In this document: positions 1-64,000 of the stretch, one piece after another
Layout of the letters: each line of letters begins with the position of its first letter
Numbering within the stretch: the first letter of the stretch is position 1
Virus record (IMG/VR): IMGVR_UViG_3300045988_154277
From: a virus
Length of the DNA stretch: 64,000 bases
Reading direction: 5' to 3' (one strand)
Notes under the pieces: generated by a model
What the model saw: the letters and a program-made list of their open reading frames with translations, nothing else
Database searches by the model: none
Told to the model about the DNA's origin: nothing
Position numbers and translations under genes: made by a program

Positions 1-250
1 TCCTCAAGCTTCGCTTCGGAGATCGCGTTCGTTGCCTGCAGACTGGAACGATGTGCCCAGTCTGTGTTCTCATGCAACTCGATCGGTGCTCCTTGTACGA
101 TCTTGTAAACTTTGATCGTGCTTGCGAACGCAGGCTCTCCAAAGTCGATCGTCTGTGTGGACTGGAACACCATGTAGCGTCTATCTCCACGCTTGAACTC
201 GGGATCACTACCAGTGAGATCTGTCATTTTGATATCGTCTGGCATGGTGA

Positions 251-1450
251 TTAGCCCTTTATATTTTCAATCGCTTTTTCATATGCAGCTAGCTTGACTT
301 TCAAGCTATCATTCTCTGCGATGAGTTGTTTCATCTCGGTATTGAAGAGTTTGTCGATCAACAGCTCACCAGGTGTATCGTCGATCACTTCCTGTCTGGC
401 TTGGTTGATACTGTTGTACTCTTCTGTGGTAAGATAGATATCATCGTAGCGGTTGATCTTAACCAGTTCCTTATCCGCTGGGAACTGCTTCCCATCCGCT
501 TTGATGCCGTATCTCACTTCCAAGAGTTCGGTGAGAAGCATGATCATATCCGTGACCATCTCCAGATCAGAGAAGACTCCAAGATTGATACCTAAGATCA
601 GTTTGTCATATCGTGCGATGGATCCATCCGGAACTCCATCGACAAAAGACAAAGGTATGTAGATCACGATATCTTCATTCCGTGGATCAACCAACTTGTA
701 GAACATCGTGTTCTGGAAAGAAGGTTCGTCCTTGTTGTAGACATCCTTAGCAACTCCGATCGGGGCGTACAGATTGTTGTACACGTCGATACCAGACGAC
801 AACACATCTTTGTAAGAGAGGATCTTATCAACTCGATATACCCCACAGTACACATCGTGATATGGACTGTCTGGATCTCGAGAGTAACCCAACTTCTCAA
901 AGTCTTTTACGAAGGTGAACCGATAGATCTTCCCAAGGATCAGATTGACTGTATCGTAACGTTGTGTCGTCAACGTGTTGTAGTTGGTCTTGGTCACCGT
1001 CCGGTTGGTCTCAGAGAACCGATAATTCGTGAATGCATTGTAGTACATCACGGACTGCGTTGTGATCAGATCACCTGTCACAGGATCGGTAGATGTGACG
1101 GGTTCACCGACGGTGATCTGGATGTTCGGATCATCGAACGCTGCAAGAGTTGGAGCATTATCCTCTCCGATATCACCTTTCTCCGTATCAACAGCATAGG
1201 TGACATTCCAAGGATCGGTAACTTCTGTTGTCGGTTGATATTCCGAGTAGTAGATTTTGAGACGATCGTACGAAGCGATCACCCATCCTCTACCACTCAA
1301 GTAATATACAACGACCCGTTGATCGAGCTTATCAGCGATACCACTCCACTCTCGGGCATTCCCAGATGTGGAAGGATCAACAACGGTGAGGTTTTGATTG
1401 ACAACAGCGGTTCCGGCTCCTGTAATACGGATACCTCTCTGTTCCATCAA
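251..1450 (-). CDS. hypothetical protein (399 aa), 4-nt overlap with upstream gene
   Basis: Long ORF in track; GGAGAG SD-like sequence before ATG; start overlaps stop of 1447..2919 ORF (ATGA). No recognisable motifs. Confidence 0.55.
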   Translation of the reverse strand: MMEQRGIRITGAGTAVVNQNLTVVDPSTSGNAREWSGIADKLDQRVVVYYLSGRGWVIASYDRLKIYYSEYQPTTEVTDPWNVTYAVDTEKGDIGEDNAPTLAAFDDPNIQITVGEPVTSTDPVTGDLITTQSVMYYNAFTNYRFSETNRTVTKTNYNTLTTQRYDTVNLILGKIYRFTFVKDFEKLGYSRDPDSPYHDVYCGVYRVDKILSYKDVLSSGIDVYNNLYAPIGVAKDVYNKDEPSFQNTMFYKLVDPRNEDIVIYIPLSFVDGVPDGSIARYDKLILGINLGVFSDLEMVTDMIMLLTELLEVRYGIKADGKQFPADKELVKINRYDDIYLTTEEYNSINQARQEVIDDTPGELLIDKLFNTEMKQLIAENDSLKVKLAAYEKAIENIKG

Positions 1451-2919
1451 TAACTCTCCTGTTTCAGAAGGTGGAATTCAATGAAGTTGGAGATGAATGC
1501 CAGATACTTCTTCTGTTCCAACGTTTCTTCGGTGAAAAGGTTGTTGTCATTGGATTGCAACCCAAGCGCTACTTTCATAGCGAGTGCAAGATCCATATTG
1601 AAAGATTGTGTCTCCTCAGTCATGAGGTCCCAATACATCCCAGCGTTGGCATCGATATTCTGGTAAGTCGGATGGATGCTTCCGAGATTCAGAAGATCAC
1701 TCGGGTTATCGAGCAACGGGAACGCGTAGATATACAACCCAGATCCAGCAGCCATCAACAGAGAACCGTTCTTACGGATCCAATCGATATCCGTGTTCGG
1801 GAACAGCTGAGCCATCTTCTGGATCATCTGATTGTATCCGATGATGTTCTTATCGATGACATATCCGTCAGTCAGAGAGACACGGTTGATGTAGAACGGG
1901 ATCAAGTAGAACCCACCATCGACGAACAAGTCAGGAAGGACACCTTTCCACACTTCTTCTGTTGCCAACCCAAGAGCAAGGAGTTCTTCACGGATGTAAT
2001 CACGCATCGCAGCAGAGGACGGGGCACACCCCTTGTACAGTACAGTGAACGGCATCCTGTAATACGTGGCGAGGCTGCTGTTGACATATCTCGACACATA
2101 GGTCGCCAACCCACTGTGATCTTCGGATTTGATCGCTTGCTGAAGCTGTTCATCTTTAAACCCAGAAGATTCGACGATAGCAGCAACAGTATTCGCGAAA
2201 TCCATGTCCAGAAGACGTGCTGGATCACAAGGCCAAACAACCTTCACCAAAATGGACAGAGGGTAATCAGCCAGGAACGCTTCCATCCCAAGCCAAATCT
2301 TGAATGTCAACACATCGGTGCCAACTCGGAACTGAAACTGGATCGACTGATAGAACGGAACAGCTGTTCCGTACATTTTGTATCCAGCAAGACTGGTATC
2401 CGACAACCGAATGTCGGAGTTGGTTGTTCCTGCAGATACTTGGATACTTCCAGGGACATACCCAGAGAACGAAGCAGATTCACTCTTCATCGCGCCATCC
2501 AACTGTTCAGCAGAAGGAAGCGTATCAGTACTGGTGTGTTGCAGGAAGCAATACTCGATGATGTTGAACAGATAAGTTCTTGTGACATCACTTTGACTGA
2601 TCGCGTCGATCCCGCGAGCATCCGCTTCATCCATGTACACAGGACGTACATGGGTATAGTCGTTACCATCTCCTTTACGGGTGTTGTCGAACTGAAGAGC
2701 CATACGACCGAACGCCTGTCTTCCAAAGGGAGTAAGAGACATACGTTTGTTATTCTGCGATACCGATCTTGGATCGAACAGAGAAGTTGGGTTGAGGAAG
2801 TAGTTGATCATCTGATCATTGAGAACCCCAAGTTGACTCTTACCGATATCCGGATAAGAGAGCATGGAGCCTCCACTCACCCCAGCGAACGATCCGTCGG
2901 AGCAAAAGGCATAAATCAT
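1447..2919 (-). CDS. hypothetical protein (~490 aa); start moved to internal ATG (MIYAFC...)
   Basis: Track ORF 1447..2982; internal ATG at 2919 is preceded by TAGGAGGTTAACT (AGGAGG SD, good spacing); upstream track Met has no SD. Confidence 0.55.
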   Translation of the reverse strand: MIYAFCSDGSFAGVSGGSMLSYPDIGKSQLGVLNDQMINYFLNPTSLFDPRSVSQNNKRMSLTPFGRQAFGRMALQFDNTRKGDGNDYTHVRPVYMDEADARGIDAISQSDVTRTYLFNIIEYCFLQHTSTDTLPSAEQLDGAMKSESASFSGYVPGSIQVSAGTTNSDIRLSDTSLAGYKMYGTAVPFYQSIQFQFRVGTDVLTFKIWLGMEAFLADYPLSILVKVVWPCDPARLLDMDFANTVAAIVESSGFKDEQLQQAIKSEDHSGLATYVSRYVNSSLATYYRMPFTVLYKGCAPSSAAMRDYIREELLALGLATEEVWKGVLPDLFVDGGFYLIPFYINRVSLTDGYVIDKNIIGYNQMIQKMAQLFPNTDIDWIRKNGSLLMAAGSGLYIYAFPLLDNPSDLLNLGSIHPTYQNIDANAGMYWDLMTEETQSFNMDLALAMKVALGLQSNDNNLFTEETLEQKKYLAFISNFIEFHLLKQESY

Positions 2920-3027
2920 AGTTAACCTCCTATGACGATTGAAGTAGAATTTAGGCATAGCATGACCTGCTATAGCAGGCAAAAAAGATACGTAGATCAG
3001 GAGAGAACACCCCTCCTGATCTACGGT

Positions 3028-3363
3028 TCACAGATAGTATCCGAAGCCCTCTCTGGACTTCCTCTGTTTGGTCATGTTGGACTGTATCTTAGCGATTAAA
3101 GAGTCTGTCTTTTGTGACGGAATCTTCTTCTTGAGATTCGACTCGATCAACCAGTAAGGTTGTCCTTTGTTCGGAACGTGGAATGTGAAAGCCACGTGTG
3201 TCTGGTCGAACCCTCTCGCTATCGAAAAGTGGTAGATCGTTTCATCCTTCGTGAATGTCGCAGGATACTTCTCGATCAAATAACCTTTCGGTAGATACAT
3301 ATGCGGTACTCGCATCCCGATCGTTTGGGAAAAGTCGATCCAAGTGCCATTTAACGTAAACAT
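3028..3363 (-). CDS. hypothetical protein (111 aa)
   Basis: ORF in track, overlaps 3' end of helicase gene by 13 nt; no motifs recognised. Confidence 0.35.
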   Translation of the reverse strand: MFTLNGTWIDFSQTIGMRVPHMYLPKGYLIEKYPATFTKDETIYHFSIARGFDQTHVAFTFHVPNKGQPYWLIESNLKKKIPSQKTDSLIAKIQSNMTKQRKSREGFGYYL

Positions 3364-4856
3364 CCTTCAGATCCTCCTCCTGGAAGATGGTAGAAGTAAA
3401 CATTGCGTGCTCGTTCCTGATGCAGATCTTTCCTTTCATGGTAGTGACGTACTTGGGCTTGGATCGCCCAATCTACGATCTCTACATATTCAGGAGTCTC
3501 TCCATCTGGAAGCTCTCTTAACCGTCCTCTTGTCTGATCCACAACAGTATCCGCTTTACAGGATACGGTTTGTATCACAGTCTTAAGGTTCTTGATGTCT
3601 GTCCCACATCCTGCTTTCTTAGGAGTGGAGATGATGATCTCGTGGTTCATCAACACAGTATCATCCATCCCTCCGGTGTACGTTGTGATCTTAAATCCAG
3701 GATACTTGTCTTTGAACCAGTTGTATGCATAATCCACCATTTCCAAACGAGCGAAATAGATCAGCATCTTCTGACCTTCTTTTCTTCTATTGATGAAATG
3801 GATGTTAACAACCGGGAAGACAACTTCGTTGAAAAAAGCCCTCAGATACGTGGGTCTTTTTAACAACTCCAGCTCGTATTTTGCATGGTTGTACCCCCTA
3901 GCCTTGACGCACTTCTTTTCGTTCACATTCCCCATAAAGGCATAGGTGTAAACATCGATGTATCTCTTCCTGAGATGCTCTCCATATCGCATCTCAGATG
4001 GATAAATCATCTTGAAGATCCGACGGGTGATATTGGAAGCAGCAGAGAAGGTAGCTGTCAAGTAGATGTTGTTGATCACATTCGAGTTGAGATCGATGAT
4101 CGTATCAGCGTGGAAGTTCAGATGAACTTCATCCATGATCTTCGTACCAATACCGAAGTACTTCAAAAACGAAGACCAGGAGGGAAGATCCTGATAGTTG
4201 TTCTTCTTGTTCACCCAAAGACGAATGGTCTCCAAGCTACACACGAAGATATCAGGTTTGACCTTCCCTTCCAGAAGTCTGGTGATACTGTCGATCCCTT
4301 GGATCATATACACTTGCCCTGGTTTGGCATTGGTGAACTGGTAGATCGAACGTACCCATTGATCCTGTAGACCAGAGACGATGATCAATCCAGCATAGCC
4401 TAGCTTCACCAGGGAAGCGATCGATGAGACAGTTTTCCCAGAACCAGTTGCCGTCGCCAACCCTTTGCGATACATGTCCTGGTTCGTTAGAAAATTGATC
4501 ACTCCAACCTGTTCTGGTCGAGGAGTGAATGAGTTGATCATGCGGATATCGATCTTCCTTGGGGTAACCAAAGGTTCATCCACGATGTTCAACTCTACGC
4601 CAACTTCTTCGAGTTGGTCGATGATCAGAGGTAGTGCGTTGATCGGAACATAGAGACGATCTCGCACATAATCTGCACTGATGAACTTCCTCGTGGGCAT
4701 CATACGTCTACCGTATCGTGTCTTCACGAAGTCGTAATCTGTGAGTTTATGATGAGTGATCGCTCGGATGTTCGGAGCCCATGCATTGTTAGGGTTGACA
4801 TGGATGATCGCCCTAGTGCTACCTCGTTCGATCAGAACTTGGTTGTTGTTACTCAT
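3351..4856 (-). CDS. SF2 (DEAD/DEAH-like) helicase
   Basis: Walker A GLATATGSGKT, motif II IMDEVH (DEVH box), motif III LTATF in correct order and spacing for superfamily-2 helicases. Confidence 0.75.
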   Translation of the reverse strand: MSNNNQVLIERGSTRAIIHVNPNNAWAPNIRAITHHKLTDYDFVKTRYGRRMMPTRKFISADYVRDRLYVPINALPLIIDQLEEVGVELNIVDEPLVTPRKIDIRMINSFTPRPEQVGVINFLTNQDMYRKGLATATGSGKTVSSIASLVKLGYAGLIIVSGLQDQWVRSIYQFTNAKPGQVYMIQGIDSITRLLEGKVKPDIFVCSLETIRLWVNKKNNYQDLPSWSSFLKYFGIGTKIMDEVHLNFHADTIIDLNSNVINNIYLTATFSAASNITRRIFKMIYPSEMRYGEHLRKRYIDVYTYAFMGNVNEKKCVKARGYNHAKYELELLKRPTYLRAFFNEVVFPVVNIHFINRRKEGQKMLIYFARLEMVDYAYNWFKDKYPGFKITTYTGGMDDTVLMNHEIIISTPKKAGCGTDIKNLKTVIQTVSCKADTVVDQTRGRLRELPDGETPEYVEIVDWAIQAQVRHYHERKDLHQERARNVYFYHLPGGGSEGCLR

Positions 4857-4868
4857 ACTTGTATTATA

Positions 4869-4894
4869 GGTGGTTATACACCAGGGGTGTTATC
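4869..4894. terminator. 10-bp GC-rich hairpin between beta-prime fragment and helicase genes
   Basis: ACACCAGGGG-tgttat-CCCCTGGTGT perfect inverted repeat in the 158-nt intergenic gap; no clean U-run on either strand. Confidence 0.35.
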
Positions 4895-5014
4895 CCCTGG
4901 TGTATGGATATTAGTGATGATGTATGTGTACGGTTCTACCGCGAAACATGCATGCTACGATATAACCGATCACGAATCCGATGAAAATCTCGAACATGAT
5001 CACCTCTTACTATA

Positions 5015-6931
5015 TCAATCTAAGATACCGAAGAACGGACCGAACAGACCGATCGGTCGAGCGATGTTCGAAGTCTGAGGATCGTTGAAATAATCCTTGA
5101 GTCGTTCGAATGCAAGCTCCATCGACACAGTTCGGTTGCTGATCACATCTTCCAACTTACCGAACGTCACATGATAGGGATCGGTTACCGTACAGAGTTG
5201 ATAGTTCTGCTGGTTGTCGATCACCAAGTTGTGAAGCACGGTCTCCAGGTGGAAGATCGGGATCGAAGATTTTCGCCAGACGATCTCGCAGAAATCGTTC
5301 AACGCGTGAGGAACACTGTTATAGTTCCCTATCGTAGCGGTCAGGAAGGTCGCTACGCTCTTGGTATACGTGATCATATCATCGTTCATGATGATGAATT
5401 TGAACACGTCCTGCTTCGCATCGAACCCTGCCATCGGTACGATCACACCATCTTCGTCGAACTCCAACTTGTTGTAGTTGGTTCTCATGTGGTCCAGGAA
5501 CGCCTCACTCAGATACGGTACGAACGCATCGTACTCCATCTGGATCGTCTCCACCAGTTCCCCATCTTTCAACAGCTCCAGGTAAGACACCTTACTGAAC
5601 GACTCTGCGATGGGAAGTGTATCCAGGTTCAAGTCAACGATCGGCCCAAGCGCATCACTCGGGATCCGGATCTGATACTTATGGATATGTTTCCCCCACT
5701 TCTGATCGAACAGGATGGAGTTGTTGTTCTTGATGAAATACCTTGCAGCACTTTCCGTCAAGTTGTAGATGAGCGAGTTGGTGTTGATCAGGTGTTTCGC
5801 CGACAACACTTTCTGTGATACAGTGGATGATACCTTCGTAGAGCACAGCAGTCCGATATGGATCCCATGTGGAAGATACTTGATCAACCGATCCTTCCCA
5901 TATCCAGCACAGTGTTCACACATCCCGTCCAGATGGTTGCACCCGAACTGAGAGATCATGTTCACTGTTTGACCAACGTATCGATCGATGACGTTCATGT
6001 TGCTGAGAGCGACCCTTCGTCCATCATCGATGATGATCTTGTTGATGAAGTTCTTGGCATACTCTGGTTTGATCGTCATCGGGATCACGTTGTGATCGGA
6101 TCCACAATTTCCAGGATGAACCGTCTGTACCGTGGAACAACCGAGTCTCATCTTCCTTCCGAAATACTGAGACTTCTTGATCACATCTCGTGAGAAGAAG
6201 ATGGACTTCTTCGCTGAGAGGGATTCGGTTGCGAACTCCACCGGTGATTTCAACCCACTGAAGGATGAGGATGAGATCACGAACTTCCGCATCGTATCAT
6301 CGATGTCCGACCGAGGTCCATATGCCAGCAGCATCTGTGGGATCTGGTTGGTCTTCAGAACACCAGCTTGGATGTAGTGATACAGCACGTTGTTCGGAGT
6401 CTTCGGATCTTTCAAGATCTTCAGAAGTTCCTTCCCATCCTGTCTCAGCTGAGCTTCCGCAACCTGAGTACCCCACTTCGGATCGTAGACCTTATCAGCC
6501 AGTTCCTTGATCGGAGGATACTCCAACAGTTGCGTCAAGCTCAGACCATCGATAGATGGCATGTACTCACCCAACTCCGTTGTGATGAAGTTGTAGATCC
6601 TCGATACATTCCGGAAGATCTTGTGGACCATGAGCATGTGGTCCACGTCTGGACGCTCATCCAAAAACCGATCATAGATGATACTGTAGATCTTACTGCT
6701 ACTATCGCTGGAGATACTCTTGATATTGAACGTCTCCTTGATCGTTGGTAAGATCCCGAAGTACATCAACGGTTCCCAGTACAGGATATTCAGGATCGCC
6801 ATGCGTGTAGGCATCTGAACACTCTTGTTGTCTCCAAGAACCAGTTTACACATCCCACGATCTTGATGTGTCTGACGAAGTTGATCGGCATAACCGGCTT
6901 GGGTATACTGATCTGGTGTTAATACAAGCAT
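5015..6931 (-). CDS. multisubunit RNA polymerase beta-prime subunit, N-terminal fragment (split subunit)
   Basis: KKSQYFGRKMRLGCSTVQTVHPG resembles the beta-prime [26 protein letters not shown] segment. YNKLEFDEDGVIVP aligns with [15 protein letters not shown] (acidic triad written as EFDED). ATG overlaps stop of preceding beta-C gene (TAATG) after a GAGGAAG SD, as in the rpoB-rpoC order. Confidence 0.65.
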   Translation of the reverse strand: MLVLTPDQYTQAGYADQLRQTHQDRGMCKLVLGDNKSVQMPTRMAILNILYWEPLMYFGILPTIKETFNIKSISSDSSSKIYSIIYDRFLDERPDVDHMLMVHKIFRNVSRIYNFITTELGEYMPSIDGLSLTQLLEYPPIKELADKVYDPKWGTQVAEAQLRQDGKELLKILKDPKTPNNVLYHYIQAGVLKTNQIPQMLLAYGPRSDIDDTMRKFVISSSSFSGLKSPVEFATESLSAKKSIFFSRDVIKKSQYFGRKMRLGCSTVQTVHPGNCGSDHNVIPMTIKPEYAKNFINKIIIDDGRRVALSNMNVIDRYVGQTVNMISQFGCNHLDGMCEHCAGYGKDRLIKYLPHGIHIGLLCSTKVSSTVSQKVLSAKHLINTNSLIYNLTESAARYFIKNNNSILFDQKWGKHIHKYQIRIPSDALGPIVDLNLDTLPIAESFSKVSYLELLKDGELVETIQMEYDAFVPYLSEAFLDHMRTNYNKLEFDEDGVIVPMAGFDAKQDVFKFIIMNDDMITYTKSVATFLTATIGNYNSVPHALNDFCEIVWRKSSIPIFHLETVLHNLVIDNQQNYQLCTVTDPYHVTFGKLEDVISNRTVSMELAFERLKDYFNDPQTSNIARPIGLFGPFFGILD

Positions 6932-8874
6932 TATACTTCCTCCTCGACTTCTTCGACCTCGAACCCGACGGCTGCCAGCTGGTGTTTGAAGATCCCGATG
7001 TTACTGGCACCATCGATCATCTCTTCTGTAGACATCCCGAGATCGTAGATCCCGCTGGGTTTATCAGCCGTCAGCAACAGATACTGGAGTCGATCGATCG
7101 CTGCAGGAGAGTTGCTGTATGTACACAGTAATCTCACAGCCATCTTCGCACCACAACACATCGTAAGAATAGCGGTCTCATCCTCACCATATCGGATCGG
7201 TGTTTGACCGAACATACTCTGTGCTTTCAGACTCTTGCTGTTGGGTTTGATCGGAGATAGGAACTGACTCTGATATCCGAACTCGATGCAGTTCAACTGG
7301 TCGATCGGGATCTTACCGAGCAGGTGGATATAGAGTTCTCCACAGAGAGCATCCGTACAGGTCTTCACCTGTTTCTTACCACCTTTCCCATCTTTGGCGT
7401 TGTAAGTAACCGGAGTTCTCCGGATCCCATACTTCTTCGCCAATCGATCGATCATCTCAGGACTGATGCTGTCACAGAACGGAGGGATCACCATAAAGAT
7501 CCCGTGTTTCTTGCAGCTGTCCACGAACTCATCTTCATAGTTCTTGGTCTTCTCACGAACATACTGCGCGAACACAGGTCTTACCTCTTGGAGATAATCG
7601 AGGATATACTCATATTGAGCTTCGATCGAACTCCACTGTTGAGTCCAGAGATTCCGCACAACCACATCAGAGACATAGTTGATATATTGTTCGTAATACT
7701 GACCACCATTCAGACGGTTGAACGGAGATGCACCTGTGATCAAGATACTGGCTCTGGTTCCATCCTCCATCGTCGGCATATCTTCATCTTCCCAGATGTC
7801 CGAGATCACACCTTTGTTACCAGCGTTACCAACCAGCTTGTAACCACGGTCGACTTCCCGCTGATAAGCATAAGTGATCTTAACTCGGATGAAGTCAACC
7901 GGTTCCTTCTTATTCATCAGGAACATGGACTTCCCACCTCTCCAGTAACTCCAACCTTTACAGCTGGTTACCAGAGTGTTGAACGCAGGAGTAACCTCAC
8001 GTCCTTCTCGTTTCATCTGCTCATACACATCAACGATAGCCGTCCAATAGGTGTGATACTGATCCTGATACTGCATCAGCTGGGCGTATGCTGTATCAGA
8101 ACTCAGCTCTGGATACTTCTTGTGGTTCGTGAAAATCTCAACATCGATCACAGTTGCACCGGCTTCTGCTCGATAGAGATCATCGTGGAACTCCTCTGCA
8201 CGACGGAGCTTCTCATCGGTCATATCCGTTAAGAACGAACTCTTGTTCTGTTTCCGGAATCCGATCAGGATCCCATCTTCACGGATCTGTTCACCGATTT
8301 CAGGGAACGTCTTATACTCGTTCTCCCCACCGTACAGATTCAGAGGGATGTCGTCGATCTTGACATCGATCGTCACACTGTCGATCACCGTGTGTGAGAG
8401 TTGTTTCTGAAGGCTTCTGCTGATCACGAATGCGTCTTCTGTGGTAGCCCACAGAGGAAGATATGCGACGTTGGCATTCACTCCCATCTTGTACAACCCA
8501 TCTTCGTGATTCGGAGATGTAACGAACTTCGTTGTTTGACTGACCAGACGTCCTTCTTGCAGCTGGTCAAAGTTCATCTGTTTGTTGATGTATCCGAATC
8601 CGCTATACAGTTCGGTATAACTGTCGACTTCGAAATACCCAACTTTACCATCTTCTGCTCCGATGTAGATCACAGTGAGACTGGGGTTGTTCTTGATCTT
8701 CTGAAGACCTGCGTTGACTCGGAACTTCGGGATCACAGCGACGATCTGTACGTCCTGATCTCGAGTACTTTTGTCAAATTCATATTTTCCGATCTTCGTC
8801 TCGTAGCCGGACTGGATCCGTGCTGTCTGACACCCATCCACCACCATCATCTGCGGGGCATTTGAGGAGAGCAT
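6931..8874 (-). CDS. multisubunit RNA polymerase beta subunit, C-terminal half (split subunit)
   Basis: Contains KLVGNAGNKGVIS (cf. bacterial KMAGRHGNKGVIS), AYLPLWATTEDAFVIS (cf. AFMPWNGYNFEDSILVS) and FGQTPIRYGEDETAILTMCCGAKMAVRLL (cf. [26 protein letters not shown]). N-terminus begins at the position of the DANRALMG motif. Confidence 0.85.
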   Translation of the reverse strand: MLSSNAPQMMVVDGCQTARIQSGYETKIGKYEFDKSTRDQDVQIVAVIPKFRVNAGLQKIKNNPSLTVIYIGAEDGKVGYFEVDSYTELYSGFGYINKQMNFDQLQEGRLVSQTTKFVTSPNHEDGLYKMGVNANVAYLPLWATTEDAFVISRSLQKQLSHTVIDSVTIDVKIDDIPLNLYGGENEYKTFPEIGEQIREDGILIGFRKQNKSSFLTDMTDEKLRRAEEFHDDLYRAEAGATVIDVEIFTNHKKYPELSSDTAYAQLMQYQDQYHTYWTAIVDVYEQMKREGREVTPAFNTLVTSCKGWSYWRGGKSMFLMNKKEPVDFIRVKITYAYQREVDRGYKLVGNAGNKGVISDIWEDEDMPTMEDGTRASILITGASPFNRLNGGQYYEQYINYVSDVVVRNLWTQQWSSIEAQYEYILDYLQEVRPVFAQYVREKTKNYEDEFVDSCKKHGIFMVIPPFCDSISPEMIDRLAKKYGIRRTPVTYNAKDGKGGKKQVKTCTDALCGELYIHLLGKIPIDQLNCIEFGYQSQFLSPIKPNSKSLKAQSMFGQTPIRYGEDETAILTMCCGAKMAVRLLCTYSNSPAAIDRLQYLLLTADKPSGIYDLGMSTEEMIDGASNIGIFKHQLAAVGFEVEEVEEEV

Positions 8875-9448
8875 TCTTTATGTTCAACCGAGTGCGTTAC
8901 TTCTCGGCCCGCAGCATTACCTGCTCCGCTTATAGATTTGCTATAAGAACAGACTATATCTCACTCCTTACTGAGTAAGGAGAACCTCCATTTCCACCCA
9001 CTTGGGTGTACATTTAGTCGTTGATCTTTCTTCTCAGAGAGAAGCTTAGAAGCTGATTTCCCATTGTTCGTTATCACACGATAACGACATCCCTTAGCAC
9101 CGTGTTGTTACACACAGCTTTTATTTCAGCATAGGACATTCTAATCATTCTTTCTGTCTTTCGACCGCGTTCACGCTTACCCTTGCGAGTTACGTTGTAG
9201 CTGATTAGACTTTAGTGGATCCCAGACCGTTAGAAGGTTGATTTCACCACTACATTACTGTAATAGCGCCCAATGTTGTTTAGGCCACGTTGCGAACTGA
9301 TGAACTGTAAGAAAGGTGAAAGGAGCGCAGGCGTTCCTGTCAATTCCGGTCTTACATTTAGATCTGATACAAATTGCGATGTCTTCACATTGATTCCTCC
9401 TAGTTTGGGTGTTATAGTTTCCAATGTTATGACTCAACATACTCAGAT
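8875..9448 (-). other. ~575-nt noncoding leader/structured region upstream of RNAP beta-C gene
   Basis: No ORF >60 aa on minus strand. Multiple short perfect hairpins (CTCCTTACTGAGTAAGGAG, CTTATAGATTTGCTATAAG, CTTCTCAGAGAGAAG, GTTATCACACGATAAC) sit between the TATATATTAC promoter motif at ~9450 and the ATG at 8874. Confidence 0.4.
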
Positions 9449-9460
9449 AGTAATATATAC
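9449..9460 (-). promoter_or_regulatory. TATATATTAC-type promoter motif (minus-strand orientation)
   Basis: Plus-strand AGTAATATATAC is GTATATATTACT on the minus strand, one of 7 near-identical copies upstream of minus-strand genes. It is similar to the AT-rich early promoter consensus reported for phiKZ-like phages (from memory). Confidence 0.5.
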
Positions 9461-9481
9461 TCAAAAGGGAGATGAAGCCAT

Positions 9482-9835
9482 ATGCCATCTACATTACGTG
9501 AACTCTTCGAAGAGCAAGTGGATCAGTACTGCAGTGAAGATCAGAACTGGGTACAGTTCGTAAGAGATCATTTTCAGTATCTCAGGAACACCGCACAAGA
9601 AGTCACTTTGGATGTCTACCGACACAACACGATGAAGTATCGATTGGAAGACTTCTTGGAGGATCAGCTCAAGATGTACCGATCTACTGCTTGGATCGTG
9701 TTGCTGATCAACCAGATGAACAGTAACGTGGATTTCCGAGAGATGTCATCGATCTTGATCCCTGACATGCGTGTGATCCAGTATCTGAGGAACACATACA
9801 ACACTGTAAAAGCCAATCAAGAAAACATGGTTTGA
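9482..9835 (+). CDS. hypothetical protein (117 aa)
   Basis: AAAGGGAG SD 7 nt before ATG; one of few plus-strand genes. Confidence 0.5.
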   Translation: MPSTLRELFEEQVDQYCSEDQNWVQFVRDHFQYLRNTAQEVTLDVYRHNTMKYRLEDFLEDQLKMYRSTAWIVLLINQMNSNVDFREMSSILIPDMRVIQYLRNTYNTVKANQENMV

Positions 9836-9881
9836 CCGATAGTGAAGGTAGGGCTAATATCACCCTACCTTCACTATATCG

Positions 9882-10340
9882 TTATTGCTTGGAAACTGAC
9901 TTGTAGAGGAAGTTCTGGTACGCTCTGATGAACAGAGGATACGTCCAGAATGTATTATACTTGCGATCGAGATCTCGGATCACATCCCTCGATACATGGA
10001 ACTCTTCCAAGGAACGTAAGCAACGTTCTTTGTACTCAGCCATAACCGATGGTCCGTATTTCACGATACAAGACGCTGTGAATACAGCGATCCGATGTCC
10101 TGTCTTGTAAACAGGACTCTTCGATCCGAATAGATAATCTACACGTTTCACACCAGCTTTAGCGTTCAACGATGATGGATCCAATAGAGCGATGTTCTCA
10201 CAGACGTTATCATTCACCTCTGAAGAACGATCTTGATTCCTTCTATGAAGTTGACACTCCAGATCATAGAAGTATAAGAAATCATTGTAGATCTGATCAT
10301 CCAACTGTGGAGTCAGATGGGATGCTTTTGAAAAGAACAT
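9882..10340 (-). CDS. hypothetical protein (~152 aa); start moved to internal ATG
   Basis: Track ORF 9882..10520 would overlap the upstream gene by 137 nt. Internal ATG at 10340 (MFFSKASH...) is preceded by CAGGAGATACTAT. Confidence 0.5.
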   Translation of the reverse strand: MFFSKASHLTPQLDDQIYNDFLYFYDLECQLHRRNQDRSSEVNDNVCENIALLDPSSLNAKAGVKRVDYLFGSKSPVYKTGHRIAVFTASCIVKYGPSVMAEYKERCLRSLEEFHVSRDVIRDLDRKYNTFWTYPLFIRAYQNFLYKSVSKQ

Positions 10341-10383
10341 ATAGTATCTCCTGTTGTATAGGAAGATTGCATGTGATATCTTT

Positions 10384-11589
10384 CTACCCGATCGAAGAGA
10401 TCTTGCAGGGGACCCTTCCGATCGATGGGATCTCGAGCATATAAACATCATCGATCTCACCGATGTTCCAATTACCAGTGGACGCTGTAATAAGGGATGA
10501 TCCAGTAACCAATGTATCACTTCCTATCGTAGTTACTGTACGTGTCGTTTGATTACGGAGTACTGTAGTAGCATTGACGATGTCCGTTTGTAATGTGGTC
10601 ACAGTACGCAGACCTTGGTTGTTGATCATCGCCATCGGAGTATTCGTGATGATGTTCTTCAGCACAGAGAGGGCAAATCCACCCGCTACAGCAGTACCAA
10701 CATCTCCTACATAATTGAACGTAGCGTTCCCAAATCCTTTGTGATGGAACACATCCATCATCGTAGTTCCCACAGGTCCCTTGAACGACGCAACCGTGTT
10801 ACCATTTACATTGGTCACCAGGTTCCCACCTACGAAGAACTCTAAGTTCTTGGGAACATGGATCGCCATGTTCTTATCTTCCAGAGTGATCGATGTGCCA
10901 GCTGCATTTTCCAGCTTGATCCTTCCTCTGCAACCAGGTATCGGCTGAGACTCCAGCTTGATCGAGTTCGATGGGATCGATTTGTCTTTGACAGGTTGGT
11001 CCCAGATCTCAACGCTGCGTGAGTTCGTATCGATCTTGAAGAAATACCTCCAGTCTTCACCATCAGAAGCAGAAGTAGATAACAAGATGTGTTTATGATA
11101 CTTCGTATCGATCTCTAAGAAATAACTGTTGTCATCCGTGATACCAGCTTGTTTGCCTTCTACATCATCTCCGACAGCTCGACTCTTGTTGGTAATCGCT
11201 TGATCCAGAGCTGAGAACCGGATCTGTTCGAAGGTTCGCATGTAATCATCTCGTTCCAACGGTAACCAGAAGAACCGATCATCCGTTGCGAAGTTCAACA
11301 CGAGAACCTGTTGGTTCTTGTACATCGTCGGTACAGTACGGGATGTGAGTACACCAAGATACTCTGCAGTGATCGTCGTAGCGGTCTGTACGTTGACGGA
11401 CTCTTTCTGGTTTGTCATTACATTGGTCACTTCAACCGTATGAGTTGATGTTTCAGGGGTGATATCACCAGTCAACGTTGGGAGATATTCGGGTACGTAT
11501 ATGTGGAAGGTTCTCTGATTCCTGTAACCAGTTGATTCAGCCAGGTAACCGATGAACACTCTCCATCGATCAGACATAGGTGCTGCCAT
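10384..11589 (-). CDS. putative virion structural protein with beta-helix-like C-terminal repeats (spike/fibre-like)
   Basis: Start MAAPMSDRW is preceded by TTAGGAGGATTATACTC. C-terminal half is rich in short V/T/N/G repeats (NVNGNTVASFKGPVGTT..., VTTLQTDIVNATTVLRNQTTRTVTTIGSDTLVTGSSLITAST), reminiscent of spike/fibre beta-structures. Assignment is tentative. Confidence 0.4.
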   Translation of the reverse strand: MAAPMSDRWRVFIGYLAESTGYRNQRTFHIYVPEYLPTLTGDITPETSTHTVEVTNVMTNQKESVNVQTATTITAEYLGVLTSRTVPTMYKNQQVLVLNFATDDRFFWLPLERDDYMRTFEQIRFSALDQAITNKSRAVGDDVEGKQAGITDDNSYFLEIDTKYHKHILLSTSASDGEDWRYFFKIDTNSRSVEIWDQPVKDKSIPSNSIKLESQPIPGCRGRIKLENAAGTSITLEDKNMAIHVPKNLEFFVGGNLVTNVNGNTVASFKGPVGTTMMDVFHHKGFGNATFNYVGDVGTAVAGGFALSVLKNIITNTPMAMINNQGLRTVTTLQTDIVNATTVLRNQTTRTVTTIGSDTLVTGSSLITASTGNWNIGEIDDVYMLEIPSIGRVPCKISSIG

Positions 11590-11681
11590 GAGTATAATCC
11601 TCCTAATATTTAGGTCGTATAGGATCACTTCCGTAACAAAAGAAGAACTATAGAGAGGGGTACCACCACCCTCTCTATAGT

Positions 11682-12050
11682 TCAATATACCAGATGTACG
11701 TTAGGATAGTCCTGCGATAACTTCTGTAACACAGGACTGATGATCTCATCGTAGATATGATAACGGTTCGCTAGTCCACTTCCTAACTTCGAGATCAGAT
11801 AGATCCTGTCAGGATGTGACTGGATCTCATCCAGAAGTCTAGCTAACTCTTGATCGAATACAGGACGATACTCGTCTGGACGGTAATACGAACGCTCAGA
11901 TAGACTGGGTCGTCGCTTCGTTACGAACCCATACGTCTGAGGATGCCACCGTAATGCAGCTGCACCACCTCTTCCCTGATGAAGCAGATTATCTCCATAT
12001 ACGAAGATCACGTTCGGATGATCGTCCAAGTACCGTTCTGTTACGATCAA
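11682..12050 (-). CDS. small protein with macro-domain-like glycine motif (possible ADP-ribose binding/processing)
   Basis: VIFVYGDNLLHQGRGGAAALRW resembles the macro-domain core xVNAANxxLLxGGGVxGAI. The protein is only 122 aa, so the call is tentative. Confidence 0.3.
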   Translation of the reverse strand: MIVTERYLDDHPNVIFVYGDNLLHQGRGGAAALRWHPQTYGFVTKRRPSLSERSYYRPDEYRPVFDQELARLLDEIQSHPDRIYLISKLGSGLANRYHIYDEIISPVLQKLSQDYPNVHLVY

Positions 12051-12436
12051 GCCTTGATAGGGTCCTGAGGATTCACCGGACCAACTCCTGCGTTGGAAGA
12101 TCCTTTGGTCTCCATCATGGTCAAGTAGAACCGAACCTTCGGTCGATCATCCACTTTCTTATCTTCGATCAGCTTCTTGTACCAGGGCGGGATCGCCGTG
12201 GGAGGGACGAAGATATCGATGTATCCCATTCCGTTGTCAACGCCAGTATCGGCTTTCAGACCGAACTCCGTCAACCACGTCGAGTTGATCTTCCGACCTT
12301 CGACGATCTGTTCGAATTCAAGAGCCCATTTCCGTTTGGTGATGTCAGATACTTCCTGATCCAACATCTGCCCAAGGAGTCGATGCAGACGTTCCTTGGG
12401 AGTGAGATTGCGGTCTACCGCACGCTTTACAGCCAC
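12047..12436 (-). CDS. hypothetical protein (~130 aa), GTG start
   Basis: CCAAGGAGGTTATT precedes GTG at 12436. The track Met (a GTG at 12505) lacks an SD and would overlap the Zn-ribbon gene. Confidence 0.45.
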   Translation of the reverse strand: MAVKRAVDRNLTPKERLHRLLGQMLDQEVSDITKRKWALEFEQIVEGRKINSTWLTEFGLKADTGVDNGMGYIDIFVPPTAIPPWYKKLIEDKKVDDRPKVRFYLTMMETKGSSNAGVGPVNPQDPIKA

Positions 12437-12450
12437 AATAACCTCCTTGG

Positions 12451-12675
12451 TTAGTTGTTGATCGTTCGATTTATCACTCGATGATGTCCGTTGTCCAAAC
12501 ACCACGGACAGAGTAATCGAGTATAATGTTGATTCCCTTGCGTAATTGCAAGGTAGTGTTCTTTACAGTGTGGGCAATACACTCTCCCACAACCATCACA
12601 AGCGTACTTGGGATCGTTGGGTTCTAGCTTCTTACCACACTGAGAACAGGTGACTTGATAGTTCGTATGCATCAC
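12451..12675 (-). CDS. Cys-rich zinc-ribbon protein (74 aa)
   Basis: CxxC...CxxC...CxxC...CxxC spacing (CSQCGKK, CDGCGRVYCPHC, CPWC), typical of small Zn-binding domains. Confidence 0.55.
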   Translation of the reverse strand: MMHTNYQVTCSQCGKKLEPNDPKYACDGCGRVYCPHCKEHYLAITQGNQHYTRLLCPWCLDNGHHRVINRTINN

Positions 12676-12989
12676 TTCTCCTTCTTGATCGTTTCAAGAA
12701 GATCGCGAACAAGCATGTTGATTGCTTGGTTCTCTGGAAGATGACGGTGACCGGAGGCATTCCTTTCCAGCTTATCTTGTATCGTATCGTAGAAAGGTTC
12801 TGACTCTGGGTACCGTCCAACATCCGTCAGGATCTTCGTCAACTCCTCACGAACGATCTTCCTTACATACTCGTGATCGATACACTCATTCGGAAACTTC
12901 CATGCAGGATGCATCCTCGTGACACCTGGAGGGAGCGGTTCTTTTCCAGATGCAGTATCATCGATCAACTTATTCAATTCATCACTCAT
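12672..12989 (-). CDS. hypothetical protein (~105 aa)
   Basis: AAGGAGAAATGATC precedes ATG (MSDELNKL...); immediately downstream of the topoisomerase gene. Confidence 0.45.
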   Translation of the reverse strand: MSDELNKLIDDTASGKEPLPPGVTRMHPAWKFPNECIDHEYVRKIVREELTKILTDVGRYPESEPFYDTIQDKLERNASGHRHLPENQAINMLVRDLLETIKKEK

Positions 12990-12991
12990 GA

Positions 12992-15270
12992 TCATTTCTC
13001 CTTGATCGTCCAGATCTTCGAGTTCTTGAAACAAGACTCCATCGTAAGACCCGTTGAAGTCTGTTTCTTATTCAGAAGGATCTGAACACGTTTCTTGGTC
13101 ATCAGGAATCTGAGACTCTTCAGATAAATGTGTTTAACCACACATCGCATCAGGATATCAGACGGTACTGTAAATCCAACCGACTCGTCCAACTTGAACA
13201 ACCCAACGAAGTGTGTCGTTCCCATCAGAAGTCGGTTGTACTTGGAACCATCTGTTACAAGCTCCAACGTCACAGTATTGAGATCGTTGGTGTTCATCGT
13301 GACCAGAACCAACCCTTCTCCCTGATCCAGTTTATCACCGACATACACCACATCGGTCTTCACACCGGTAGCCATCAGATTCGATCGCTTGGAGAACTCT
13401 GTATAGCGAACGGTACGAACACGACCACTCTTCTCGATCACGGTGAAATCATCACCAACAGGATAACAACTGTAGTTGCTATCGTCGATATACTGAGTTT
13501 CATTCACTCGATAAATCGTGTTCTCAGCGTGGTTCAAGATGATCGTGTGATGTGCGAAGTAAGGTGTGACTCGGAACACGTCACATTGGAACTCCTTCTG
13601 CAGATCGTAGTCTTTTGACAGGAACTGCGGAGGGATATTCGGATAGGGTGTTCCACTCAGATAAGGGATCTTCTTGTGCTTCGTAGAGGGATAGATCATG
13701 ATCTCGATATCACGAGACTCCCAACGACTTACCAAAGAAGACAACTCGGTAAGATCCTTCGCTTGGATCACGCCAGAGCCTTTCACTCTCAGTGCACAAG
13801 TAAACCGATTGAACTCGGTCTTACGAGTACACTTCTTACCATATTTCTCCTTGATCTTGAGAACCTGTTCGCTGACGATCTCATCCACTCTGCCGAACTG
13901 ATGTTGAAGATCATTGATGCGTTTCTTCACATCTTCCACCTTCGCAACCAGTTCTGCTTTACCCTGATGGGTGATCTGATGCATCTGGAGTCGAGACAGA
14001 AACTTCGCCTGATACTGAGACAACCCGAATGCTTGACACAATGGTTTGATCGTTGCTTCTTTGTTCTCCGCTTCTTTGAAGATACGAAGAACCTTATTCG
14101 TATTGTCAGCGATCACAACCAGCGCTGTCAATTCACGATATTCGTTGAAGAGATCAACATTGGTTTGTTTCAGATCAGATACGATCGAGGCGGTACGCAT
14201 CTGATACCAAGCATCCAACAATGTGATCGGATCCATACAGAGAAGTTTACCCTCGTGATTACAGAAGTTCCAGATCGGTGCTCTGGACATCGTGAACCGT
14301 ACGGTCTTCTTCAAAGTATCCAATACTTCGAATGGATCTCCACCTCGCTTCAGAGGGAGTTCCACATCACCCATCATCTTACCAGTAGTAAGATCGAGTA
14401 CTTCTGTGAAGTTCGACGTAACGAACGATGCTTTCTTGGTGAGCTGACCAAGTGGTTGTTTCACACACTTGGAGAAATCCTGACCGAACGGAATCGTACG
14501 GATGTTGATCTTATTGGGATGCAACTCCATCACACCACACGATACCAAAGAAGTATCGAACTTCCCTTCGCTGTAATCCTGCAACAGCTCCTGTTCATTC
14601 AAGATCAAACCAGCGACCGGATAGTCCGGGATCAGATACTTAGCATACTCTTTGTACGCTGTTGCAGCACTGATCGAGTTGTGATGACGTAAGTTGATAT
14701 ACTTCATCACAAGATCACAGACTGAGTTCAGGTTCAGATGAGGAAGTACTGAACGGAATCCGATCGCGATCCCTTGAGATCCTGTCAATAGAGCCATCGG
14801 GATCACCGGGATCAGATACGCTGGTTCCACTCCTTTACCAGTCTCTCTTGGAACATACACCAATGTTTTCTGGTTGGTATAGTTGAAGTAGACATCCCTA
14901 GCGAACTCCGCACTGGTTACGTCCAGATAACGAGGTGCTGCAGGATCACCACCACCATACGCTCCGATATTGCCTTCGCTGTAAACCAGAGGCTGACACT
15001 GGTTGAACGGTTGACACAGTCGGATCACGGCATCGTAGATACCACTATCGCCATGTGGATGATATTGATGCATGCAATCACCAACAACAGCTGCTCCTTT
15101 GATACGATCAGTACTATCTCCGATCGTAACCAAAATACGACGGTGGACCAATCTTAATCCATCGATATAGTTGGGTAATGCTTCCAGGATGGTGTACTTC
15201 CCATACTGTTCCATGTTCATCACAGAAGCATCACTTGCTGATATTTCACTTCTGAAATCTGTTTCCATTG
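12992..15270 (-). CDS. type II DNA topoisomerase, GyrA/ParC/T4 gp52-like cleavage-religation subunit
   Basis: HRRILVTIGDS...VVGDCMHQYHPHGDSGIYDAVIRLCQPFNQCQPLVYSEGNIGAYGGGDPAAPRYLDV...GSQGIAIGFRSVLPHLNL matches the GyrA signature (RRILY...[29 protein letters not shown]...GQGNFGS...AAAMRYTE...GSSGIAVGMATNIPPHNL). Start reassigned to ATG at 15270 (METDF...) with TAGGAG SD. Confidence 0.85.
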
Positions 15271-15319
15271 TAACTCCTAGGGTGTTGTGTTCTTGTATAC
15301 TGTGACTTCTTGCTATAGA

Positions 15320-15331
15320 GTTATATATACT
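15320..15331 (-). promoter_or_regulatory. TATATATAAC promoter-motif variant upstream of topoisomerase gene
   Basis: Plus GTTATATATAC; same family as the other TATATATTAC sites, ~50 nt upstream of ATG. Confidence 0.4.
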
Positions 15332-15375
15332 TGAAACCAAGAAGAAACTAATAGTACTAGACATTACTTAAATGC

Positions 15376-15409
15376 ATCTAGTTGAGATGGACACCCATCT
15401 CAACTAGAT
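15376..15409. terminator. 15-bp perfect hairpin (intrinsic terminator, minus-strand use likely)
   Basis: ATCTAGTTGAGATGG-acac-CCATCTCAACTAGAT downstream of 15474..15842. Confidence 0.55.
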
Positions 15410-15443
15410 ACTTGAATATAAATCAGTATGTGGTTGTGAACTT

Positions 15444-15469
15444 GCGCTCTGTATAGTAATACAGAGCGC
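15444..15469. terminator. 10-bp hairpin with adjacent T/A-rich run
   Basis: GCGCTCTGTA-tagtaa-TACAGAGCGC followed by TTATTTAAATA; lies between the gene stop at 15474 and the first hairpin. Confidence 0.45.
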
Positions 15470-15473
15470 TTAT

Positions 15474-15842
15474 TTAAATATGATCAACTAGTTCACATTC
15501 ACGAAGCAGATCATCGATGTTTGGAATAGTTGGTTTCAACTGATCATACATCGCTTTAAAGATCGGGTCGTTCATTGTAAAGTCTCTAGCGAGATATAGA
15601 AACTCTTTCTGTTCATCTGTGAGATTATTCTTCAGGGTATCCCACAGACCAAGCTCCATGAGTTTCTGAGCAACTTTATACTTACTAAAGATGATACGAT
15701 CTAGAGGAACAACAGGGGTTGGTAGTTCCGGAAGTGTATCAACCTTTTCATACCCTTTTAGTTGCATAGCGGTAGGACCCATACTTGGACCATACCACAC
15801 ATCGTAATTTGTTTTGTCTTCATTCCACTTGATGTAGGGCAT
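15474..15842 (-). CDS. hypothetical protein (122 aa)
   Basis: Track ORF, no motifs. Confidence 0.45.
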   Translation of the reverse strand: MPYIKWNEDKTNYDVWYGPSMGPTAMQLKGYEKVDTLPELPTPVVPLDRIIFSKYKVAQKLMELGLWDTLKNNLTDEQKEFLYLARDFTMNDPIFKAMYDQLKPTIPNIDDLLRECELVDHI

Positions 15843-15843
15843 T

Positions 15844-16707
15844 TTAGTTCTCTGATATAAGTTTAATTTCGTCGGGTGTCATAACCGTGTTAAACACAGC
15901 TCCATATTCAAAGAGTGCGTGGCAATTACTAGTTTTATAGTTATTGTTATTGTTTCCTATTCCAAACCGACATGATCGATAGCTATTATCAACCTGTTGT
16001 CCAACACTCAGTTCATCTCTAGTAGCACTCCACTGTGATGTGGACGCTACAAGACTCCCATTTAAATACAAATTACCTTTTCTAGTTGTTTGATCACAAG
16101 TGAGTGCTAAAGTGATCCACTTGTCAAACAATTCTTTCTTTGCATCATCTACAGTAGAATAGGATTTGCGACATCTAACAATTTGCCCAGAAAAATTATC
16201 AGCAACGTTCTCAGCATGAGTCGCTACCCAAACATCTCCTTTCACCGTAACACCATTTATAGCTGGAGATGGATTACCAGGATCTCCAGTAGTTCCTTCT
16301 ATACCAACATAACACATTGTACCACTTGTATCTAAAAGCGGTGCACCTGCACCTGAAACAAAGCCAATACCAACATAATCTGTAATTATCACATACGGTA
16401 TATACATTCGCATAATAATCGTGTGATTCGGAGTCATCCCAGCTAAGTATAACTTACTAGTAATAAGTGGTGCTTGAGTTTGTTTTGGAGGAAAATAGAA
16501 AGTACCATCTGTACCAGATTGACACGTAACATTCTGCAGTGTCAATAACCCATCCTTGATATCGGTGGAACCGTTCGTTGCACTACCAGGGATCGGAAAT
16601 ACCTGATTATTCATAGGAGAAAACACACTCCCAGCATTATCAGGAAATACAGCCCACAAACAGTCAGGTTGACGTACTCGAGCCCTTATATAGTCCATAA
16701 CAGGCAT
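15844..16707 (-). CDS. ConA-like lectin / laminin-G-like domain protein (candidate receptor-binding tail fibre component)
   Basis: C-terminal LYLNGSLVA...ALFEYGAVFNTVMTPDEIKLIS is a typical LamG/ConA-like fold signature seen in phage fibre proteins. Start set at MPVMDY with GGAGGTG SD. Confidence 0.5.
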   Translation of the reverse strand: MPVMDYIRARVRQPDCLWAVFPDNAGSVFSPMNNQVFPIPGSATNGSTDIKDGLLTLQNVTCQSGTDGTFYFPPKQTQAPLITSKLYLAGMTPNHTIIMRMYIPYVIITDYVGIGFVSGAGAPLLDTSGTMCYVGIEGTTGDPGNPSPAINGVTVKGDVWVATHAENVADNFSGQIVRCRKSYSTVDDAKKELFDKWITLALTCDQTTRKGNLYLNGSLVASTSQWSATRDELSVGQQVDNSYRSCRFGIGNNNNNYKTSNCHALFEYGAVFNTVMTPDEIKLISEN

Positions 16708-16708
16708 A

Positions 16709-17296
16709 TCAACTACACCTCCAGTCAACAACCATAGCAGTGATAAGTTCACCATCATCAACCAGTCCATCCGTAGCAGCTAACTCAGCAGTTGTATCTC
16801 TGGATATAGTGATATCACTACCGGTTAGTGGTGTTGACAATTTCAATGTGCTATGTAGGATGATTCCGGCGCCAGCTCTTGCTTTAAACGACTCACTAAC
16901 AGGAACTGCTGCGATACCAAGACCACCCACATTCGCTACACCACTACCAGTCACTTTCAAATATACAATTCCATTGTAATTACTAGCAGGAGTTATCCAT
17001 AGATCGATCGTTGTTATAGGTTGAATGTATGTTCCAGAGAACACCATAGAATTAGTTGCATCTAGATAAGCTACTGTACCATAGGTGCTATTTGCAAATA
17101 TTCGATTGATAAATGGTCTTTCAGAACTAGACCCTCCACCAAGTGATTGTTCTGTTCCATCTTTATCATAGACTTTCAACCCGTCTGACGTTGCACTAAG
17201 CATGAGGTGTCCATCTAGTGCGTTCTTAGAGATCGGGGTATCCACGATCTTAAGATTAAGAGATGCTTGATCTTTCATACAACTATTAACTCTCAT
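16709..17296 (-). CDS. putative tail-fibre-associated protein (~195 aa)
   Basis: Start MRVNSCMKDQ (ATG at 17296). Gly/Ser/Thr-rich; directly upstream of the lectin-like gene with a 1-nt junction. Confidence 0.4.
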   Translation of the reverse strand: MRVNSCMKDQASLNLKIVDTPISKNALDGHLMLSATSDGLKVYDKDGTEQSLGGGSSSERPFINRIFANSTYGTVAYLDATNSMVFSGTYIQPITTIDLWITPASNYNGIVYLKVTGSGVANVGGLGIAAVPVSESFKARAGAGIILHSTLKLSTPLTGSDITISRDTTAELAATDGLVDDGELITAMVVDWRCS

Positions 17297-17353
17297 TCCG
17301 AGCAATATTACAACGGATGCTCGGTTCCCTACCCCTCGATAGTACTGATGTCG

Positions 17354-17363
17354 GGGGGGGGGG
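17354..17363. repeat. homopolymeric G10 tract (C10 on coding strand) in 5' region of gene 16709..17296
   Basis: GTCGGGGGGGGGGTAAGCCCTCCCG. Flanked by near-duplicate CCCTCGATAG / CTCCCGATAG motifs. Confidence 0.6.
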
Positions 17364-17400
17364 TAAGCCCTCCCGATAGTCGCATACAACACACAATCAT

Positions 17401-17435
17401 AACATCGTTAGTGCTAAAACAGCACTAACGATGTT
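17401..17435. terminator. 16-bp perfect hairpin, bidirectional terminator candidate
   Basis: AACATCGTTAGTGCTA-aaac-AGCACTAACGATGTT just downstream of the gene ending at 17467. Confidence 0.55.
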
Positions 17436-17466
17436 AGATCGATTCAAACAGTAAGTAGATAGTGCA

Positions 17467-18441
17467 TCACTTGATGTGTTTCTTCATCTTCTGGATCGTA
17501 TAAGCTGCGAATGCAGCTTCGTCTTCCATCTGATCAAGAGCAACCGAGTAGTAGCTCCAGAGATGGACGATGAACGCCCGGAACTGAGCGAAGTTCTTAT
17601 GACGTTCCCTTGCGTTCTCTTTGTCATTCGCATTCAGCATACGACGGATATCCGAAGATGCTTTCTTGGCACCGGATGCGAAGATCGGTCCGAGTTTCTC
17701 ATAATCGGCATAGAGGTCAAACATCTGATCGCCGAACTTCATGACATTATCCAAGGACTGAGCCGTGTAGCCGAGTGCACTCAGCTTTGCCTTACCGAAC
17801 ATTTTCTGAAGAAGACTGTCTTTCTTGTAGGCAACGAACGAGAAGATACGCTTCGTGTTGGAGGAGTCAAGCGATGCAAGGACCTTGTCAACACCACCGT
17901 TCATCATGTTGATCGCTTCTTTCAAAGCGTCCAGACCGTCTTTACGAAGCTTATAGACGCCATCCAGTTTGGAGGCGTTGATCCCACGAACAGACTCATC
18001 GAGGACCGCTTCGTAGTCGATCTGTTTACCTTGGATCGCTGATTTGCCTTCATTGAAGAGTTTCTCATAACGGTTGATCGTCGGGAACCACGTGGAGATC
18101 TTGTGACCGATCCGTGTTCCAAGCCATTCGAATTTCTCTGCGATGCTTGCAAAGAATCCAGTGATCGCATCATCGAGACGCTCCAGAGAGTAGTCATCTC
18201 CGATCAGAGCTCTGATCTGACCGTTGTCGTCGATCAGGGTACGGAACGCTTCCGTAGCACCATACTGTTTCAGATACTGTCCGATCTGGATCAGGTTATC
18301 AACCGCCGTGATATCCCGTTGCAGTTCATCCAACATCGCTGCACATTCCATCGATGTGGTGAGATGCTCGTAAGCGAGTTCCGCATCATCCCACTTAGGA
18401 TATACCTTGGTTTGAGTGAGTGATTCAATACCGAGTTGCAT
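17467..18441 (-). CDS. paralog-family protein A (candidate inner-body/virion protein)
   Basis: Start MQLGIESLTQ after CAGGAGCATACAA SD. N-terminal signature MxLGxExL...YG(A/V/Y)T is shared with five other ORFs in this window. Confidence 0.55.
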   Translation of the reverse strand: MQLGIESLTQTKVYPKWDDAELAYEHLTTSMECAAMLDELQRDITAVDNLIQIGQYLKQYGATEAFRTLIDDNGQIRALIGDDYSLERLDDAITGFFASIAEKFEWLGTRIGHKISTWFPTINRYEKLFNEGKSAIQGKQIDYEAVLDESVRGINASKLDGVYKLRKDGLDALKEAINMMNGGVDKVLASLDSSNTKRIFSFVAYKKDSLLQKMFGKAKLSALGYTAQSLDNVMKFGDQMFDLYADYEKLGPIFASGAKKASSDIRRMLNANDKENARERHKNFAQFRAFIVHLWSYYSVALDQMEDEAAFAAYTIQKMKKHIK

Positions 18442-18496
18442 TTGTATGCTCCTGTATAAACACACATATCCCCTTTTAAGATATCATTACATCTAT

Positions 18497-18505
18497 GGGG
18501 GGGGG
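18497..18505. repeat. homopolymeric G9 tract inside a 10-bp-stem hairpin upstream of gene 17467..18441
   Basis: CATCTATGGGGGGGGGTTACCACCCATAGATG. Confidence 0.55.
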
Positions 18506-18547
18506 TTACCACCCATAGATGTTAACACAACACACTACATAGGATCG

Positions 18548-19741
18548 TTAGTGGTTGATATCGAATGTACCGCGTTTACCTTCACGGTCGTTACCAGTTG
18601 CTCGTAATTGATTGATAATAGCTCGTAAGCGAGAAGCTGCTTGTTCTACACTCCCAAACACCTTCTCCATATCAGTTGAGATTCTCGTGAGACATGTGTG
18701 TATGCTTCTAACAGTCTCTAACATCGCTTGACATGCAGCTGCAAAATTACGCAAATACGTCTTAAAATCAGTTTGTTCCGTTTGCGTTTGTAAACTCTGA
18801 ATGTGTTCGAGTACACGTATATTCACGAGCGACTTACCACTCAATCGTTTGGCAGCAGTTGACAGAGTACGAGTCACAGATGTTATTCGAGCTTCGAGAT
18901 CATGATAATCGTTAACAACCCGATCTACAGAACGAGCTGTATCCCAACCGCTATCAATCGGACCACGCTCCAACCGATTCTCATTCAACTCTGTTATCGC
19001 ATTGTGTAACGTGGTTAAATCGTCTCCTAGTCTATCGACAATCGTTTGTAACTCATCAGTCTTTTTAGTTACATCACAAGAATAAACACCATTCATGATG
19101 TTATCGACCTCTACAGAGGTAAACGCGTTTGCTTGATCTAAACTACGACTTACATCACGTTCGATCGTACGCATGATGTCTCGAATGCACGATAATCTGC
19201 TTTGCAGTGCTGAAAATATAACGTGACTCTTAGGGTTAATTTCACCCTTAGTGTTATACACATCATCACTATCATCAATTTTCATCGCCTGAGTAAACAC
19301 GGGTGGGATAGATATTGGATTCACAGCTTCCTGGCTTATCGTGAAGTTATTCATGTATTTGTCATAAATCTCACGATGCTCCATGATGAACGCTCTGTTT
19401 TCATCCAACTTATCGGTTCTCTTCTTAGAGAACCACTTCTTGATATGTTCAGAGATCCAATCACAGATCTTCTTAAAATATTCACCCAGCTTACGGATGA
19501 ACTTCACAACAAGATCCCAAGCACTCTCCAACAACCCTTCATATGAAGGTGTGATGTTAGCATTTACAAGCGCATCCGTCACTTGTTGGATAAGCAGTGC
19601 TTCTCCAGCTCCAGATGGTTGTAGAGGATGTTCATATACAGGTACTAACTCTACAACATTATTCAAGGCCATCGCAAGCATATAACACTCATGCTGAGCC
19701 TGGTACAACTCAGATATCATCAAATCGTAATCCATATCCAT
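18548..19741 (-). CDS. paralog-family protein B (more divergent member)
   Basis: Start MDMDYDLMISELYQ after AAGGAGAACGTT. Weaker N-terminal similarity to the family. Confidence 0.45.
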   Translation of the reverse strand: MDMDYDLMISELYQAQHECYMLAMALNNVVELVPVYEHPLQPSGAGEALLIQQVTDALVNANITPSYEGLLESAWDLVVKFIRKLGEYFKKICDWISEHIKKWFSKKRTDKLDENRAFIMEHREIYDKYMNNFTISQEAVNPISIPPVFTQAMKIDDSDDVYNTKGEINPKSHVIFSALQSRLSCIRDIMRTIERDVSRSLDQANAFTSVEVDNIMNGVYSCDVTKKTDELQTIVDRLGDDLTTLHNAITELNENRLERGPIDSGWDTARSVDRVVNDYHDLEARITSVTRTLSTAAKRLSGKSLVNIRVLEHIQSLQTQTEQTDFKTYLRNFAAACQAMLETVRSIHTCLTRISTDMEKVFGSVEQAASRLRAIINQLRATGNDREGKRGTFDINH

Positions 19742-19816
19742 AACGTTCTCCTTATATAGGTCATAGCATGAGACTAAGAATGTGTCTCTCGGAGAAAGAA
19801 AAAGAAGCAAAAAGAA

Positions 19817-19845
19817 AGAGAGTAGAGTGTGATCTCTACTCTCTT
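19817..19845 (-). terminator. hairpin AGAGAGTAGAG-tgtgatc-CTCTACTCTCT with T-rich tail on minus strand
   Basis: Minus-strand reading is followed by TTCTTTTTGCTTCTTTTTC. Confidence 0.55.
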
Positions 19846-20193
19846 CTCTATACTCTAAATAATATGGTTATCTAACCCCCTAAGAACCCCCGGGTAGGGG
19901 TTGGGGCGTAGCCCTACATTTATGATGCTAAGGATGGAGGGTAGGGGAGATCTGATCATACACTGGATCTATCTCTAACCAATTCAAGATATCTATATCT
20001 TCGATTGATTAGAGGATAGATCTGACAGGCTTACGCTGGTGGATCTCCCCTACCCATCTCTGGATAGATACTCTTATGGTATTCCCGTTCGCTTCACGTA
20101 CGTTACGCTCACTCAAATAATATAGTTGTAGCAATATTTAATTACAGAGTAAAAAGTTACATCGTTATAGGTTAATCATATCTAACAAAAGAA
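19846..20193 (-). ncRNA. candidate structured noncoding RNA between two related terminator hairpins
   Basis: No ORF. 14-bp long-range inverted repeat GGGTAGGGGAGATC (19940-19953) / GATCTCCCCTACCC (20042-20055). Nested inverted repeat GATCTATCTCTAA / TTAGAGGATAGATC. G/C-rich hairpins. ATATTATTT(G/A)AG motifs at both ends. Confidence 0.35.
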
Positions 20194-20226
20194 GAAGAGT
20201 AGAGAGGGTGGATCTCTCTACTCTTC
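20194..20226 (-). terminator. 13-bp hairpin GAAGAGTAGAGAG-ggtggat-CTCTCTACTCTTC with T-rich tail (minus)
   Basis: Immediately after the stop of 20262..20951. Sequence-related to the 19817 hairpin. Confidence 0.55.
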
Positions 20227-20261
20227 CATGTAAGATCTTCTACGTTGATAGAGTTATCTGA

Positions 20262-20951
20262 TTAGATATCTCTCATACGTCTTACGACGTCATACAGTTG
20301 GTTGTTGTATTCAGCTAACCTTCTGGTGTAGGTTCTCATCTGTTCAGGGAGGTTAGGAACCTCCCTCTGGATCAGACGGATCGTCGTCTCCATGTTGAGA
20401 TGGGTATCGCTTAATTCAGCAGTCAATGACTTGTACTTATCGATCGTAGACTGCATCTCTGCATAAGCCTTCTTGGAAGACTCGATACCACTCTCCGTGA
20501 CTGCTTTCTGGTTCATCAGATAGAGTAGATATCCACGATAATCTTCGATCGTACAGTCTATACATCCTGCACAAGTCAGCTGACAGGATACCACTACAGG
20601 TGTATGACCTTGATGCTTATATACTTTGGTCTGTACATGGATATCGTAGACGTTCTCGATATCCACGATCGACATCAGGTGTACAGTCACCAGGAAGTCA
20701 TTCTCCACTTTGGATTTATAGAGCATCCCTTCGTGACGGACATACCCATCACTGAATACTTGTTGAGTCGTATGAGTTAACACCTCCAGGTAACTCCCAT
20801 CGTTCTTGGGATAGCCTTCTGGGAAGACTACACGTTTGTGGTCCTCATCCCACTTTAATAGATCGATCTTGTCTTCTGGGAAGACATACGTAGTATCCAT
20901 CAGGTGTTGAACTTTGTTCAACATCGATGTGATCAGTTCGTTCTGTTCCAT
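20262..20951 (-). CDS. hypothetical protein (229 aa)
   Basis: GAAGGAG SD before ATG. Confidence 0.5.
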   Translation of the reverse strand: MEQNELITSMLNKVQHLMDTTYVFPEDKIDLLKWDEDHKRVVFPEGYPKNDGSYLEVLTHTTQQVFSDGYVRHEGMLYKSKVENDFLVTVHLMSIVDIENVYDIHVQTKVYKHQGHTPVVVSCQLTCAGCIDCTIEDYRGYLLYLMNQKAVTESGIESSKKAYAEMQSTIDKYKSLTAELSDTHLNMETTIRLIQREVPNLPEQMRTYTRRLAEYNNQLYDVVRRMRDI

Positions 20952-20969
20952 ATTAGATTAATACTCCTT

Positions 20970-21404
20970 CTATTTATGAGTTGGTTGTAACTTGGAGAAC
21001 TCGATCTGTCCTCCGTAGAATGCGTTGTACTTCGGTAAGTGATAGGCTTTCGCTGCACGCTTACCATGTAACTCCCACCAACATCCCCGGATCCACATCT
21101 TCGTAGAACAAGTTGTGGTGAATGTTACATAGGACCAGTGGTTGCTGATCCTTAGTAATTTCTCCTTGAACATATCTACATAGTAGATGCTGAGGTTGTC
21201 CGTATTACAGCTGACGTATTTTAGGATCCATCTTCTCTTATGATAGAAGATGGAGGATGGGAGTCGTTCTTTGATTATGTCGGCATTTACGCTTGTCATA
21301 TCAAGATGTTTTAGTCTGTAGAGGACGTTGGATATAACCTCGTACTCTACTGACCAGAAGTGCCCTAACGACTGATAGGAATAGTTGTTCTCTGTGTACT
21401 TCAC
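20970..21404 (-). CDS. hypothetical protein (144 aa)
   Basis: Track ORF, Trp/Cys-containing, no motifs assigned. Confidence 0.4.
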   Translation of the reverse strand: MKYTENNYSYQSLGHFWSVEYEVISNVLYRLKHLDMTSVNADIIKERLPSSIFYHKRRWILKYVSCNTDNLSIYYVDMFKEKLLRISNHWSYVTFTTTCSTKMWIRGCWWELHGKRAAKAYHLPKYNAFYGGQIEFSKLQPTHK

Positions 21405-21581
21405 ATGTCACACACTCCTCATCTGACACCTGCATGTTTGATCGACATGCAGGTAGTATAGGTCACCTCTTCAGAGACCCGTTCGAACTTCTTAGTTTGG
21501 GGATACCGTATGTACAGTAACCCATTCCACTTGATGATGACAAGACCATCGTTGCCTTTGTGTAATATTCTGTTGGTCATG

Positions 21582-22259
21582 TTAAACTCTCCCTGGTATA
21601 AATGTGAGGTTCACTCTGAGCATCGGTATGTTGTGGTTGTGATACATCTCAAGAGTTTCTTGTTTTTGATTATCATAGAGTACAGTACACCGGACATTCT
21701 TGAGTGGAGTGTATTGTATCAGTTGTTTGGTGAACTCCTCCGTATCAAGATCCACGTAGAATCTGATGTTTTCCTTATCGGTTGGGAATATATCAGGACT
21801 GAACTCACGATTCAATACAGCTCGGAATGACTCTTCCGAAATGAATTGTATATCCGGTAGTACCGGGCTGGACCATAGTGAGATTTTGCGATCCCACATG
21901 GTACTCCACACAATGTTTTTACTCACTACGTAGTAGTGGAGATCGGGTCGCTGTATGCATTCGGATATGAGCATCGAGAGCAATGTCTCTGTCTTACCGG
22001 ATTGCCGACATCCGCATATTGCAGTGAACACCGGTTCCGGATGCCAAACACGAGTACGAACTTTATCAAAGAACACATCCAACTCATGGTCGTACATGTG
22101 TTCGAAGGTTCGACGAATGGTTTCGAGCTTCTCAGCTCTGTTTGGTTTAGATTGCATTAGAATCCTCCTTGGGTTGATGGGTATAACTTGTTTGTCCTTG
22201 TGATATATTAAGAGTGACATCATACAACAACGACGATCTACATTGACCAGATCAGACAT
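21582..22259 (-). CDS. P-loop NTPase with terminase-large-subunit-like Walker A (RQxGKT)
   Basis: AICGCRQSGKTETLLSML resembles the (R/K)QxGK(T/S) Walker A of phage terminase ATPases. At 225 aa it is shorter than a complete large terminase. Its start ATGTCTGATCTGGTC carries the repeat core found in the upstream cassettes. Confidence 0.45.
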   Translation of the reverse strand: MSDLVNVDRRCCMMSLLIYHKDKQVIPINPRRILMQSKPNRAEKLETIRRTFEHMYDHELDVFFDKVRTRVWHPEPVFTAICGCRQSGKTETLLSMLISECIQRPDLHYYVVSKNIVWSTMWDRKISLWSSPVLPDIQFISEESFRAVLNREFSPDIFPTDKENIRFYVDLDTEEFTKQLIQYTPLKNVRCTVLYDNQKQETLEMYHNHNIPMLRVNLTFIPGRV

Positions 22260-22279
22260 CAGGGTAGAATTGGGAGAAC

Positions 22280-22420
22280 GTTAGTTAGTTACAACACTCT
22301 TCTTAGAGAAGAGTTGTCGTCTTAATTCTCGCAGATATGCTTCTTTTGCTCTGACACGAGTCATGACCTCGTCCATATGCTGAGAAGCACTCTTACTTGA
22401 ATTAGCGTAAGAGAACGCCA
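22280..22420 (-). CDS. MAF-family small protein a (46 aa)
   Basis: TGGAGGTGATCGAT SD then ATG. MAFSYANSSKSASQHMDEVMTRVRAKEAY... is paralogous to proteins b and d (MAF/MPF...SASEHM...). Confidence 0.55.
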
Positions 22421-22580
22421 TATCGATCACCTCCAGTCTAACCGTTCAGGTACGAATGAACGGATAAGTTCGGTTAGATCAGATCTGTATGTTGTTGTAT
22501 GAGTCACTTAAATTCAAAGAGTGATAGGAAATGTTACGGCAGTTGTTGACCAGACAAGACATCAACAACCGAGTTCACTG

Positions 22581-22727
22581 GTTATTTCTGTGGATGCTTG
22601 ACGATCCATCTTCTCCAATCTAAGTTAGACTGGTTAGGATGTCTTTGCATTACAGATTGCATGTGTTCTGAAGCTGTCGGTGGGACTAATACTTCAGGAT
22701 GTTTAGCATCGATGTATGCAAATGCCA
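22581..22727 (-). CDS. MAF-family small protein b (48 aa)
   Basis: GAAGGAGGTGAGCTCT SD. MAFAYIDAKHPEVLVPPTASEHMQSVMQRH... Confidence 0.55.
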
Positions 22728-22893
22728 TAGAGCTCACCTCCTTCTACCACAAACAGGGAACTGTCTTTGTGGTGTGACAGGTTGGAGCATGTCTGTAATA
22801 CACCTCCTATCACTTAAATTCAAAAGAGTGATGGGTTGTAGATGTGCGAAAATCACCAACCAGATCAGTCATCGGTGATTTGTGTCACGTACG

Positions 22894-23068
22894 ATCATTG
22901 AGCGATAGCAACACTCGATGCTTTTGACGTGAGTTTTGCATCAATAACACGTGTTTGCTTAAGAGCATTGCGCTCCCAGCGTTGACGATCACGTGCTTCT
23001 TGTTCAGCAACACACTTGTATCCGGCATTCGGATCTAAGATGCGTTTGAAGAACTCATCTGAGGTCAT
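22894..23068 (-). CDS. small protein c (57 aa), unrelated to the MAF family
   Basis: TTAGGAGGTGATGTCAT SD. MTSDEFFKRILDPNAGYKCVAEQEARDRQRWERNALKQ... Confidence 0.5.
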
Positions 23069-23393
23069 ATGACATCACCTCCTAACTACTGTAGATTAAA
23101 CAGTCTTGCAGTAGGACTGGTTATAAGAGTCAGTAACAGAACCTCTCTCCTTCAGGTGAGGGATGTATGTTACTACGAACTATTCTTCCGTTGGACGTTA
23201 GTCCATCGTGATGTAATAGAAGGACAGTATGCTAAGAACATATGGTTAAAATGTTCTTGTTGCCTGGAACAGGCCATCGACGTAAGTCGGTGTACTCGGT
23301 AACACGAGGAAGCTCCTTCCTTCAGGTAGGAGTAGTTCACGTTCAGATCTGTAGTCACCTACCATCCATCACTCGTCTTATCGAAAAAGAGAC

Positions 23394-23431
23394 AGCTAAG
23401 GGATGAAGGATACAACTCCTTCATCCCTTAG
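23394..23431 (-). terminator. 16-bp perfect hairpin with U-run (minus strand) inside the cassette array
   Basis: GCTAAGGGATGAAGGA-gttgta-TCCTTCATCCCTTAGC followed on the minus strand by TGTCTCTTTTTCG. Confidence 0.65.
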
Positions 23432-23547
23432 CTAATCGTGTATTCGAAGTATAACTCTACACACGTTGGATATAGTAAGAACAACACTTCACAGTTGTCG
23501 AAACAACATCGACCAGATCAGTCATCGATGTTGAATTGTACTCACAT

Positions 23548-23745
23548 CTAAGTGGTTAACATTGCCACGATAGATGGCGTTTTAGTTGGTTTGTTGCTGT
23601 GATATATTCCGTAGTGTTTACGGAGCATATCCATCAACATCTTCTGCTTAGCTTTGGCACGTGCTACACGAGCATCATGCATTTCAGAAGCAGATTTAGG
23701 AGATAGCACGGTTGGGTGCTTCTCATCCATCATCGCAAACGGCAT
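23548..23745 (-). CDS. MAF-family small protein d (~65 aa)
   Basis: TTAGGAGGTGATTTGT SD then ATG (MPFAMMDEKHPTVLSPKSASEMHDARVARAKAKQKML...). The track lists a GTG-extended version. Confidence 0.55.
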   Translation of the reverse strand: MPFAMMDEKHPTVLSPKSASEMHDARVARAKAKQKMLMDMLRKHYGIYHSNKPTKTPSIVAMLTT

Positions 23746-23847
23746 ACAAATCACCTCCTAACTACCGACTCAAGCACAAGTGAGTCGATCAGCTTGGTTG
23801 GATCAGATCTGTAAAACTATGAAGTGTTGTTCAATACAAACAAGTTA

Positions 23848-23886
23848 GCTAGGGATAGTGGAGTGTTCGCCTCCACTATCCCTAGC
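23848..23886 (-). terminator. 15-bp perfect hairpin terminator after endolysin gene
   Basis: CTAGGGATAGTGGAG-tgttcgc-CTCCACTATCCCTAG directly after the TAA at 23893; T-containing tail on the minus strand. Confidence 0.6.
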
Positions 23887-23892
23887 TGGTTA

Positions 23893-24426
23893 TTAGTTGA
23901 CTTTGTTCCAGAGGTTGGACTCAGCCTGTCTACGTTTAACAAGCCCCGGTGCGATATCGTAAACGATCTTACCGTTCTTATCCTTTACGATTTTGCCCTT
24001 CGAGACTCTCTTCACTTTGTTCCATCTCTGGATCTCAGAGGGAACCGAACCATACTGGCGCTGGTTCAGTTTCTTAAGGAGAGTGGATGAAGCGAAGTTC
24101 GATCTCCCCACGTTGTAAGTGAATACGATGAGAGCAGCCTTCTGGTTGTCCGTCAGAGGGACCTTGACCTGTGTATCGATATATCCACCGATACTGGTTA
24201 CGTATCCGTCCAGAATACGATTTGCTTCTTCTTTAGTCATGTGACCACGAGCAACGAGGTTCTTATCATTAAACCCCCAACCGATGGCTTTCTTGTTGAC
24301 ATCAGTGTAGGGGGCTGAACGGAAGGTTTCGAACTGCTTGATCAGTTCGGTTGCCGAAGTCTTCCAATCTTGTGCGAAGACGTTGATGGTGAGGATGATG
24401 GTGATAAGAGTGATGATGTGTTTCAT
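23893..24426 (-). CDS. endolysin, GH24 (T4-lysozyme-like) with N-terminal signal peptide / signal-anchor
   Basis: N-terminus MKHIITLITIILTINVFAQ is hydrophobic. LIKQFETFRSAPYTDVNKKAIGWGFN matches the T4L catalytic E...D...T region ([21 protein letters not shown]). ALIVFTYNVGRSNFASSTLLKKLNQRQYGSVPSEIQRW matches [41 protein letters not shown]. Confidence 0.8.
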   Translation of the reverse strand: MKHIITLITIILTINVFAQDWKTSATELIKQFETFRSAPYTDVNKKAIGWGFNDKNLVARGHMTKEEANRILDGYVTSIGGYIDTQVKVPLTDNQKAALIVFTYNVGRSNFASSTLLKKLNQRQYGSVPSEIQRWNKVKRVSKGKIVKDKNGKIVYDIAPGLVKRRQAESNLWNKVN

Positions 24427-24484
24427 GTTGTTGATTCCTTTTGTTTAGGGTTGTTGGGTTGATACAGCTAGATGTATTCAATAA

Positions 24485-24494
24485 GTAATATATA
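24485..24494 (-). promoter_or_regulatory. TATATATTAC promoter motif upstream of endolysin gene
   Basis: Plus GTAATATATA, ~60 nt upstream of the ATG at 24426. Confidence 0.5.
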
Positions 24495-24574
24495 TGCGAA
24501 ATCTTTTGAACTACACTGCATACGGTGTATCTAGGTATGGGATAACTACCCATACCTAGATACGTTGAAATGTA

Positions 24575-25567
24575 TTATGCGTTGGCGGGAGCAGGAAGTT
24601 CTTTCGTATTGGAGAACTTACGATTGAATGCTTCAAGACGGTTCTTGATGTAGAAGATACCATTAGCTGCTTGTTTCGCACATTCTTCGATAGCATACAT
24701 CACAGTTGCGGCTTGTCTGATTGTATTCTGAGCAACCTTAAGTTGATCTACATCACCCTTCTTCTCAGCACGTGCTTTGAGTTTCTCAGGGATCGTACGG
24801 AGACTGTTCACCAGGTTCTCACCCTTCTTGCACATTTCGTGGAGAGATTTGGACATCTCAGGCGCTTCATTGATAAACTTCTCATCGACTGGCTTTTTAG
24901 GATACTCACGTCCACCAGTCATAACAATACCGAGTTCGCCAGCCAGATCATTGCCGTGCTGACGGATCTGATTAGATTCTTCGTCGTTCATAGAACGGAT
25001 CACATCAACATTGGCTTTGGCACAGATCGACCGATCGAAATCAGAGATGATCTTCTGGATGTTGGAGTTGGTGAACGATTCGGCAACCATCGTTGGATTA
25101 CTGTCTGTAATGATGGTATCTGCTCTGAATGGTTGCTTCTTTGACTGTCGTTTCTTTGAATGATTGTTTTTGGCTTCCTTAGCCTCCTCTTGGACAGCTT
25201 GGTTGGCTTTGTCCGTAGACTTGAACAAGTTCGTAAAGAACTTCTTGATCTTCGTCCACAGATCTTGGAACCATTTCACAACAGCATCCCAACCTTTCGA
25301 GATGGTCTCACCGAGACCTTCCATCGTGAGCGATATGTTGTTCTGTCCGTAAAGGTACTGAATTGTTTCAGTACTTCCAGACTGTTGGATCACATCACGG
25401 ATTTGGATCAGCTGATCCATCGTGGTGATACGATCCATCAAGCAGTTGTATGCTTCCCAAGTGACGTCATAAGCCGACTCCATCGCGATATAAGCATCCA
25501 GGAGTTCTTCGTTGCTTGCGACACTGGATGTCTGCGGGATGCTCAGGTGTTCTAATCCGAGGTTCAT
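24575..25567 (-). CDS. paralog-family protein C (candidate inner-body/virion protein)
   Basis: MNLGLEHLSIPQTSSVASNEELLDAYIAMESAYDV... with the N-terminal family signature. AAAGGAAACAACATC SD. Confidence 0.55.
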   Translation of the reverse strand: MNLGLEHLSIPQTSSVASNEELLDAYIAMESAYDVTWEAYNCLMDRITTMDQLIQIRDVIQQSGSTETIQYLYGQNNISLTMEGLGETISKGWDAVVKWFQDLWTKIKKFFTNLFKSTDKANQAVQEEAKEAKNNHSKKRQSKKQPFRADTIITDSNPTMVAESFTNSNIQKIISDFDRSICAKANVDVIRSMNDEESNQIRQHGNDLAGELGIVMTGGREYPKKPVDEKFINEAPEMSKSLHEMCKKGENLVNSLRTIPEKLKARAEKKGDVDQLKVAQNTIRQAATVMYAIEECAKQAANGIFYIKNRLEAFNRKFSNTKELPAPANA

Positions 25568-25602
25568 GATGTTGTTTCCTTTTGATGATACATTGTAATT
25601 AC

Positions 25603-25611
25603 CCCCCCCCC
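25603..25611. repeat. homopolymeric C9 tract (G9 on coding strand) upstream of gene 24575..25567
   Basis: TAATTACCCCCCCCCCGCAGAGGG. Confidence 0.55.
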
Positions 25612-25687
25612 GCAGAGGGAGAGAAGGGTAAGTGATAATACGAGTAAAAGCCCTCTGTATACCATTGTTTCTTGAGGGTATCCCAGC

Positions 25688-27202
25688 ATGGTATGCACTC
25701 TGATATACACTACACTGAAGGAGGTATTTATGGCTTTAGATCCAGTACGCATCTGGCTGATGGATGTGCCTAAATTCATACGAGAGAATAAATGTCAACC
25801 TGTAACATCCGTCTTCATCCGTGAGACCACAACGAATGAATTTAAACACGATGGGTTGTTCTCAGAAGACATCTTCGGTCAGATCAATACTCCGGAGCGG
25901 TTGATCCGGTTCGGATATGTCGATCTTCGGACGAAGATCCTACATCCGCTCATCTACATCGATATCGTGAAGCTGAAGGCTTTCTATGGAGAGATCATGG
26001 CTCGGAAAGCTTATGCCGTGTTCAATCCAGAGACCAAAGAGTTCATTCGTGCATCGGAAGAAGACGAAGATGCTGATACAGGGTATCAGTTTTTCATGAG
26101 TCATTTGGATGATTTGAAGTTCGAGAAGAACAAGTCCTTGAAACACAACGAGATGGTTGATGTGATCGAGCGACACCAAGGCAAGTTGACATTGGAACAA
26201 TGCCTTGTGATGCCAGCTGGATTACGAGACCTTAGAGAAGACGAAGGTAAACCAGCTGCAGATAGTATCAACAAACTCTACTCTTCTCTGATCAACTACA
26301 CACTGGCTCTTCCCACTACCAAGACTACGTCTGATATTTATGACAATGTCAGGTTCTCGATCCAGAAGAAAGTCTCTGAGATCTATCAGTATCTATTCGA
26401 TATGATCGAAGGGAAGTTCGGGTTCTTCCAGAGGAAGTACGGTTCTCGTAACCTTGCATTGGGTACTCGTAATGTGGTATCCACAGCATCCATGGCTGCG
26501 TTATCACCAGATGATCCTCAGTATCTGAAAATGGATGAGATCAAGATCCCACTCTTCCAGTTATGCAAGATGTTCACTCCGTTGATCATCTACAACATCC
26601 GGATGCTATTCCTGAACGAAGTGTTCCATATCACATCGGACCAGGTTGCTTTGATCGATCCAGAAACCAATAACTTGGTCTACCAGCCGATCGATGAGGA
26701 TGAGAAGAGTCGGTTCCTCTCATCGGAAGGGATCGAGAAGATGATCGATCTTTTCAGGGATCCTGAGTTCCGGTTCACTCCTGTTGTGGTATACAACGAA
26801 GAGGGCAAAGGATATTACCTCTACATGGTCTACGATGATACGGAAGTGATCTACTTGACGAGAAGCGTCAGTGAAGTGATCAACAAGATCAAGGATAAAG
26901 TAGGTGTCTACGATCCTCAGAAACTGAGACCTCTCACTTATGCTGAGATGTTCTACATCGCAGCGTATCGTGCTACTTACGACAAGACTTCATTGATCAC
27001 ACGATATCCTGCCATCGAAGTAGGATCTGAAGTACCGAATCGTGTACATCTGATCTCAACGAACCCTGCAAGGAAGATCAATCTGTTCTCTACGATGGAT
27101 GATGATAACTGGATCATGCTTCCAGAGTATCCGATCATCAACAATACCTTTGTGGATAGTCTGATCCCGCATCCACAGATCTTAGGAGGGTTAGGGATGG
27201 AT
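25688..27202 (+). CDS. RNA polymerase beta-prime N-terminal fragment, exon 1 (second RNAP)
   Basis: N-terminus ETTTNEFKHDGLFSEDIFGQINTPERLIRFGYVDLRTKILHPLIY matches the beta-prime N-terminus ([23 protein letters not shown]...RMGHIELAAPVAHIWF). KFGFFQRKYGSRNLALGTRNVV matches [20 protein letters not shown]. Reading frame ends ...ILGGLGMD at 27202, just before an intron core. The track ORF runs on into the intron to a stop at 27235. Confidence 0.7.
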
Positions 27203-27606
27203 TCGCTAAACAGTCGAAGTCCCGCTATCGGGTAACCGGTGGTGACAAGAAAGTGAATTGCTGGAAACATCTAAGAGCTAGTTTGGCTACAGCGTGATCC
27301 GAAAGGATGAATGCGATATGCGGTCGAAAGACAGAAAAAACAAACTAGATGACCTATGGTGAAATAAAAGCTTGTATGTACCACACCAACATACAGGTCC
27401 TAAAGGTTGATGCTTCTATATGAAGCGGAACAATGTGCAATCAGCAGCTAAGCTTATAGATAACTCTCTGAGTCGCTATGAGAAAGTTCATCGACTAGGT
27501 GCTCCCACCCGAGCGATTGGGTGGATGGTATAGTCAGGCCGCTAATGAAGATTAGTGGGTAAACGTATGTAAGTTATTGATATTCAATGAGTTACAACGG
27601 AAGATG
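27203..27606 (+). ncRNA. group I self-splicing intron (no internal ORF) inserted at the NADFDGD catalytic motif of beta-prime
   Basis: Canonical core GACTA-ggtgct-CCCACCC gagcgatt GGGTGG-atggta-TAGTC (P7/P3'/P8/P7') at 27489-27535. P9 hairpin CTAAT-gaag-ATTAG. 5' splice site after U27202 with P1 GGAU|UCG paired to CGA(A)GUCC including a U.G wobble. 3' splice site after G27606. Joining gives in-frame ...LGGLGMD|FDGDTASS. Confidence 0.65.
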
Positions 27607-27786
27607 TTTGATGGCGACACAGCCTCGTCCAATGGTGTATTGAGCAAACAAGCCAACCAAGAAGTCAATGAGTATTTGGATTCAATAGGACGTTACATCC
27701 ACAGTAACGGAAAATTGATGCACGGTACCACTGACTTGATCAAATTGACGATCTTCAACTTATCGAGAGATCCTGTTCTCGTTTAA
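27607..27786 (+). CDS. RNA polymerase beta-prime N-terminal fragment, exon 2
   Basis: FDGDTASSNGVLSKQANQEVNEYLDSIGRYIHSNGKLMHGTTDLIKLTIFNLSRD aligns with [56 protein letters not shown]. No SD; the track gives only a TTG-start ORF here. Confidence 0.65.
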   Translation, partial: FDGDTASSNGVLSKQANQEVNEYLDSIGRYIHSNGKLMHGTTDLIKLTIFNLSRDPVLV

Positions 27787-27799
27787 AACAAAAGAAGAA

Positions 27800-27834
27800 C
27801 TAAGGAGGGATAGGACCAACCCTATCCCTCCTTA
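27800..27834. terminator. 15-bp perfect hairpin, bidirectional terminator between convergent genes
   Basis: CTAAGGAGGGATAGG-accaa-CCTATCCCTCCTTAG between the plus-strand stop (27786) and the minus-strand gene end (27838). Confidence 0.6.
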
Positions 27835-27837
27835 GTA

Positions 27838-28164
27838 TTAGTACAGGTCCTCTTCCTCTTTTTGGATCTGTATTTCATCGTCCATCAACCCTTCGACTAG
27901 TTCGATGATCTCTTCATCATCTTCCGGCATACCAGTTAGATACCGTTTCTGAACGAAAGATCCACCACACCAATCGACTGTCCATTCAGCTTTTACTTCA
28001 GTCCGATCATCACCCAAGAGGTTGGTGATGATACACAGACTCCAAGCACCACGTGTGTTCTCATGTGGTATTTCGATGGAGCCTTCTGCTCTACGAACAT
28101 CTCCGGCTTCTGGATGATGCATCGTGAGCTCGTTGTAATCAACTTTGGTTTGGTACTTGGACAT
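27838..28164 (-). CDS. hypothetical acidic protein (108 aa)
   Basis: Track ORF, Asp/Glu-rich C-terminus. Confidence 0.45.
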   Translation of the reverse strand: MSKYQTKVDYNELTMHHPEAGDVRRAEGSIEIPHENTRGAWSLCIITNLLGDDRTEVKAEWTVDWCGGSFVQKRYLTGMPEDDEEIIELVEGLMDDEIQIQKEEEDLY

Positions 28165-28165
28165 A

Positions 28166-29059
28166 TCAACTCTCCAGGTTGGAGTTGAGGATCTTGTGAC
28201 ACAGATCCAACCGGCTGTTCAACATCCTCAGGTGGTTTTCGATAGCTGAGGTGAAATCGATCCGTTTCAGAGCATCGTGCATGTAGATGGCTGTCAGCTC
28301 CATAAATCCCACATCATCGAGTTGGAAATCGGTGATGGAAACACCGTTGATCCGTACGGTTTCCACCTTGGTATGGAACTTCTGGGAAGTTCCATCGTAA
28401 CACACATAAACATTCAGAAGAACGGATTTGATGTGTGGATAAACACCGATGCCTGTCAGATCTACTTCAATTTCGTAGATCGGTGTTGGTGACTGATTGG
28501 GGACACCACTCAGATTGTAGATGATGTTGTTGATTTTGATCCTCTTCCTGAGAGCATCCGGAAGTTTGGTCACATCCTCTTGGTTGCATTCATTTTCTTT
28601 CATGGCAGCTATGCCTTTCTCTGGTTGTTCCATTTTGGTGTTCTTGTAATACTGAACGATTCTTTCAGCGATGTCTTCCAACAATTTGTTGAAGTCATAA
28701 TCTGTGTTGTTGATCGTTGTGTGATTCGTGACATAGTAAGGAGATCGTAAGAAGGTATCGTACGGTGTTTTGTCAATCGATAACCTCCATGTGATATTTG
28801 ACGTATCGATGTTACGTGGTGTATCACCTTCGATTCCTAAGAACCCGATGCGAACATCCACATCTTGGTTCATCTTTGTTGGAACATCGATCGATTGTGG
28901 CTGTTTGCGACCGACTGTGCTGTGTTGATAGACCAACATGTCTTTCTTGGTGGTATAGATCACATCTATGATAGTCTTGTTATAGGTGTGATCGTCGTTA
29001 TATTCCGTGTTCACAACCACGAACTTAATCGGTCCGTTATTCGGTTGGTAAGTTTTCAT
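28166..29059 (-). CDS. hypothetical protein (297 aa)
   Basis: Track ORF. Confidence 0.5.
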   Translation of the reverse strand: MKTYQPNNGPIKFVVVNTEYNDDHTYNKTIIDVIYTTKKDMLVYQHSTVGRKQPQSIDVPTKMNQDVDVRIGFLGIEGDTPRNIDTSNITWRLSIDKTPYDTFLRSPYYVTNHTTINNTDYDFNKLLEDIAERIVQYYKNTKMEQPEKGIAAMKENECNQEDVTKLPDALRKRIKINNIIYNLSGVPNQSPTPIYEIEVDLTGIGVYPHIKSVLLNVYVCYDGTSQKFHTKVETVRINGVSITDFQLDDVGFMELTAIYMHDALKRIDFTSAIENHLRMLNSRLDLCHKILNSNLES

Positions 29060-30002
29060 AATGATTCTCCTTAAATGGGTTTAACACTTCTACGCGATTG
29101 TACAGTTCGTTGATGTACGACGGATCTGTGATGCGAAGTACCGTGGGCGCATCTTGTTCGACAGTCTGTTTGGTTGGTGAACAAAGACGATCCAACATTC
29201 CGTATTGTGTGATGTAGGTGGCTTCGAAGAAGAGAACGTACAACTGTATCAGTGTCTTCGCAGACACTGATACATCTTTGTATGTCTCGAAGGTCGGCCC
29301 ATCGATTACATACGGACGGAACAGAGTGTTGATGAGATGCTTTGATTCTCCAGACAGAGAATTAGCTTCGATTCCACCCAGACTGAGTGGACTGATGCGG
29401 ATACAGTCTTTTTCGTAAGATACAAATACGGATCCGATAGTGATGTGCCGTAGTATCTGGCTTACAATACGGAAGTCCACATGTCCTCCATTCTTGGCAA
29501 ATCCAGCATCTTCAATCACCACGTGGAATGGTGTATGAAAGATCGTAAGATACGAATCCTTCGGGTTGGGCAGTATTGTGTTCAGCTCTCGTACATAGAT
29601 CGGAAGTTGATCGAACGGTATGCGATAATGAGCTTTGTGTTTTGCATCATATCCGTACTGTTCGATGAACTCTGCTGTTTTGTGAAACAGGTTGTTCAGT
29701 ATAGATGGTGTAACGAGTAAGTTTGGAAAAACAACATTGTCGAATGAACTGACATAACACAGATTATCACCTCTATCATTGTCGAGATACACATCGATAG
29801 CGATGAATGGAGCATTGGGTGCCGGTTGGACCTTCAGCAACATGATTCGACCGATTGTCAGCTCATTGGTTATGATGTCATACACACAAACCAATTCTTT
29901 CAGGTTCGGCATGAGTTGATGTTGTCTCAATGCATAAGTGTCGTTCTTAACGAACGTCACGTTTCCGACGACCATTTCGGTTGTCAATTCTACTTTAGTC
30001 AT
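29037..30002 (-). CDS. hypothetical protein (321 aa)
   Basis: Track ORF. Confidence 0.5.
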   Translation of the reverse strand: MTKVELTTEMVVGNVTFVKNDTYALRQHQLMPNLKELVCVYDIITNELTIGRIMLLKVQPAPNAPFIAIDVYLDNDRGDNLCYVSSFDNVVFPNLLVTPSILNNLFHKTAEFIEQYGYDAKHKAHYRIPFDQLPIYVRELNTILPNPKDSYLTIFHTPFHVVIEDAGFAKNGGHVDFRIVSQILRHITIGSVFVSYEKDCIRISPLSLGGIEANSLSGESKHLINTLFRPYVIDGPTFETYKDVSVSAKTLIQLYVLFFEATYITQYGMLDRLCSPTKQTVEQDAPTVLRITDPSYINELYNRVEVLNPFKENHYENLPTE

Positions 30003-30097
30003 GATTGTATCCTTCTTCGTTGTTAGTTGAAATAGAGTCTATAAGTGTACGGTATACCGTACACTTATAGTTCTCAGTTGGTTAGATTTCGTTGGGT

Positions 30098-31354
30098 CTA
30101 GTCAGTAGAGCACGGCTGTGTATTCTGCTGAAGATGTTGTAGGTACTGAAGGTGTGGAAGATACTTCAACGCGTTGTTGTATTGTTCGTGGAAGTTCTTG
30201 TTCCAAGCGACGGTATAGATCCGTGCGAGCTCGACAAGATCTTCACACTCTGAATCAGAACCAACAAGTTTGAAGCTTTCTCCTTCGTCTATCTCGGTAC
30301 CATTGATGCATTCGGCGAAGATGGTCCAACCATCTTGTCCTCTGTGGATCCGTATCCTTGCATTGTTGAGGTAATGTGGTGGAACCGCTCCATATGCTTC
30401 TTTTGGGATGACGTGATAAGTAAGAATGAATCCTTCCGATCCCCAAAATACACGAGGTATGATGGAGTCACATACCACCTGTATCGTGTAATCGATGTGA
30501 CTTTGTTTTTGGTTGGCTGTTTCTTTCGGTTGTTCTTGACGGACTTGTTTGGTCTTCTTGCGCTCCTTACGAACCTTCTTAGGTGTCTGCTTGAAGAACT
30601 CATCATAGAGTTCCTTTATAACAGCTTCAAGATGATCCTCGATGTTGGAGTATTCGTAACCACACTGCACGATCCAGTGTTTGAAAGTTCTTTCAGAATC
30701 AGGTATGATGGAAACTTCACCTGTGACGTAGTTGGCTGTTTCACCAAGCTTATCACGCGAGATGTTTCTCGTTATGACGACATGACCGATATATCGTGAT
30801 GTGCTTGTGAAGATTTCCCAGCGTGAAGATCTGCACTCGGCATTTTCTTCATCAAGACAAAGCGTGAAATCCTTCGTCTGTACACTGATGATCTTATCGC
30901 AGTCGTTACGTCTGTATCGATACTCCAGGTTGTCTTCAGCATCCGACTTCACCCTACCGTTTAACAACTTTTGAAGTTTAACACCTAGTTCATTAAGTGT
31001 CTTGGCATCGGTTGAGAATCCAGTGACAATCGTTATAAAGATTGCTCTTTGGAGTTCTGTATGAGGTAGATCAGACCGTTTATAGTGTACCAACGAATAG
31101 ATCCCTGCATCGTTAGTGATATATTCGATTTGCGATAATGGGTGATGAGTGGCGCAGTATATCTGTATCTCTCCATGTTTCTGGCCATTCTTGAACACAT
31201 CCCATACGACCTTTCGAAAAGTCTCCATAGCGGGTGTGTCACTGTAGTCGCCGGTCCACGGTTTCTGTACATAGCAGGATGAATTAATATTGATTGTAAA
31301 CACACCGTGTGTGAGTGTTACGATACAATCGTCTGGTGGTTGATTGGTAGTCAT
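30098..31354 (-). CDS. hypothetical protein (418 aa) with basic K/R-rich linker
   Basis: AGGAAGAAGAG SD. Internal KKVRKERKKTKQVRQEQPKE stretch. Confidence 0.5.
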   Translation of the reverse strand: MTTNQPPDDCIVTLTHGVFTININSSCYVQKPWTGDYSDTPAMETFRKVVWDVFKNGQKHGEIQIYCATHHPLSQIEYITNDAGIYSLVHYKRSDLPHTELQRAIFITIVTGFSTDAKTLNELGVKLQKLLNGRVKSDAEDNLEYRYRRNDCDKIISVQTKDFTLCLDEENAECRSSRWEIFTSTSRYIGHVVITRNISRDKLGETANYVTGEVSIIPDSERTFKHWIVQCGYEYSNIEDHLEAVIKELYDEFFKQTPKKVRKERKKTKQVRQEQPKETANQKQSHIDYTIQVVCDSIIPRVFWGSEGFILTYHVIPKEAYGAVPPHYLNNARIRIHRGQDGWTIFAECINGTEIDEGESFKLVGSDSECEDLVELARIYTVAWNKNFHEQYNNALKYLPHLQYLQHLQQNTQPCSTD

Positions 31355-31356
31355 AG

Positions 31357-31524
31357 TTACTCTTCTTCCTTCTGAGGTAAATACTGATCACAGTGGTAGT
31401 TGCGTTTAACCACGTGATGGTTCAATTGACAACGTACAACCTCGTGGTGGTTGTACCGAACAACCACCCTGTGCACGCAGTTGCGGCAACAGGGTGTGTG
31501 ATGTACTGGATGCAATTCGTTCAT
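31357..31524 (-). CDS. possible Cys/His-rich mini-protein (55 aa) missing from the ORF track (<60 aa)
   Basis: MNELHPVHHTPCCRNCVHRVVVRYNHHEVVRCQLNHHVVKRNYHCDQYLPQKEEE. ATG lies 2 nt after the upstream TGA stop. Its stop overlaps the SD of the next gene. No SD of its own. Confidence 0.25.
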   Translation of the reverse strand: MNELHPVHHTPCCRNCVHRVVVRYNHHEVVRCQLNHHVVKRNYHCDQYLPQKEEE

Positions 31525-31526
31525 CG

Positions 31527-32447
31527 TCACCGAACAGGTTCGATGTTCTTCAGAGTTTCCATGATGTCTTCTGCCGTTGGCATCGTATCATGGAACTTCT
31601 TCAACCTGGAAGTAGCGTTCTCCACCACGAGGTTCAGCTCTTCCAGAGTCAAACTGTCTGTATCCGTCACCCAGTCAGCGACGTAATAGAGTCGTCTGGA
31701 TCCTTCGATCATGCCGAAGAGGATCGGATCTCTCTTCTTGATCACGGCTTTGTCCAGTTCCGCTACTTTGAAAGCTTCCAAGTTGGGATCGTAGTGTGCG
31801 ATACAGTAGTTATCGAACACCTTCAGTTTGTCCATCTTGTCTTTCTTCTCAGCAACAGGGAACGGAATCAACCCAGTGTAGTTCCTTATGAAGTCGATCC
31901 GAACACCTTTCTTACATTTCAGGAAGAACTCAACCATCTTCTCTTCTGAGACGTATTCAAGATATCCATTCTTGACCAACGTCATCTCACCGACAAGTGC
32001 GTTGAGTTTCTTCTTCAGCTCTTCCACAAGAGCTGTCTGACCATTTTGAGCAGCACGGTTCGCCAATCGAGTTACCACTTCGACCATAGCTTTGGTGTCA
32101 TCAGACAATGCACCTTTGGCATTCTTGATCTTGTCGAAGGTCGTCTCAACAGGATCTTTCTGTCTCTCGATGAAGAGGTCGATAATCCGATCGAAGAACT
32201 TCCTTTTGATCGTCTTGGTAACCGATTTGATATACTGCTCGTTGTTCCAGAAATCAGGGTTCGATTGGAACGATGATGCATTAGTGGCCATGGAATCCAA
32301 CAATGAATTGGTATCCATGTCGATGGCGGAGGTGGACTCTTCTCTGTACTTCGGCAAAGTCAGTTCCTTGTAGAAGTACTGGAAGATCTTAAGTCTTGGT
32401 TTTCCCATGCTTGTTTCGATGCATGGATGTTTGGTGTACTGTGTCAT
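31527..32447 (-). CDS. hypothetical protein (306 aa)
   Basis: Track ORF. Confidence 0.5.
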   Translation of the reverse strand: MTQYTKHPCIETSMGKPRLKIFQYFYKELTLPKYREESTSAIDMDTNSLLDSMATNASSFQSNPDFWNNEQYIKSVTKTIKRKFFDRIIDLFIERQKDPVETTFDKIKNAKGALSDDTKAMVEVVTRLANRAAQNGQTALVEELKKKLNALVGEMTLVKNGYLEYVSEEKMVEFFLKCKKGVRIDFIRNYTGLIPFPVAEKKDKMDKLKVFDNYCIAHYDPNLEAFKVAELDKAVIKKRDPILFGMIEGSRRLYYVADWVTDTDSLTLEELNLVVENATSRLKKFHDTMPTAEDIMETLKNIEPVR

Positions 32448-32449
32448 GA

Positions 32450-32665
32450 TTATTCCTCTTTTGTTTTAGGTGGCATAGGAGCTTCACAACAGATATCAAT
32501 CACTCCAGAAACAGACGTATCAACGTATACCACAGGGATTCGATCACATCCTGTATAAACAGGTTCTGGTGTTTGACTGTTGATCCACACAGCGAGTGGA
32601 AGATCTTGATTCTCTACTTTCTTTAGAAGTTCGATGACTTCTCTAACGGTTAGTTGTTTGTGCAT
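32450..32665 (-). CDS. hypothetical protein (71 aa)
   Basis: Track ORF, tightly packed between neighbours. Confidence 0.4.
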   Translation of the reverse strand: MHKQLTVREVIELLKKVENQDLPLAVWINSQTPEPVYTGCDRIPVVYVDTSVSGVIDICCEAPMPPKTKEE

Positions 32666-32952
32666 GATACCTCCTTAAGCAGTTGTTCTACTGCTTTTTG
32701 AATGTACGGCAACGCAGCTTTTCCATAGTCGTTCGGCTCAGAGAGTTTCTCCTCTTCAAAGCGGATGACAACACCGGTATGTCCGATGTATTGATCCCCT
32801 TTGAACACGTCAATCTTGGCATAGCCTGTACTAGCATCTACCAAGCTGATAAATGTAGTAGCCAGGATGTCGTCTTGATACCCAACATCAACAAGTAAGT
32901 CAGGTGTGTTGTTCACATGACATCTCATCTTTTTAGCAGTCAGCCTCATCAT
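32650..32952 (-). CDS. hypothetical protein (100 aa)
   Basis: Track ORF. Confidence 0.4.
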   Translation of the reverse strand: MMRLTAKKMRCHVNNTPDLLVDVGYQDDILATTFISLVDASTGYAKIDVFKGDQYIGHTGVVIRFEEEKLSEPNDYGKAALPYIQKAVEQLLKEVSCTNN

Positions 32953-33997
32953 CTTCTTCTCCTATGATAATGTATTCGTCGTCTTTGGTATCCATCAGAG
33001 ACTGATACGTCTCGACCCGCTCGATCGCTGCTGCGATCTGCTGGATCAGGATAGCATCACGCTGTTCTTCCGGTGTATGCTGTATCAAGCTGATCACCCG
33101 TTCCACGGAAGGATAGTCCTGCAGAACTTGTCCTTGTGCATGGATCCGTTCTGTGATCAGTTGTGTGAGGTTGTCAAAAGCCTCGAGTCTCTGTTCTGGT
33201 TCCCAATCGTTCAAGATCAGACACAACCTCATGAAGAAATCCAACGTGATATCTTCATGTTGTTGTTCTATGTAACTCGTGATGGGAGCGGTATCGTCCG
33301 TATCAGTACCAACACTTGCGGCATGTTTGTAGAGGTTGTACTCACGGGTGATGTTCTCCATCGCCAGTTCGTTGTATTTGTTGAAGACTGGAGTGAGGAA
33401 CAGTCCAGATGAAGCAGTAGCGTCCATCAACATATTAAGGAACTTAAGACGACCTTCATTGTATTTTTGAGCATCAAGGGAACCGAACTCATTCCGCAAC
33501 GGTTCTCTATTCATCACCATCACGGCATACGATGCGAATGAGATATAGTCCAGATCGTGGAGCAGAGCCCAACTGGGATGTTGCTTGATCTGATTAAGAT
33601 CATATCCGATCTTGGTGCTGTTGATCATAGCAGAGACATCACAAATGAAGTCGGGTGATATATTATCAACGTTCTTTGCATACTGCTCCCATTCAACTGC
33701 GGATTTCTGTTCGTTGCATGAATCTCCCGGGATGTACACAACATCATGCCAGCAGATCGCAACGAGTACTTTCGCCAGGTCTTCTACCGTCAGTTCATCC
33801 TGGAAGAACTTTCGGTTATCTGGGTTCTTGTACTCCGCATCGAGAACTTGCAACATAGTCTCGACATGTTGCACGGTGTGGTACTTCGTTTTGTCAGTGG
33901 ACATCCGACTGACACCAGCATCCATCCACTGATGGATGTCAGGATACTCTTTGACTGTCAAGTCAATGACTGTATTGTTGGAAATGATTGGGTGCAT
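32933..33997 (-). CDS. hypothetical protein (354 aa)
   Basis: CAGGAGGTAGTATT SD. TATATATTAC motif ~45 nt upstream. Confidence 0.5.
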   Translation of the reverse strand: MHPIISNNTVIDLTVKEYPDIHQWMDAGVSRMSTDKTKYHTVQHVETMLQVLDAEYKNPDNRKFFQDELTVEDLAKVLVAICWHDVVYIPGDSCNEQKSAVEWEQYAKNVDNISPDFICDVSAMINSTKIGYDLNQIKQHPSWALLHDLDYISFASYAVMVMNREPLRNEFGSLDAQKYNEGRLKFLNMLMDATASSGLFLTPVFNKYNELAMENITREYNLYKHAASVGTDTDDTAPITSYIEQQHEDITLDFFMRLCLILNDWEPEQRLEAFDNLTQLITERIHAQGQVLQDYPSVERVISLIQHTPEEQRDAILIQQIAAAIERVETYQSLMDTKDDEYIIIGEEDDEADC

Positions 33998-34038
33998 AAT
34001 ACTACCTCCTGTTGATATAGTTTGTTGGTTCGTTACTA

Positions 34039-34050
34039 GGTAATATATAC
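34039..34050 (-). promoter_or_regulatory. TATATATTAC promoter motif
   Basis: Plus GGTAATATATAC upstream of the gene starting at 33997. Confidence 0.5.
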
Positions 34051-34105
34051 GTGAAAGAACATAGAACTACACTAGATTGGGATATCCCAATCTAGTGTAG
34101 ATATG

Positions 34106-35146
34106 TCATTTCTTCTCAGTATCAGGGGTTGGTTGTTCTTCAGGTTGAGCTTCCTGTTGTGGTTGTTCTTCCTGCGTAGCAACACTGTAGCCCTGTGCTT
34201 TCTTGGCGATCTCAGTAACCAACCTACGGAACCGTTGTTCCACAGATTTCAGGTACTTGATATCGTTGAAGATGATCCTGGTGTACACGAATACAGCTTG
34301 TGATTCAACGGTAGGTCCAGCATCATTACGGAACCTGTTGTTCGTAAGACCAGAGACCAGTTTACGAGTCTCCTTACTTACAGTTTTCAGGTTGGTAAGA
34401 ACACTGTTGCCTGCTTGCATACAAGATTTGATCTTGCTATCCACTTCTACGAACCTATCGTACGACGTGAATCCAAGCGTCTGTAGGGAAGACATCTTGC
34501 GTTGACGATCTTCGTAGGGTGTTTGATAGTTGGGACCAACCTTCATACCACCCGCTGGAACTTTTGAGTTGAACCTCTGCAGATATGTTGCACGTAAGCT
34601 ATCGATCGGAGCCGTTGGGAGAGACGGTTTCACCACATCATCGTACGTTACCTCGAAGTGTTTCTGCACGATCTCACACGTCTTGATAAAGCGAGAAGCA
34701 GAGGTCGAATGGAACTTCTCATTCTGCATCGACTCGACTTTGTCTTTGATGAACGCGAGTTGCTTCGTGTAGGAACGTTGACTACGAGAGAAGAACGCTT
34801 CTGCGAAATCCAACACCTTGGAGACGATCGTCTGCAGAGCGTGAATGAACGCAGTGATCCCTTTCTTCACAACACCACCGATTTCGCGAGCGGTTACTTC
34901 GATACCATACTGCGCAAGTGTATTACCGTAAAGAGACTCCACAGAACGAGTATACCCGTACTTCTGGATCACAGTATCGAGTATGGTGAGATGCTCGATC
35001 GAGTGCAAGATCTCTTCTGCTGTTCGGATCGCGTCTTCTGCTTCATTTATGGTGCTAACGAGCATACACTCAGCAGCGATCGCGTCCTCGATTGAGAAGA
35101 GATGGTCGTTCTTGGACGGAACGAGATTTTCAAATCCAAAACGCAT
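34106..35146 (-). CDS. paralog-family protein D (candidate inner-body/virion protein)
   Basis: MRFGFENLVPSKNDHLFSIEDAIAAECMLV...VIQKYGYTRSVESLYGN, family signature. Q/E/P-rich C-terminal tail. Confidence 0.55.
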   Translation of the reverse strand: MRFGFENLVPSKNDHLFSIEDAIAAECMLVSTINEAEDAIRTAEEILHSIEHLTILDTVIQKYGYTRSVESLYGNTLAQYGIEVTAREIGGVVKKGITAFIHALQTIVSKVLDFAEAFFSRSQRSYTKQLAFIKDKVESMQNEKFHSTSASRFIKTCEIVQKHFEVTYDDVVKPSLPTAPIDSLRATYLQRFNSKVPAGGMKVGPNYQTPYEDRQRKMSSLQTLGFTSYDRFVEVDSKIKSCMQAGNSVLTNLKTVSKETRKLVSGLTNNRFRNDAGPTVESQAVFVYTRIIFNDIKYLKSVEQRFRRLVTEIAKKAQGYSVATQEEQPQQEAQPEEQPTPDTEKK

Positions 35147-35228
35147 ATCGATCCTTCTTGTTTAAAACTAGACATAGGAGGAGGAACAAGACCTCCTCCT
35201 ATGTCAAAGTTCATATAAGAGTTACAGC

Positions 35229-35969
35229 TTACTTAGCCGCGTTCTCTTCCGGAGCAGCTTGGTCAGCATTCTTGTCTTTCGACTTGTCGGCACCACCTGC
35301 ACGCTTCGCGGCAGCGATGAACGAGTTGGCAACTCGGATGACGTTTCTGTCGTCCTCGACCGCCTTCTTGATGGCATCACGCAGCTGTTGAATGTATTCA
35401 TCAGTAGCTGCATTCTGCGCTTCTTTGAGCTGATCTTCAAGTTGACTTTTTGTCTTCCCAAGTTCATTGACAGCCTGCTTCAGTTTATTGAGAGCAGCCG
35501 TGAACTTACCTTCATCGGTAATCTTACCATCGATCACAGATCCGCCTTTGATTTCGAACGGACCTTTGAACTTCAGCGAGTTCAGAGCAGAAGCAGTACG
35601 TTCTTTCTGGTTGAAGAGCCATTTGAAGAAATTCGTAACTTTCGCCCAAAGATCCTTCAGGATCTGCTTGATCTTCTGACCGAGACCCTTCTTGGCCTCT
35701 TCGTTCTCAGCTTCCATAGAAGCGGCGCTGCTGAAGTTCTCTCCATAGAGAGCTTCCAGAGAACGAGTCACGCCATATTTCTTGATGCACTTGCTGATGG
35801 CGTTGACGTTGTCATAAGTGCGAACCGTAGCGGTGAGTTCATGACACAGATCCAGGACATCGGAAGCAGCCTGATTGAACTGGATCAGAGAATCCAGGTA
35901 CTCATACGAAAGTTCACCAGAAGCTTTCGGAGCCATGCCCAGATTTTCAAAACCAAGATTGATACCCAT
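35229..35969 (-). CDS. paralog-family protein E (candidate inner-body/virion protein)
   Basis: MGINLGFENLGMAPKASGELSYEYLDSLIQF...CIKKYGVTRSLEALYGEN, family signature. Confidence 0.55.
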   Translation of the reverse strand: MGINLGFENLGMAPKASGELSYEYLDSLIQFNQAASDVLDLCHELTATVRTYDNVNAISKCIKKYGVTRSLEALYGENFSSAASMEAENEEAKKGLGQKIKQILKDLWAKVTNFFKWLFNQKERTASALNSLKFKGPFEIKGGSVIDGKITDEGKFTAALNKLKQAVNELGKTKSQLEDQLKEAQNAATDEYIQQLRDAIKKAVEDDRNVIRVANSFIAAAKRAGGADKSKDKNADQAAPEENAAK

Positions 35970-36123
35970 GAGTATTCACTCCTGTAAAGATGTTTGTACG
36001 TACATTTGCGAGATGATCATCACACACAAGAAGTCAAATGTAGTCTGAAGAGATAGACATACACGTAACCTCAACACATATGATGTCACCGTGAGACATG
36101 TTACAACTACACACTGTCTTGGT

Positions 36124-37083
36124 TTAGGAGTCCGTATCCATGAGACCGTACGGATCATTCGTCGCCACATCAAGATCTGATGCTGTGGTCGTAATGTCCT
36201 TTTCTGATACATTGCGTGTCTTGAAGTACCGGTAGTCCCACGTTACTTCCTGAAGCTTCTTGTACAGTACATTCAGGATCTTCTTAACACAGTTGTAGTA
36301 CCGTGTATCATCTGTTGTCAGTTCAAACTCTTGCATACACAGCGTGACAAGACGATACGTGTCGTGTTTACAAATGTATGTGTCTCGATTCCACACGGGG
36401 TAGTTTGCATTCAGAAACTCACAACAAGTACAATACTTATCTTCCGTGTAAGTATCCGGATCTTGTAAGTAACGTGTCAATGCTCTGTTGTATAGCGTCT
36501 TATAGAACTTATCGACAACATGGTTGATCGCGGTTGTGTAAAGGGCATGCTCTTTTTGGAACCCTTTATCGGTCGCTTCTTGTTCGTCTTTGAACGTATC
36601 AATGCGAGCATCTGCACAACAACCAAATATCTTCTTGATGATACCAGGTTCTGCGATGTGTTGTGTGCAAAGATCCATCACCCATTCAGGTAGCGGGTGA
36701 AACGCAGGTTGTTGTAGTGACTTTTGATTGGGTTCGTAGAACGATTTGGCGATACTTTCTACGGTGTATGGTATACAGTCGGGGTTGTCGATATGACATG
36801 TTCTAACCCAAGGGTCGCTGTTTTTATGTAGCCGATACATGATCTGGTCAACTACTGCTTCGTAGTTGATTTGCTCCGGTACAGGGATGATCTCTTTGAG
36901 AAACGTTATCAGAGTGTTTCGAAAGTTAGCGTCTACGGACGCTGGTATCTTGACATACCCATAGTTTCTCCAGACACTGTTCGCAAGTGGTTGGATCAAC
37001 CCGTCGATGGTTGCTTGGAATTCTTCTCTTGTTACGATGTTGTTCTCCATAATGCTCCTCTTGTCATCTGTTGAATATCCCAA
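36124..37083 (-). CDS. hypothetical Cys-containing protein (319 aa)
   Basis: Track ORF. Confidence 0.5.
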   Translation of the reverse strand: MGYSTDDKRSIMENNIVTREEFQATIDGLIQPLANSVWRNYGYVKIPASVDANFRNTLITFLKEIIPVPEQINYEAVVDQIMYRLHKNSDPWVRTCHIDNPDCIPYTVESIAKSFYEPNQKSLQQPAFHPLPEWVMDLCTQHIAEPGIIKKIFGCCADARIDTFKDEQEATDKGFQKEHALYTTAINHVVDKFYKTLYNRALTRYLQDPDTYTEDKYCTCCEFLNANYPVWNRDTYICKHDTYRLVTLCMQEFELTTDDTRYYNCVKKILNVLYKKLQEVTWDYRYFKTRNVSEKDITTTASDLDVATNDPYGLMDTDS

Positions 37084-37453
37084 ATCTTCTCTTGATCTTC
37101 ACTTTCACCGTTACCTTGGATAACCCAACCAAGTACATTTTGAAGTAGGGTTCTCCGTAGTTGCAGCAATCTCTGTTATGTTTGTTGATCTCTTCTACTA
37201 CACCAAGTGCAGCTCCCATCTGTTTTAACAGACTGTAATTCACGACACGAAGAGATACGTTCAGACTGTACTCCAACACCTTGTCGTGATACATCTCCTC
37301 CACACATCGACGATATGCATCGTGAACGAGGTCGTAGATACATCTGGTGATCTCATCACTTGGGTTCTTCGCATTCTTGATGCGGATCGACATGTTCTTC
37401 AATTGTTCTTCTTGTTTCTGGTAAACAAGATCGTAAAGTTGTTTGGCATCCAT
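37064..37453 (-). CDS. hypothetical protein (~129 aa), start moved to internal ATG
   Basis: AAAGGAATTAGAAACA precedes ATG (MDAKQLYDLV...). The track start is a TTG with no SD. Confidence 0.45.
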   Translation of the reverse strand: MDAKQLYDLVYQKQEEQLKNMSIRIKNAKNPSDEITRCIYDLVHDAYRRCVEEMYHDKVLEYSLNVSLRVVNYSLLKQMGAALGVVEEINKHNRDCCNYGEPYFKMYLVGLSKVTVKVKIKRRFGIFNR

Positions 37454-37637
37454 TGTTTCTAATTCCTTTCTACGTATGCATGCTATGATCACTTGACATT
37501 CAATATATTTAACCAATCTAACATGAGGTGTAAGATGGCTTTCAAAAGACGTAAGATCCAACTGGATCCAGAGATGAAACAGAGGATGGAAAGTAGCAGT
37601 AGGAACATTTTCGAAGTGTTCTACTCTGCGACGACTA

Positions 37638-37645
37638 CCCCCCCC
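37638..37645. repeat. homopolymeric C8 tract in intergenic region upstream of tail-fibre-like gene
   Basis: GACTACCCCCCCCAGGTG. Confidence 0.5.
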
Positions 37646-37754
37646 AGGTGCGTTCCCACTTTGGACAGGTGAGTGGATCCTGAACTGTGCGGGTACTTAC
37701 CCAACATTCTACCAGAAAGCAGTAGAATATCAATCCAAAGGTACGATCCGTGCT

Positions 37755-38573
37755 GTGAGCAATGCTGATTATGAATCAGACTTAACTATATATGGAGAGT
37801 GTGGCGCATTCGTAATCCAAGGGAATGACATCCGTTTACCTAAGATCACTTCGTATGTGAAATCATGCAATCTCAAAAGCGACATCGGTGTTACACTACC
37901 TCCTGGTCTTCCTAACATCACAGGTACATTCGGTGGTATTTCCAGAAGGACAGATGCCGGATGGATCCACCCGAGTGGAGCGTTGAGTTTGATCAGAGAA
38001 CCTTTTGGTTGGGGTCCCGCCGGTAGTGATCCAACTTACGCTGGAGAACTTCAGTTCAACGCTAACGCATCGAACAGCATCTATGGAGCATCGGGTACCG
38101 TACAGCCTCCTTCTGTTCAGTTAGCGGCTTACATCCAAGTGTATCACGGAGTATCGGACCAATCTCTCGTCAACATCGGTGAACTCACCAACCAGATCTC
38201 TCAGTTATCTGCGAAAGTAACAGAACTCACCAGACAGTTGGATACCTACAAATCGAACAACTTCGGTGCTCCTGATCATAGCAATCGTGTTGTGTTGACT
38301 CCTGAAACATCGGCAACAGAACTATCATACACTCCGAATGTGAATGGATATATCTCGGGATACTTCATGCGAAAGGACGACGGAGCAACCCAGATCGACC
38401 TGATTGTAAATGGAGTTACCTATAGCAACTGGTCGAGACCTGGTTCGTATTACGTGAATGGTCACATGTCCGTACTGATGCCTGTGAAAGCAGGACAGAC
38501 GGTCGTTGTAAGAAGAGTCAGTGGTAATTGGAACAACAGGCTCAACTGGTTGTACTTCATCCCGTGTGCTTAA
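37755..38573 (+). CDS. tail-fibre-like protein (272 aa)
   Basis: Gly/Ser/Asn-rich with a central coiled-coil-like NIGELTNQISQLSAKVTELTRQL, composition typical of phage fibres. Start codon uncertain (GTG, no SD). Confidence 0.4.
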   Translation: MSNADYESDLTIYGECGAFVIQGNDIRLPKITSYVKSCNLKSDIGVTLPPGLPNITGTFGGISRRTDAGWIHPSGALSLIREPFGWGPAGSDPTYAGELQFNANASNSIYGASGTVQPPSVQLAAYIQVYHGVSDQSLVNIGELTNQISQLSAKVTELTRQLDTYKSNNFGAPDHSNRVVLTPETSATELSYTPNVNGYISGYFMRKDDGATQIDLIVNGVTYSNWSRPGSYYVNGHMSVLMPVKAGQTVVVRRVSGNWNNRLNWLYFIPCA

Positions 38574-38618
38574 TAGTTGATAGAGTGAGGAGTATGACAC
38601 TCCTCACTCTATCAACAT

Positions 38619-39590
38619 TCACTTCTCTATGATCTTTAAAAGAACTTGGCATTTCTTACCAACAAGCGTAGAGTATTTCATCACACTACGTACATTGTTG
38701 TCGATCTGTTTGACAAGCGTCTTCACGGTGTCGAGTTTGGTCTTCGCCATCTCTTTCGACATCTGGGTGTTGGACTTTGTGTCGTTAGCGATTGCTTTCG
38801 CCGTCGTATGGAAGTTACGAATGGCTCCGATGTAAGTGTTCATCTCATCGAACCGTGTAGCCAAAGTATTCAAACTGGTAGCATCGAACCATTTACCGTT
38901 GACAGGGTCCATACCATCCTCAGTATTGCGGACATCTTTTCCGTTACCAGACTCCTTTTTGAGTTGGTCTTGGGTGGTGGTCAGGGCGTTATCTTCCGTT
39001 TTAGATTGTTCCTCCTGTCCCTGTGCTTGTACGGTCTCTTCGTTCGTCTTCAGTGCTTTAAGCTTATCGGCTCGATCTTGGAACTCTTTCTGATTGTCCA
39101 AGATCTCTTTCAGGAACTTCGCGATCGACTCAGTTGATTCACCGTGTGTGGTATACTCTTTCTTGAGTTTATCCACATTCTTCGGATCTTGACATTTGTT
39201 CGCCAACTTACGAAGGAGATCAGCAGAGGCCTTCGTGCTGACAGACATCACCTCTGTGAGGTATCGAATCAACTTCGGGAAGAACTCAGTTACTTTATCC
39301 CACATCGTAGTCATCGTCTTGGAGATCCCTCCTGCAACTTCAACGCTAGAAGTATAACCTTCTTGTGCAAGTTGTAAGCCGACGATATCTTGAAACACAT
39401 GATCTGTACGCAATGTATCAATGTGATGTTCTAACCACATCAGATTACGACACAACACATCCAGATCCTCCAAGGACTGGAACAGTTCTCTCGATGTGTC
39501 ATTGTGCTGATCTTCTTTCAAGGTCAAAAGGATCCGTTCATCCATAGACAAGGATGGGTCCTTATAAAGCGGTGTAAAATTAAATGACAT
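38619..39590 (-). CDS. paralog-family protein F (divergent), start moved to internal ATG
   Basis: CAGGAGACCTATC precedes ATG (MSFNFTPLYKDPSLSMDERILL...). This removes the 166-nt overlap with the upstream gene implied by the track ORF. Confidence 0.5.
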   Translation of the reverse strand: MSFNFTPLYKDPSLSMDERILLTLKEDQHNDTSRELFQSLEDLDVLCRNLMWLEHHIDTLRTDHVFQDIVGLQLAQEGYTSSVEVAGGISKTMTTMWDKVTEFFPKLIRYLTEVMSVSTKASADLLRKLANKCQDPKNVDKLKKEYTTHGESTESIAKFLKEILDNQKEFQDRADKLKALKTNEETVQAQGQEEQSKTEDNALTTTQDQLKKESGNGKDVRNTEDGMDPVNGKWFDATSLNTLATRFDEMNTYIGAIRNFHTTAKAIANDTKSNTQMSKEMAKTKLDTVKTLVKQIDNNVRSVMKYSTLVGKKCQVLLKIIEK

Positions 39591-39658
39591 GATAGGTCTC
39601 CTGATTTTAGCATAGGATGGAACCATGGGTGAGATACTCACCCATGGTTCCAGATGTA

Positions 39659-41917
39659 TCAACGACTGCTGATATTTGCAGTATCGGTACCACGACCCCG
39701 ATTCGTAACACGATTGAGAGAAGTAGCATTCGTACTGATGTCTGTCTTCTCGTGGTTCGCATACGGAGCTGTAACAGTAAGGAACCTGGCTGCAGGAGAA
39801 CGTCCGATCTTGGCACCCCACCATGTGGGATTGAAGATCGTGTTCTTCTTGATCAAGGTTGCAGCTGCAAGTTTCCGCATCGACTTCGGCATCAAGTACA
39901 GTCGTTCACTGATCCCCAATGCAGACAAGGTATCCAGATACTCCATCAGGTTGTTGTTCCTGGTAAAGGTATCGAAGAACCCGATGTCTTGCATACTGAG
40001 GAACACAGCAGGACTGAGATCCTTGATGCTGAAACTCACATCGATCGCAGTTGGCAGGTTGGTACTGCTCCAACCAAACTCATCTTTCCCACGACTGATC
40101 GACATATCCGTGATCATTCCACACGGTACTGCGAATTTACCTTTGCAGTATGCGTTGATGATGAACGGAGAGGTGTACATGTTGTCACCTACTGATCTGG
40201 GAAGAGCGGCAGCCAACAACATCAGAAGAGGGATGTAGATGCTCTGGAAGATGGATGTAGGATCTCCATACCGAGCTCTCAACTGGATCGTGAACGAATA
40301 CGACTTACTGAAGGAACTACCTTTCCACACTTCAGGGATATCGATGAATCCACTACCATCGGTCAGGATCGCTCCGATGTCACCGATACCAACAGCACTT
40401 GCTGTTTTAGCAAGTAGTTCCATACCAACTGTTTTAGCGAAGTCACCGATCGATTTCTTCTCCGATAAGTTCTTCGCTAGACGCGCTACGAAACTACCAC
40501 CACCAGTATCATCGAACTCATCGCGTTTCTGTTGAGCGACTTGGTTTAACCTTTGACTGATCCCAGTAGGACCTGTCTGGTTGGAGATGTTTTCGGTACA
40601 GTTCAATCCACGTTCGATCCGGAATCCAACGAAGTCGCCAGCACCGAAGAGCGTTCCTTTCAAAGCTTCAAACGATTTGGTGAAGACACCCTTGGACTCG
40701 TTATTCTTGACTTCCGTGAAGTTGCCATCTTTGTCAACCTCATACTTCGGTTGAGGATTCACATAGTACTGAGACGTCTCTTGTTGACGTTTCCACTGTT
40801 CCTCCATCAACTGACGCGTTGTCACTTTCACACGCTGTGCGTTGAACAACATCGCACGTCGGTTCATGATGGTGAAGATATCAGGACCGTTCTTCAACAA
40901 CTCAGGGATCCCACAGTCGTTCGTGGAGAACTTCCCTGACTTTGAATACTCACTGATATCGATCGGCATCACGGATCGTGCGCTGTATCCTGCTTCTCGC
41001 ATGACCTGAGCGACAGTCTTGCCATCTGCATTCAGTACGATACCGTTATCATTCGCTGGTTGGGGTTTGTTTGTGTCGTTCGGAAGATCCTTCGTTCGAT
41101 CCGAACGTTGGAACATCCAGGTTGGATACAACCCCATACCAACAGCGAGATAACTGAGCATCGTGTTCACCGTCTCGTAGTAGAGAGGCATCGCTGGTTT
41201 GAAATAGTAGTACATCGTGATCCGTTCACTATCGAGTTTCATCATCCATCGGTTGATATGGAATGGAGCTAAGACAGGGAACGTGATCGCCCAGATCGCT
41301 GTACTGAACACCATGCGGATGATCTTACCAACCAAAGTGCGGATCGATCCTTGGTTCATCGCGATCGCAGCTTGACGATTACCACTAACGGTATAGAACT
41401 GAAGTACGTTGACGAACTCAGGAACACCCATCCTCATCCAGAGGATCTCCTGGTTGTCGTCGTACATTTCTGCATAGACTCTTCCCATACCAGAGGTGAA
41501 TGCCTCCATCCCAGGTATACGAAGTAAAGGAGGAACGATATCATCGTCTCGATTGAACTGCCAGTACGGGTTGATCGCATCATTCCCACCAACACGAGTA
41601 TCCGTGTAGTTCGGTGAGGCATAGAGCGACTTACCCTGAGCCATCTCGTCGGTGACTTTGTCTTTGTTCAAGGCTGCAGAAGATGCATCGGTCTGTTCCA
41701 CGTTCTTCAGGATATTCATCCACTGTGTCACGTTCGCAGTGATTTCACTGTTATCGGCATCTTGAGCCAAGACGAACCGTTCGATCTCCATAAGAGTTTT
41801 GAATGCTTTGTTCGGATCTTCTGCGATGCGGACTCCGTAGGGTGAGCGAACCCACCCGTTGGAGTCCCCACCAACAGATGTGATCCCAGCAGCATCTCTT
41901 AAGATCTGATAGGACAT
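39659..41917 (-). CDS. large virion-associated protein (752 aa), function unassigned
   Basis: Located directly after the giant gene with a 10-nt gap. No motif recognisable by eye. The size is similar to jumbo-phage capsid or baseplate proteins, but that is not evidence. Confidence 0.4.
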   Translation of the reverse strand: MSYQILRDAAGITSVGGDSNGWVRSPYGVRIAEDPNKAFKTLMEIERFVLAQDADNSEITANVTQWMNILKNVEQTDASSAALNKDKVTDEMAQGKSLYASPNYTDTRVGGNDAINPYWQFNRDDDIVPPLLRIPGMEAFTSGMGRVYAEMYDDNQEILWMRMGVPEFVNVLQFYTVSGNRQAAIAMNQGSIRTLVGKIIRMVFSTAIWAITFPVLAPFHINRWMMKLDSERITMYYYFKPAMPLYYETVNTMLSYLAVGMGLYPTWMFQRSDRTKDLPNDTNKPQPANDNGIVLNADGKTVAQVMREAGYSARSVMPIDISEYSKSGKFSTNDCGIPELLKNGPDIFTIMNRRAMLFNAQRVKVTTRQLMEEQWKRQQETSQYYVNPQPKYEVDKDGNFTEVKNNESKGVFTKSFEALKGTLFGAGDFVGFRIERGLNCTENISNQTGPTGISQRLNQVAQQKRDEFDDTGGGSFVARLAKNLSEKKSIGDFAKTVGMELLAKTASAVGIGDIGAILTDGSGFIDIPEVWKGSSFSKSYSFTIQLRARYGDPTSIFQSIYIPLLMLLAAALPRSVGDNMYTSPFIINAYCKGKFAVPCGMITDMSISRGKDEFGWSSTNLPTAIDVSFSIKDLSPAVFLSMQDIGFFDTFTRNNNLMEYLDTLSALGISERLYLMPKSMRKLAAATLIKKNTIFNPTWWGAKIGRSPAARFLTVTAPYANHEKTDISTNATSLNRVTNRGRGTDTANISSR

Positions 41918-41927
41918 ATACTACTCC

Positions 41928-44900
41928 TTACGCTGGTACAGGTTTGGCAACATTGATTGCAGGTTCTCGTCTTGGTTTGGGACGGGACGCTGCTACCGCG
42001 TTCTGAGCGGTCTCTTTGGCATACGCCATCGCAGCAGTTAATGCTTTCTGAGCCCCTTCAGACGTTGCCTTCTCCTGAGCCACTTTGCTGTCAGATGTGA
42101 CGATGATCTGTTCCTTCATCAGGTTGACCATCTCAGCGAGTTTATCGACGATACTGCTGTTACCGGAAGTTGTCGCTTGGACGAGTGCTTCCGTTCCAGC
42201 AGCCTGTTGACTAGCAGCATCACCAGCCTTAGAAGGCTGTTTGCTCTCCAGATAAGCATTGACACCATCGTGTTTCGCCATCTGTTTGTCGCTGATGCTG
42301 GATGCTGTATTGACAGGTGATTTCGGTTTAGTGCCGGTGATCTTGTCCCAGAAGGTTTGCTTCTTCGGAGCGAACCGATCAAGAGCATCGTAGACGTCTT
42401 TCGCAGAACGTTTCGATTGACCTAACTCCGTATATTCACCAGGACCTTTCAAGTTACGACCGATGTTGTGGAGATCACTCATCGCCTCAACGACATTCTC
42501 TTTGTCGTTATCAACGAAATCTTCGGTGAGTGTAACTTTACCATCAGGTCCGACCACCTCTTTGGTAGAGGCTCTGCGTTCGAGTGCACCATGAAGACCT
42601 TCAACCGTACCTGTTGTTTTCTTGCGACGGTTGACGATCGATGCGTTCAACGATTGGCTGATGTCACTGGTACTTACTTCTCCATTGTCGTCTGTAGTAA
42701 GGGTGTCTTTTGCACCCAACAACATACCGCTGGTGTCGATCTGTTTACCAGTCATCCGATCCCAGAGACCGAGATGATGTTTCATACGAGTATGCTGATA
42801 CTCACGTCTCAGCTTGTCGTACTCTTCAGGACCAACCATCTTCACCGCTTCTTCAGCGGACATGCTCATGATCTTTTCGACATAAGCAGCTCGTTCTTCC
42901 TGACCACCTTTCAGTTTGTCAGCAAGAGCACGAGAGCCTGTTGCTGCGATATCTTTCAGATCGGTGATGAACCCTTCACCACTAGCATTCGTAGCAACAT
43001 CTTCAAGGTACCCAGCAGCTTTCCCAGCTAAGCCTGCGGCTTTACCGCGTGCCCACTTAAGTCCTGCTTTAGCACCTGTAACCATTTTGCCACGAAGTTT
43101 CGCTTTCAGCTCATCAACTTTATCATTGGCAGCTAGGATACCTTTACCTATGGTTTTAGCACCACCTAGTAGTGCGTTACCAACGGCTTTGTTACCTGCT
43201 ATATACTTAGAACCGAGCCATTTGGCTCCTTTCCAAGCATTCTTAAGGTTACCAAGTGCTTTCGCACCTGCCCACTTAAGTCCTTTAGCAGCTTTACCTG
43301 TTAGGTCGAACTTATCGTTGAGAGCTTTCGCACCCATAGCGGCTAACCCAACTGGTGAAGTGAACGTTGCTGCTTTCAGAAGCTTACTACCCCATCCAGG
43401 TTTCTTTATGGTTGCTCCTTCCAACGCCTTACTTACGATGTCTGATTTGGTGGCGGTGCTGGCACCTTTGTCTGTAGCACCCTCTTTAGTCTTACCTTCT
43501 TCTGCAGGTTTTGCTTCATCGGACGACTCGGTGGTCTTCTCAGATGATCCACCTTTGTTGCCCCACATCGATGTGACAGTTGCTTCGATGAGTGCTCGAC
43601 GACTGGATGCCGACGCATCGGGATAGTGTTCATCGACATAATCCCGAAGTTCTGATTTGAACTCAGCCACGGAGTCGGAAGTGTCCATCAGAGCTTGTGC
43701 GACGTTCTGAGGGATACTCAGTTTACCGCTATCTTTTTCCTCAGTCTTTTCTGCACCTTCCTTCTTCTCGTCTTTCTTACCGAAGCCGAGCTTCTTGGCT
43801 AACCAACCGCCAGCCTTAGCAGCGCCTGTTGCAGCAAGACCGACTGGTGTTGCATATTTCAGGAGGTTTTTAGTTCCTTTCCAGAACCCACCTTTGGCTG
43901 CCTCCAGCTTCTTCTTGGCTCCTTCATCACCTAGTGATGCTTTGTATTCCAAATCAGCACGTTCATCAGCATCGAGGTCTGTAGAAAACCCGGCCTTCCT
44001 GGACAACCAGTTGACACCACGAGTCGCTTTGTCTCGATCCAAAAGACCAAAAGTTAAACCAGAAGCGACACCTCCAAGTGCACCAGAAGCTTTCTCAGCG
44101 AAGTTCAGTTTATCCTGATCTACACCAAGAGCTGCCCCTGCATTACCCCAGCCTTTATATCCGTCGTAGAGACCTTTCGCTGCTGTGACGGCGAGACCGA
44201 CAGGTCCTGCAAACTTGGCAAGTCCTCCAGCGAGAGAACCCAATCCTCCAAGTTTACCAGCGATACCAGCAGCAGCTCCGCCGAGCTTCCCGAGACCACC
44301 GGACAGCAGTCCGCCTGCTTTCGTAGCGATGCCTCCTCCAGCACCTCCAAGAAGACCACCAACTTTGCTAAGTCCACCAGAGATCAACCCACCTGCTTTG
44401 CTGGCGATCGATCCACCGGCTTTACTCAGTACGGAACCAACGCGTCCTGTGATCCCACCCATATCTCCTTTTTGGAGAAGAGTACCGATGCCTTTACGCA
44501 TCAGTTTACCGACACCAGAATGGAGGAACTTACGACCGAGTTTGGTCTTGCGAAGGAGCTTCATACCTCCAGCAGCGAGTTTGTTACGTGCGAATTTGAG
44601 TGCTTTGCTCTTTACAGCATCCATCGCATCGTCCATCAACCCACCACCTTCTTCATCTCCTTGACCTTCACCAGATCCTTGTCCTTGGACTGTGCCTTCT
44701 CCACCTTGTGCAGCGGCTTTCGCTGCTGCATCTTCTGCCATCTTTTTCTTGCGTTCTTCAAGACGTTTTTCGTTGGCAGCTTGCTGTTCTTCAGCGGACA
44801 TGTTGGCTTCGGCTTGTTCGGCGTCTTTCTTGGCTTCTTCTTCTTTCTGATCCTTCTCGACACGACGATCTCGTTCTTCCTTCAGAAGATCGTAGATCTC

Positions 44901-47900
44901 GGTGATCTTGTTCAGAAGAAGATCGATACCAAGTTTACGTCCAGCTTTCGGTACTTCGGAGTCACCTTCTTTCTCTTTACTGAAGAATTTAGCGATCCCA
45001 GAACCTACCTTTTTAGCACCATCCCAAGCGGTACGGAAGAGACCACCCCATCCTTTGCGATTCCAGATGTTATCGTCTTCTTCCCCTTCTTTCTTCTTGG
45101 AAGGTCCACTTGATTTGGAGAACCAACCACTCACTTTGTCTTTGATACGACTGACCAGGGAGGGTTTCGCACCAGCTTGTGCTGTTTTATACTGTTCAGG
45201 TACTTGATCAGCACTGACGAATCTACCATCTGGACCATGCCATCTTCCGTTGGCATCCTGATAGTACTGTTTATCCTCTGGAACAGGTTCTTCCAGTGGT
45301 TTTGCATCTTTCTTACGGAATGGGTGTGTGATTCCTTTCCAGGCTTTGCTGCCCAACCACTTGCCACCTCTCCAAGCGCCACCAACGGTCTTCTTCGTGG
45401 TCCACCAAGACGCTTTACCAAGCCACTTGGCTGGAGTGAGCAACGCCTTGCCAACAGCAGGTGCTGCTTTCAGAGCACCTCCGATGACACGACCACCTCC
45501 ACTCAGAACACCTTTGGCGATGTTACCGTACATCCCCATCATCGCCGCCATCATGCGACCATAAGCTCCGATCAAACCACCGCCGATCTTACCACCTGCA
45601 CCGATGATAGAACCAAGGATTCCTTTGCCTTTGCCACCTCCTGGGATACCCATGATAGCAGAAAGCAAAGATTGGTTATCAGCGATCTGTCGTTGAGCAA
45701 ACAGTCTGAAGTCACTGTGGAATACAGACTCAGCCTCTCCTTCGAACTTCAGATCACCCTCTGGAGCTTTGGATTCTTCTTTCTTGGTAGCCTGTACCGT
45801 AGTAGCAGGAGTTGCATCGACTGCAGCTTCTTTCACTTCCGGTTTGTTGCGATGAAAGAGTCCCTTCATCTTACCGAAGAACCCAACCTTGTTGACATTC
45901 TTGATATCAGACTGAGGTTGATCTCTATGGAAGAAAGATCCGATCTTCTTGAAGAACCCTGGTTGTTTGGCTGCAACAGGTTCCGATTGACCGACTTCTT
46001 CGTCAGCATGTTGGAGAGTTGCATCCGGGATGGCATCTTTCGCGATGTCCTGAGGAGTGAACTCACCCTCATCTCCAGATCCTTCCAGCTGAGTAGCATT
46101 CAGCATCTTCGGATCGATCTTCTGTTCTCCGGGTTTCGCGTTCTTGTTGTACTTCTCGATCACCTTCTTGGCTGCTTCTGTACCTTTCTTGACGTCACCT
46201 TTGGCTTTCTCAAAAGCTTCCTTGACGTCTTTCTTGACACTGTCCGGGATGTGAGCCATGATCCAGCGACCGATCTTCGAACGACGAAACTTCAACCACC
46301 CATAACGAAGCTTCCTCCAGAGACCACGGATACCGGATGTCGCTTTGCTTTTGATCGCTCCACCAACACCTTTTTCCTGGATCTCTTTCTGGATATCCTC
46401 AAGCCCACTTACCATCTTCTTACGGATGTTGTCGAGGGCTTCTTTCCGTTTCTTGCTATCGGTGATCATACTCTTGTAAGAGGACAACTGACTCAGTACT
46501 TCACCGAGATACTTTTTGCGCTGATCAGCGCTTGGTATCACGGTGGAAATTCTCTTCAGATCATCCAATATCTTCTTCTGTGCACCGGTGGCTTTTAGAT
46601 CTGTTCCAAGCTTATTGAGGAACTTCCCGATGCTGTGCCCAGACTTGACTGCGTTGTCATAAAGAACACCGACTTGTTCCTGCATGGATTCTGGGAAATA
46701 CTTCACCAGTTCTTCTCTGCTTTGGAATGTCTCCACTAACTTACCGGTGACATCTTGGACTTTCTGTTTCGCACCTTTGACAGCATCTGTTGTTGTCTTA
46801 GGTGATTCCTTAGCACGCTCTTCCATGAGAGCACTGAATCCCATAGGACGATGTTCTTCTGGCGCAGTACCTTGTACGTTGGAAGTAACATTACCGACCT
46901 GCATCTCAGTGGTGGATGTTGCCCCACCAGCGGAATTCACAGCATCAAAGCCGATCCTACGAGAACCCTCTTGGGTATAAGTGGGTTTGGTTCTCCACTC
47001 AACACCATCCGTTGGATTGTATCCATCTGGCGGGATAGGACCATTAGAAGGTCTTCCACCACCGAGTAACTCGATGATACGATCCAGTTTATCTGGGATC
47101 CAACGACGAAGCGATGTTCTGCTGTCCGCATCGAATGCAACAGCTTCTTCAGCGACATCCGCAGCAGTACGGACTTTCACCTGTTTGGTAGAACGACGTT
47201 TGCCTTTGGAGGAACCACTAACCGTGTAGTTACCGGATGCACCTGGTGTAACAGTATACGCAGGTTCCGGCTTAACCTCTTCGTAGTGTTCCGGTATGTC
47301 ATTCTCTTCAGTGATTTCACTGTAACGGAAGCTGGGATCACTCATGTCGAATACCCAGCGTTTCTTCGTACAGAGCTTATTGATCTCTTCTACAGGGAGG
47401 GTCCCTGGTTGAAGAGGTGTGGACACGTTGATCGTCTCACTGTACCGATTGAGTCTTAAGTCAGAGGCAGAGATTACGTAGGTCGTAGGACCTGTTTTCA
47501 CGACAGAGTTTACGTGAGGCTTCTTCTGCTCACTCTCATCGTACTTGCTTTTCGCTTTGCTGTAAGTACGACCGATCACGGTGTCATCAGAGAAGAAATC
47601 AGTAACACCCTGTTTGGTTTTCTCATACTTCCCTTTCAGCCAACCAGCTGCTTTCGTGAGATCGTTGTTGATGAAATCAGGTGTCGCATATGCTGCTCCA
47701 CCGAGCACACCAGAGAGCTTATCAGCGAAGTCACCCTCTTTACCACCACGGTGCTTCCACCGCTGACGGAGCTTCTCCTCTTCTGCTTTCAGATGACGCA
47801 ATTCATCCATCTCATATGACGCAGTACGTTCTGCATCATCTTGGGTTTCCAAGTCAAGACGCAAGTCCTTCAATTCCTTCTGACTGTACGGTTGTCCAGT

Positions 47901-49940
47901 CTTAGGATTATAGAAGGTGGTTTTCTTCTTCTTGAGTTTGGGATCCAACATGTTGAGAAGACCAGCGTTCTTGACACCCTCTTTGTGAGTGGCGATATCG
48001 GAGAACAATTGAGACTGACCGAATCCTTCCGAAGCTCTCGCCATCATCTCCTGAATGTTGGTATCGTTCATACGATCTGAGATAGCAGCGTTGATACGAT
48101 CTACCATCATCCCACTTGGACGATTGGTCTTCGGATCTTTGGTCATATCCATTAACAACTGCACAAAAGCTTTTCTGGTAGCATGATCCTCAGGTATCCC
48201 GTCGAATACAAGCTTGATGTAAGACGAGGTGATGTCAGTTCTGTTCTCTGCACCAGGACTAGATAACGCTTGGTAATATTCGAGAAGTGTTTCATAATCG
48301 AAGAACCGAGCAGCCGTTGCAGAGTTGATCAAGAACCGTTTCAAGTGATCTTCCATCTTGGACATCTGCTCTTGAAGCTTCTCCGCTTTTGCAGTACCCT
48401 TCTTAGCGTTCTTGTTCGTTAAAAGGATCGCACGGAACTTACCCATCGTCTCACCCATACGGCGAGCACGATCTTCTTTGCTACCGAACTCTTTGGAGAT
48501 GAAGTCTTCTCTAGCTTCTTCAACGGTTGTGAGTTTCCTCTGATGAACGTTGAAGGTCATCTGGTTGATCTTAGCATTCGGAGCTAAGGTTTGCTGTAAC
48601 GCTTCTACCAGATTACCGATCCTCTCCAGGTGACGTGGCATTACTTCAACGATCGTCTGTCTCGTTGTATTGTCGAACGGAACCGCTTCGTTCGCTCCTT
48701 CCAACATACTGTTACGAACAGCTTGTTTGTTGAAGCTCGGGATCTTATCAGCGATCCACCCGAGGAGGGTACCGTATTCACCACGATGTCTCTCCGCGAA
48801 CTGCTGAAGCCATGAGATCCCTTTGTTCTTCATGAACATGCCTTTATTCTCGATCAGATCACGAAGTCCACCATACTGTTTCAGCTTATCTCCGAAAAGT
48901 TTCTTTGCTCCGAGTTGAGCACCAAGTCCGAGACCCATAGCAACAAGTTTCATGGGAGTGAGTTTCTCCCCACCCCCCATCATCTCCATCATGGAAGTCA
49001 TCATGTCCAACTGAGGGATGATCCCCCTGGTGACATTCTTTACACTTCCCATCAAACTCTTGGAGATGTTCTGCATCATGGTGCTGCGGAACGAAGACTG
49101 ATACTCCGAATAGGTCTGGAGACGAGATCCTCTGGAAGCAGCAAGTCCCCCAACTCTCAGATTACCAGCTTTCATGTAATCAGGAACGCTGGTATTCTTA
49201 CTGATCTCTTTCAGACGCTCTTCTGAGATCTTAGCGATCGCAACCGTCGCCTTATGGATGTCTTTCATCACGAAGAGTCCCTGATACTTCAGTTCAAGGC
49301 TCTTCTTCAAATAACCAGTATAAGTACCCGTCAAGAACTCAGCAACTGTACTGACACTGTCACCGATCTTGTTGAGTGCTTCATAAGAAGCTTTAAAATG
49401 TTCCTCATTCAGTTTACGGTCGACCATGCGTTCCGTATCCTGTTTGATGATCATCTGCTTCTGTACTTCAGCCTGTCCTTCGAAGATAGACTGTAACGAA
49501 GAGCGTATGGTTTCATTGCGGATCTCCGCTTCCATATCTCTCTTCTTCTCCGCAGGGATGATGCTCTCTTCCAGCTTCTTCTTGATGCTATCATACCACT
49601 TCTTGGGCATGATCTTCTCCACCATGGGCATGGAACGAAGTGTAATCTGTTTCATGCTGTTGACAGCTGGAGAGATCTCGCTGGCAAGGTCCTGTTGGAG
49701 CTTCTTGAAATCATCCACAGTAGCAATGGTCTCATCGACAAGTTGGCTGGTGTTTCCGAACCGATCTTTCAGTTCGTTGTGCAACCCTTTCAATGCACCT
49801 TTGCCTGTGCTCTTCAGAAGCTCAGAGACATTCTTCAATGTCTCAGAACCTTTCTTCTTATTGGAGCTGTCATCACCCATGTCGATATCAAACTCATCGA
49901 ACATGTCTGCGGATAGATTGTCGAATTGGTCAGCGCCCAT
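41928..49940 (-). CDS. giant 2670-aa protein, Gly/Ala/Lys-rich with coiled-coil and glycine-zipper repeats (tape-measure-like or internal virion protein)
   Basis: Uninterrupted 8 kb ORF. Long tracts of GG(L/I)xxG repeats (KAGGLISGGLSKVGGLLGGAGGGIATKAGGLLSGGLGKLGG...). Charged coiled-coil block (EERDRRVEKDQKEEEAKKDAEQAE...). Many AxKxL/KxAG repeats. Confidence 0.5.
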   Translation of the reverse strand: MGADQFDNLSADMFDEFDIDMGDDSSNKKKGSETLKNVSELLKSTGKGALKGLHNELKDRFGNTSQLVDETIATVDDFKKLQQDLASEISPAVNSMKQITLRSMPMVEKIMPKKWYDSIKKKLEESIIPAEKKRDMEAEIRNETIRSSLQSIFEGQAEVQKQMIIKQDTERMVDRKLNEEHFKASYEALNKIGDSVSTVAEFLTGTYTGYLKKSLELKYQGLFVMKDIHKATVAIAKISEERLKEISKNTSVPDYMKAGNLRVGGLAASRGSRLQTYSEYQSSFRSTMMQNISKSLMGSVKNVTRGIIPQLDMMTSMMEMMGGGEKLTPMKLVAMGLGLGAQLGAKKLFGDKLKQYGGLRDLIENKGMFMKNKGISWLQQFAERHRGEYGTLLGWIADKIPSFNKQAVRNSMLEGANEAVPFDNTTRQTIVEVMPRHLERIGNLVEALQQTLAPNAKINQMTFNVHQRKLTTVEEAREDFISKEFGSKEDRARRMGETMGKFRAILLTNKNAKKGTAKAEKLQEQMSKMEDHLKRFLINSATAARFFDYETLLEYYQALSSPGAENRTDITSSYIKLVFDGIPEDHATRKAFVQLLMDMTKDPKTNRPSGMMVDRINAAISDRMNDTNIQEMMARASEGFGQSQLFSDIATHKEGVKNAGLLNMLDPKLKKKKTTFYNPKTGQPYSQKELKDLRLDLETQDDAERTASYEMDELRHLKAEEEKLRQRWKHRGGKEGDFADKLSGVLGGAAYATPDFINNDLTKAAGWLKGKYEKTKQGVTDFFSDDTVIGRTYSKAKSKYDESEQKKPHVNSVVKTGPTTYVISASDLRLNRYSETINVSTPLQPGTLPVEEINKLCTKKRWVFDMSDPSFRYSEITEENDIPEHYEEVKPEPAYTVTPGASGNYTVSGSSKGKRRSTKQVKVRTAADVAEEAVAFDADSRTSLRRWIPDKLDRIIELLGGGRPSNGPIPPDGYNPTDGVEWRTKPTYTQEGSRRIGFDAVNSAGGATSTTEMQVGNVTSNVQGTAPEEHRPMGFSALMEERAKESPKTTTDAVKGAKQKVQDVTGKLVETFQSREELVKYFPESMQEQVGVLYDNAVKSGHSIGKFLNKLGTDLKATGAQKKILDDLKRISTVIPSADQRKKYLGEVLSQLSSYKSMITDSKKRKEALDNIRKKMVSGLEDIQKEIQEKGVGGAIKSKATSGIRGLWRKLRYGWLKFRRSKIGRWIMAHIPDSVKKDVKEAFEKAKGDVKKGTEAAKKVIEKYNKNAKPGEQKIDPKMLNATQLEGSGDEGEFTPQDIAKDAIPDATLQHADEEVGQSEPVAAKQPGFFKKIGSFFHRDQPQSDIKNVNKVGFFGKMKGLFHRNKPEVKEAAVDATPATTVQATKKEESKAPEGDLKFEGEAESVFHSDFRLFAQRQIADNQSLLSAIMGIPGGGKGKGILGSIIGAGGKIGGGLIGAYGRMMAAMMGMYGNIAKGVLSGGGRVIGGALKAAPAVGKALLTPAKWLGKASWWTTKKTVGGAWRGGKWLGSKAWKGITHPFRKKDAKPLEEPVPEDKQYYQDANGRWHGPDGRFVSADQVPEQYKTAQAGAKPSLVSRIKDKVSGWFSKSSGPSKKKEGEEDDNIWNRKGWGGLFRTAWDGAKKVGSGIAKFFSKEKEGDSEVPKAGRKLGIDLLLNKITEIYDLLKEERDRRVEKDQKEEEAKKDAEQAEANMSAEEQQAANEKRLEERKKKMAEDAAAKAAAQGGEGTVQGQGSGEGQGDEEGGGLMDDAMDAVKSKALKFARNKLAAGGMKLLRKTKLGRKFLHSGVGKLMRKGIGTLLQKGDMGGITGRVGSVLSKAGGSIASKAGGLISGGLSKVGGLLGGAGGGIATKAGGLLSGGLGKLGGAAAGIAGKLGGLGSLAGGLAKFAGPVGLAVTAAKGLYDGYKGWGNAGAALGVDQDKLNFAEKASGALGGVASGLTFGLLDRDKATRGVNWLSRKAGFSTDLDADERADLEYKASLGDEGAKKKLEAAKGGFWKGTKNLLKYATPVGLAATGAAKAGGWLAKKLGFGKKDEKKEGAEKTEEKDSGKLSIPQNVAQALMDTSDSVAEFKSELRDYVDEHYPDASASSRRALIEATVTSMWGNKGGSSEKTTESSDEAKPAEEGKTKEGATDKGASTATKSDIVSKALEGATIKKPGWGSKLLKAATFTSPVGLAAMGAKALNDKFDLTGKAAKGLKWAGAKALGNLKNAWKGAKWLGSKYIAGNKAVGNALLGGAKTIGKGILAANDKVDELKAKLRGKMVTGAKAGLKWARGKAAGLAGKAAGYLEDVATNASGEGFITDLKDIAATGSRALADKLKGGQEERAAYVEKIMSMSAEEAVKMVGPEEYDKLRREYQHTRMKHHLGLWDRMTGKQIDTSGMLLGAKDTLTTDDNGEVSTSDISQSLNASIVNRRKKTTGTVEGLHGALERRASTKEVVGPDGKVTLTEDFVDNDKENVVEAMSDLHNIGRNLKGPGEYTELGQSKRSAKDVYDALDRFAPKKQTFWDKITGTKPKSPVNTASSISDKQMAKHDGVNAYLESKQPSKAGDAASQQAAGTEALVQATTSGNSSIVDKLAEMVNLMKEQIIVTSDSKVAQEKATSEGAQKALTAAMAYAKETAQNAVAASRPKPRREPAINVAKPVPA

Positions 49941-49960
49941 TGCGCAATCTCCTCAAGTTA

Positions 49961-50734
49961 TCAGAACGTCGGAATCGTAGAAGGAATGTAAGCGAAGTCG
50001 CAGTAGAGATCCAACTGTGCTCGCGTGGAGGTCAAAGCTTCCTGATACTGTTCCGGGTCTGGAATTAAAGTCTTATTCACATACGGTACTGTGAAGATCC
50101 TGGTATCGAAGAACCGTCCTTCCGATACGAACGCAACGGACAGATCTGTTCCTTCTTTCACGAACTCTTCGATGTTGTAGATCAACAGCAGTTTGTTGTC
50201 TGCATAATCATTCACAGGTGACGTATAACGGGGTTCTTTGGTGATGTCAAAGTGGACATTCGGCATCCTCTCTTGGAACGCTAATTGTAATGCGTTCAAC
50301 AGTTCATCGGGGTAGAGAGGGTTGGCGACATTCATGCGGATCCTGATGTCTACAGGTCTAGACGAAGCTGCTCGGTTGTGATGCTGGATCATCATCAGGA
50401 TATTACCGAACTCGTAATAGATCGAAGTGAACGGTGCTTTAAAGCAGATCATATCCACTTGATTCGGATCACTCAATAGCTCATCCAACTGTTTATCCGT
50501 ATGCTTCAATGCTGGGAAGTGAGTACAACATTCGTAATCATACTTCTTGTTGTACTCAGGAAGTTTATGAAGGATGTATGCCATCTCCTTCGGTACCTTC
50601 ACCAGATGCATCAGCGCACCCAATCTGAGATCCTGTAGATACTCAAGATCTACATAGATCCGTGTGACTGGACCCAGTTCTTGACGGATGAACTGCTCAC
50701 TTGTTTGATTGAACAAGTCCTGTAATTGGCTCAC
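49961..50734 (-). CDS. hypothetical protein (257 aa), GTG start
   Basis: AAGGAGGTTCTATC precedes GTG. Confidence 0.5.
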   Translation of the reverse strand: MSQLQDLFNQTSEQFIRQELGPVTRIYVDLEYLQDLRLGALMHLVKVPKEMAYILHKLPEYNKKYDYECCTHFPALKHTDKQLDELLSDPNQVDMICFKAPFTSIYYEFGNILMMIQHHNRAASSRPVDIRIRMNVANPLYPDELLNALQLAFQERMPNVHFDITKEPRYTSPVNDYADNKLLLIYNIEEFVKEGTDLSVAFVSEGRFFDTRIFTVPYVNKTLIPDPEQYQEALTSTRAQLDLYCDFAYIPSTIPTF

Positions 50735-50822
50735 GATAGAACCTCCTTATTATTCATAATATTCGATTTCGCATAGCATGCCTGGCTTACGTAGCAAGCT
50801 ATCACACAAAAAAGAAAGAGAT

Positions 50823-50855
50823 GGTAGGAGGGTGACATCATGTCACCCTCCTACC
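50823..50855 (-). terminator. 14-bp hairpin + T-run intrinsic terminator
   Basis: GGTAGGAGGGTGAC-atca-TGTCACCCTCCTACC. On the minus strand it is followed by ATCTCTTTCTTTTTTGTG. Confidence 0.7.
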
Positions 50856-50883
50856 AGAGTCTCTCAAAGGTCAGCGATATCGT

Positions 50884-51936
50884 TTAGAGTGTGAACGATC
50901 CTGCCGGATACGTCGGCACACCCAGAGGTCCTGACGCCGCACTGACCAACGGCGAAGCAGCACCTGTTGCATAGGAGTTCGTATACATGACATTCCCGTT
51001 GACATCGATGGAGCTGGACGGAACCAGCATCGCAGGTGCCGGAGGTGCTCCGATCCCAGCGGTTGCAGGAACCAACTGCGGTTGTTGGTTGTACGCCATC
51101 GGCGTATTCTGCTGCCACGGTGCCAGGGTCTGCTGGGGTGCAACTTTCTCCACAGTCTGGGTAACCCAGGCGTAGAGCTGTGCATAGCCTTCCAGCGCAT
51201 CCAGATGTTCCTCCAGTTCCTCTCTGTGCAGATCGATCCCACACAGATCACGGCTCCACGGATCCATCGCACTGAGTAGTCCGATGATCACATGAAGTTT
51301 GGCATCCGTTTCCGGGATACCGAGCAACTTGGCCGTATAGGTATACGTTCCGGAGATATCATCCGTCCCGAGGAATGTCGAGATGAGGATCTGGAATACT
51401 TCCCAGGTCTTCTTCCGGTATTTGGAATGCTCCTTGATGTAGTCTTCGTTGAAGACACAGCACTGCGCTTCGGCGGTCTTGGTCTTCTTGTTGTAGAAGA
51501 TGGTGAGGAGGTCGATCGACCGGATCTTCTCCAGTTCATCCATCATCGTTGCGTCGACTTTGTCGATGATCCTCGACATCAGCGGGAACTGGGAGTAGTT
51601 GTCATCCTTCTTCTCCACCGCATCCTGGATCATCTTCTTCATCAAGGATTTAAGGATCAGAGCACAGAGTGTGTTCATGCTGTTGTAGAACCACTCTCTT
51701 GCCCGGTTGATCCCAATGCACTCTTTGAACGGGTTGAGGATCGCAAGATCCTCATGACCAGGCATCCCTTCATAGAAGAATGCCACGATCTTGGTCTTCT
51801 TGCCATCCACCACCGTAACCGGCTGTTGGGTCGAGAGGTTCTTGATCGTATGGTCGTCCTGCACTTGGAAGACGTTCCCGATCTCGATCAGCAACTTCTC
51901 GAAGTTCGCCAATGAGTCTTTGTCGATTGTTTTCAT
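50884..51936 (-). CDS. hypothetical protein with Ala/Pro/Gln-rich low-complexity C-terminal tail
   Basis: The C-terminal ~100 aa (APQQTLAPWQQNTPMAYNQQPQLVPATAGIGAPPAPAML...) explains the GC-rich overlapping shadow ORFs 50864-51272. Confidence 0.5.
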   Translation of the reverse strand: MKTIDKDSLANFEKLLIEIGNVFQVQDDHTIKNLSTQQPVTVVDGKKTKIVAFFYEGMPGHEDLAILNPFKECIGINRAREWFYNSMNTLCALILKSLMKKMIQDAVEKKDDNYSQFPLMSRIIDKVDATMMDELEKIRSIDLLTIFYNKKTKTAEAQCCVFNEDYIKEHSKYRKKTWEVFQILISTFLGTDDISGTYTYTAKLLGIPETDAKLHVIIGLLSAMDPWSRDLCGIDLHREELEEHLDALEGYAQLYAWVTQTVEKVAPQQTLAPWQQNTPMAYNQQPQLVPATAGIGAPPAPAMLVPSSSIDVNGNVMYTNSYATGAASPLVSAASGPLGVPTYPAGSFTL

Positions 51937-51960
51937 ATTGATCCTTTATAGTTGATGTTG

Positions 51961-53664
51961 TTACAACGAGTAACTCGAAAAGGTGTTCGCGTTGATCGAC
52001 TGACCAAGCTGATGATCAGGGATCGTATGTCCTCCTTGGAAGGGAGCCTGTCCAGGGGGCAGGTTGGCTTCCGGAGTATATACTGGTTCGTCTTCCAGCA
52101 TATATTTATTATCTCCGAATGCGTTCGGTCCCAACCGTTTCATGATCGTTTCATCCGCTAACGATGAGAGCATACTCGCGTTGGAATTCAGAGTATCGAG
52201 CTTACAAATCATCGGATTCATGAGACCACCGAGTCGTCCGTTGGTCTCATAGAACCCGTCTTCCGGACTCGTTGTATTCCGCTGATCATCGAAGTAGTTC
52301 AGATCCAACAGGATCTCACCGGTCAGGTTGCAGATCGCCATCAGGTCGAACTCTCCATTTACGGCACGTAAGATCGGGAACAGTTCGTTCTCCAACGTCA
52401 TCTTGAAGAGTTCTACCATCTTCTTCATCTGCTCAGGGGTCGACTGCGCCAGAGAGTGGATCGGTTCGTAGAACTCCCAGATGCCGGATGGCGTTGCCAT
52501 GAACTGATCGCTCTTGATCCAGCTATTATACCGGAACGAGATATCAGCCAACCCACACCCCGGAAGGATCGAGGTGATCGTGGATGCAACCATCGAACAC
52601 ATCTTGTTCCGGAGGGACATGTTCTCCTGCGGAGTGATACCCCAACCACCCTGGTTCGGTACCTTGATCGGTCGGATGTTGATGTTCGGGAACATCGACT
52701 GCAACTGCATCAAGGTGATCGGACGAGAGGTATCAATCCCTTGTTTCGGGATGCTGTAGTTGGAGTTCGGAAGTTCCTGGGTGAATGTTGTCCGGACCAC
52801 ATCTGCTTGTACGTTCGGAGTAGCCGGAAGGATCGAACTCTTCATGAAGTCATCATCCGACCGTGCTAACGCCGCATCCAAAGCATGCATCACAGTGTTC
52901 AGCTGATGCTTCGGAGATTTCAACACGGAGCTGATGTTCTTCGCCCCTTCATCCACCACGTTGTTGGTGATCGCCAGAGGACCGTACGCTCCAACCATGG
53001 TGTTGGGGTCGCTGGTATCGATCATCCCCATGAGATCTCCAGGAGTACCCAGGAATAGCTGTTCGCTGGATGCTGACATCATGGAAGTCAAGGCGGAGAT
53101 CAAATCCGTATCGTGAGATACGGTGTATTTCCTGACCCCTCCTCTCATCCCGATCTCATTGTGAAGATAGGTGATCGTTGCATGGGTGAACACCAATACC
53201 GCTCTCGGATTGATCGACTGAGTCAACGGATTCACCGGTTCCTCAGCTCCGAGATTATCCAGACCTGCCACATATCCACTTCCGATAAATCGTGTGGATG
53301 CAGATGGTGCTGCCATCCGGATACCGTGGTTGATTGGGTTGTCATCGATCGTCAACACGAAACTCCAGGTATTGGAGAGCTCGTAGGTGTTCAGCAAGGA
53401 TCCGAAATCCTCCGGAAGGATCGCTGTTACAACACTTTTTGCTTTGCCTGCTCCGTTCGGTGCTACAGCTTCCTGCAGAGTGGACGCTCTGCCGACCACA
53501 TCGTTGTAGAACTGAGGAGTCAGGTTGTAGGCATATGACCGAAGCACCTGTGTTGGTAAGAGCTTCGGCGAGAATAAGAACAGGGTCGCTTGAGGACCCA
53601 TGTAGTCGCCGAGGTGTGCCTGCATGCCATACAGGTTGGCGACGAACTGGTTGTAGTCTTGCAT
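51961..53664 (-). CDS. hypothetical protein (567 aa)
   Basis: Track ORF, no motifs. Confidence 0.5.
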   Translation of the reverse strand: MQDYNQFVANLYGMQAHLGDYMGPQATLFLFSPKLLPTQVLRSYAYNLTPQFYNDVVGRASTLQEAVAPNGAGKAKSVVTAILPEDFGSLLNTYELSNTWSFVLTIDDNPINHGIRMAAPSASTRFIGSGYVAGLDNLGAEEPVNPLTQSINPRAVLVFTHATITYLHNEIGMRGGVRKYTVSHDTDLISALTSMMSASSEQLFLGTPGDLMGMIDTSDPNTMVGAYGPLAITNNVVDEGAKNISSVLKSPKHQLNTVMHALDAALARSDDDFMKSSILPATPNVQADVVRTTFTQELPNSNYSIPKQGIDTSRPITLMQLQSMFPNINIRPIKVPNQGGWGITPQENMSLRNKMCSMVASTITSILPGCGLADISFRYNSWIKSDQFMATPSGIWEFYEPIHSLAQSTPEQMKKMVELFKMTLENELFPILRAVNGEFDLMAICNLTGEILLDLNYFDDQRNTTSPEDGFYETNGRLGGLMNPMICKLDTLNSNASMLSSLADETIMKRLGPNAFGDNKYMLEDEPVYTPEANLPPGQAPFQGGHTIPDHQLGQSINANTFSSYSL

Positions 53665-53702
53665 GTTAGCCTCCTATGCGTTGTGCTAGACTTGGTTATG
53701 GG

Positions 53703-54866
53703 TTACACTCCGTGTTGATCCATCACACACAGACTCGCTACCGCATATACGGTGAAGTCGATGTAGTATTGATCCACGAAGTCGTCACTGTGTTTTATTT
53801 CAATGTAAGCTTCATCCAGCCAATTCTTAGTGATGTCGATCTCAACCACCGTGTTGTTCATCGGGGGTTTGGTAAGATCATGCCAGTACCATCTTGCGAA
53901 TGCGTTGAACACTTCGTCGATGTGGTATTGGTCCATCATGGCTGACTGTTGAGAACTGATGCCTTTGTACCGATTGTACAACTCGTATTTGTGATCGGAT
54001 ACGATGTTCTTATCCAGTGTGATATGGAGATGATAGTCAGTGGCTTCGATCATACCTAACGCTTGGACGAGCGTCATGAACCCCCACCTCCGATCCACAT
54101 CTTCTTCTCCATATTTCACACCTTCTCCTGCAGGATCGAACGGTGGTTCGATCTCTGCTGAGATCACAGAGCACATCGGTACACCGAAGTCCAAAGCTCG
54201 GATCGTTTTCAGATCTTTCAGTGTGATATCGTCCTGCAGGAACACTTTGGTGAACGGATCCACCTCATGCTCCGGGATGTAATCACAAATGTATGGTAAC
54301 TCTGACACATACCTCGGATCACTTCGCATACCAAGAACTCTCTCCAGAACATCCACGTTGGCGGAGTCGTGTCCGAAGATACACTTGTGTACGATGTGGT
54401 CCAAGTTCCGCATCAACGCTTCTGCTTTGGGGTTCCAATACAGAGAGTTGCATACGGCTCTCAGGATATGACTGTGGATGGTCCTCGGACAACAGAGTCC
54501 GATCCCTGTCATCTGCAGCACACCGGTGATCCCATTCAAGAACTTCACGGTCTTGACGTTCGCCAATGAAGATCCTTGATGCATCTTCTGATAGATCCCG
54601 TTGATCTGGATATCGGATGTCCACCAACGTTTCTTCAGATCGATCGGTTCCGATGTGACGAACATCCGCTCGATTACTTGATTACCGACAACTTCCACTG
54701 TCTTGTATTTGTGGAATCCCGCACTCATCAGAGCTACGATATCGACATCCCAACCATACCAGTGGATATCATCCATGCGCTCCCCATCGGAGAACACCGG
54801 AACCACCGATGAGAACTTCGCATCCGATTGATACCTCGATGGTATCGGTACTAAATCATACAACAT
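53703..54866 (-). CDS. hypothetical protein (387 aa)
   Basis: TAGGAGGTTAAC SD. TATATATTAC motif upstream. Confidence 0.5.
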   Translation of the reverse strand: MLYDLVPIPSRYQSDAKFSSVVPVFSDGERMDDIHWYGWDVDIVALMSAGFHKYKTVEVVGNQVIERMFVTSEPIDLKKRWWTSDIQINGIYQKMHQGSSLANVKTVKFLNGITGVLQMTGIGLCCPRTIHSHILRAVCNSLYWNPKAEALMRNLDHIVHKCIFGHDSANVDVLERVLGMRSDPRYVSELPYICDYIPEHEVDPFTKVFLQDDITLKDLKTIRALDFGVPMCSVISAEIEPPFDPAGEGVKYGEEDVDRRWGFMTLVQALGMIEATDYHLHITLDKNIVSDHKYELYNRYKGISSQQSAMMDQYHIDEVFNAFARWYWHDLTKPPMNNTVVEIDITKNWLDEAYIEIKHSDDFVDQYYIDFTVYAVASLCVMDQHGV

Positions 54867-54892
54867 GTTAACCTCCTAACGTTGTTCACATC

Positions 54893-54906
54893 TAGTAATA
54901 TATAGT
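54893..54906 (-). promoter_or_regulatory. TATATATTAC promoter motif
   Basis: Plus CTAGTAATATATAG. Confidence 0.5.
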
Positions 54907-54926
54907 TGAAATCACTCTCAGGATAT

Positions 54927-56255
54927 TTACAAAATATATCCTAGGTTCGTGTTGAACGCGATCGATTCCAACCGATCTCTGTTCACCAGACTCGGAGTTA
55001 TAAGGTGATACATGTTGAGATTTACATAATACCATTCCACCAAGGTTCCTCTGGTTGCTGCGATCAAGATCTCACCCAACCAGGTTTTGGATAACGTAAC
55101 TTCGCTGTACTTGTGGATCGAAGTTTTCCAGTTCAGGAAGATCTTACGAAGTTGATCTAGCAGTGGTCCGAAGATCATATCCGTCTGTTGATAGACTCCG
55201 AATCGATCGTACGTGTAGATCTCAGGTTCTTGTTGGTCACAGGACAACCGAACGGTTACATCCGTGTATGGGACATGACAGAAGAACTCGATGAACTCAT
55301 CGAAATCGATCCCTTCCTCCAACCCGGATATTTGATCCATCAGAGGAGTAAGCGGATAACTCTCAGAAAGATGTACGTCTGCACAAGCCATGTCGAAGTA
55401 GCCACAGGCTAAATTTCGATCCTCTAGGTAAGGGAGCAGCGCATCCATCGTGAGGTAAGAAGGAGTGTTCAAACAGACCATGGTGACAGGGTCATATTGA
55501 CCTCGGAACATGAACTCATCGATCAAACATCTCGGATCTTCTTTCGCGTTTAAGCCGATCAACTCATCCACCAAGGTGAACAACCCATCTTGGTTCTTCT
55601 CATAGAAGACCAGATCCTTCAATAGATTGATCACCGTGGCAGGACGTTCTGGAGTTACCTTCTGTCGGATGTTGAATGCGAGGTCGTTCGGACACCAGCG
55701 GACGAAGTCACTGTCCATCCGAGTGTTCGATACGATCTGAAGCATATTGTCCAAATACTCCACGATCCCACACAGACCTCTGTAGTTGCCCATCGGGATC
55801 CGATCTGGTGTATCCGGATAGATCGGTCGTGCTACAGGGAGAGTGATGTTCGTGCTATCACTGATCTTCATCCCTAACACATAGTTCGACAATAAGAAAT
55901 CGATCGTTTGTGTAAAGAGGAAGGTCTCTGTAATACAACCTGGTTTACCATACGTCGCAGAGATAGGAACAAGCACTGGGGGAGTCCGATAAACTCCCCC
56001 AGTGTATATATCTCTATGCATTTGAAGACATCTTGGGTCGAATGTTTCATCGGTGATGAAGGTATGTGCGATCAGATACCCGTCCCAGGTGGAATACACC
56101 TTGTAGAATGCCAAAGGAGGAACACGGATGTTCCTCCCATAAGTCCAGGTATCTTGGGTACCCATACCGTCCCAAGTGTCTTCGCTTGTCTCTCCGAGGA
56201 TCATGGCACCAGGTCGATAGATCCGGTTCGGAACCGGAAGGATCGCCTTGATCAT
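54927..56255 (-). CDS. hypothetical protein (442 aa)
   Basis: Track ORF. Confidence 0.5.
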   Translation of the reverse strand: MIKAILPVPNRIYRPGAMILGETSEDTWDGMGTQDTWTYGRNIRVPPLAFYKVYSTWDGYLIAHTFITDETFDPRCLQMHRDIYTGGVYRTPPVLVPISATYGKPGCITETFLFTQTIDFLLSNYVLGMKISDSTNITLPVARPIYPDTPDRIPMGNYRGLCGIVEYLDNMLQIVSNTRMDSDFVRWCPNDLAFNIRQKVTPERPATVINLLKDLVFYEKNQDGLFTLVDELIGLNAKEDPRCLIDEFMFRGQYDPVTMVCLNTPSYLTMDALLPYLEDRNLACGYFDMACADVHLSESYPLTPLMDQISGLEEGIDFDEFIEFFCHVPYTDVTVRLSCDQQEPEIYTYDRFGVYQQTDMIFGPLLDQLRKIFLNWKTSIHKYSEVTLSKTWLGEILIAATRGTLVEWYYVNLNMYHLITPSLVNRDRLESIAFNTNLGYIL

Positions 56256-56261
56256 CGTTGT

Positions 56262-57875
56262 TTACCCCACTTGTTTTGTTTGCTCGATTTCAAGCAGCCA
56301 ATCGTAGAACGAGCAGATCGCCACGATCGTGATCTCCTGTGGTTCGATCAGCTTCCCATTGAGGTTGTCCTGATCCAACCAATCCCACAACCACGGAGCG
56401 GTGTTGTACACGTATCCGGTCAGGAGGAGTTTGTTGGTCAGTTCCTGGATGTAGTTATCCCAGTCCTTCCCAGATGCTCCGAACGGAGATGCTTCCAGCC
56501 TCTGCTTGCAACGACGGTACACATCGGTTGCACCAACGTTCAGTCGGAACTGTCCATCGTTGATCATCGAACTGACACCTTGATCGGAGGACTGTTGCAT
56601 GGTCATCGCATGCGCCAGCGTCTGATAATTGGTATCCAACTGGAAGAGAACCATCTGAAGCAGAGCCACCAGCTTGGTATACTCCGGACTCTTCAGGTAG
56701 AGGATCCCACGTCCACCACCGATGTCATCGCTGTAGAACATACTGCACAGCATCTGGTTGATCGGAGTTGGAGTGATCGGATGTTTCGCATAATAAGCGA
56801 GCACCGTCTCGTAGTCCTCAGGATCGATCCCGTAGAGGTTGAGATACTTCTTCGTGTTCTCCACAGCAACCGAGATCAACATCCGAGTATCACTCGTCTT
56901 GCGAGAGGTCATCGAGTCGATCTCGATCTGAGCCGTGTTGCCGTCATCCTCATGTTTGGTTGTGATCGGTTTACGACTGTAGGTTGGGAGTTTGTTGATG
57001 GTACTGTAGACCGTACGGATCGCTCGTTTGACCGAGACGATGATGTAGGTCATCAAGTTCCCGTCGCGGATGCTCAGATCCACATTGACGAACTGACGGA
57101 TTAACAACTGACTCTTCAAATAGAGAGTCAGATTGAAACTGTTATATCCATGCATCAGCGAGCTCAGAGAAGTCTCCGTTACCTGATTCACCGTATGCTC
57201 GATATAGTGATCGAGTTTGGCGATCAGCAACTGATACTTCCGATTAAACAGTCGACTGAAGATGTTCGCACACTGGATCTCTTTCAGCTTGCTGTCGATG
57301 TGTTGACTGAGATTCTTCATCATCGTACTGAACATCGGACAGAGCATCTTGCAGAGCAATGTGATCGTCATGAGATCGATCACCTCCGGCGGATGGAATG
57401 TCAACTCGGCGCTGTCCTGTGCTCGCTTCCCAGCACCTTCGAACAATCCGATCGGCATGTTCCCAACCACATATGCTCTGAGTTTGTCACAGAGGTTGAT
57501 GTTGCGATCCAGGAGATCCAGATAGGATCCGAGGTCTCCGATGAACTGCTCCAGATCGTACATGTTCCCATGACATTCCTGGAAATAGTTGTTGATCCGT
57601 CCATGCATCAGTCCGATGCAGGTTGCCAGTTCTGTTTTGTCATCCGAGCTCAATGTGTTCATGAACGCGTTGACCGATGCGAAGATCACATTCCATCCAT
57701 CATCGCCTCTGGATGGGTTGAGTTTCACATAAGTACTGATCTTGAAGACGAAGAGATCCTTCGTCTTATCCAACAGAGATTTCAGTTCCGTGTCGGAATG
57801 CTCGACATCCAGTTCGCTGATGTCGAGTTTCGCACACGTCACTTTTTCGTCTGTTACGAAAGGTTCGAATTGCAT
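56262..57875 (-). CDS. hypothetical protein (537 aa)
   Basis: TAGGAGGTAGCGTCGT SD. TATATATTAC motif upstream. Confidence 0.5.
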   Translation of the reverse strand: MQFEPFVTDEKVTCAKLDISELDVEHSDTELKSLLDKTKDLFVFKISTYVKLNPSRGDDGWNVIFASVNAFMNTLSSDDKTELATCIGLMHGRINNYFQECHGNMYDLEQFIGDLGSYLDLLDRNINLCDKLRAYVVGNMPIGLFEGAGKRAQDSAELTFHPPEVIDLMTITLLCKMLCPMFSTMMKNLSQHIDSKLKEIQCANIFSRLFNRKYQLLIAKLDHYIEHTVNQVTETSLSSLMHGYNSFNLTLYLKSQLLIRQFVNVDLSIRDGNLMTYIIVSVKRAIRTVYSTINKLPTYSRKPITTKHEDDGNTAQIEIDSMTSRKTSDTRMLISVAVENTKKYLNLYGIDPEDYETVLAYYAKHPITPTPINQMLCSMFYSDDIGGGRGILYLKSPEYTKLVALLQMVLFQLDTNYQTLAHAMTMQQSSDQGVSSMINDGQFRLNVGATDVYRRCKQRLEASPFGASGKDWDNYIQELTNKLLLTGYVYNTAPWLWDWLDQDNLNGKLIEPQEITIVAICSFYDWLLEIEQTKQVG

Positions 57876-57928
57876 ACGACGCTACCTCCTATGTTGATGG
57901 GTGTTATTCCTTCGATACGCTCTCTAGT

Positions 57929-57940
57929 AGTAATATATAT
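57929..57940 (-). promoter_or_regulatory. TATATATTAC promoter motif
   Basis: Plus AGTAATATATAT. Confidence 0.5.
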
Positions 57941-59149
57941 TCAAGCTTGCGCTGAGGGTTCTTGGAGTTCTCCAGTCAGAGCTTTCTCCAGATAGGGGAT
58001 GTGTTCCGATATCGCTTGTACCAAATGAAGGATCCACTGCTCATCTTTCGATCTCTGTTCCAGATAGTAGAAGACCGTATCGTATTGCAACTCCAGCATC
58101 TTGGTGAAGAACACACTGAGTGGTCTTCGATCACATACGAAGTCGCATCCCCAGCTGGAGATATCGGCGACATATCCTTTCAGATAAGTCACGAACTTCT
58201 GTTGCATCTCACCTACAGACGAGGGATCCTCTTTGGTATGCAAGAACGTATCCTGATGCATCTTGAGAAGACCTTTGTGTAACTCCAAGATCTTACTGGT
58301 GTGATAGTGAAGTTTATCTTCCTTCATTTCAGCAAACGTTTGAGTTTGCTGCTCACACCCCACTTGGTAATCTTCCAGATTGGCTTGCGTAGCGAGGGAT
58401 GCTTGATGTATAGCTTCCCACATAGCAGTCCGATCTTCATCTTCGTCTCCAGGCGCATAGAACGTGTCCTCCATCGGTACTTTGTTCAAATCATCTTTGT
58501 AATTCTGTAGAGCAGACATGAATGGAGATAACAACTCCAATACTTTACTGGAACCGATCGGTCTGCGATCATCCATGTCTATGTCTTTGTTGATCTCTGC
58601 GAACAGATCTGAAATACGCTTACGAAGCGGTGGATGATCTCGATCAACCAGAAGAGTCATGATCGCCTTGTATCGCTTGAGGTAATCCAACATGTAGACG
58701 GGATCTTGTCTGCGTTCTCTTAACTCTTTCTGGAGAGCCTCTACGGTTCTGGTCGCCGAGATGTACTGTGCGAACGCGTGACAGATCCGCGTGAATATTT
58801 GGGGATCTTTGGCAACAGCACGTCTGACTGCTTTGTATGCAGGACGATCCAATCGTTCCTGTAAAGCCATTCGGATCTCATCGGTAAACTTCATGTTGGT
58901 AGAAGAGGTTCCGAACTCAGGGAACTTCTTGGCGATCCTCGGGAACTCCTGTGTTCCGAAAGTTGTGATTTGTTTCTCCAAACGAAGCTGTTCCGGTGTT
59001 TTGGTAGAGACGAGTCTGTACTCATCCCCACCAAACCGTATCAATAGATCTTCTGGTTCATTGCAAAATCCAAAGTCCAACTGAACCTCTTTGGACTCCT
59101 TCGTTGTTTTGTTATAGAGAACTAGTATGTCTCTTGGTGCTTCTTCCAT
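57941..59149 (-). CDS. hypothetical protein (402 aa)
   Basis: TAGGAGGTTAAC SD. Confidence 0.5.
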   Translation of the reverse strand: MEEAPRDILVLYNKTTKESKEVQLDFGFCNEPEDLLIRFGGDEYRLVSTKTPEQLRLEKQITTFGTQEFPRIAKKFPEFGTSSTNMKFTDEIRMALQERLDRPAYKAVRRAVAKDPQIFTRICHAFAQYISATRTVEALQKELRERRQDPVYMLDYLKRYKAIMTLLVDRDHPPLRKRISDLFAEINKDIDMDDRRPIGSSKVLELLSPFMSALQNYKDDLNKVPMEDTFYAPGDEDEDRTAMWEAIHQASLATQANLEDYQVGCEQQTQTFAEMKEDKLHYHTSKILELHKGLLKMHQDTFLHTKEDPSSVGEMQQKFVTYLKGYVADISSWGCDFVCDRRPLSVFFTKMLELQYDTVFYYLEQRSKDEQWILHLVQAISEHIPYLEKALTGELQEPSAQA

Positions 59150-59204
59150 GTTAACCTCCTATCTTTGGCAAAAAATGTACACCTGATATACATTAATATT
59201 GCCT

Positions 59205-59245
59205 ACGTTGGATAGGTTGAGTATCGAACTCAACCTATCCAACGT
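59205..59245 (-). promoter_or_regulatory. 18-bp perfect hairpin in the 5' leader of gene 57941..59149
   Basis: ACGTTGGATAGGTTGAGT-atcga-ACTCAACCTATCCAACGT lies between the promoter-like motif at 59272 and the SD. No U-run, so more likely a processing or regulatory structure than a terminator. Confidence 0.4.
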
Positions 59246-59271
59246 ATGTGCACAACAATCATTTTCAATGA

Positions 59272-59282
59272 GAAATATATAT
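59272..59282 (-). promoter_or_regulatory. TATATATTTC promoter-motif variant
   Basis: Plus GAAATATATAT. Confidence 0.4.
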
Positions 59283-59300
59283 TCAAAACTCGGATGAACT

Positions 59301-59519
59301 TCACGGGTTACGTGGAGGTTTCGGTCGATTGGAGTGTGGTAGGTTACTGAGGAAGAATGTGAGGATCGTGGTGAGCGAGGTAATTAAGTAACAGATGAAC
59401 AGTACCTTACATGTTAAATAAAACCAGTCCGGTTGATCATTCACATACGTTACTAAATACCAAAGTGCTAACAGGTGAATGATGTTGTCCATCATCGCCA
59501 TATGGAATACTTTTGTTGT
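59301..59519 (-). CDS. small membrane protein (~72 aa, two predicted TM helices)
   Basis: AAAGGA SD before the internal ATG (MTTKVFHMAMMDNIIHLLALWYLVTYV...FYLTCKVLFICYLITSLTTILTFFL). Confidence 0.35.
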   Translation of the reverse strand, partial: TTKVFHMAMMDNIIHLLALWYLVTYVNDQPDWFYLTCKVLFICYLITSLTTILTFFLSNLPHSNRPKPPRNP

Positions 59520-59582
59520 CATAATGGTTGTTCCTTTCTTACGTCTCATTCTATGAATAAAACAACGTTAGGAGTTACACAC

Positions 59583-59783
59583 ATGCCTACTATCAATCGT
59601 GGTACATCGGGCACCTACGCGGTGTCTTCGGATAAAACAACAACCAAACAGACTGTTACACCTCGCAAGACGACGAAACGTGTCGTTGTATCTGAACAAT
59701 CTGATGTGGTTTACACTAAGTTACCGACCAAGCGACTTACTAAAATAGTTTCGATGGAAAAGATCTCCAAGAAACGCAGATGA
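59583..59783 (+). CDS. small basic Lys/Thr-rich protein (66 aa)
   Basis: TTAGGAG SD 9 nt before ATG. MPTINRGTSGTYAVSSDKTTTKQTVTPRKTTKRVVV...KISKKRR. Followed by a terminator hairpin. Confidence 0.45.
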   Translation: MPTINRGTSGTYAVSSDKTTTKQTVTPRKTTKRVVVSEQSDVVYTKLPTKRLTKIVSMEKISKKRR

Positions 59784-59807
59784 GCAAGTATCGCGTTGCC
59801 GTATCTT

Positions 59808-59846
59808 ACTACTAGAGTGTGGTGAGCTGACACCACACTCTAGTAG
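59808..59846 (+). terminator. 16-bp perfect hairpin
   Basis: CTACTAGAGTGTGGTG-agctga-CACCACACTCTAGTAG. Confidence 0.5.
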
Positions 59847-59906
59847 ACATCTATGCTGGATCCGGCATGGTATGCCATTTAGACTATATAGAAGAAGGAG
59901 GCGAAT

Positions 59907-62900
59907 ATGCCATTCACATTCGATATGTCACCGAGTGAAGAGCGTCTTCTCTACGACAAGTTCTTCCGGACGAATATGTTCCGTAGGATCAATGATCTTA
60001 CGAGATTGTGGAACCGAGAGGATCTTGTTGAATACCCCGTAGGGAGTATGCTTCACTTGATCGACGATAACTTCTTGATGAACCATCCTGTTGTGTTGGT
60101 TCCCGATACCTCTGGTTGGTCTATGACCAGAAAACCAGACCGTAAGTTCGTGATGCACATCATAGAACCGGTACCTGCAACAGCGATCCCTCTTACAGAA
60201 ACCTTCGCTCTACCTACCTCAGGGGTGTCTGTTACGATCTTGAACTTCAAGAAGCGTAATCAGAACCTGATGCGTCCTGTTGTGAAGATGGAGGATTTTC
60301 CGAGTCCGATGCGTCCTGAAGTACAGAGTATCATCTCGTACAACGCACTTTACCGTGCTCGTATCTTTGGACTGTTGCGAGGATATCGTCGGTTCAATTA
60401 CATCTTCACCAACATCTTCAATACCATCTGCTCGATCGGAACGGGAAGACGACATTTCATCCCGATCCCTGTCGGAGATAAGGTCTTTGATCGAAACAAG
60501 TTCATGACCTCTTTTATCAAACACGATAAAGGTTCTCTGAAACTTGCAGAAGATCCGTGGTATCTGTTCATGGTTCACTTCATGGGGTGGTTGAACACCC
60601 AAAACACACCCTCTCTGTTCGAGAAAGTCCCTGAGAAGTATTGGGAATATATCAACTTCGTTCTGTATACAAGAACCAAAGTTCTTGTTCTCAATATGAA
60701 GCTCTTGAAAGAGTTCAACGAAGGGAACAAGATCCTTTGGCGGGTGATGAATTTGATCAACCTGATGGCTGAGGAAGGTCATCAAGCTGCGATGCAGGAC
60801 TTCGGTGATGTTCCGGTTGCATGTGATACACAAGAAGAACCAGGAGAACTCGCTGTTCAAGCGGATACTCCTTTTACAGAAGAGAAGGAACCGATCCATG
60901 TCACTACTCAAGAGACTGCTTCTGATCGTGACAACCAAGATCAGAGTACTGTTCCACAAGGATCCCCCAGAGAGGAAGATCAGGTAAACGAGGTTACCTT
61001 ACAGCAACCTCCTGCGGAACCTGCCCCCAAACAACAGGAACCCCCGTCTCCTGTGAAGACGATGTTCACTTCTCCTACCAGGAGGAAACCCATCCCGTAT
61101 CTCACCACTCAGCAGAGAGTCAAACGGGAGACTGATGAGTTCGAAAAGTATCTCGATTTCGAACCTCAGACGCTGACGATCGATCCCAAGTGGTTAGAAG
61201 TAGAGATGGTGGAGGGGAAACAGAATGCTCCCGAGTTCAAAGAGAACATGACGGAAGAGGAACAGAAAACCTCCAACCAGAAGTTCTTGAATGAGATTGA
61301 CGAAGGAGCGAAGACTCATATCGAGAATGATCAACATCTCAACAACTATCAAGCAGAGCAAGCGAAGAAACTCGCTGAAGCATACAAGAACATCAAAGTT
61401 GGAGATAAGACGATCGAACAGATCATCCAGGAAGTACCAGATGACACGGTTGCAACCAACACGTTGAATTTCTTGGAGGACGATCCGGATATCGTGGATA
61501 AGTCCATGTTGAAATCTTCCGTTGCTACGTTCGAACACGACTACATGAAGAAACTCTTCCTTCGGGATATGGTGATGAACCTCACCTCATTCAACAAACA
61601 AGGGATGTTCCTGAAGCAAGTGGATGTGGAAGACGTCAGCGATAGTCTGAACCAGCTGATGGAGTACAAAGTCACCTACGAGGATACAAGCAAGAAAACG
61701 CACGTCATCCGATTCAAACTTCCCAAAGTAGATGAGAGAGGATACTGTTATGTGAACGGTACGCTTAGCGTCCTGAAGAAACAGAGAGTCCCTCTTCCGA
61801 TCTGTAAGATCAACCCGACAACTGTTACGTTGACCAGCAACTACAACAAGTATCTGGTGGTGCGGAATGTCACGGTGGCTCACAGTTATATCAACTACAT
61901 CGAGTCGATCCTGAACAAAGGCAATACACCAGAACATCCTGTTGTTGTTCAGCTGAACACCAAGACTTGGAACGATGTGACACTCCCCTACGAGTACACC
62001 TCGTTGGCGAAGAAATACCTCAGCATCAAACTCTCGTTGACAGAGACAGTTGAGTTCTATTTCAACCTGGAAGGAAGACACCAGTGGTTGAGGGATGTTG
62101 GGGGTCTCTTACCAGAGGACTTGGACCTCGTAAAATCGATCGAGAGCGACGCGAAATGCCTTGCTGTAGCGTACGTTGGGAAGCGTCTAATCGGGTTCAT
62201 AGATATCAACAACATATTTACCGTGATCAACTTGGACGACCATACAACCTCTGCTTCTACGACGATCATCGATTTCTTGTGTGAGCAGTTGAATGTAGCT
62301 CCGACTCCGCTGTCAGAGTGGACGGATTTCAAACTGTTGGAGACAACGGTTCCTGTGATCTTCGCTCTCTGTTATCGGTACGGTCTGAGTGAGATGTTGA
62401 ACTACACCAAGACACAGTATCGTATCTTGGAATCAGGAGAACGTTCCTATCGGAACTGGTCTGATGTTGTAATACGGTTCGCAGATAAGACGCTGATCAT
62501 CCCGAGGTCTCCTCTGGTGAACAGCATGCTGTTCGCTGGGTTGAACTTCTTCCAGTTGAACAAGATCAATATGGAAGAGATGGACAGTAAAGATATCTAC
62601 TACGATCTTCTCCAGAGCAAGAAACGTTCTGTTCATTTCCTGAAAGGGATCGATAACTTCTTCGATCTGTTCGTGGATCCGATCTCCAGAGAGGTTCTGG
62701 AACAGATGAAAGAACCAACCAATGCAAGAGATATCCTGATCCGTGCTACTCAGCTTCTGACGACAGAAGATCACAAACCTCAGGCTTCCAGCACCAACTT
62801 CCGATTCCGTTCTTATGAACAGATCAATAGTGCGATATACAAAGTACTGAGTCGATCCTTCGCCAACTACAGAAGCAAGAGTGTAGGCGCTACTCACAAG

Positions 62901-63272
62901 TGGAGTATCGCAGATTACGAAGTGCAGCAGATGGTTATGCAGGATCAGTTAAAAGAGAATGTCGACATCATCAACCCCATCAACGACATCAAGTATCAGG
63001 AGGAGTTCTCCCATGCTGGATTCGCTGGTGGACGGAAGAGTCTGCAGAGTTTTACAGTCCCAGATCGTCAGTATCCGAAAGATGCTGTCGGTATCATCTC
63101 AGAGGCTACCGTCGATAGTGCGAAGACTGCATTCGCAGCGTCCACTTCGATGGATCCGACGATCGTCAATATGCGTGGGATGACACTCACCTCTAACCCA
63201 GATGAGTTGAAACCTACTCAGATCTTGTCGATCAGTTCTTTGATCATGCCTGGAGTGACGCAAGATGATTAA
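59907..63272 (+). CDS. RNA polymerase beta subunit, N-terminal portion (split subunit of second RNAP)
   Basis: GAAGGAGG SD. FSHAGFAGGRKSLQSFTVPDRQYPKDAVGIISEATVDS aligns with beta [37 protein letters not shown]. The C-terminal ILSISSLIMPGVTQDD aligns with VVSVGASLIPFLEHDD. It stops exactly where the conserved DANRALMG motif would follow. Confidence 0.65.
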   Translation: MPFTFDMSPSEERLLYDKFFRTNMFRRINDLTRLWNREDLVEYPVGSMLHLIDDNFLMNHPVVLVPDTSGWSMTRKPDRKFVMHIIEPVPATAIPLTETFALPTSGVSVTILNFKKRNQNLMRPVVKMEDFPSPMRPEVQSIISYNALYRARIFGLLRGYRRFNYIFTNIFNTICSIGTGRRHFIPIPVGDKVFDRNKFMTSFIKHDKGSLKLAEDPWYLFMVHFMGWLNTQNTPSLFEKVPEKYWEYINFVLYTRTKVLVLNMKLLKEFNEGNKILWRVMNLINLMAEEGHQAAMQDFGDVPVACDTQEEPGELAVQADTPFTEEKEPIHVTTQETASDRDNQDQSTVPQGSPREEDQVNEVTLQQPPAEPAPKQQEPPSPVKTMFTSPTRRKPIPYLTTQQRVKRETDEFEKYLDFEPQTLTIDPKWLEVEMVEGKQNAPEFKENMTEEEQKTSNQKFLNEIDEGAKTHIENDQHLNNYQAEQAKKLAEAYKNIKVGDKTIEQIIQEVPDDTVATNTLNFLEDDPDIVDKSMLKSSVATFEHDYMKKLFLRDMVMNLTSFNKQGMFLKQVDVEDVSDSLNQLMEYKVTYEDTSKKTHVIRFKLPKVDERGYCYVNGTLSVLKKQRVPLPICKINPTTVTLTSNYNKYLVVRNVTVAHSYINYIESILNKGNTPEHPVVVQLNTKTWNDVTLPYEYTSLAKKYLSIKLSLTETVEFYFNLEGRHQWLRDVGGLLPEDLDLVKSIESDAKCLAVAYVGKRLIGFIDINNIFTVINLDDHTTSASTTIIDFLCEQLNVAPTPLSEWTDFKLLETTVPVIFALCYRYGLSEMLNYTKTQYRILESGERSYRNWSDVVIRFADKTLIIPRSPLVNSMLFAGLNFFQLNKINMEEMDSKDIYYDLLQSKKRSVHFLKGIDNFFDLFVDPISREVLEQMKEPTNARDILIRATQLLTTEDHKPQASSTNFRFRSYEQINSAIYKVLSRSFANYRSKSVGATHKWSIADYEVQQMVMQDQLKENVDIINPINDIKYQEEFSHAGFAGGRKSLQSFTVPDRQYPKDAVGIISEATVDSAKTAFAASTSMDPTIVNMRGMTLTSNPDELKPTQILSISSLIMPGVTQDD

Positions 63273-63289
63273 CATTATAACAGTCCGGT

Positions 63290-63715
63290 ATACCCGAAGA
63301 GGGTGTGCTTGTTACCATTCCTAATACTAGGAAGTTCTTAAGGTTCTACATACTACAACGTAGCTCAAAAGGCAAGCGTGATAGTCGCGAAAGCAGAAAG
63401 AAATGTAGAAATGACCTATGCTGAAATAAAAGCCTGTTACAAGGTGCTAAGGGTTGCTAACAAGGAATTACTAGTAGCGAAGTCTTGTCTATAAGACAGG
63501 ATGTGCTCAACGACTAGGGGGTTAATCGCCCCGTACCCGCCAAGTGGCGCTGGGAAACGGAATGGACCCTAACAGATTAAGCTGAGGGTTTGACATAGTC
63601 TCTACATCTACGGAAAGCGTAGAGCAGAACTTAATGTTCGGGTGATGAGTAACGATCATCACTGAAGATAAAGAGCAAGCGTCAAAATTTAAACATTACT
63701 GAACCGTATACTGGA
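63290..63715 (+). ncRNA. group I intron-like element B (homologous to the beta-prime intron)
   Basis: Shares AGCGTGAT..CGAAAG..AGAAAGAA..GACCTATGCTGAAATAAAAGCCTGT with the intron at 27203-27606. Core CAACGACTAGGGGG...TTTGACATAGTC (P7/P7'). P9-like CTCTAC...GTAGAG and GTGATGA..TCATCAC hairpins. Boundaries uncertain. Confidence 0.45.
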
Positions 63716-64000
63716 AACAGTGTGCGTGCATAGACCCTTTAATTGTCTGGGAGTTCCTAAAGCCTGTTGGACCACAACGTGACTTGTAAAAGTGAGCGTG
63801 ATGGTGACGAAAGTAGAAAGAATCAACAGGATGTCTCATGCTGCAATAAAAGTCTACTTCTAGTAGATGCTAAAAGACAGTAACAATGGATAATCAGCAG
63901 CCGAGATCCTTCACGGAGGATCAGGTTCATCGACTAGACCTGAGAAGGTCGTACCCCTCAAGTGAGGCTGCGGAAATAAGGGTCCGCTAAACGTATCGTA
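63716..64000 (+). ncRNA. group I intron-like element C (truncated by window end)
   Basis: AGCGTGATGGTGACGAAAGTAGAAAGAA...CATGCTGCAATAAAAGTCTAC...TTCATCGACTAG...CTAAACGTAT are the same conserved blocks, in the same order, as the beta-prime intron. Confidence 0.4.

Follow-up and report, generated by a model that had tools for sequence, protein, structure and literature searches.

Predicted PF12699-family internal-head protein paralogs from an uncultured jumbo phage related to phiKZ

Giant phages related to phiKZ carry a group of proteins called paralog family A, which includes phiKZ gp92, gp93, gp94, gp95, gp97, gp162 and gp163 as well as SPN3US gp53 and gp54, and which is cut by the head protease (PMC5694885; bioRxiv 10.1101/2024.03.24.586471). 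There are 2 to 7 members per phage, and their conserved N-terminal peptide ends in a cleavage site, such as SLE-13 in phiKZ gp93 (PMC5694885). SPN3US gp53 and gp54 begin with an identical 15 amino acid N-terminus that carries ARE-12/SVE-15, and their propeptides are 125 and 137 amino acids long (PMC5694885). The maturation sites of these two proteins have been mapped experimentally (PMC10052503). The phiKZ paralogs that belong to PF12699 are proteolysed, and several of them are injected (bioRxiv 10.1101/2024.03.24.586471).

The window analysed here is a stretch of 64,000 nucleotides (IMG/VR record IMGVR_UViG_3300045988_154277) whose source is a 278,450 bp contig of a divergent, uncultured phiKZ-like phage. 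It encodes a gp180-like virion RNA polymerase (vRNAP) subunit that matches 314 phiKZ-like phages at 31-33% identity, additional split RNAP beta/beta' subunits representing both a virion and a non-virion RNAP, and virion proteins. An initial annotation proposed that six dispersed ORFs of this window form a paralogous family resembling the inner-body or ejection proteins of phiKZ, and the evidence below leads us to assign a probability of about 80% to the reading that the six genes encode PF12699 internal-head (inner-body/ejection) paralogs that are processed as set out below.

All six ORFs are located on the minus strand, and their coordinates and ATG starts agree with the initial annotation. 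ORF A (17467..18441, 324 amino acids) is arranged in tandem with ORF B (18548..19741, 397 amino acids), ORF C (24575..25567, 330 amino acids) stands apart, ORF D (34106..35146, 346 amino acids) is in tandem with ORF E (35229..35969, 246 amino acids), and ORF F (38619..39590) encodes 323 amino acids. As had been claimed, each gene has its own Shine-Dalgarno (SD) sequence, wherein a site of the AGGAG/AAGGA type (ACAGGAG for A) is found at proper spacing before each of the six ATG codons.

By sequence comparison, A, C, D and E are one family, and all four are secure members. They have in common an N-terminal module of about 125 amino acids, and their BLASTP alignments begin at residue 1 (C-E 1e-12, C-D 2.5e-8, D-E 4e-7, A-C and A-E 1e-4). 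In leave-one-out HMM searches of the window's complete set of 350 six-frame ORFs, the member left out was found in each case (A 2.3e-7, C 4.6e-29, D 7.3e-17, E 1.3e-24), and apart from these four only B scores an E value below 0.1. Profile comparison among the members, which the initial annotation had named as a test of its proposal, is significant for A, C, D and E, and homology among them is directly established. The six-member family does not stand at one strength, since F is a probable member (hhalign probability 75%) and B is only a possible one (13%). HMM searches of the window ORFs revealed no additional family member in the window, and relatives of this phage encode a seventh paralog. 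The C-terminal halves of the six proteins exhibit no significant pairwise similarity, in keeping with the divergence that had been described for them.

The assignment of F as a distant member of the family is considered probable from profile comparisons. F of the window scores an E value of 0.48 against the four-member HMM, which is not significant. Its orthologs are matched co-linearly by a broader family HMM (E values of 1.7e-5 to 7e-4), and hhalign places the module against the F family with an E value of 2.7e-5 over 102 columns. In addition, PF12699 matches the F ortholog P0050 at 26 bits in the co-linear region, just under the cut-off of 27. F lacks MxLGxE (its N-terminus reads MSFNFTPL), and it has EGYTSSVEVAGG as well as GYTSSVE and the helix discussed below. 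A fold search with a model of F yields no significant structural neighbour.

ORF B has neither MxLGxE nor YGxT, and the features it has in common with the others are an amphipathic helix and an acidic-then-basic layout. Its first 68 amino acids have a pI of 4.05 and contain no lysine or arginine. The similarity of B to the family is confined to the helix at residues ~62-124 (HMM E values of 4e-5 to 1e-2), and there are only two homologs among 1.84 billion representatives. Thus, the membership of B is insecure, and these alignments leave it as a possible family member.

The N-terminal signature that had been described as shared by the proteins is found in its literal form, YG-x-T-R-S-x-E-x-LYG, in D and E only. 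Its counterpart is altered to 'SGSTETIQYLYG' in C and to 'YGATEAFRTL' in A. The G-x-E element, which had been called invariant, is kept in A, C, D and E and in C orthologs down to 50% identity. However, it is replaced by A-L-E in the seventh paralog of the relatives, which is still within the S/A/G-x-E rule, and by N-F-D in one D ortholog. Because the motif is lost in this D ortholog and absent from B and F, the N-terminal site is not essential.

Two members are directly assigned to PF12699 (phiKZ_IP, 'phiKZ-like phage internal head proteins'), wherein C (33.4 bits) and E (37.9 bits) score above the gathering threshold of 27 bits. The match spans residues 79-145 of C, and there is no match at E<=1 between PF12699 and A, B, D or F. 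All 35 near-full-length orthologs of C are flagged as PF12699, with scores of 35-39 bits for the C orthologs, and only two fragments (199 and 236 amino acids) are unflagged. BLAST detects no sequence identity to the family members of phiKZ or SPN3US.

The fold similarity is likewise observed directly. An AlphaFold check on the module had been suggested, and the AF2 model made for C is all-helical, with a pLDDT of 77.6 and a pTM of 0.74. A Foldseek search of BFVD with this model returned 35 matches at E<=1e-3 (best E value 5e-6). About half are unnamed, and every named one is a virion or internal-head protein from either a phiKZ-like jumbo phage or an uncultured myovirus. Matches in 201phi2-1, PhiPA3, Noxifer, Psa21, Ea35-70, RSF1, Eowyn and AR9 have E values of 5e-6 to 1e-3 and TM scores of ~0.45-0.5. 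A fold search of the PDB gave nothing significant. The proposed relationship to the inner-body or ejection paralogs of phiKZ is supported by PF12699 (C and E), by the Foldseek results for C and by the split RNAP subunits.

Protease motifs of the form [SAG]xE are directly seen to be enriched near the N-termini. There are 28 of them in the first 90 amino acids of the six proteins, compared with 10.3 +/- 2.7 in local-composition shuffles (~2.7-fold). None of 5000 shuffles reaches 28, although this figure is inflated because the counted paralogs share ancestry. Other window proteins have a mean of 0.43 such motifs per first 90 amino acids, and beyond residue 90 the six proteins carry 16 in 1426 amino acids, which is at or below expectation. 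A bipartite charge distribution is also evident, wherein the predicted propeptides (68-88 amino acids) have pI values of 4.0-4.65 and the predicted mature parts have pI values of 9.1-9.5 in five of the six proteins.

The motifs suggest that the family proteins are processed, and predicted propeptides can be drawn for five of them, all on the minus strand. The acidic propeptide of A (18181..18441, residues 1-87, pI 4.2) would contain five [SAG]xE sites, including G-I-E at residues 4-6 (nucleotides 18424-18432), and would end in SLE-87. That of C (25319..25567, residues 1-83) has G-L-E at 4-6 (25550-25558) and would end in TME-83. For D (34883..35146, residues 1-88, pI 4.6) there are eight sites in 88 amino acids, with G-F-E at 4-6 (35129-35137) and a predicted end at ARE-88. 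The propeptide of E (35712..35969, residues 1-86) has G-F-E at 6-8 (35946-35954) and would end in SME-86, and that of F (39339..39590, residues 1-84) would end in SVE-84, with a pI of 4.5 versus 9.1 for the remainder.

The glutamate at these predicted junctions occupies a column in which the alignment also places two mapped SPN3US sites, ARE-137|SLWDDIK of gp54 and the one preceding GWKETLKDLFER in gp53. E87 of A falls in the column of ARE-137 of gp54, and SVE-84 of F is placed on the junction column by hhalign. The C site has threonine at P3 rather than S, A or G, and in C orthologs P3 of this 'T-E' site varies (S, A, H or Y). The initial annotation had pointed to the G-x-E near the N-terminus as a fit to the cleavage rule. 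The alignment suggests that the conserved glutamate at 83-88 is more likely to be the main maturation site than G-x-E at 4-8, which would then be an extra site for propeptide trimming or for targeting. No Peptidase_S80 of the phiKZ gp175/SPN3US gp245 type was found in the window and the two stretches flanking it, L015 and L024 (together ~80 of 278 kb), with an HMM built from eight proteases, and a database profile search for this protease gave none on the contig of this phage among the best 120 of 177 matches.

Just past the junction of C is a cationic amphipathic helix (25217..25282, minus strand, residues 96-117, VVKWFQDLWTKIKKFFTNLFKS), which is the core of the Pfam-matched region. Equivalent helices on the same strand are found in A (18070-18135), B (19439-19504), D (34805-34870), E (35616-35681) and F (39255-39320). 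The helical hydrophobic moment of this element ranks 1st within its own protein in B, C and F, 4th in A, 8th in E and 16th in D. SPN3US gp54 has its 1st-ranked hydrophobic moment directly past the mapped cleavage site.

A TATG sequence (35173..35176, minus strand) is located 30 nucleotides upstream of D, directly after a GC-rich hairpin, and similar TATG sequences are found upstream of A (18465-18468), B (19762-19765) and F (39611-39614). Four of the six family genes carry TATG at -20 to -35, compared with 2 of 31 other genes (Fisher p 0.003). The consensus of the phiKZ late promoter is TATG with its G at +1 (PMC4666361), and so the motifs are possible, weak candidates for phiKZ-type late promoters.

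These features suggest a tripartite architecture. It would begin with a helical, acidic N-terminal propeptide of ~70-90 amino acids that is rich in S/A/G-x-E motifs and, in four members, starts with the short conserved peptide M-x-(L/F)-G-x-E-x-L. The conserved junction glutamate and the cationic amphipathic helix would come next, and then a basic, rapidly diverging helical C-terminal domain. By analogy with phiKZ and SPN3US, the genes would be expressed late, and the conserved N-terminal module would steer the precursors into the prohead. An S80-type head protease would then cleave after the junction glutamate, at SLE-87 (A), TME-83 (C), ARE-88 (D), SME-86 (E) and SVE-84 (F), and would make further cuts in the propeptide, those at G-x-E 4-8 among them. 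The basic mature domains would remain with the packaged DNA and would at least in part be ejected into the host. Virion location, cleavage and ejection are thus what we infer from the described homologs.

The fate of the N-terminal module may be different. In phiKZ, cryo-EM shows that fragments bounded by protease sites, gp93 14-84 and gp162 19-134, line the capsid (PMC11297242). The module in the window is likewise flanked, by G-x-E (4-8) and the junction glutamate (83-88), and it is much more conserved than the remainder, both among paralogs and in B orthologs. Perhaps the module is cut at both ends and stays on the inside of the capsid as a minor capsid protein with a cementing or size-determining role, in which case its conservation would reflect the need for all paralogs to fit the same major capsid protein, and the inner body would consist of the C-terminal domains only. 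We hold this dual function to be a tentative and rather unlikely reading. In phiKZ the fragments form extended arms that include a short helix-loop-helix, whereas AF2 here predicts one long helix (19-63) packed into a compact fold. Moreover, the HMM aligns to gp93 127-216 and reveals no sequence similarity to gp93 14-84, and the 4-8 S/A/G-x-E motifs inside the module suggest fragmentation rather than survival.

For giant phages no scaffold protein has been described, and it has been proposed that long propeptides serve as a core (PMC5694885). The whole proteins, which are predicted to be all-helical, could therefore form an internal assembly core that is degraded and expelled at maturation, with nothing ejected into the host. 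This is improbable, because the S/A/G-x-E motifs cluster within the first 90 amino acids, which argues that the C-terminal domains survive, and the homologs in phiKZ and SPN3US persist in virions at high copy and are injected (PMC5694885; bioRxiv 10.1101/2024.03.24.586471). Still less credible is the idea that these helical proteins are not virion components and resemble PF12699 through the composition of their amphipathic helices, with no shared function behind the match. The Pfam match is indeed mostly one amphipathic helix, weak spurious matches to tape-measure, BAR, apolipophorin and LL-37-like helices were obtained, and the PDB search was without a significant match. However, the Pfam scores exceed a curated cut-off, and A, C, D and E resemble one another from residue 1 onward, through the non-helical motifs YGxT and LYG. 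The named neighbours among the top 40 in BFVD all come from phiKZ-like jumbo phages or uncultured myoviruses (annotated internal head), and the protease-motif enrichment and charge bipartition are as in the processed homologs.

The preferred reading, that of processed internal-head paralogs, can be compared with the functional analogy offered by T4 IPI, IPII, IPIII and Alt. A short conserved N-terminal peptide ending in glutamate and removed by the prohead protease (predicted here), paralogous genes, and basic proteins that are packaged with DNA and ejected (inferred here) are features of the same principle (PMC5694885). In T4 the capsid-targeting sequence (CTS, 10-20 amino acids) is the entire propeptide and gp21 is the protease, whereas here the peptide of 6-8 amino acids would be only the tip of a conserved module of 80 amino acids. 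The fibre-like minor capsid proteins phiKZ gp93(14-84) and gp162(19-134) are also N-terminal PF12699 regions with protease sites at their ends and a conserved position (PMC11297242), but without detected sequence similarity to the module, and with extended arms in place of the long helix predicted here.

The closest resemblance is to paralog family A, a family already known from phiKZ-like giant phages and now found in an uncultured relative. Several differences are apparent. The proteins are smaller (246-397 versus 395-816 amino acids), four of the six are individually under the Pfam threshold, and the genes are spread over four sites within 22 kb instead of being grouped in one or two operons. 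With G-x-E, the N-terminal motif comes to an end at residue 6-8, compared with 12-17 (S/A-x-E) in the known phages, and the predicted propeptide of 68-88 amino acids is shorter than the 125-137 of SPN3US. In common with family A, which has up to seven members in phiPA3, are the several paralogs per genome, the helix-rich fold and the acidic propeptide at the N-terminus with its several S/A/G-x-E sites (both predicted here), and a conserved peptide at the extreme N-terminus that ends in a cleavage-type motif. An aligned junction glutamate followed by an amphipathic helix is found as in SPN3US gp54, and the genome encodes two split RNA polymerases, as do those of phiKZ-like phages of the Chimalliviridae type.

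There are six ORFs on the minus strand, designated here A to F, that are found as two neighbouring pairs (A with B, and D with E) and two singletons (C and F). Each of A (17467-18441, 324 amino acids), B (18548-19741, 397 amino acids), C (24575-25567, 330 amino acids), D (34106-35146, 346 amino acids), E (35229-35969, 246 amino acids) and F (38619-39590, 323 amino acids) begins with an ATG start codon downstream of an AGGAG/AAGGA-type ribosome-binding site, as the initial annotation had indicated in assigning a separate Shine-Dalgarno sequence to every ORF.

Several other genes in this region are worth recording. A 177 amino acid endolysin (23893-24426, minus strand; phrog_7, E 4e-33) with a signal-peptide-like hydrophobic N-terminal stretch (MKHIITLITIILTINVFAQ) is located directly downstream of C. 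A stretch of 1.6 kb (22260-23890) contains no ORF of 80 amino acids or longer, and the equivalent region in L010, a locus of a more distant relative, is called as a string of genes for 45 to 107 amino acids. A 306 amino acid ORF (31527-32447, minus strand), which matches phrog_10081 (E 2e-8), a group with a transposase annotation, and carries TATG at -30, is an odd member of a block of otherwise unassigned genes. A giant Lys/Gly/Ala-rich ORF of 2670 amino acids (41928-49940, minus strand) with repeated stretches of the type 'GGL.SKAGG' adjoins a 752 amino acid virion protein (39659-41917, phrog_3181). No tRNA was found across the whole window.

As a set, A to F are new divergent members of a known family rather than a new kind of system, four of them securely, one probably and one possibly. 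The family is PF12699 (phiKZ_IP), which comprises internal head proteins of phiKZ-like phages. At 33.4 and 37.9 bits, respectively, C and E exceed its gathering score cut-off of 27 bits, and a precomputed PF12699 flag is attached to each of the 35 near-full-length C orthologs. The remaining four of the six proteins fall below this threshold when scored on their own, and one ortholog of F reaches 26 bits over a co-linear region. The earlier proposal of a phiKZ-type family of inner-body or ejection paralogs is thus right in kind and names a family that the literature has already described.

Structure prediction agrees with this assignment. AlphaFold2 predicts C to be entirely helical (pLDDT 77.6, pTM 0.74) apart from 15 disordered residues at the N-terminus, and a Foldseek search of predicted viral structures with this model returns 35 matches at E<=1e-3 with TM-scores of about 0.45-0.5. 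About half of these are unnamed in the tables used, and the named ones are entries for an 'internal head protein' or a 'virion structural protein' from the phiKZ-like jumbo phages 201phi2-1, PhiPA3, Noxifer, Psa21, Ea35-70, RAY, RSF1, Eowyn, pTD1 and AR9. Nothing significant was obtained in fold searches with the C model against the PDB or with the F model against BFVD. The best PDB fold matches for C, alpha-pore-forming-toxin-like helical bundles (E 0.03, TM<0.25), were dismissed as generic helical similarity, and a sequence profile search of the PDB yields only coiled-coil and designed-helix noise. Matches to PHROGs are weak and mixed (tape measure or internal head protein) in the case of B, C, D and E, and A and F have none. 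BLASTP with phiKZ gp89-97, gp162/163 and gp175-177 finds nothing below E 0.05 among all window ORFs, and tblastn of E finds no match among 50,697 phage records.

The initial annotation counted all six proteins as a single family, and this count holds to different degrees for its members. All-versus-all BLASTP links C to E (1e-12), C to D (2e-8), D to E (4e-7), and A to both C and E (1e-4), with every alignment among these four starting at residue 1 and spanning about 125 residues. HMMs built from the remaining members and their orthologs, when used to search all 350 six-frame window ORFs, recover the omitted member in each case (A 2.3e-7, C 4.6e-29, D 7.3e-17, E 1.3e-24), with only B otherwise appearing below E 0.1. 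Thus, the N-terminal modules of A, C, D and E are securely homologous. From residue 141 onward, pairwise similarity is not significant, which bears out the C-terminal divergence noted at the outset. HMM searches found no further family member in the window.

F is probably a distant member, as judged from three lines of sequence evidence. With the four-member HMM it falls short of significance (E 0.48), but a broader family HMM matches F orthologs co-linearly (1.7e-5 to 7e-4), profile-profile alignment (hhalign) of the module with the F family gives a probability of 75% (E 2.7e-5, 102 columns), and the sequence 'EGYTSSVEVAGG' in F is the counterpart of 'KYGYTRSVESLYG'. Trimming to the N-terminal module was required for this comparison, as the full-length hhalign of the C and F families returns a spurious C-terminal match alone (probability 12%). 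B is a possible member. It is matched by the HMMs through one helix only (residues ~62-124, E 4e-5 to 1e-2), and its hhalign probability is 13%. A phmmer search of 1.84 billion representative proteins with B retrieves only its own ortholog and a fragment, a single ortholog cluster, and therefore provides no bridge to PF12699. What speaks for B is its tandem arrangement with A and an architecture like that of the other members.

The distribution of S/A/G-x-E motifs, the sites at which the initial annotation proposed cleavage, points to proteolytic processing. There are 28 such motifs in the first 90 residues of A to F compared with 10.3 +/- 2.7 in local-composition shuffles (0 of 5000 reach 28), a statistic that is inflated by the common ancestry of the paralogs, and the pattern holds for each protein. 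The remaining 1426 residues contain 16 motifs, and in 21 other proteins of the window the mean count over the first 90 residues is 0.43. Proteome-wide, the motif is depleted (130 observed versus 163 expected), but control motifs deviate to a similar extent, and this depletion was set aside.

A conserved Glu column closes the module in A (SLE-87), C (TME-83), D (ARE-88) and E (SME-86), and hhalign places SVE-84 of F on the same column. For B, the cut is predicted after SYE-68 or LLE-72. The P3 residue of the C site is Thr, and at the 'T-E' site P3 varies among C orthologs. The family HMM aligns this predicted junction Glu with the mapped SPN3US gp54 cleavage site, where ARE-137 is followed by SLWDDIK, and with the gp53 junction. 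Directly after it is a cationic amphipathic helix, for example 'VVKWFQDLWTKIKKFFTNLFKS' in C, which is also the core of the Pfam match. Within the whole protein, the helical hydrophobic moment of this segment is the highest in B, C and F and close to the top in A, D and E, and in gp54 the segment just past the mapped site likewise ranks first. For the predicted propeptides the pI is acidic (4.0-4.65), and for the mature parts expected from the junction cut it is basic (9.1-9.5), with the exception of B (6.5). Motif concentration, junction column, helix and charge split together support processing.

The N-terminal M-x-(L/F)-G-x-E-x-L pattern also fits the cleavage rule. Its G-x-E was described initially as invariant, and it is indeed retained in C orthologs down to 50% identity, while a seventh paralog present in relatives carries A-L-E, which is still within the rule. 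However, the site reads N-F-D in one D ortholog and is absent from F (MSFNFTPL) and B, and is thus dispensable. Where present, a cut there is predicted after residue 6 or 8. By analogy with SLE-13 of phiKZ, it is more likely a targeting or trimming element than the main maturation site.

An S80 prohead protease gene was sought with an HMM from eight phages (phiKZ, Noxifer, Eowyn, AgentSmith, Goslar, SPLA3, RSL2 and JM-2012) and was not found in the window and two flanking stretches (~80 of 278 kb). Matches from a profile search of the protein database are dominated by other phages. One candidate for the protease of this phage, P0053, was traced to the Goslar cluster, and none of the best 80 of 210 protease-related loci is on the related IMG/VR contig.

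The window derives from a phiKZ-like jumbo phage. Among its products are a virion RNA polymerase subunit of the gp180 type, 31-33% identical to those of 314 phiKZ-like phages, further split RNAP beta/beta' subunits, virion proteins, a topoisomerase II and a baseplate protein. The same sequence is contained in a metagenome scaffold of 278,450 bp (ENA ERZ28568400, BRIT16-1_SAMN02333979_METAG-scaffold_10), at about 126,751-190,750 in reversed orientation, and contigs like it, about 270-281 kb long, are found repeatedly in other assemblies. There is no close cultured phage, and a megablast search of 50,697 phage records with the 23-kb region gives no match. The gene for a gp178-like virion RNA polymerase is divided between two ORFs, one of 1121 amino acids (59907-63272) and one of 398 amino acids that starts beyond the window. 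The gap of ~770 nucleotides may be a twin group I intron, with tandem matches to the Rfam model at 63266-63624 and ~63700-64000 (continuing past the end), or 13360-13718 and 13794-14142 in the flanking stretch L015, and with scores of 43 bits (E 2.9e-9) and 21.7 bits (E 0.007) that are both under the gathering score of 50 bits.

The number of paralogs differs even between near-identical phages. In L014, an IMG/VR contig whose A ortholog is 98% identical, the seventh PF12699-like paralog (18250-19104, beginning MRLALEELGVV) is located between A and the topoisomerase gene; in the window, this position holds three ORFs that are unrelated (15474-17392). A frameshift divides B in the same contig, and L010 has an additional paralog adjoining C. 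Paralog number therefore varies among close relatives, as described for PF12699.

There is also a hint regarding expression. TATG is present 24-30 nucleotides upstream of the start codon of A (18465-18468), B (19762-19765), D (35173-35176) and F (39611-39614), all on the minus strand, compared with two of 31 other genes (Fisher p 0.003). C and E have AATG instead. TATG often occurs just after a GC-rich hairpin, and the hairpin before F exhibits compensatory changes in a 50%-diverged relative. The phiKZ late-promoter consensus is TATG with G as +1 (PMC4666361), and this four-base motif offers a weak lead that A, B, D and F may have phiKZ-type late promoters.

On the best reading, the six proteins are late-made precursors. 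By homology, the conserved acidic module would carry them into the prohead. The head protease would then cleave at the junction Glu and inside the propeptide, and the basic mature domains would remain with the DNA and be ejected with it. A more elaborate proposal, which we consider unlikely, is that the family serves in this lineage as a modular delivery cassette. Perhaps the acidic helical propeptide, tipped by a G-x-E leader of 6-8 residues, masks the cationic amphipathic helix, which is comparable to LL-37 in hydrophobic moment, until the cut at the junction Glu unmasks it. The mature basic proteins might bind DNA within the head and, once ejected, bind the host membrane and seed an early-infection lipid vesicle, a structure that has been described for phiKZ. 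Interchangeable C-terminal domains and paralog gain or loss between near-identical genomes would then represent host-specific effector turnover.

These genes take PF12699 into a highly divergent phage lineage of 278 kb, uncultured and recurrent in metagenome assemblies, and they provide specific predictions of cleavage sites as well as a conserved module testable for capsid targeting. PF12699 corresponds to 'paralog family A' of giant phages, with two members in SPN3US (gp53 and gp54, its most abundant ejection proteins), at least five in phiKZ and as many as seven in phiPA3 (PMC5694885). The prohead protease gp245 cuts off the gp53 and gp54 propeptides of 125 and 137 amino acids at A-x-E, the two proteins begin with the same 15 residues, which include ARE-12 and SVE-15, and phiKZ gp93 is cleaved at SLE-13 (PMC5694885). 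The mature N-termini are (E)GWKETLKDLFER for gp53 and (E)SLWDDIK for gp54 (PMC10052503). In phiKZ, gp92/93/94/95/97/162/163 have a common domain and are proteolysed, and gp93, 95, 97 and 92 accompany the DNA on injection (bioRxiv 10.1101/2024.03.24.586471). Cryo-EM reveals that gp93 14-84 and gp162 19-134, located between cleavage sites, line the inner capsid surface (PMC11297242). Sequence similarity of A to F to the phiKZ and SPN3US proteins has vanished although the layout is kept, namely an acidic, site-rich propeptide, a junction Glu, a cationic amphipathic helix and a variable basic domain.

What the first reader, a model, noticed from the sequence alone, without database searches (positions are those of the whole stretch)
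22241..23886. PeSL-like mobile regulatory cassette array carrying a paralogous family of 46-65 aa proteins between endolysin and terminase-like ATPase
In 1.6 kb there are four small genes, each with a near-perfect SD (T(A/G)GGAGGTGA). Three form a family (MAF/MPF...SASEHM...VM.R). Every gene is bracketed by the same kit of elements. Upstream is a TACAGAYCTGATCYAACC motif centred on the palindrome CAGATCTG, followed by a variable hairpin. Downstream is a hairpin whose 14-nt loop is conserved (ATGACTGATCTGGT) while the stems are completely different. The same core forms the start codon region of the downstream P-loop gene (ATGTCTGATCTGGTC) and the GTG start of a 61-aa ORF (GTGACTACAGATCTGAAC). 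Two copies of a CTTAAATTCAAAGAGTGAT hairpin and two ACCTGAAGGA-loop hairpins add to the repeat load. The architecture resembles the promoter-early stem-loop cassettes that shuttle accessory genes between T4-like genomes. It suggests a recombination hot-spot accumulating small accessory proteins, possibly anti-defence or host-takeover factors, under a common GATC-containing operator.
Basis: seen in the sequence. Interest (0 to 1): 0.7.

Follow-up and report, generated by a model that had tools for sequence, protein, structure and literature searches.

The report
RNA-clamped small-gene cassettes, jumbo phage
Downstream of the lysozyme gene of a phiKZ-like jumbo phage lie four small genes, each wrapped in the same folded-RNA frame (a helix joining its two ends plus a loop-to-leader pairing); related phages gain and lose these units, and a miniature transposon sits inside one of them.

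Summary
The repeats are real. All genes are on the minus strand. The window is a phiKZ-like jumbo phage known otherwise only from metagenome contigs of 158-361 kb.

Four small ORFs (65, 57, 48, 46 aa) are real genes (pN/pS 0.06-0.35). Three are paralogs.

The conserved motifs do not behave as a promoter or GATC operator. The upstream motif M pairs with the 12-nt loop of the downstream hairpin Lp of the same gene. This pairing covaries: CAGAUC/GAUCUG becomes CAGACA/UGUCUG or CAGGCG/CGUCUG, and 99% of cells stay paired. Each cassette is also closed by its own 15-20 bp helix, lying just 5' of M and 3' of Lp, with compensatory and G·U changes.

The two ACCTGAAGGA hairpins and the 61-aa ORF belong to a 216-nt miniature IS200/IS605 (TnpB-type) element inserted into motif M of gene B. 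Some relatives lack it.

The P-loop gene starts at 22157, not at the motif, and nothing supports 'terminase-like'.

Relatives lack cassette A, B or C or the P-loop gene. Two indels were traced, both to the inter-cassette hairpins. So PeSL-like shuffling is supported but the regulatory reading is replaced by an RNA one. What the RNA frame does (processing or stabilising is my guess) is inferred, not shown.

The parts
23893..24426 (-). Lysozyme (endolysin-type) gene, upstream neighbour. A promoter-like taTATATTAC lies at 24492-24485.
   Evidence: Pfam Phage_lysozyme E = 7.6e-29. Promoter-like motif.
23847..23887 (-). HP0: perfect 17-bp hairpin (AGCTAGGGATAGTGGAG...), terminator-like. It is one end of the cassette A indel.
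   Evidence: Relatives without cassette A carry a single such hairpin directly after the lysozyme gene.
23479..23832 (-). Cassette A. Closing-helix arms 23832-23815 and 23496-23479. M 23813-23796. Leader hairpin 23787-23766. SD plus ATG 23760-23743. Gene A 23745-23548 (65 aa). Lp hairpin 23533-23504.
   Evidence: I2; MFE contains the closing helix, z = -8.3; pN/pS 0.27. L062 has a compensated arm pair, CTTCGTA/TACGAAG.
23394..23433 (-). HP1: perfect 17-bp hairpin followed by a T-run, terminator-like. It is the other end of the cassette A indel. Its loop is flipped in a relative.
   Evidence: It is absent from L011 as a 50-nt indel.
22826..23374 (-). Cassette B. Closing-helix arms 23374-23356 and 22844-22826. 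M split into 23353-23342 and 23125-23119. Leader hairpin 23114-23086. SD plus ATG 23084-23066. Gene B 23068-22895 (57 aa). Lp hairpin 22881-22850.
   Evidence: I4; closing helix 95.6% paired, 4 pairs changed on both sides; pN/pS 0.35.
23126..23341 (+). 216-nt miniature IS200/IS605-family element (PATE-like), inserted in M of cassette B. In its own orientation (window + strand) the left-end hairpin is at about 23142-23162. The right end, with the 3' part of the TnpB guide-RNA scaffold, finishes ...GGAGTAGTTCAC at 23340 or 23341 (one base ambiguous). The '61-aa ORF' and both ACCTGAAGGA hairpins belong to it.
   Evidence: Absent from L005, L011 and L038. Its end motif occurs in 23 stretches from 21 IMG/VR contigs, in several next to the 3' end of a TnpB-like ORF on the opposite strand. 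Two 417-aa TnpB genes in the relative contig end in it.
22809..22832 (-). K1 hairpin (ATCACTCTTTTGAATTTAAGTGAT). It is a local pairing between the end of B's 3' closing arm and the start of C's 5' closing arm.
   Evidence: L042 lacks cassette C and has a single K.
22520..22814 (-). Cassette C. Closing-helix arms 22814-22798 and 22537-22520. Degenerate M 22797-22780. Leader hairpin 22772-22747. SD plus ATG 22743-22726. Gene C 22728-22582 (48 aa). Lp hairpin 22570-22542.
   Evidence: I9; z = -4.6; pN/pS 0.06.
22504..22525 (-). K2 hairpin, the second copy. It overlaps C's 3' arm and D's 5' arm.
22213..22508 (-). Cassette D. Closing-helix arms 22508-22491 and 22231-22213. M 22489-22472. Leader hairpin 22463-22442. 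SD plus ATG 22435-22419. Gene D 22421-22281 (46 aa).
   Evidence: z = -5.0; pN/pS 0.35; closing helix 99.4% paired; 7 G·U cells against 1 mismatch.
21582..22157 (-). P-loop protein gene (191 aa), itself an accessory gene. Promoter-like TATATCAC at 22207-22200 and SD AAGGAGG at 22170-22164.
   Evidence: No family assignment.

Best explanation
The locus is a variable accessory-gene array downstream of the lysozyme gene of a phiKZ-like jumbo phage. Each of the four small protein-coding genes sits in the same RNA frame.

The frame has three parts:
1. A 15-20 bp closing helix. Its 5' arm lies 1-2 nt upstream of motif M. Its 3' arm lies 5-7 nt downstream of the Lp hairpin stem.
2. A 7-bp pairing between M (positions 3-8 and 10, CAGAUC.G) and the 12-nt loop of Lp. 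This makes a pseudoknot next to the closing helix.
3. A hairpin of variable sequence abutting the strong SD.

So the 'conserved loop with different stems' and the 'upstream palindrome' are two halves of one RNA interaction. They are not DNA operator or promoter sites. These points are shown by folding and covariation.

Inferred steps:
- The cassettes are transcribed from upstream, through the partial terminators HP0 and HP1. The likely promoter is the taTATATTAC motif in front of the lysozyme gene.
- The clamp marks each unit for double-strand-specific processing (RNase III-like) and/or protects both mRNA ends. Each small gene then becomes an autonomous, stable expression unit.

Shown by comparison with relatives: the repeated frame parts and the inter-cassette hairpins (HP0/HP1, K1/K2) serve as homology for recombination that deletes, adds or swaps cassettes.

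Separately, a 216-nt PATE-like derivative of a TnpB-type IS200/IS605 element has inserted at a TTAY target inside M of gene B.
For: M:Lp pairing
- On 19 distinct M+Lp combinations from the window and relatives, 99.2% of cells pair. Shuffles give 89% (0 of 500 reach the observed value) and slid registers give 16-47%.
- Pair 7/32 occurs as UA, CG and UG. Pair 8/31 occurs as CG, AU, GC and GU.
- In cassette C the palindrome is broken (CAGACA against UGUCUG) but complementarity is kept. The two are therefore not copies of one DNA site.
- The pairing is with the loop of the same cassette, not with the adjacent one.

Closing helices
- They are present in the minimum-free-energy folds of A, D and C, with z = -8.3, -5.0 and -4.6. 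Their predicted probability is about 1 in every cassette.
- Arm sequences differ between cassettes.
- B orthologs are 95.6% paired, with 4 pairs changed on both sides.
- D orthologs are 99.4% paired. Seven cells at six pairs changed on one side, and all seven are G·U; one further cell is mismatched.
- L062 shows a compensated A helix and keeps a B frame without its ORF.

Strand
- About 23 G·U cells stand against 4 A·C-type cells across. This points to the sense-strand RNA.

Genes
- pN/pS is 0.06-0.35.
- About 30 homolog clusters exist, and every contig I retrieved for them belongs to this phage group.

Not a promoter
- No sigma-70 match lies at M.
- A different promoter-like motif, TATATTAC, occurs 6 times against 0.85 expected, always on the gene strand.
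- Only 14 nt separate HP0 from the 5' arm of A.

Shuffling.

IS element.
Against: - No transcript data exist. 5' ends, processing sites and read-through of HP0 and HP1 are all inferred.
- The both-sided covariation in M:Lp rests on few independent events, roughly three. The relatives are closely related.
- B's closing helix also shows 5 unpaired cells.
- Lp of cassettes A and B is followed by a short T-run. If it terminates efficiently, the 3' closing arm would often not be transcribed.
- Predicted SD accessibility does not change when the 3' clamp is removed, so a translational role finds no support.
- No RNase III gene or cleavage signature was identified.
- The pseudoknot was not modelled energetically.
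Confidence: 0.6

Rival explanations
1. PeSL-like DNA regulatory cassettes. M would be a promoter or operator with a GATC palindrome bound by a common regulator or RNA polymerase. Lp would be a terminator. Both would act at the DNA or transcription level.
For: - M follows terminator-like hairpins and lies 50 nt before each ATG.
- The motif is confined to this array.
- Cassette gain and loss among relatives matches PeSL behaviour (PMC2839356).
- M ends its upstream context with ...TAC, as the phage's TATATTAC motif does. In cassette C a TGTATTAC overlaps M.
Against: - No sigma-70-like hexamers at M; the whole region has 4 sites against 5.5 expected.
- The M consensus tolerates loss of GATC if the Lp loop changes in a complementary way.
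- Sequence immediately 5' of M is under pairing constraint with sequence 3' of the gene. This is hard to reconcile with a transcription start downstream of M.
- G·U-biased variation.
- The exact M occurs once in the 197-kb relative contig, so it is not a general promoter class.
Confidence: 0.12
2. Each cassette is a DNA mobile element. The flanking inverted repeats would be terminal inverted repeats, and M and Lp would be subterminal recombination or transposase sites. Cassettes would move by excision and integration.
For: - Every cassette is bracketed by a 15-20 nt inverted repeat.
- The cassette C deletion in L042 removes the unit from K1 to K2, which coincides with the ends of its inverted repeats.
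- The perfect palindrome HP1 shows a DNA-level loop flip.
- IS elements are active in these genomes.
Against: - The repeat sequences differ between cassettes, so one transposase could not recognise them.
- Arms change in a complementary way rather than being conserved.
- G·U-type asymmetry is strand-specific.
- The cassette A indel ends at HP0/HP1, not at its repeats.
- No recombinase is encoded in or beside the array.
- None of these cassettes turned up at another genomic position in the loci I examined.
Confidence: 0.1
3. A hok-like fold-back switch. The 5'-3' helix would keep the full-length mRNA translationally silent until 3' processing opens it, as in type I toxin mRNAs. The small proteins would be toxic or timing-critical effectors.
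For: - Small ORFs of 46-65 aa.
- A long-distance 5'-3' helix with coupled covariation, like the tac/fbi stem described for hok (PMC9841398).
- The SD is mostly paired in predicted ensembles (unpaired probability 0.2-0.35).
Against: - The proteins are hydrophilic and charged. The model is one long helix and not a membrane peptide.
- Predicted SD and AUG accessibility is essentially unchanged in A and B when the 3' end is removed, and the direction is inconsistent in C and D.
- No antisense RNA gene or promoter was detected.
- L062 keeps a B frame without any ORF.
Confidence: 0.1
4. The frame is a new self-processing or factor-recognised RNA, such as a small ribozyme or a recognition signal for a phage RNA-binding protein. 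The ORF would be carried as an insertion in a peripheral loop.
For: - A compact three-helix arrangement: closing helix, Lp stem and loop pseudoknot, with invariant loop nucleotides (UG..U..U.UGG).
- The frame persists without its ORF in L062.
- No Rfam family matches.
Against: - Few positions are conserved beyond the paired ones.
- No cleavage-site signature was recognised.
- The only example found outside this array is a single locus in the 361-kb contig behind L062/L081; every other exact loop match lacked a flanking stem.
Confidence: 0.06

Closest known systems
PeSL cassettes (promoter-early stem-loop) of T4-like phages (PMC2839356, PMC4122927)
   Same: Short composite repeats that flank orphan small genes in a hyperplastic region. 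Stem-loops lie between the genes. Close relatives differ by insertion, deletion and replacement of single genes, with junctions in the repeats.
   Different: PeSLs are defined by a sigma-70 consensus early promoter plus a terminator, and they act as DNA or transcription signals. Here no such promoter is present. The repeated motifs are RNA pairing partners that span the gene. The phage is a phiKZ-like type with its own RNA polymerases. Mini-circles were not testable.
hok/sok-family and other type I toxin mRNAs with a 5'-3' long-distance interaction (tac/fbi; PMC9841398)
   Same: A small ORF enclosed by a phylogenetically covarying helix between the two untranslated ends of its own mRNA.
   Different: The proteins are hydrophilic. 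No antisense partner was found. No predicted coupling to SD accessibility. There is an extra loop-to-leader pseudoknot. The units are arrayed in tandem in a lytic jumbo phage.
PATEs, the miniature IS200/IS605 elements carrying TnpB guide-RNA ends (10.1101/2023.03.14.532601; PMC8612924). This applies only to 23126-23341.
   Same: Similar subterminal hairpins at both ends. No ORF. The right end is shared with full TnpB elements. Insertion 3' of a short target (TTAY). Presence/absence polymorphism. The right-end flank equals what a TnpB guide would target in empty sites.
   Different: It resides in a jumbo phage genome. It sits inside a structured leader motif. No tnpA was seen in the sequences examined.
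RNase III processing stems that flank mature RNAs (rRNA precursors; phage T7 early mRNA sites). This comparison rests on my own knowledge.
   Same: 15-20 bp double-stranded RNA formed around or between cistrons of a polycistronic transcript.
   Different: The helices here are long-range around each mRNA rather than local intercistronic hairpins. Cleavage has not been shown.

Membership tests
PeSL (T4-like phages) | Sigma-70 consensus early promoter (-35, -10, AT-rich upstream element) in each repeat | tested here: not met
   The promoter scan finds none at M, and 4 sites in the region against 5.5 expected. M is not AT-rich.
PeSL (T4-like phages) | Stable stem-loop (terminator or attenuator) in the intergenic repeat | tested here: met
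   HP0 and HP1 (17-bp stems, T-rich tails), the Lp hairpins and the K hairpins.
PeSL (T4-like phages) | Repeats flank orphan genes in a hyperplastic region, and indels between close relatives are bounded by the repeats | tested here: met
   No homologs were found in the phage record collection or in Pfam, PHROGs or NCBIfam.
PeSL (T4-like phages) | Recombination between flanking repeats yields mini-circles | not testable with these tools
   This needs inverse PCR or long reads from infected cells.
IS200/IS605-family miniature element (PATE), for 23126-23341 | Similar subterminal hairpins at the left and right ends, with no terminal inverted repeats | tested here: met
   Both ends carry hairpins with the same loop, TCCTTCAGGT on the + strand (D10, 91).
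IS200/IS605-family miniature element (PATE), for 23126-23341 | Ends shared with autonomous or TnpB-encoding elements | tested here: met
   The same right end terminates two 417-aa TnpB genes in the relative contig (OrfB_IS605, Cas12f1-like TNB, HTH_OrfB_IS605). The end motif occurs in 23 stretches from 21 IMG/VR contigs, several with an adjacent TnpB-like ORF.
IS200/IS605-family miniature element (PATE), for 23126-23341 | Insertion polymorphism at a short specific target, without target duplication | tested here: met
   Empty sites exist in L005, L011 and L038. Empty-site sequences at three insertion sites read TTAC or TTAT at the position of the left end. The exact left boundary is ambiguous by 1-3 nt.
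IS200/IS605-family miniature element (PATE), for 23126-23341 | Mobilised by a Y1 TnpA transposase | not tested
   No tnpA was seen in the window or the loci. The full genomes were not available.
hok-like type I toxin mRNA | Small hydrophobic membrane toxin | tested here: not met
   The sequences are charged and hydrophilic. The AlphaFold2 model is one amphipathic-looking helix at pLDDT 68.
hok-like type I toxin mRNA | A covarying 5'-3' long-distance helix that closes the mRNA | tested here: met
hok-like type I toxin mRNA | The closed form sequesters the SD, and 3' processing opens it | tested here: inconclusive
   Ensemble predictions show no consistent change in SD or AUG accessibility on 3' truncation. 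This is prediction only.
hok-like type I toxin mRNA | A cis-encoded antisense RNA antitoxin | tested here: inconclusive
   No convincing plus-strand promoter or terminator pair. Phage-specific promoters are not covered by that scan.
phiKZ-type early (virion RNA polymerase) promoter | A conserved AT-rich motif of about 10 nt, repeated upstream of operons (PMC7598289) | tested here: not met
   For M it is not met: M is not AT-rich and is confined to this array. The motif that fits is taTATATTAC, found elsewhere in the window.
Integron attC gene cassettes | A conserved inverse-core/core pair (RYYYAAC/GTTRRRY) at the base of each hairpin, with a variable centre | tested here: not met
   Here the loop is conserved and the stems vary. 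No integrase was found.

The most novel reading that the evidence does not exclude
The closing helix, the loop-to-leader pseudoknot and the leader hairpin together form a new kind of portable RNA 'gene frame' in nucleus-forming jumbo phages. It would be a self-contained unit recognised by a dedicated factor, or self-processing. That unit would decide the processing, stability, localisation or export of the mRNAs of small accessory genes. It would also serve as the recombination module by which such genes are exchanged.
Probability: 0.2. Interest if true: 0.85.

Novelty: new variant of a known kind. Interest (0 to 1): 0.62.

Why it matters
- Small orphan genes of jumbo phages are a main reservoir of host-takeover and anti-defence functions. 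How they are expressed and exchanged is poorly known.
- Sequence covariation alone here identifies a repeated mRNA architecture. It explains a puzzling pattern: a conserved loop in unrelated stems, paired with an upstream palindrome.
- The architecture gives concrete nucleotides to mutate.
- The same repeats mark the breakpoints of gene gain and loss.
- It is also a clean case of a TnpB-type miniature transposon spreading within a phiKZ-like phage lineage. The flank of its right end is the sequence a TnpB guide would target in the uninterrupted leader motif (the empty site).

Tried and rejected
- No near-identical record for the locus DNA and no homolog of the gene A protein in the phage record collection.
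- Pfam, PHROGs and NCBIfam give nothing for the small proteins or the P-loop protein.
- Rfam gives only chance hairpin matches for the locus and for the ORF-less frame in L062. No intron, ribozyme or IS605 RNA family matched.
- I considered a group I intron for the 216-nt insert. I rejected it: no Rfam hit, it is intergenic, and it shares its ends with TnpB elements.
- An exact scan of viral contigs for the loop motif gave 83 stretches. This is about what my own estimate predicts for chance. Only one further locus had a flanking stem, in the 361-kb contig behind L062/L081.
- The 18-aa mini-ORF before gene C is not conserved. It is the degenerate M plus the leader hairpin.
- The GATC excess is explained by trinucleotide composition.
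- The AlphaFold2 model of the MAF family is a single helix at pLDDT 68. I did not take it to a fold search because such a model gives meaningless matches.
- A search of the window for other gene-flanking long-range inverted repeats found none of comparable quality.
- M pairing with the translation start region, seen in the fold of cassette A, is not conserved in B, C or D.
Full report
**Context**

- The window is part of a phiKZ-like jumbo phage.
  - The ORF at 25688-27235 matches the split RNA-polymerase beta-type subunits of jumbo phages at about 32% identity.
  - The ORF at 24575-25567 hits the phiKZ internal head protein family.
- No record in the phage collection is close to it.
- Relatives exist only as metagenome or virome contigs of 158-361 kb.
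- The sample names look like human-gut data sets. That is my reading of the names, not a test.
- All genes of the locus are on the minus strand. The strong AGGAGGTGA ribosome-binding sites suggest a host that uses Shine-Dalgarno pairing heavily.

**Checking the observation**

- The repeats are there.
- The four small ORFs are real genes.
  - Across relatives, pN/pS is 0.27 for A, 0.35 for B, 0.06 for C and 0.35 for D.
  - A, C and D are paralogs.
  - The family has about 30 clusters, and every contig I retrieved for them belongs to this phage group.
- Two details of the finding are wrong.
  - The P-loop gene starts at ATG 22157 behind AAGGAGG. In the 94-97% identical relative, a 1-nt and a 6-nt indel lie between the supposed ATGTCTGATCTGG start and that ATG. 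Relatives that lack the P-loop gene still keep the motif.
  - Nothing supports 'terminase-like'.

**The 216-nt insert**

- An alignment of 12 versions of the locus shows a clean 216-nt presence/absence at 23341-23126.
- The empty site reads TACAGATCTGAA|TCTAACC. So gene B has the same upstream motif M as the others, and the insert splits it.
- The first 12 nt of the insert plus the far side of its first hairpin (GTGAACTACTCC...GGAGCTTCCT) occur in 23 stretches from 21 diverse IMG/VR contigs. In several of them the sequence beside it, on the opposite strand, encodes a TnpB-like C-terminus.
- In the relative contig, two 417-aa ORFs with the OrfB_IS605, Cas12f1-like TNB and HTH_OrfB_IS605 domains end in exactly this sequence.
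- Read on the window + strand, the insert has similar hairpins near both ends with the same loop, TCCTTCAGGT.
- The empty-site sequences at three insertion sites read TTAC or TTAT where the left end sits.
- This is the architecture of a PATE-like miniature IS200/IS605 element, as described in 10.1101/2023.03.14.532601.
- The 61-aa GTG ORF lies inside it and is not a gene.
- Related copies or fragments sit at the 3' end of gene D (L014), inside gene D (L013), in the 144-aa gene (L013) and at the gene B start (L129). Smaller versions occur in L042.
- The window has no tnpB.

**What the conserved motifs are**

- *Shared layout.* All four genes share this order: M, then a hairpin of variable sequence, then the SD and the ORF, then a hairpin (Lp) whose 12-nt loop is conserved. 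Gene C has a degenerate M.
- *Closing helix.* Each cassette is bracketed by its own inverted repeat (I2, I4, I9, I15).
  - One arm lies 1-2 nt upstream of M. The other lies a few nt downstream of Lp.
  - The arm sequences differ between cassettes, but complementarity is kept.
  - Folding each cassette as RNA gives this closing helix in the minimum-free-energy structure, with z = -8.3, -5.0 and -4.6. Its ensemble probability is about 1.
  - Among B orthologs the helix is 95.6% paired, and four pairs change on both sides.
  - Among D orthologs it is 99.4% paired. Seven cells at six pairs changed on one side, and all seven are G·U; one further cell is mismatched.
  - In the 361-kb relative, the A helix carries a compensated pair.
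- *M pairs with the Lp loop of the same cassette.*
  - CAGAUC.G pairs with C.GAUCUG.
  - In cassette C both sides have changed, to CAGACA/UGUCUG, and in other lineages to CAGGCG/CGUCUG.
  - Single changes elsewhere give G·U.
  - Over 19 distinct combinations, 99.2% of cells pair. Shuffles give 89%, and slid registers give 16-47%.
  - In cassette C the two sites are complementary but not similar. They therefore cannot be two copies of one DNA-binding site.
  - The pairing fails with the neighbouring cassette's loop, so it spans the gene.
- *Strand.* The excess of G·U over A·C cells is about 23 to 4. This places the structure on the sense strand, most simply the RNA.

**Consequences**

- The 5' closing arm must be transcribed. 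M is therefore part of the leader, not the promoter.
- Only 14 nt separate HP0 from that arm in cassette A.
- No sigma-70-type site is at M.
- A different promoter-like motif, taTATATTAC, is enriched: 6 exact copies against 0.85 expected. All are on the gene strand, and five are intergenic about 45-60 nt before a start codon. One stands before the lysozyme gene, and the variant TATATCAC stands before the P-loop gene. This fits the AT-rich early-promoter type described for these phages (PMC7598289).
- I therefore infer co-transcription of the array from upstream, with HP0 and HP1 as leaky terminators or stabilisers.
- What the clamp does is not shown. A 15-20 bp duplex around each cistron suggests double-strand-specific processing and protection of both ends. 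That is my preferred reading.
- A hok-like translational switch (PMC9841398) is the nearest precedent for a covarying 5'-3' helix around a small ORF. However, the proteins are hydrophilic, and the predicted accessibility of the ribosome-binding site does not depend on the 3' arm.
- An ORF-less frame survives in L062. This hints that the RNA may have a role of its own.

**Modular evolution**

- The array differs between relatives in whole units.
  - Cassette A is absent in L013, L014, L039, L040 and L126.
  - Cassette B is absent in L013 and L126. In L062 and L129 only a remnant without its ORF is left.
  - Cassette C is absent in L042.
  - B occurs as two alleles that are 44% identical.
  - The P-loop gene is absent in five loci.
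  - The next small gene occurs in a 53-aa form, a 59-aa form, or both.
- Where cassette A is missing, one AGCTAAGGGAT hairpin follows the lysozyme gene directly.
- Where cassette C is missing, a single K hairpin joins B's Lp to D's M.
- K is itself a local pairing between the end of one cassette's 3' arm and the start of the next cassette's 5' arm.
- This is the behaviour described for PeSLs in T4-like phages (PMC2839356, PMC4122927). The promoter/operator part of that idea is not.

**Limits**

- All relatives are close, so independent covariation events are few.
- There are no transcript data.
- The pseudoknot was not evaluated energetically.
- Complete genomes could not be scanned.

Noticed in passing
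window 23411-23416 (loop of hairpin 23394-23433) against L002 4737-4742: The 6-nt loop of this perfect 17-bp palindrome is GTTGTA here and its reverse complement TACAAC in the 97% identical relative. This is a loop flip typical of template switching within a DNA palindrome.
   Followed up: partly
window 57937, 54902, 34047, 24492, 9457, 1308 (minus strand); variants at 22207, 15327, 59279: taTATATTAC occurs 6 times exactly against 0.85 expected, always on the gene strand. Five copies are intergenic, about 45-60 nt before an SD and ATG. It is probably this phage's own (virion RNA polymerase-type) promoter.
   Followed up: partly
whole window: GATC occurs 866 times, 3.5 times the base-composition expectation, but this equals the trinucleotide-based expectation (848). 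GGCC is strongly depleted: 14 copies against 36 (Markov) or 180 (composition), which suggests restriction avoidance.
   Followed up: partly
L031 6716-7969 and 10063-11316 (relative contig IMGVR_UViG_3300045988_142450): Two full-length TnpB genes (417 aa) with the same right end as the window's miniature element. TnpB-type IS elements are therefore resident in this jumbo-phage lineage. No tnpA was seen.
   Followed up: partly
L002 5923-6576; L013, L014, L039, L041, L126: In one close relative the P-loop gene reads as two ORFs of 95 and 114 aa. It is missing altogether in five others, where the same upstream region drives a 53- or 59-aa gene instead. It is an accessory gene, not a core gene.
   Followed up: partly
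L062 5076-5300 (361-kb contig IMGVR_UViG_3300045988_163688): A cassette B frame (closing arms, M, leader hairpin, Lp with the same loop but a new stem) is retained without any ORF. The neighbouring cassette A there lacks M and an SD.
   Followed up: partly
L042 95-225 and 828-879; L129 3632-3860: Shorter miniature elements (about 130-230 nt) with the same ACCTGAAGGA-type end hairpins sit at other positions of the array. In L129 one replaces the start of gene B.
   Followed up: no
window, intergenic regions (e.g. 59204-59246, 38576-38616, 34067-34100, 50822-50856, 17400-17436): Many perfect 15-19 bp hairpins with 0-9 nt loops lie between genes. These unusually long, perfect stems are the phage's general intergenic punctuation.
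   Followed up: no
L002 6754-7184; L127 4187-4617; L128 4501-4931: In these relatives the 144-aa gene downstream of the array matches in two overlapping pieces (residues 1-34 and 32-144). This suggests a frameshift or a small rearrangement.
   Followed up: no

Follow-up and report, generated by a model that had tools for sequence, protein, structure and literature searches.

The stretch of DNA analysed here (the window) comprises 64,000 nucleotides of IMG/VR virus record IMGVR_UViG_3300045988_154277, in which mechanical ORF calling reads two plus-strand frames at 25688-27235 (515 aa) and 27577-27786. A Pfam search of both ORFs returned nothing significant, and the family was found through PHROGs, where phrog_2986 ('RNA polymerase beta subunit') matches the host gene with an E-value of 4e-125. 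The profile is contiguous across D505 of the first ORF (GAT 27200-27202) and F11 of the second (TTT 27607-27609), with the 3′ end of exon 1 supplying the first Asp of DFDGD. This break bears out two proposals of the initial annotation, namely that the 515-aa ORF is a β′ N-terminal fragment stopping at DFDGD and that the FDGDTASS... frame, which has no usable Shine-Dalgarno at 27577, continues the same protein. The features of the locus are collected in Table 1.

Table 1. Features of the interrupted β′ gene and its intron, in window positions
Feature	Position	Strand	Details
Exon 1, virion RNAP β′ N-terminal subunit gene	25730..27202	+	491 codons from probable start; phrog_2986 positions 4-484 (ORF1 residues 16-505)
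Group I intron, 404 nt	27203..27606	+	Rfam RF00028; covariation; MFE fold z = -4.09 vs shuffles
P1 5′ strand GGAU; 5′ splice site after U27202	27199..27202	+	U.G wobble with G27219; invariant in 6 related introns
Internal guide sequence UCGAAGUCC	27214..27222	+	UCGAA:exon 2 UUUGA (P10); GUCC:exon 1 GGAU (P1)
P2 hairpin, 9 bp, GUAA loop	27223..27244	+	100% paired; one compensatory pair
P3 5′ strand AGUG	27252..27255	+	Pairs with 27500-27503 (UGCU); U.G to G.U swap in L088
P4 5′ strand UGCUGG	27259..27264	+	Pairs with 27441-27446 (UCAGCA); invariant
Large peripheral P5 extension	27278..27426	+	Several hairpins, three with GNRA loops; 19 pairs changed on both sides
P6/P6a/P6b	27447..27487	+	Three compensatory pairs in P6a
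P7 5′ strand GACUA	27493..27497	+	Pairs with UAGUC 27531-27535; invariant
P8 hairpin CCACCC (27505-27510)/GGGUGG (27519-27524)	27505..27524	+	One compensatory pair, one wobble change
P9 hairpin	27539..27558	+	Rfam alignment and covariation
P9.1 hairpin	27569..27595	+	Covariation and fold
Terminal G (omega G); 3′ splice site follows	27606..27606	+	Sequence; intron-less L001 junction
Exon 2, FDGDTASS...	27607..27786	+	59 codons and stop; phrog_2986 positions 485-538 (ORF2 residues 11-63)
17-bp GC-rich hairpin, terminator-like, common to the convergent downstream gene	27799..27836	.	Sequence

Although the 515-aa frame is present as initially annotated, its beginning at 25688 is a mechanical call upstream of a better candidate. 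An AAGGAGG motif precedes ATG 25730 by 6 nt, and the homologs P0001 and P0002 begin at the equivalent Met; this ATG is probably the real start, giving a spliced product of 550 aa. In tblastn, 93-98% of the query aligned with gp180 homologs at about 31-33% identity, and the database record of PhiPA3 gp212 remarks similarity to phiKZ gp180. On these sequence matches, the host gene is confirmed as the N-terminal β′ fragment of a phiKZ-type virion RNAP (homolog of phiKZ gp180 and PhiPA3 gp212). The 201phi2-1 protein gp275, of the same family as gp180, is the virion β′ N-half (PMC2919709), and by analogy with the mass spectrometry of 201phi2-1 virions the window protein would also be packaged (PMC2919709). 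In phiKZ-type RNAP, β′ is naturally divided after the double-psi beta-barrel (PMC7598289); with 59 codons of the β′-N gene remaining downstream of it, the intron is close to that division, as the initial annotation had noted. A megablast comparison of the locus with 50,697 phage records returned nothing, indicating that no close cultured relative is present among them.

The exact junction can be read directly from alleles that lack the insert. The spliced product aligns uninterrupted with 292 jumbo-phage genomes, the outcome of an alignment that the initial annotation had proposed as a check. The intron-less P0001 is collinear with the spliced product, 98% of the query aligning at 99% identity, its exon 2 protein is the same as that of the window save for one I/V change, and P0001, P0002, P0007 and P0008, all intron-less, read GMDFDGDTA(S/N). 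The 99%-identical insert-free relative reads ...LGGLGMD/FDGDTASS... (slash, splice junction), matching the predicted junction exactly. In DNA, the junction of the intron-less L001 is GGTATGGAT/TTCGATGGCGAC, which fixes the 3′ splice site after G27606; the putative target for a homing nuclease at the junction would be GGTATGGAT/TTCGATGG. The joined mRNA would encode a protein reading ...LGGLGMDFDGDTASS....

Group I identity was evaluated with covariance models and by comparing relatives, using an nhmmer profile of the intron and Rfam on the related loci. RF00028 (Intron_gpI) matches 27198-27557 over the full model (positions 1-253) with 38.9 bits and an E-value of 3e-8 locally, or 2.1e-6 when both strands of the entire 64-kb window are counted. 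This match emerges only with E-value reporting, and a search of the whole window at gathering thresholds gives no hit (38.9 versus a curated cut-off of 50 bits). The score is low because the intron carries a P5 insert of ~160 nt relative to the model and a short P3 of only 4 bp. The initial annotation had treated the lack of an Rfam hit as a refutation of the intron; since the score falls under the default threshold, the empty search is a false negative, and the full-model alignment provides the match that had been expected. The proposed core (GACTA, the P8 hairpin, TAGTC and the hairpin that follows) reads directly from the DNA, and both RF00028 and covariation agree with it.

We built a P1-P10 structure by hand and scored it across six relatives, where its pairs form in 96.6% of 638 pair cells. 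Pairs changed on both sides number 31 of 110, compared with 11.6 ± 2.4 in shuffles (0 of 500 reaching this value) and 1-6 in slid controls, and the core helices P3, P4, P6, P7, P8 and P9 form in 6/6 relatives. In P10, L085 carries a double compensatory change (guide UCGUA, exon UAUGA), and one single change is also seen. The helix closing the P5 domain has no register conserved between the window and L085, L088 and L091 and was omitted from the structure. An insert with the same boundaries recurs in independent assemblies (L002/L006, L085/L086, L087, L088 and L089/L090). These observations bear on the possibility that the locus holds no intron, the ORF being interrupted by chance, by an assembly artefact or by unrelated DNA inserted there. 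The empty search at Rfam gathering thresholds and the lack of a megablast match to known phages would fit such a reading, but the recurrent same-boundary inserts, the covariation and the full-model Rfam alignment refute it, and we give it next to no credence. Overall, we assign 27203-27606, with a probability of roughly 0.92, as an ORF-less group I intron inserted at D/FDGD in a virion RNAP β′-N gene, selfish and obligatorily spliced. No ORF longer than 37 aa, and no endonuclease ORF, is found within the intron on either strand.

The conserved and covarying structure suggests a conventional splicing reaction, and we infer catalysis from sequence features. In group I introns, guanosine binds at a site within the P7 helix. 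Folding of the intron in the pre-mRNA would produce the P1-P10 ribozyme, with the GGAU at the end of exon 1 paired to GUCC of the intron (27219-27222). A free guanosine occupying P7 would attack after U27202, at the U.G wobble of P1; the freed 3′-OH of exon 1, held by the guide UCGAAGUCC through P1 and P10, would then attack after G27606. Both splice sites are those initially annotated: the 5′ site has the expected T and a pair invariant in the six related introns, and the in-frame ...GMD/FDGD... produced by the G-ended 3′ site is what the intron-less alleles carry.

A further explanation for the two ORFs is that the intron is dead and the exons are translated separately, assembling non-covalently like the β and β′ fragments. 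Subunits of jumbo-phage RNAPs are indeed naturally split (PMC7598289), in L091 the related insert ends in a base other than G and exon 2 is preceded by an RBS and ATG, and the final three bases of the window's intron are an ATG in frame with exon 2. However, neither 27604 nor 27577 has a suitably spaced Shine-Dalgarno, and a D / FDGD break would divide the metal-binding loop itself. All ribozyme helices, the U.G pair, the terminal G and P10 are moreover retained with compensatory changes, unlike what a dead insert would show. A split gene at this locus is thus very improbable. Exon 2 as an independent gene was ruled out on the missing RBS and the intact ribozyme.

Under the favoured reading of a spliced intron, unspliced RNA would be translated only as far as the in-frame TAA at 27233-27235, which ends exon 1 read-through and sits in the P2 loop; the product would lack FDGD, so splicing would be obligatory for an active enzyme. 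The initial annotation went further, describing an intron that gates production of competent polymerase. An FDGD-less protein from unspliced mRNA is a sound prediction, although a trivial one for any intron in an essential codon, whereas regulated splicing goes beyond the evidence. Conditional splicing, responding to GTP, translation or growth state, could in principle time or limit the active virion polymerase: unspliced RNA cannot give active enzyme, the position of the read-through stop means that translating ribosomes could interfere with folding, and splicing of T4 introns is reportedly dependent on translation and growth state (Sandegren and Sjoberg 2007, cited in PMC10914365). A gate is disfavoured by a strain of 99% identity that lacks the intron, which is hence dispensable, and by the unrelated introns at five positions, as well as inteins, that other phages carry in the same motif, a pattern typical of elements homing to a conserved target and not of a conserved regulator. 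We therefore consider a regulatory gate unlikely. The intron is best read as a selfish element, not as a demonstrated gate, and would be lodged at a site that its host cannot change.

Presence and absence of the intron are polymorphic among close strains. L001, which lacks it, is 94.1% identical to the window in nucleotides and 99% in amino acids, and L002, also at 99% amino-acid identity, carries a 405-nt intron. We compared the window and L001 around the junction in search of a co-conversion tract; the differences there (7 per 60 nt versus a gene mean of about 3.6) are within the range of other segments, and the signal is indistinguishable from background. The intron encodes no endonuclease that would account for mobility, and spread by homing would be read from the comparative pattern. 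At this motif, PDCC-1 and L030 do have ORF-bearing introns, with an HNH_3 ORF and a 421-aa ORF, respectively. The insert in L091, which ends in C instead of G and precedes an exon 2 ORF with its own RBS and ATG, indicates that members of the window's intron family can decay.

Polymerase genes of jumbo phages are already known to carry group I introns, with examples in phiKZ, 201phi2-1, AR9, PhiPA3 and Jug phages. In PhiPA3, the β gene of the phiKZ-type virion RNAP (gp211/209) contains the gp210 intron, which is likewise of group I and, like the window's intron, is placed directly after invariant Asp residues of the catalytic region (Birkholz et al. 2024, PMC11620839). The gp210 intron differs in residing in β instead of β′, at another motif, and in encoding an HNH nicking endonuclease, which acts in competition between co-infecting phages (PMC11620839); the window's intron has no ORF. 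The nearest published sequence relatives are the introns of Pseudomonas phage HHBS8_1 and Klebsiella phage Miami (76-82% nucleotide identity over P3-P5; nhmmer 76 and 93), located at NADFDG/D in the non-virion RNAP β′ gene. They share with the window the catalytic motif, a β′ N-fragment gene and a short second exon, but interrupt a paralogous, non-virion polymerase four codons downstream, after DFDG. The HHBS8_1 intron has an HNH ORF, and GenBank lists the exons of both phages as separate genes.

Among cultured phages, the gp180 homologs of VP4B, PDCC-1 and ZPAH34 are also interrupted at the DFDGD codons, with Rfam group I scores of 51.2 bits for VP4B and 38.7 bits for PDCC-1. VP4B is interrupted after DYDGD and ZPAH34 after DFDG, unlike the window, while PDCC-1 stops after the first Asp; the intron sequences differ from the window's, and all three lack intron annotation. 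AR9, the Staphylococcus MarsHill group and the gut Jug phages are intron-rich jumbo phages; in the Jug phages, essential genes hold inteins as well as group I introns, the latter at a mean of 18.5 per genome (PMC12880540). For these three groups, an intron at D/FDGD of the virion β′ gene is unreported in the literature covered (Lavysh 2016 aside). The classical introns of T4 td/nrdB/sunY and of the SPO1 and LUZ24 DNA polymerase genes resemble the window's in being self-splicing, in interrupting highly conserved codons of essential enzyme genes and in having an early in-frame stop, and they too include ORF-less as well as endonuclease-bearing versions. Their host genes differ, and the window's intron is set apart by its large P5 extension and by a P3′-P8 interval too short for P7.1/P7.2.

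The DFDGD codons of relatives contain five intron insertion points, and at ten other loci with related inserts at the same motif all ten match Rfam group I, nine of them above the gathering score (54-88 bits). Two intein lineages also occur after the DFDGD motif in jumbo-phage β′ genes, and L085/L086 combine intron and intein two codons apart. In one lineage, Asn replaces the third catalytic Asp at -1 in 12/12 Cys1 members, so that canonical protein splicing would yield DFDGN; these inteins terminate in (Y/F)-Asp rather than His-Asn. A Ser1 member of that lineage (L091) keeps Asp at -1, as do two Ser1 inteins of the second. AlphaFold models of the mini-intein reached a pLDDT of 88 with a nine-row alignment versus 37 from a single sequence. 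We tentatively suggest that the 15 bp of DFDGD form a dense homing hotspot, where the polymerase may use an Asn metal ligand or non-canonical intein splicing may regenerate the carboxylate.

For annotation, the two ORFs should become one 550-aa virion RNAP β′-N gene, and the same unannotated interruption exists in the GenBank jumbo phages VP4B, PDCC-1, ZPAH34, HHBS8_1 and Miami. The window's intron family escapes default Rfam thresholds. The β′ catalytic loop joins the polymerase sites colonised by self-splicing elements in jumbo phages of the nucleus-forming type. The comparative set, with intron-plus and intron-minus alleles, five insertion points, intron and intein in one gene, and an odd intein that would alter an invariant catalytic Asp, could serve as a compact system for self-splicing elements competing over one target.

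The window holds at least three further related introns in other polymerase subunit genes. The β gene, close to the end of the window, bears introns in tandem; one of them, a second intron with its 5′ splice site after 63269, following ...VTQDD, occupies the very site of the PhiPA3 gp210 intron.

The plus-strand ORF1 (515 aa) and the short frame ORF2 are present as the initial annotation described, and a PHROGs profile search places both in phrog_2986 ('RNA polymerase beta subunit'). ORF1 residues 16-505 match profile positions 4-484 (E 4e-125) and ORF2 residues 11-63 match positions 485-538 of 539; the spliced product is contiguous along the profile, the cut falling between D505 (GAT, 27200-27202) and F11 (TTT, 27607-27609) with zero positions lost. 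Neither ORF has a Pfam match. The conceptually spliced protein matched 314 phage records in tblastn and formed a single unbroken alignment in 292 of them (~31-33% identity; all phiKZ-like jumbo phages). One match, PhiPA3 gp212, adjoins a gp178-type beta gene and is noted in its record as similar to phiKZ gp180 and 201phi2-1 gp275. Since gp275 is the beta' N-half carried in the virion (PMC2919709), these sequence similarities indicate that the window gene is the N-terminal beta' fragment of a virion polymerase. Translation likely begins at ATG 25730, which has AAGGAGG in front; from there the exons hold 491 + 59 = 550 codons, equal in length to P0001, the best match in a large protein collection. 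In PhiPA3 the beta gene follows gp212, whereas the window gene order is otherwise: directly upstream, on the opposite strand (23893-25567), lie an endolysin-like gene (phrog_7; Phage_lysozyme in relatives) and a phiKZ internal-head-protein-like gene.

Alleles with and without the intron prove the exon junction. P0001 (99% identity over 98% of the query, 550 aa) is unbroken at the motif (...PHPQILGGLGMDFDGDTASSNGVLSK...), and P0002, P0007 and P0008 likewise run across it without interruption. The DNA encoding P0001, a 17.6-kb Logan contig (L001), reads GGTATGGAT/TTCGATGGCGAC at the junction (a slash marks a junction or insertion point), is collinear with window position 27202 joined to 27607, and shares 94.1% identity with the spliced gene of the window. 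In a second close relative (IMG/VR, L002/L006; 99% amino-acid identity) an insert of 405 nt occupies this position. The intron is present or absent among near-identical strains. The proposed junction is exact, by phrog_2986 contiguity and by the intron-less alleles.

The insert is a group I intron with a conserved, covarying ribozyme fold and all splice-site hallmarks. Rfam reported nothing anywhere in the window at curated thresholds, but with E-value reporting RF00028 matched over its full length (model positions 1-253 against 27198-27557), scoring 38.9 bits with E = 3e-8 in the 901 nt searched and 2.1e-6 over the whole window. A ~160-nt P5 insert and the shortness of P3 reduce the score. 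The structure was derived from homologous inserts in five loci (L002, L087, L088, L085 and L091) whose host proteins are 77-99% identical. Standard pairs occupy 96.6% of 638 pair cells in the six-sequence alignment, and both-side changes occur in 31 of 110 pairs versus 11.6 ± 2.4 in column shuffles (0/500 shuffles reach 31); sliding the partners by 1-3 columns gave only 1-6 such pairs. P10 covaries, pairing guide UCGUA with exon 2 UAUGA in L085 versus UCGAA with UUUGA in the window. At -122.6 kcal/mol, the single-sequence MFE is 4.1 sd lower than shuffles; the corresponding fold recovers P2, P4, P6, P8, P9 and P9.1. No ORF >37 aa was found inside the intron. The observation and core interpretation of the initial annotation are correct, and the finding is well supported.

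Features of the split beta' gene, its intron and related introns in the window
Feature	Coordinates	Strand	Details
ORF1	25688-27235	+	515 aa
Exon 1	25730-27202	+	
Intron	27203-27606	+	404 nt
P1	27219-27222	+	GUCC with exon GGAU; U27202.G27219
P10	27214-27218	+	UCGAA with exon 2 UUUGA
P2	27223-27244	+	GUAA loop
P3	27252-27255, 27500-27503	+	
P4	27259-27264, 27441-27446	+	
P5 extension	27278-27426	+	multi-hairpin
P6	27447-27487	+	
P7	27493-27497, 27531-27535	+	GACUA with UAGUC
P8	27505-27524	+	
P9	27539-27558	+	
P9.1	27569-27595	+	
Terminal G	27606	+	
ORF2	27577-27786	+	
Exon 2	27607-27786	+	
Hairpin	27799-27836		17 bp, 3' of stop codon
nhmmer member	9225-8994	-	score 100 to 27203 intron family; Rfam 36.5 bits at 8929-9292
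nhmmer member	63353-63520	+	Rfam 43.1 bits at 63266-63624
nhmmer member	63747-63937	+	score 64

By established group I chemistry, guanosine would attack after U27202 and the exons would then be ligated after G27606. Read-through from exon 1 ends at TAA 27233-27235, the UAA within the P2 GUAA tetraloop; relatives' read-through stops vary from 0 to 31 codons into the intron. The unspliced product would end ...GMDSLNSRSPAIG, without two of the three metal-binding Asp residues, so splicing would be obligatory for activity. No signs of a regulatory device, as in the earlier proposal that the intron gates polymerase production, were found for the window intron, and a 99%-identical strain dispenses with it. 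The intron is followed by 59 codons up to the gene end, which places it near the natural beta' split as had been suggested; the family's conserved split comes after the double-psi beta-barrel (PMC7598289).

The DFDGD codons are an insertion hotspot in relatives. Most beta'-N homologs surveyed (84 IMG/VR loci and the best 120 protein clusters) are uninterrupted, and about one quarter of the best 120 clusters show an interruption at the motif, 14 ending right after the first Asp and 5 after DFD, with an in-frame insert following DFDG(N/D) in another 12. All ten nucleotide inserts tested were Rfam group I matches, nine above the gathering score (54-88 bits). Insertion points are D/F (window, L018, L021, L028, L030), one nucleotide past D/F (L026, L032, L034, L035 and others), DFD/GD (L092, L094), DFDG/D (ZPAH34, and HHBS8_1 and Miami in a non-virion paralog) and DYDGD/ (VP4B). 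The gp180 homologs of three cultured phages, Photobacterium phage PDCC-1 (L098), Vibrio phage VP4B (L099) and Aeromonas phage ZPAH34 (L100), are cut off at these codons, with the inserts unannotated; Rfam group I scores were 51.2 bits for VP4B and 38.7 bits for PDCC-1, the ZPAH34 insert had no Rfam match, and the YDGD codons were not located in PDCC-1. In the published genomes of Pseudomonas phage HHBS8_1 (L096, 2993-4378) and Klebsiella phage Miami (L095, 3003-4393), a relative of the window intron, likewise group I, splits the non-virion RNAP beta' gene at NADFDG/D, and GenBank gives the exons as separate genes; the HHBS8_1 gene adjoins the nuclear shell gene. A related intron in L091 (3974-6070) has a longer 3' part and C, not G, as the last base before TTTGAC; exon 2 is an ORF with an AAGGAG ribosome-binding site and an ATG of its own, and this intron may be decaying toward a split gene.

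The in-frame inserts, 196 to 485 aa right after DFDG(N/D) of the beta'-N gene, are atypical inteins (loci L003/L005/L007/L008, L010, L011, L016, L029, L033, L036, L038, L042, L043, L045, L046, L051 and L064; proteins P0003, P0005, P0013, P0023, P0026, P0029, P0036, P0065, P0092 and P0097). For the predicted structure of the 196-aa insert (pLDDT 88), inteins fill the top 17 ranks of the 49 best PDB matches (E <= 0.001), and all 49 are either inteins or Hint-fold autoprocessing domains akin to them (BIL, Hedgehog); larger inserts include a LAGLIDADG domain. The blocks of these inteins are atypical, without the block B His and with C-terminal (Y/F)-Asp instead of His-Asn. All Cys1 inteins have Asn, not Asp (the third catalytic Asp), at -1 and (Y/F)-D before Thr+1, and canonical splicing would yield DFDGN. 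Three Ser1 inteins keep Asp at -1: one of the same lineage, in the L091 exon 2 ORF, and P0103 and P0104 of a second lineage with the canonical block B His. L085 (3974-5996) and L086, with host protein 87% identical, hold a window-type intron and an intein two codons apart in the same gene (...GMD/intron/YDGN/intein/TASS...).

At or beside the window's site, the PDCC-1 intron carries an HNH_3 endonuclease and the L030 intron a 421-aa zinc-finger ORF; at the paralogous site, the HHBS8_1 intron contains an annotated HNH gene. A 99%-identical strain does without the window intron and unrelated elements occupy the same codons elsewhere, a pattern that selfish elements would be expected to leave when homing into a target that cannot change.

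We found no description of an intron at D/FDGD of a virion beta' gene in the papers that could be searched. The phenomenon is of the same kind as known RNAP-gene introns, and some GenBank genomes already have unannotated inserts at neighbouring positions. Endonuclease-bearing introns beside phiKZ RNAP genes gp56, gp72 and gp179 were predicted in 2002 (as cited in PMC10914365), 201phi2-1 gp273/274 is divided by a mobile intron (PMC2919709), introns disrupt RNAP subunit genes of AR9 and of Staphylococcus jumbo phages (10.1101/2020.12.14.422802), functional work exists on the PhiPA3 intron (PMC11620839), and gut 'Jug' phages have a mean of 18.5 group I introns per genome (PMC12880540). In itself the window intron is of modest interest; some more comes from the insertion hotspot and the unusual intein of its relatives.

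An nhmmer profile of the intron family found three more members in the window, all placed in other RNAP subunit genes. The minus-strand intron is flanked by a ~45-codon first exon (about 9289-9424, ...LSPFLQFISSQ) and by ORF 6931-8874, a phrog_3295 RNAP beta that matches positions 35-694 of the 698-position profile; this puts the intron in the stretch that aligns with the bacterial beta '...NMQRQ' motif. The intron at 63266-63624 has its 5' splice site after 63269, directly 3' of ORF 59907-63272, a gp178-type virion RNAP beta gene (phrog_3148 positions 2-1050 of 1424) ending ...VTQDD; this insertion site is the same as that of the PhiPA3 gp210 intron (PMC11620839). The last member (63700-64000) runs off the window end, with the 3' strand of P7 beyond it, and follows the preceding intron in tandem at ~60-100 nt, a spacing that implies a mini-exon or twin arrangement.
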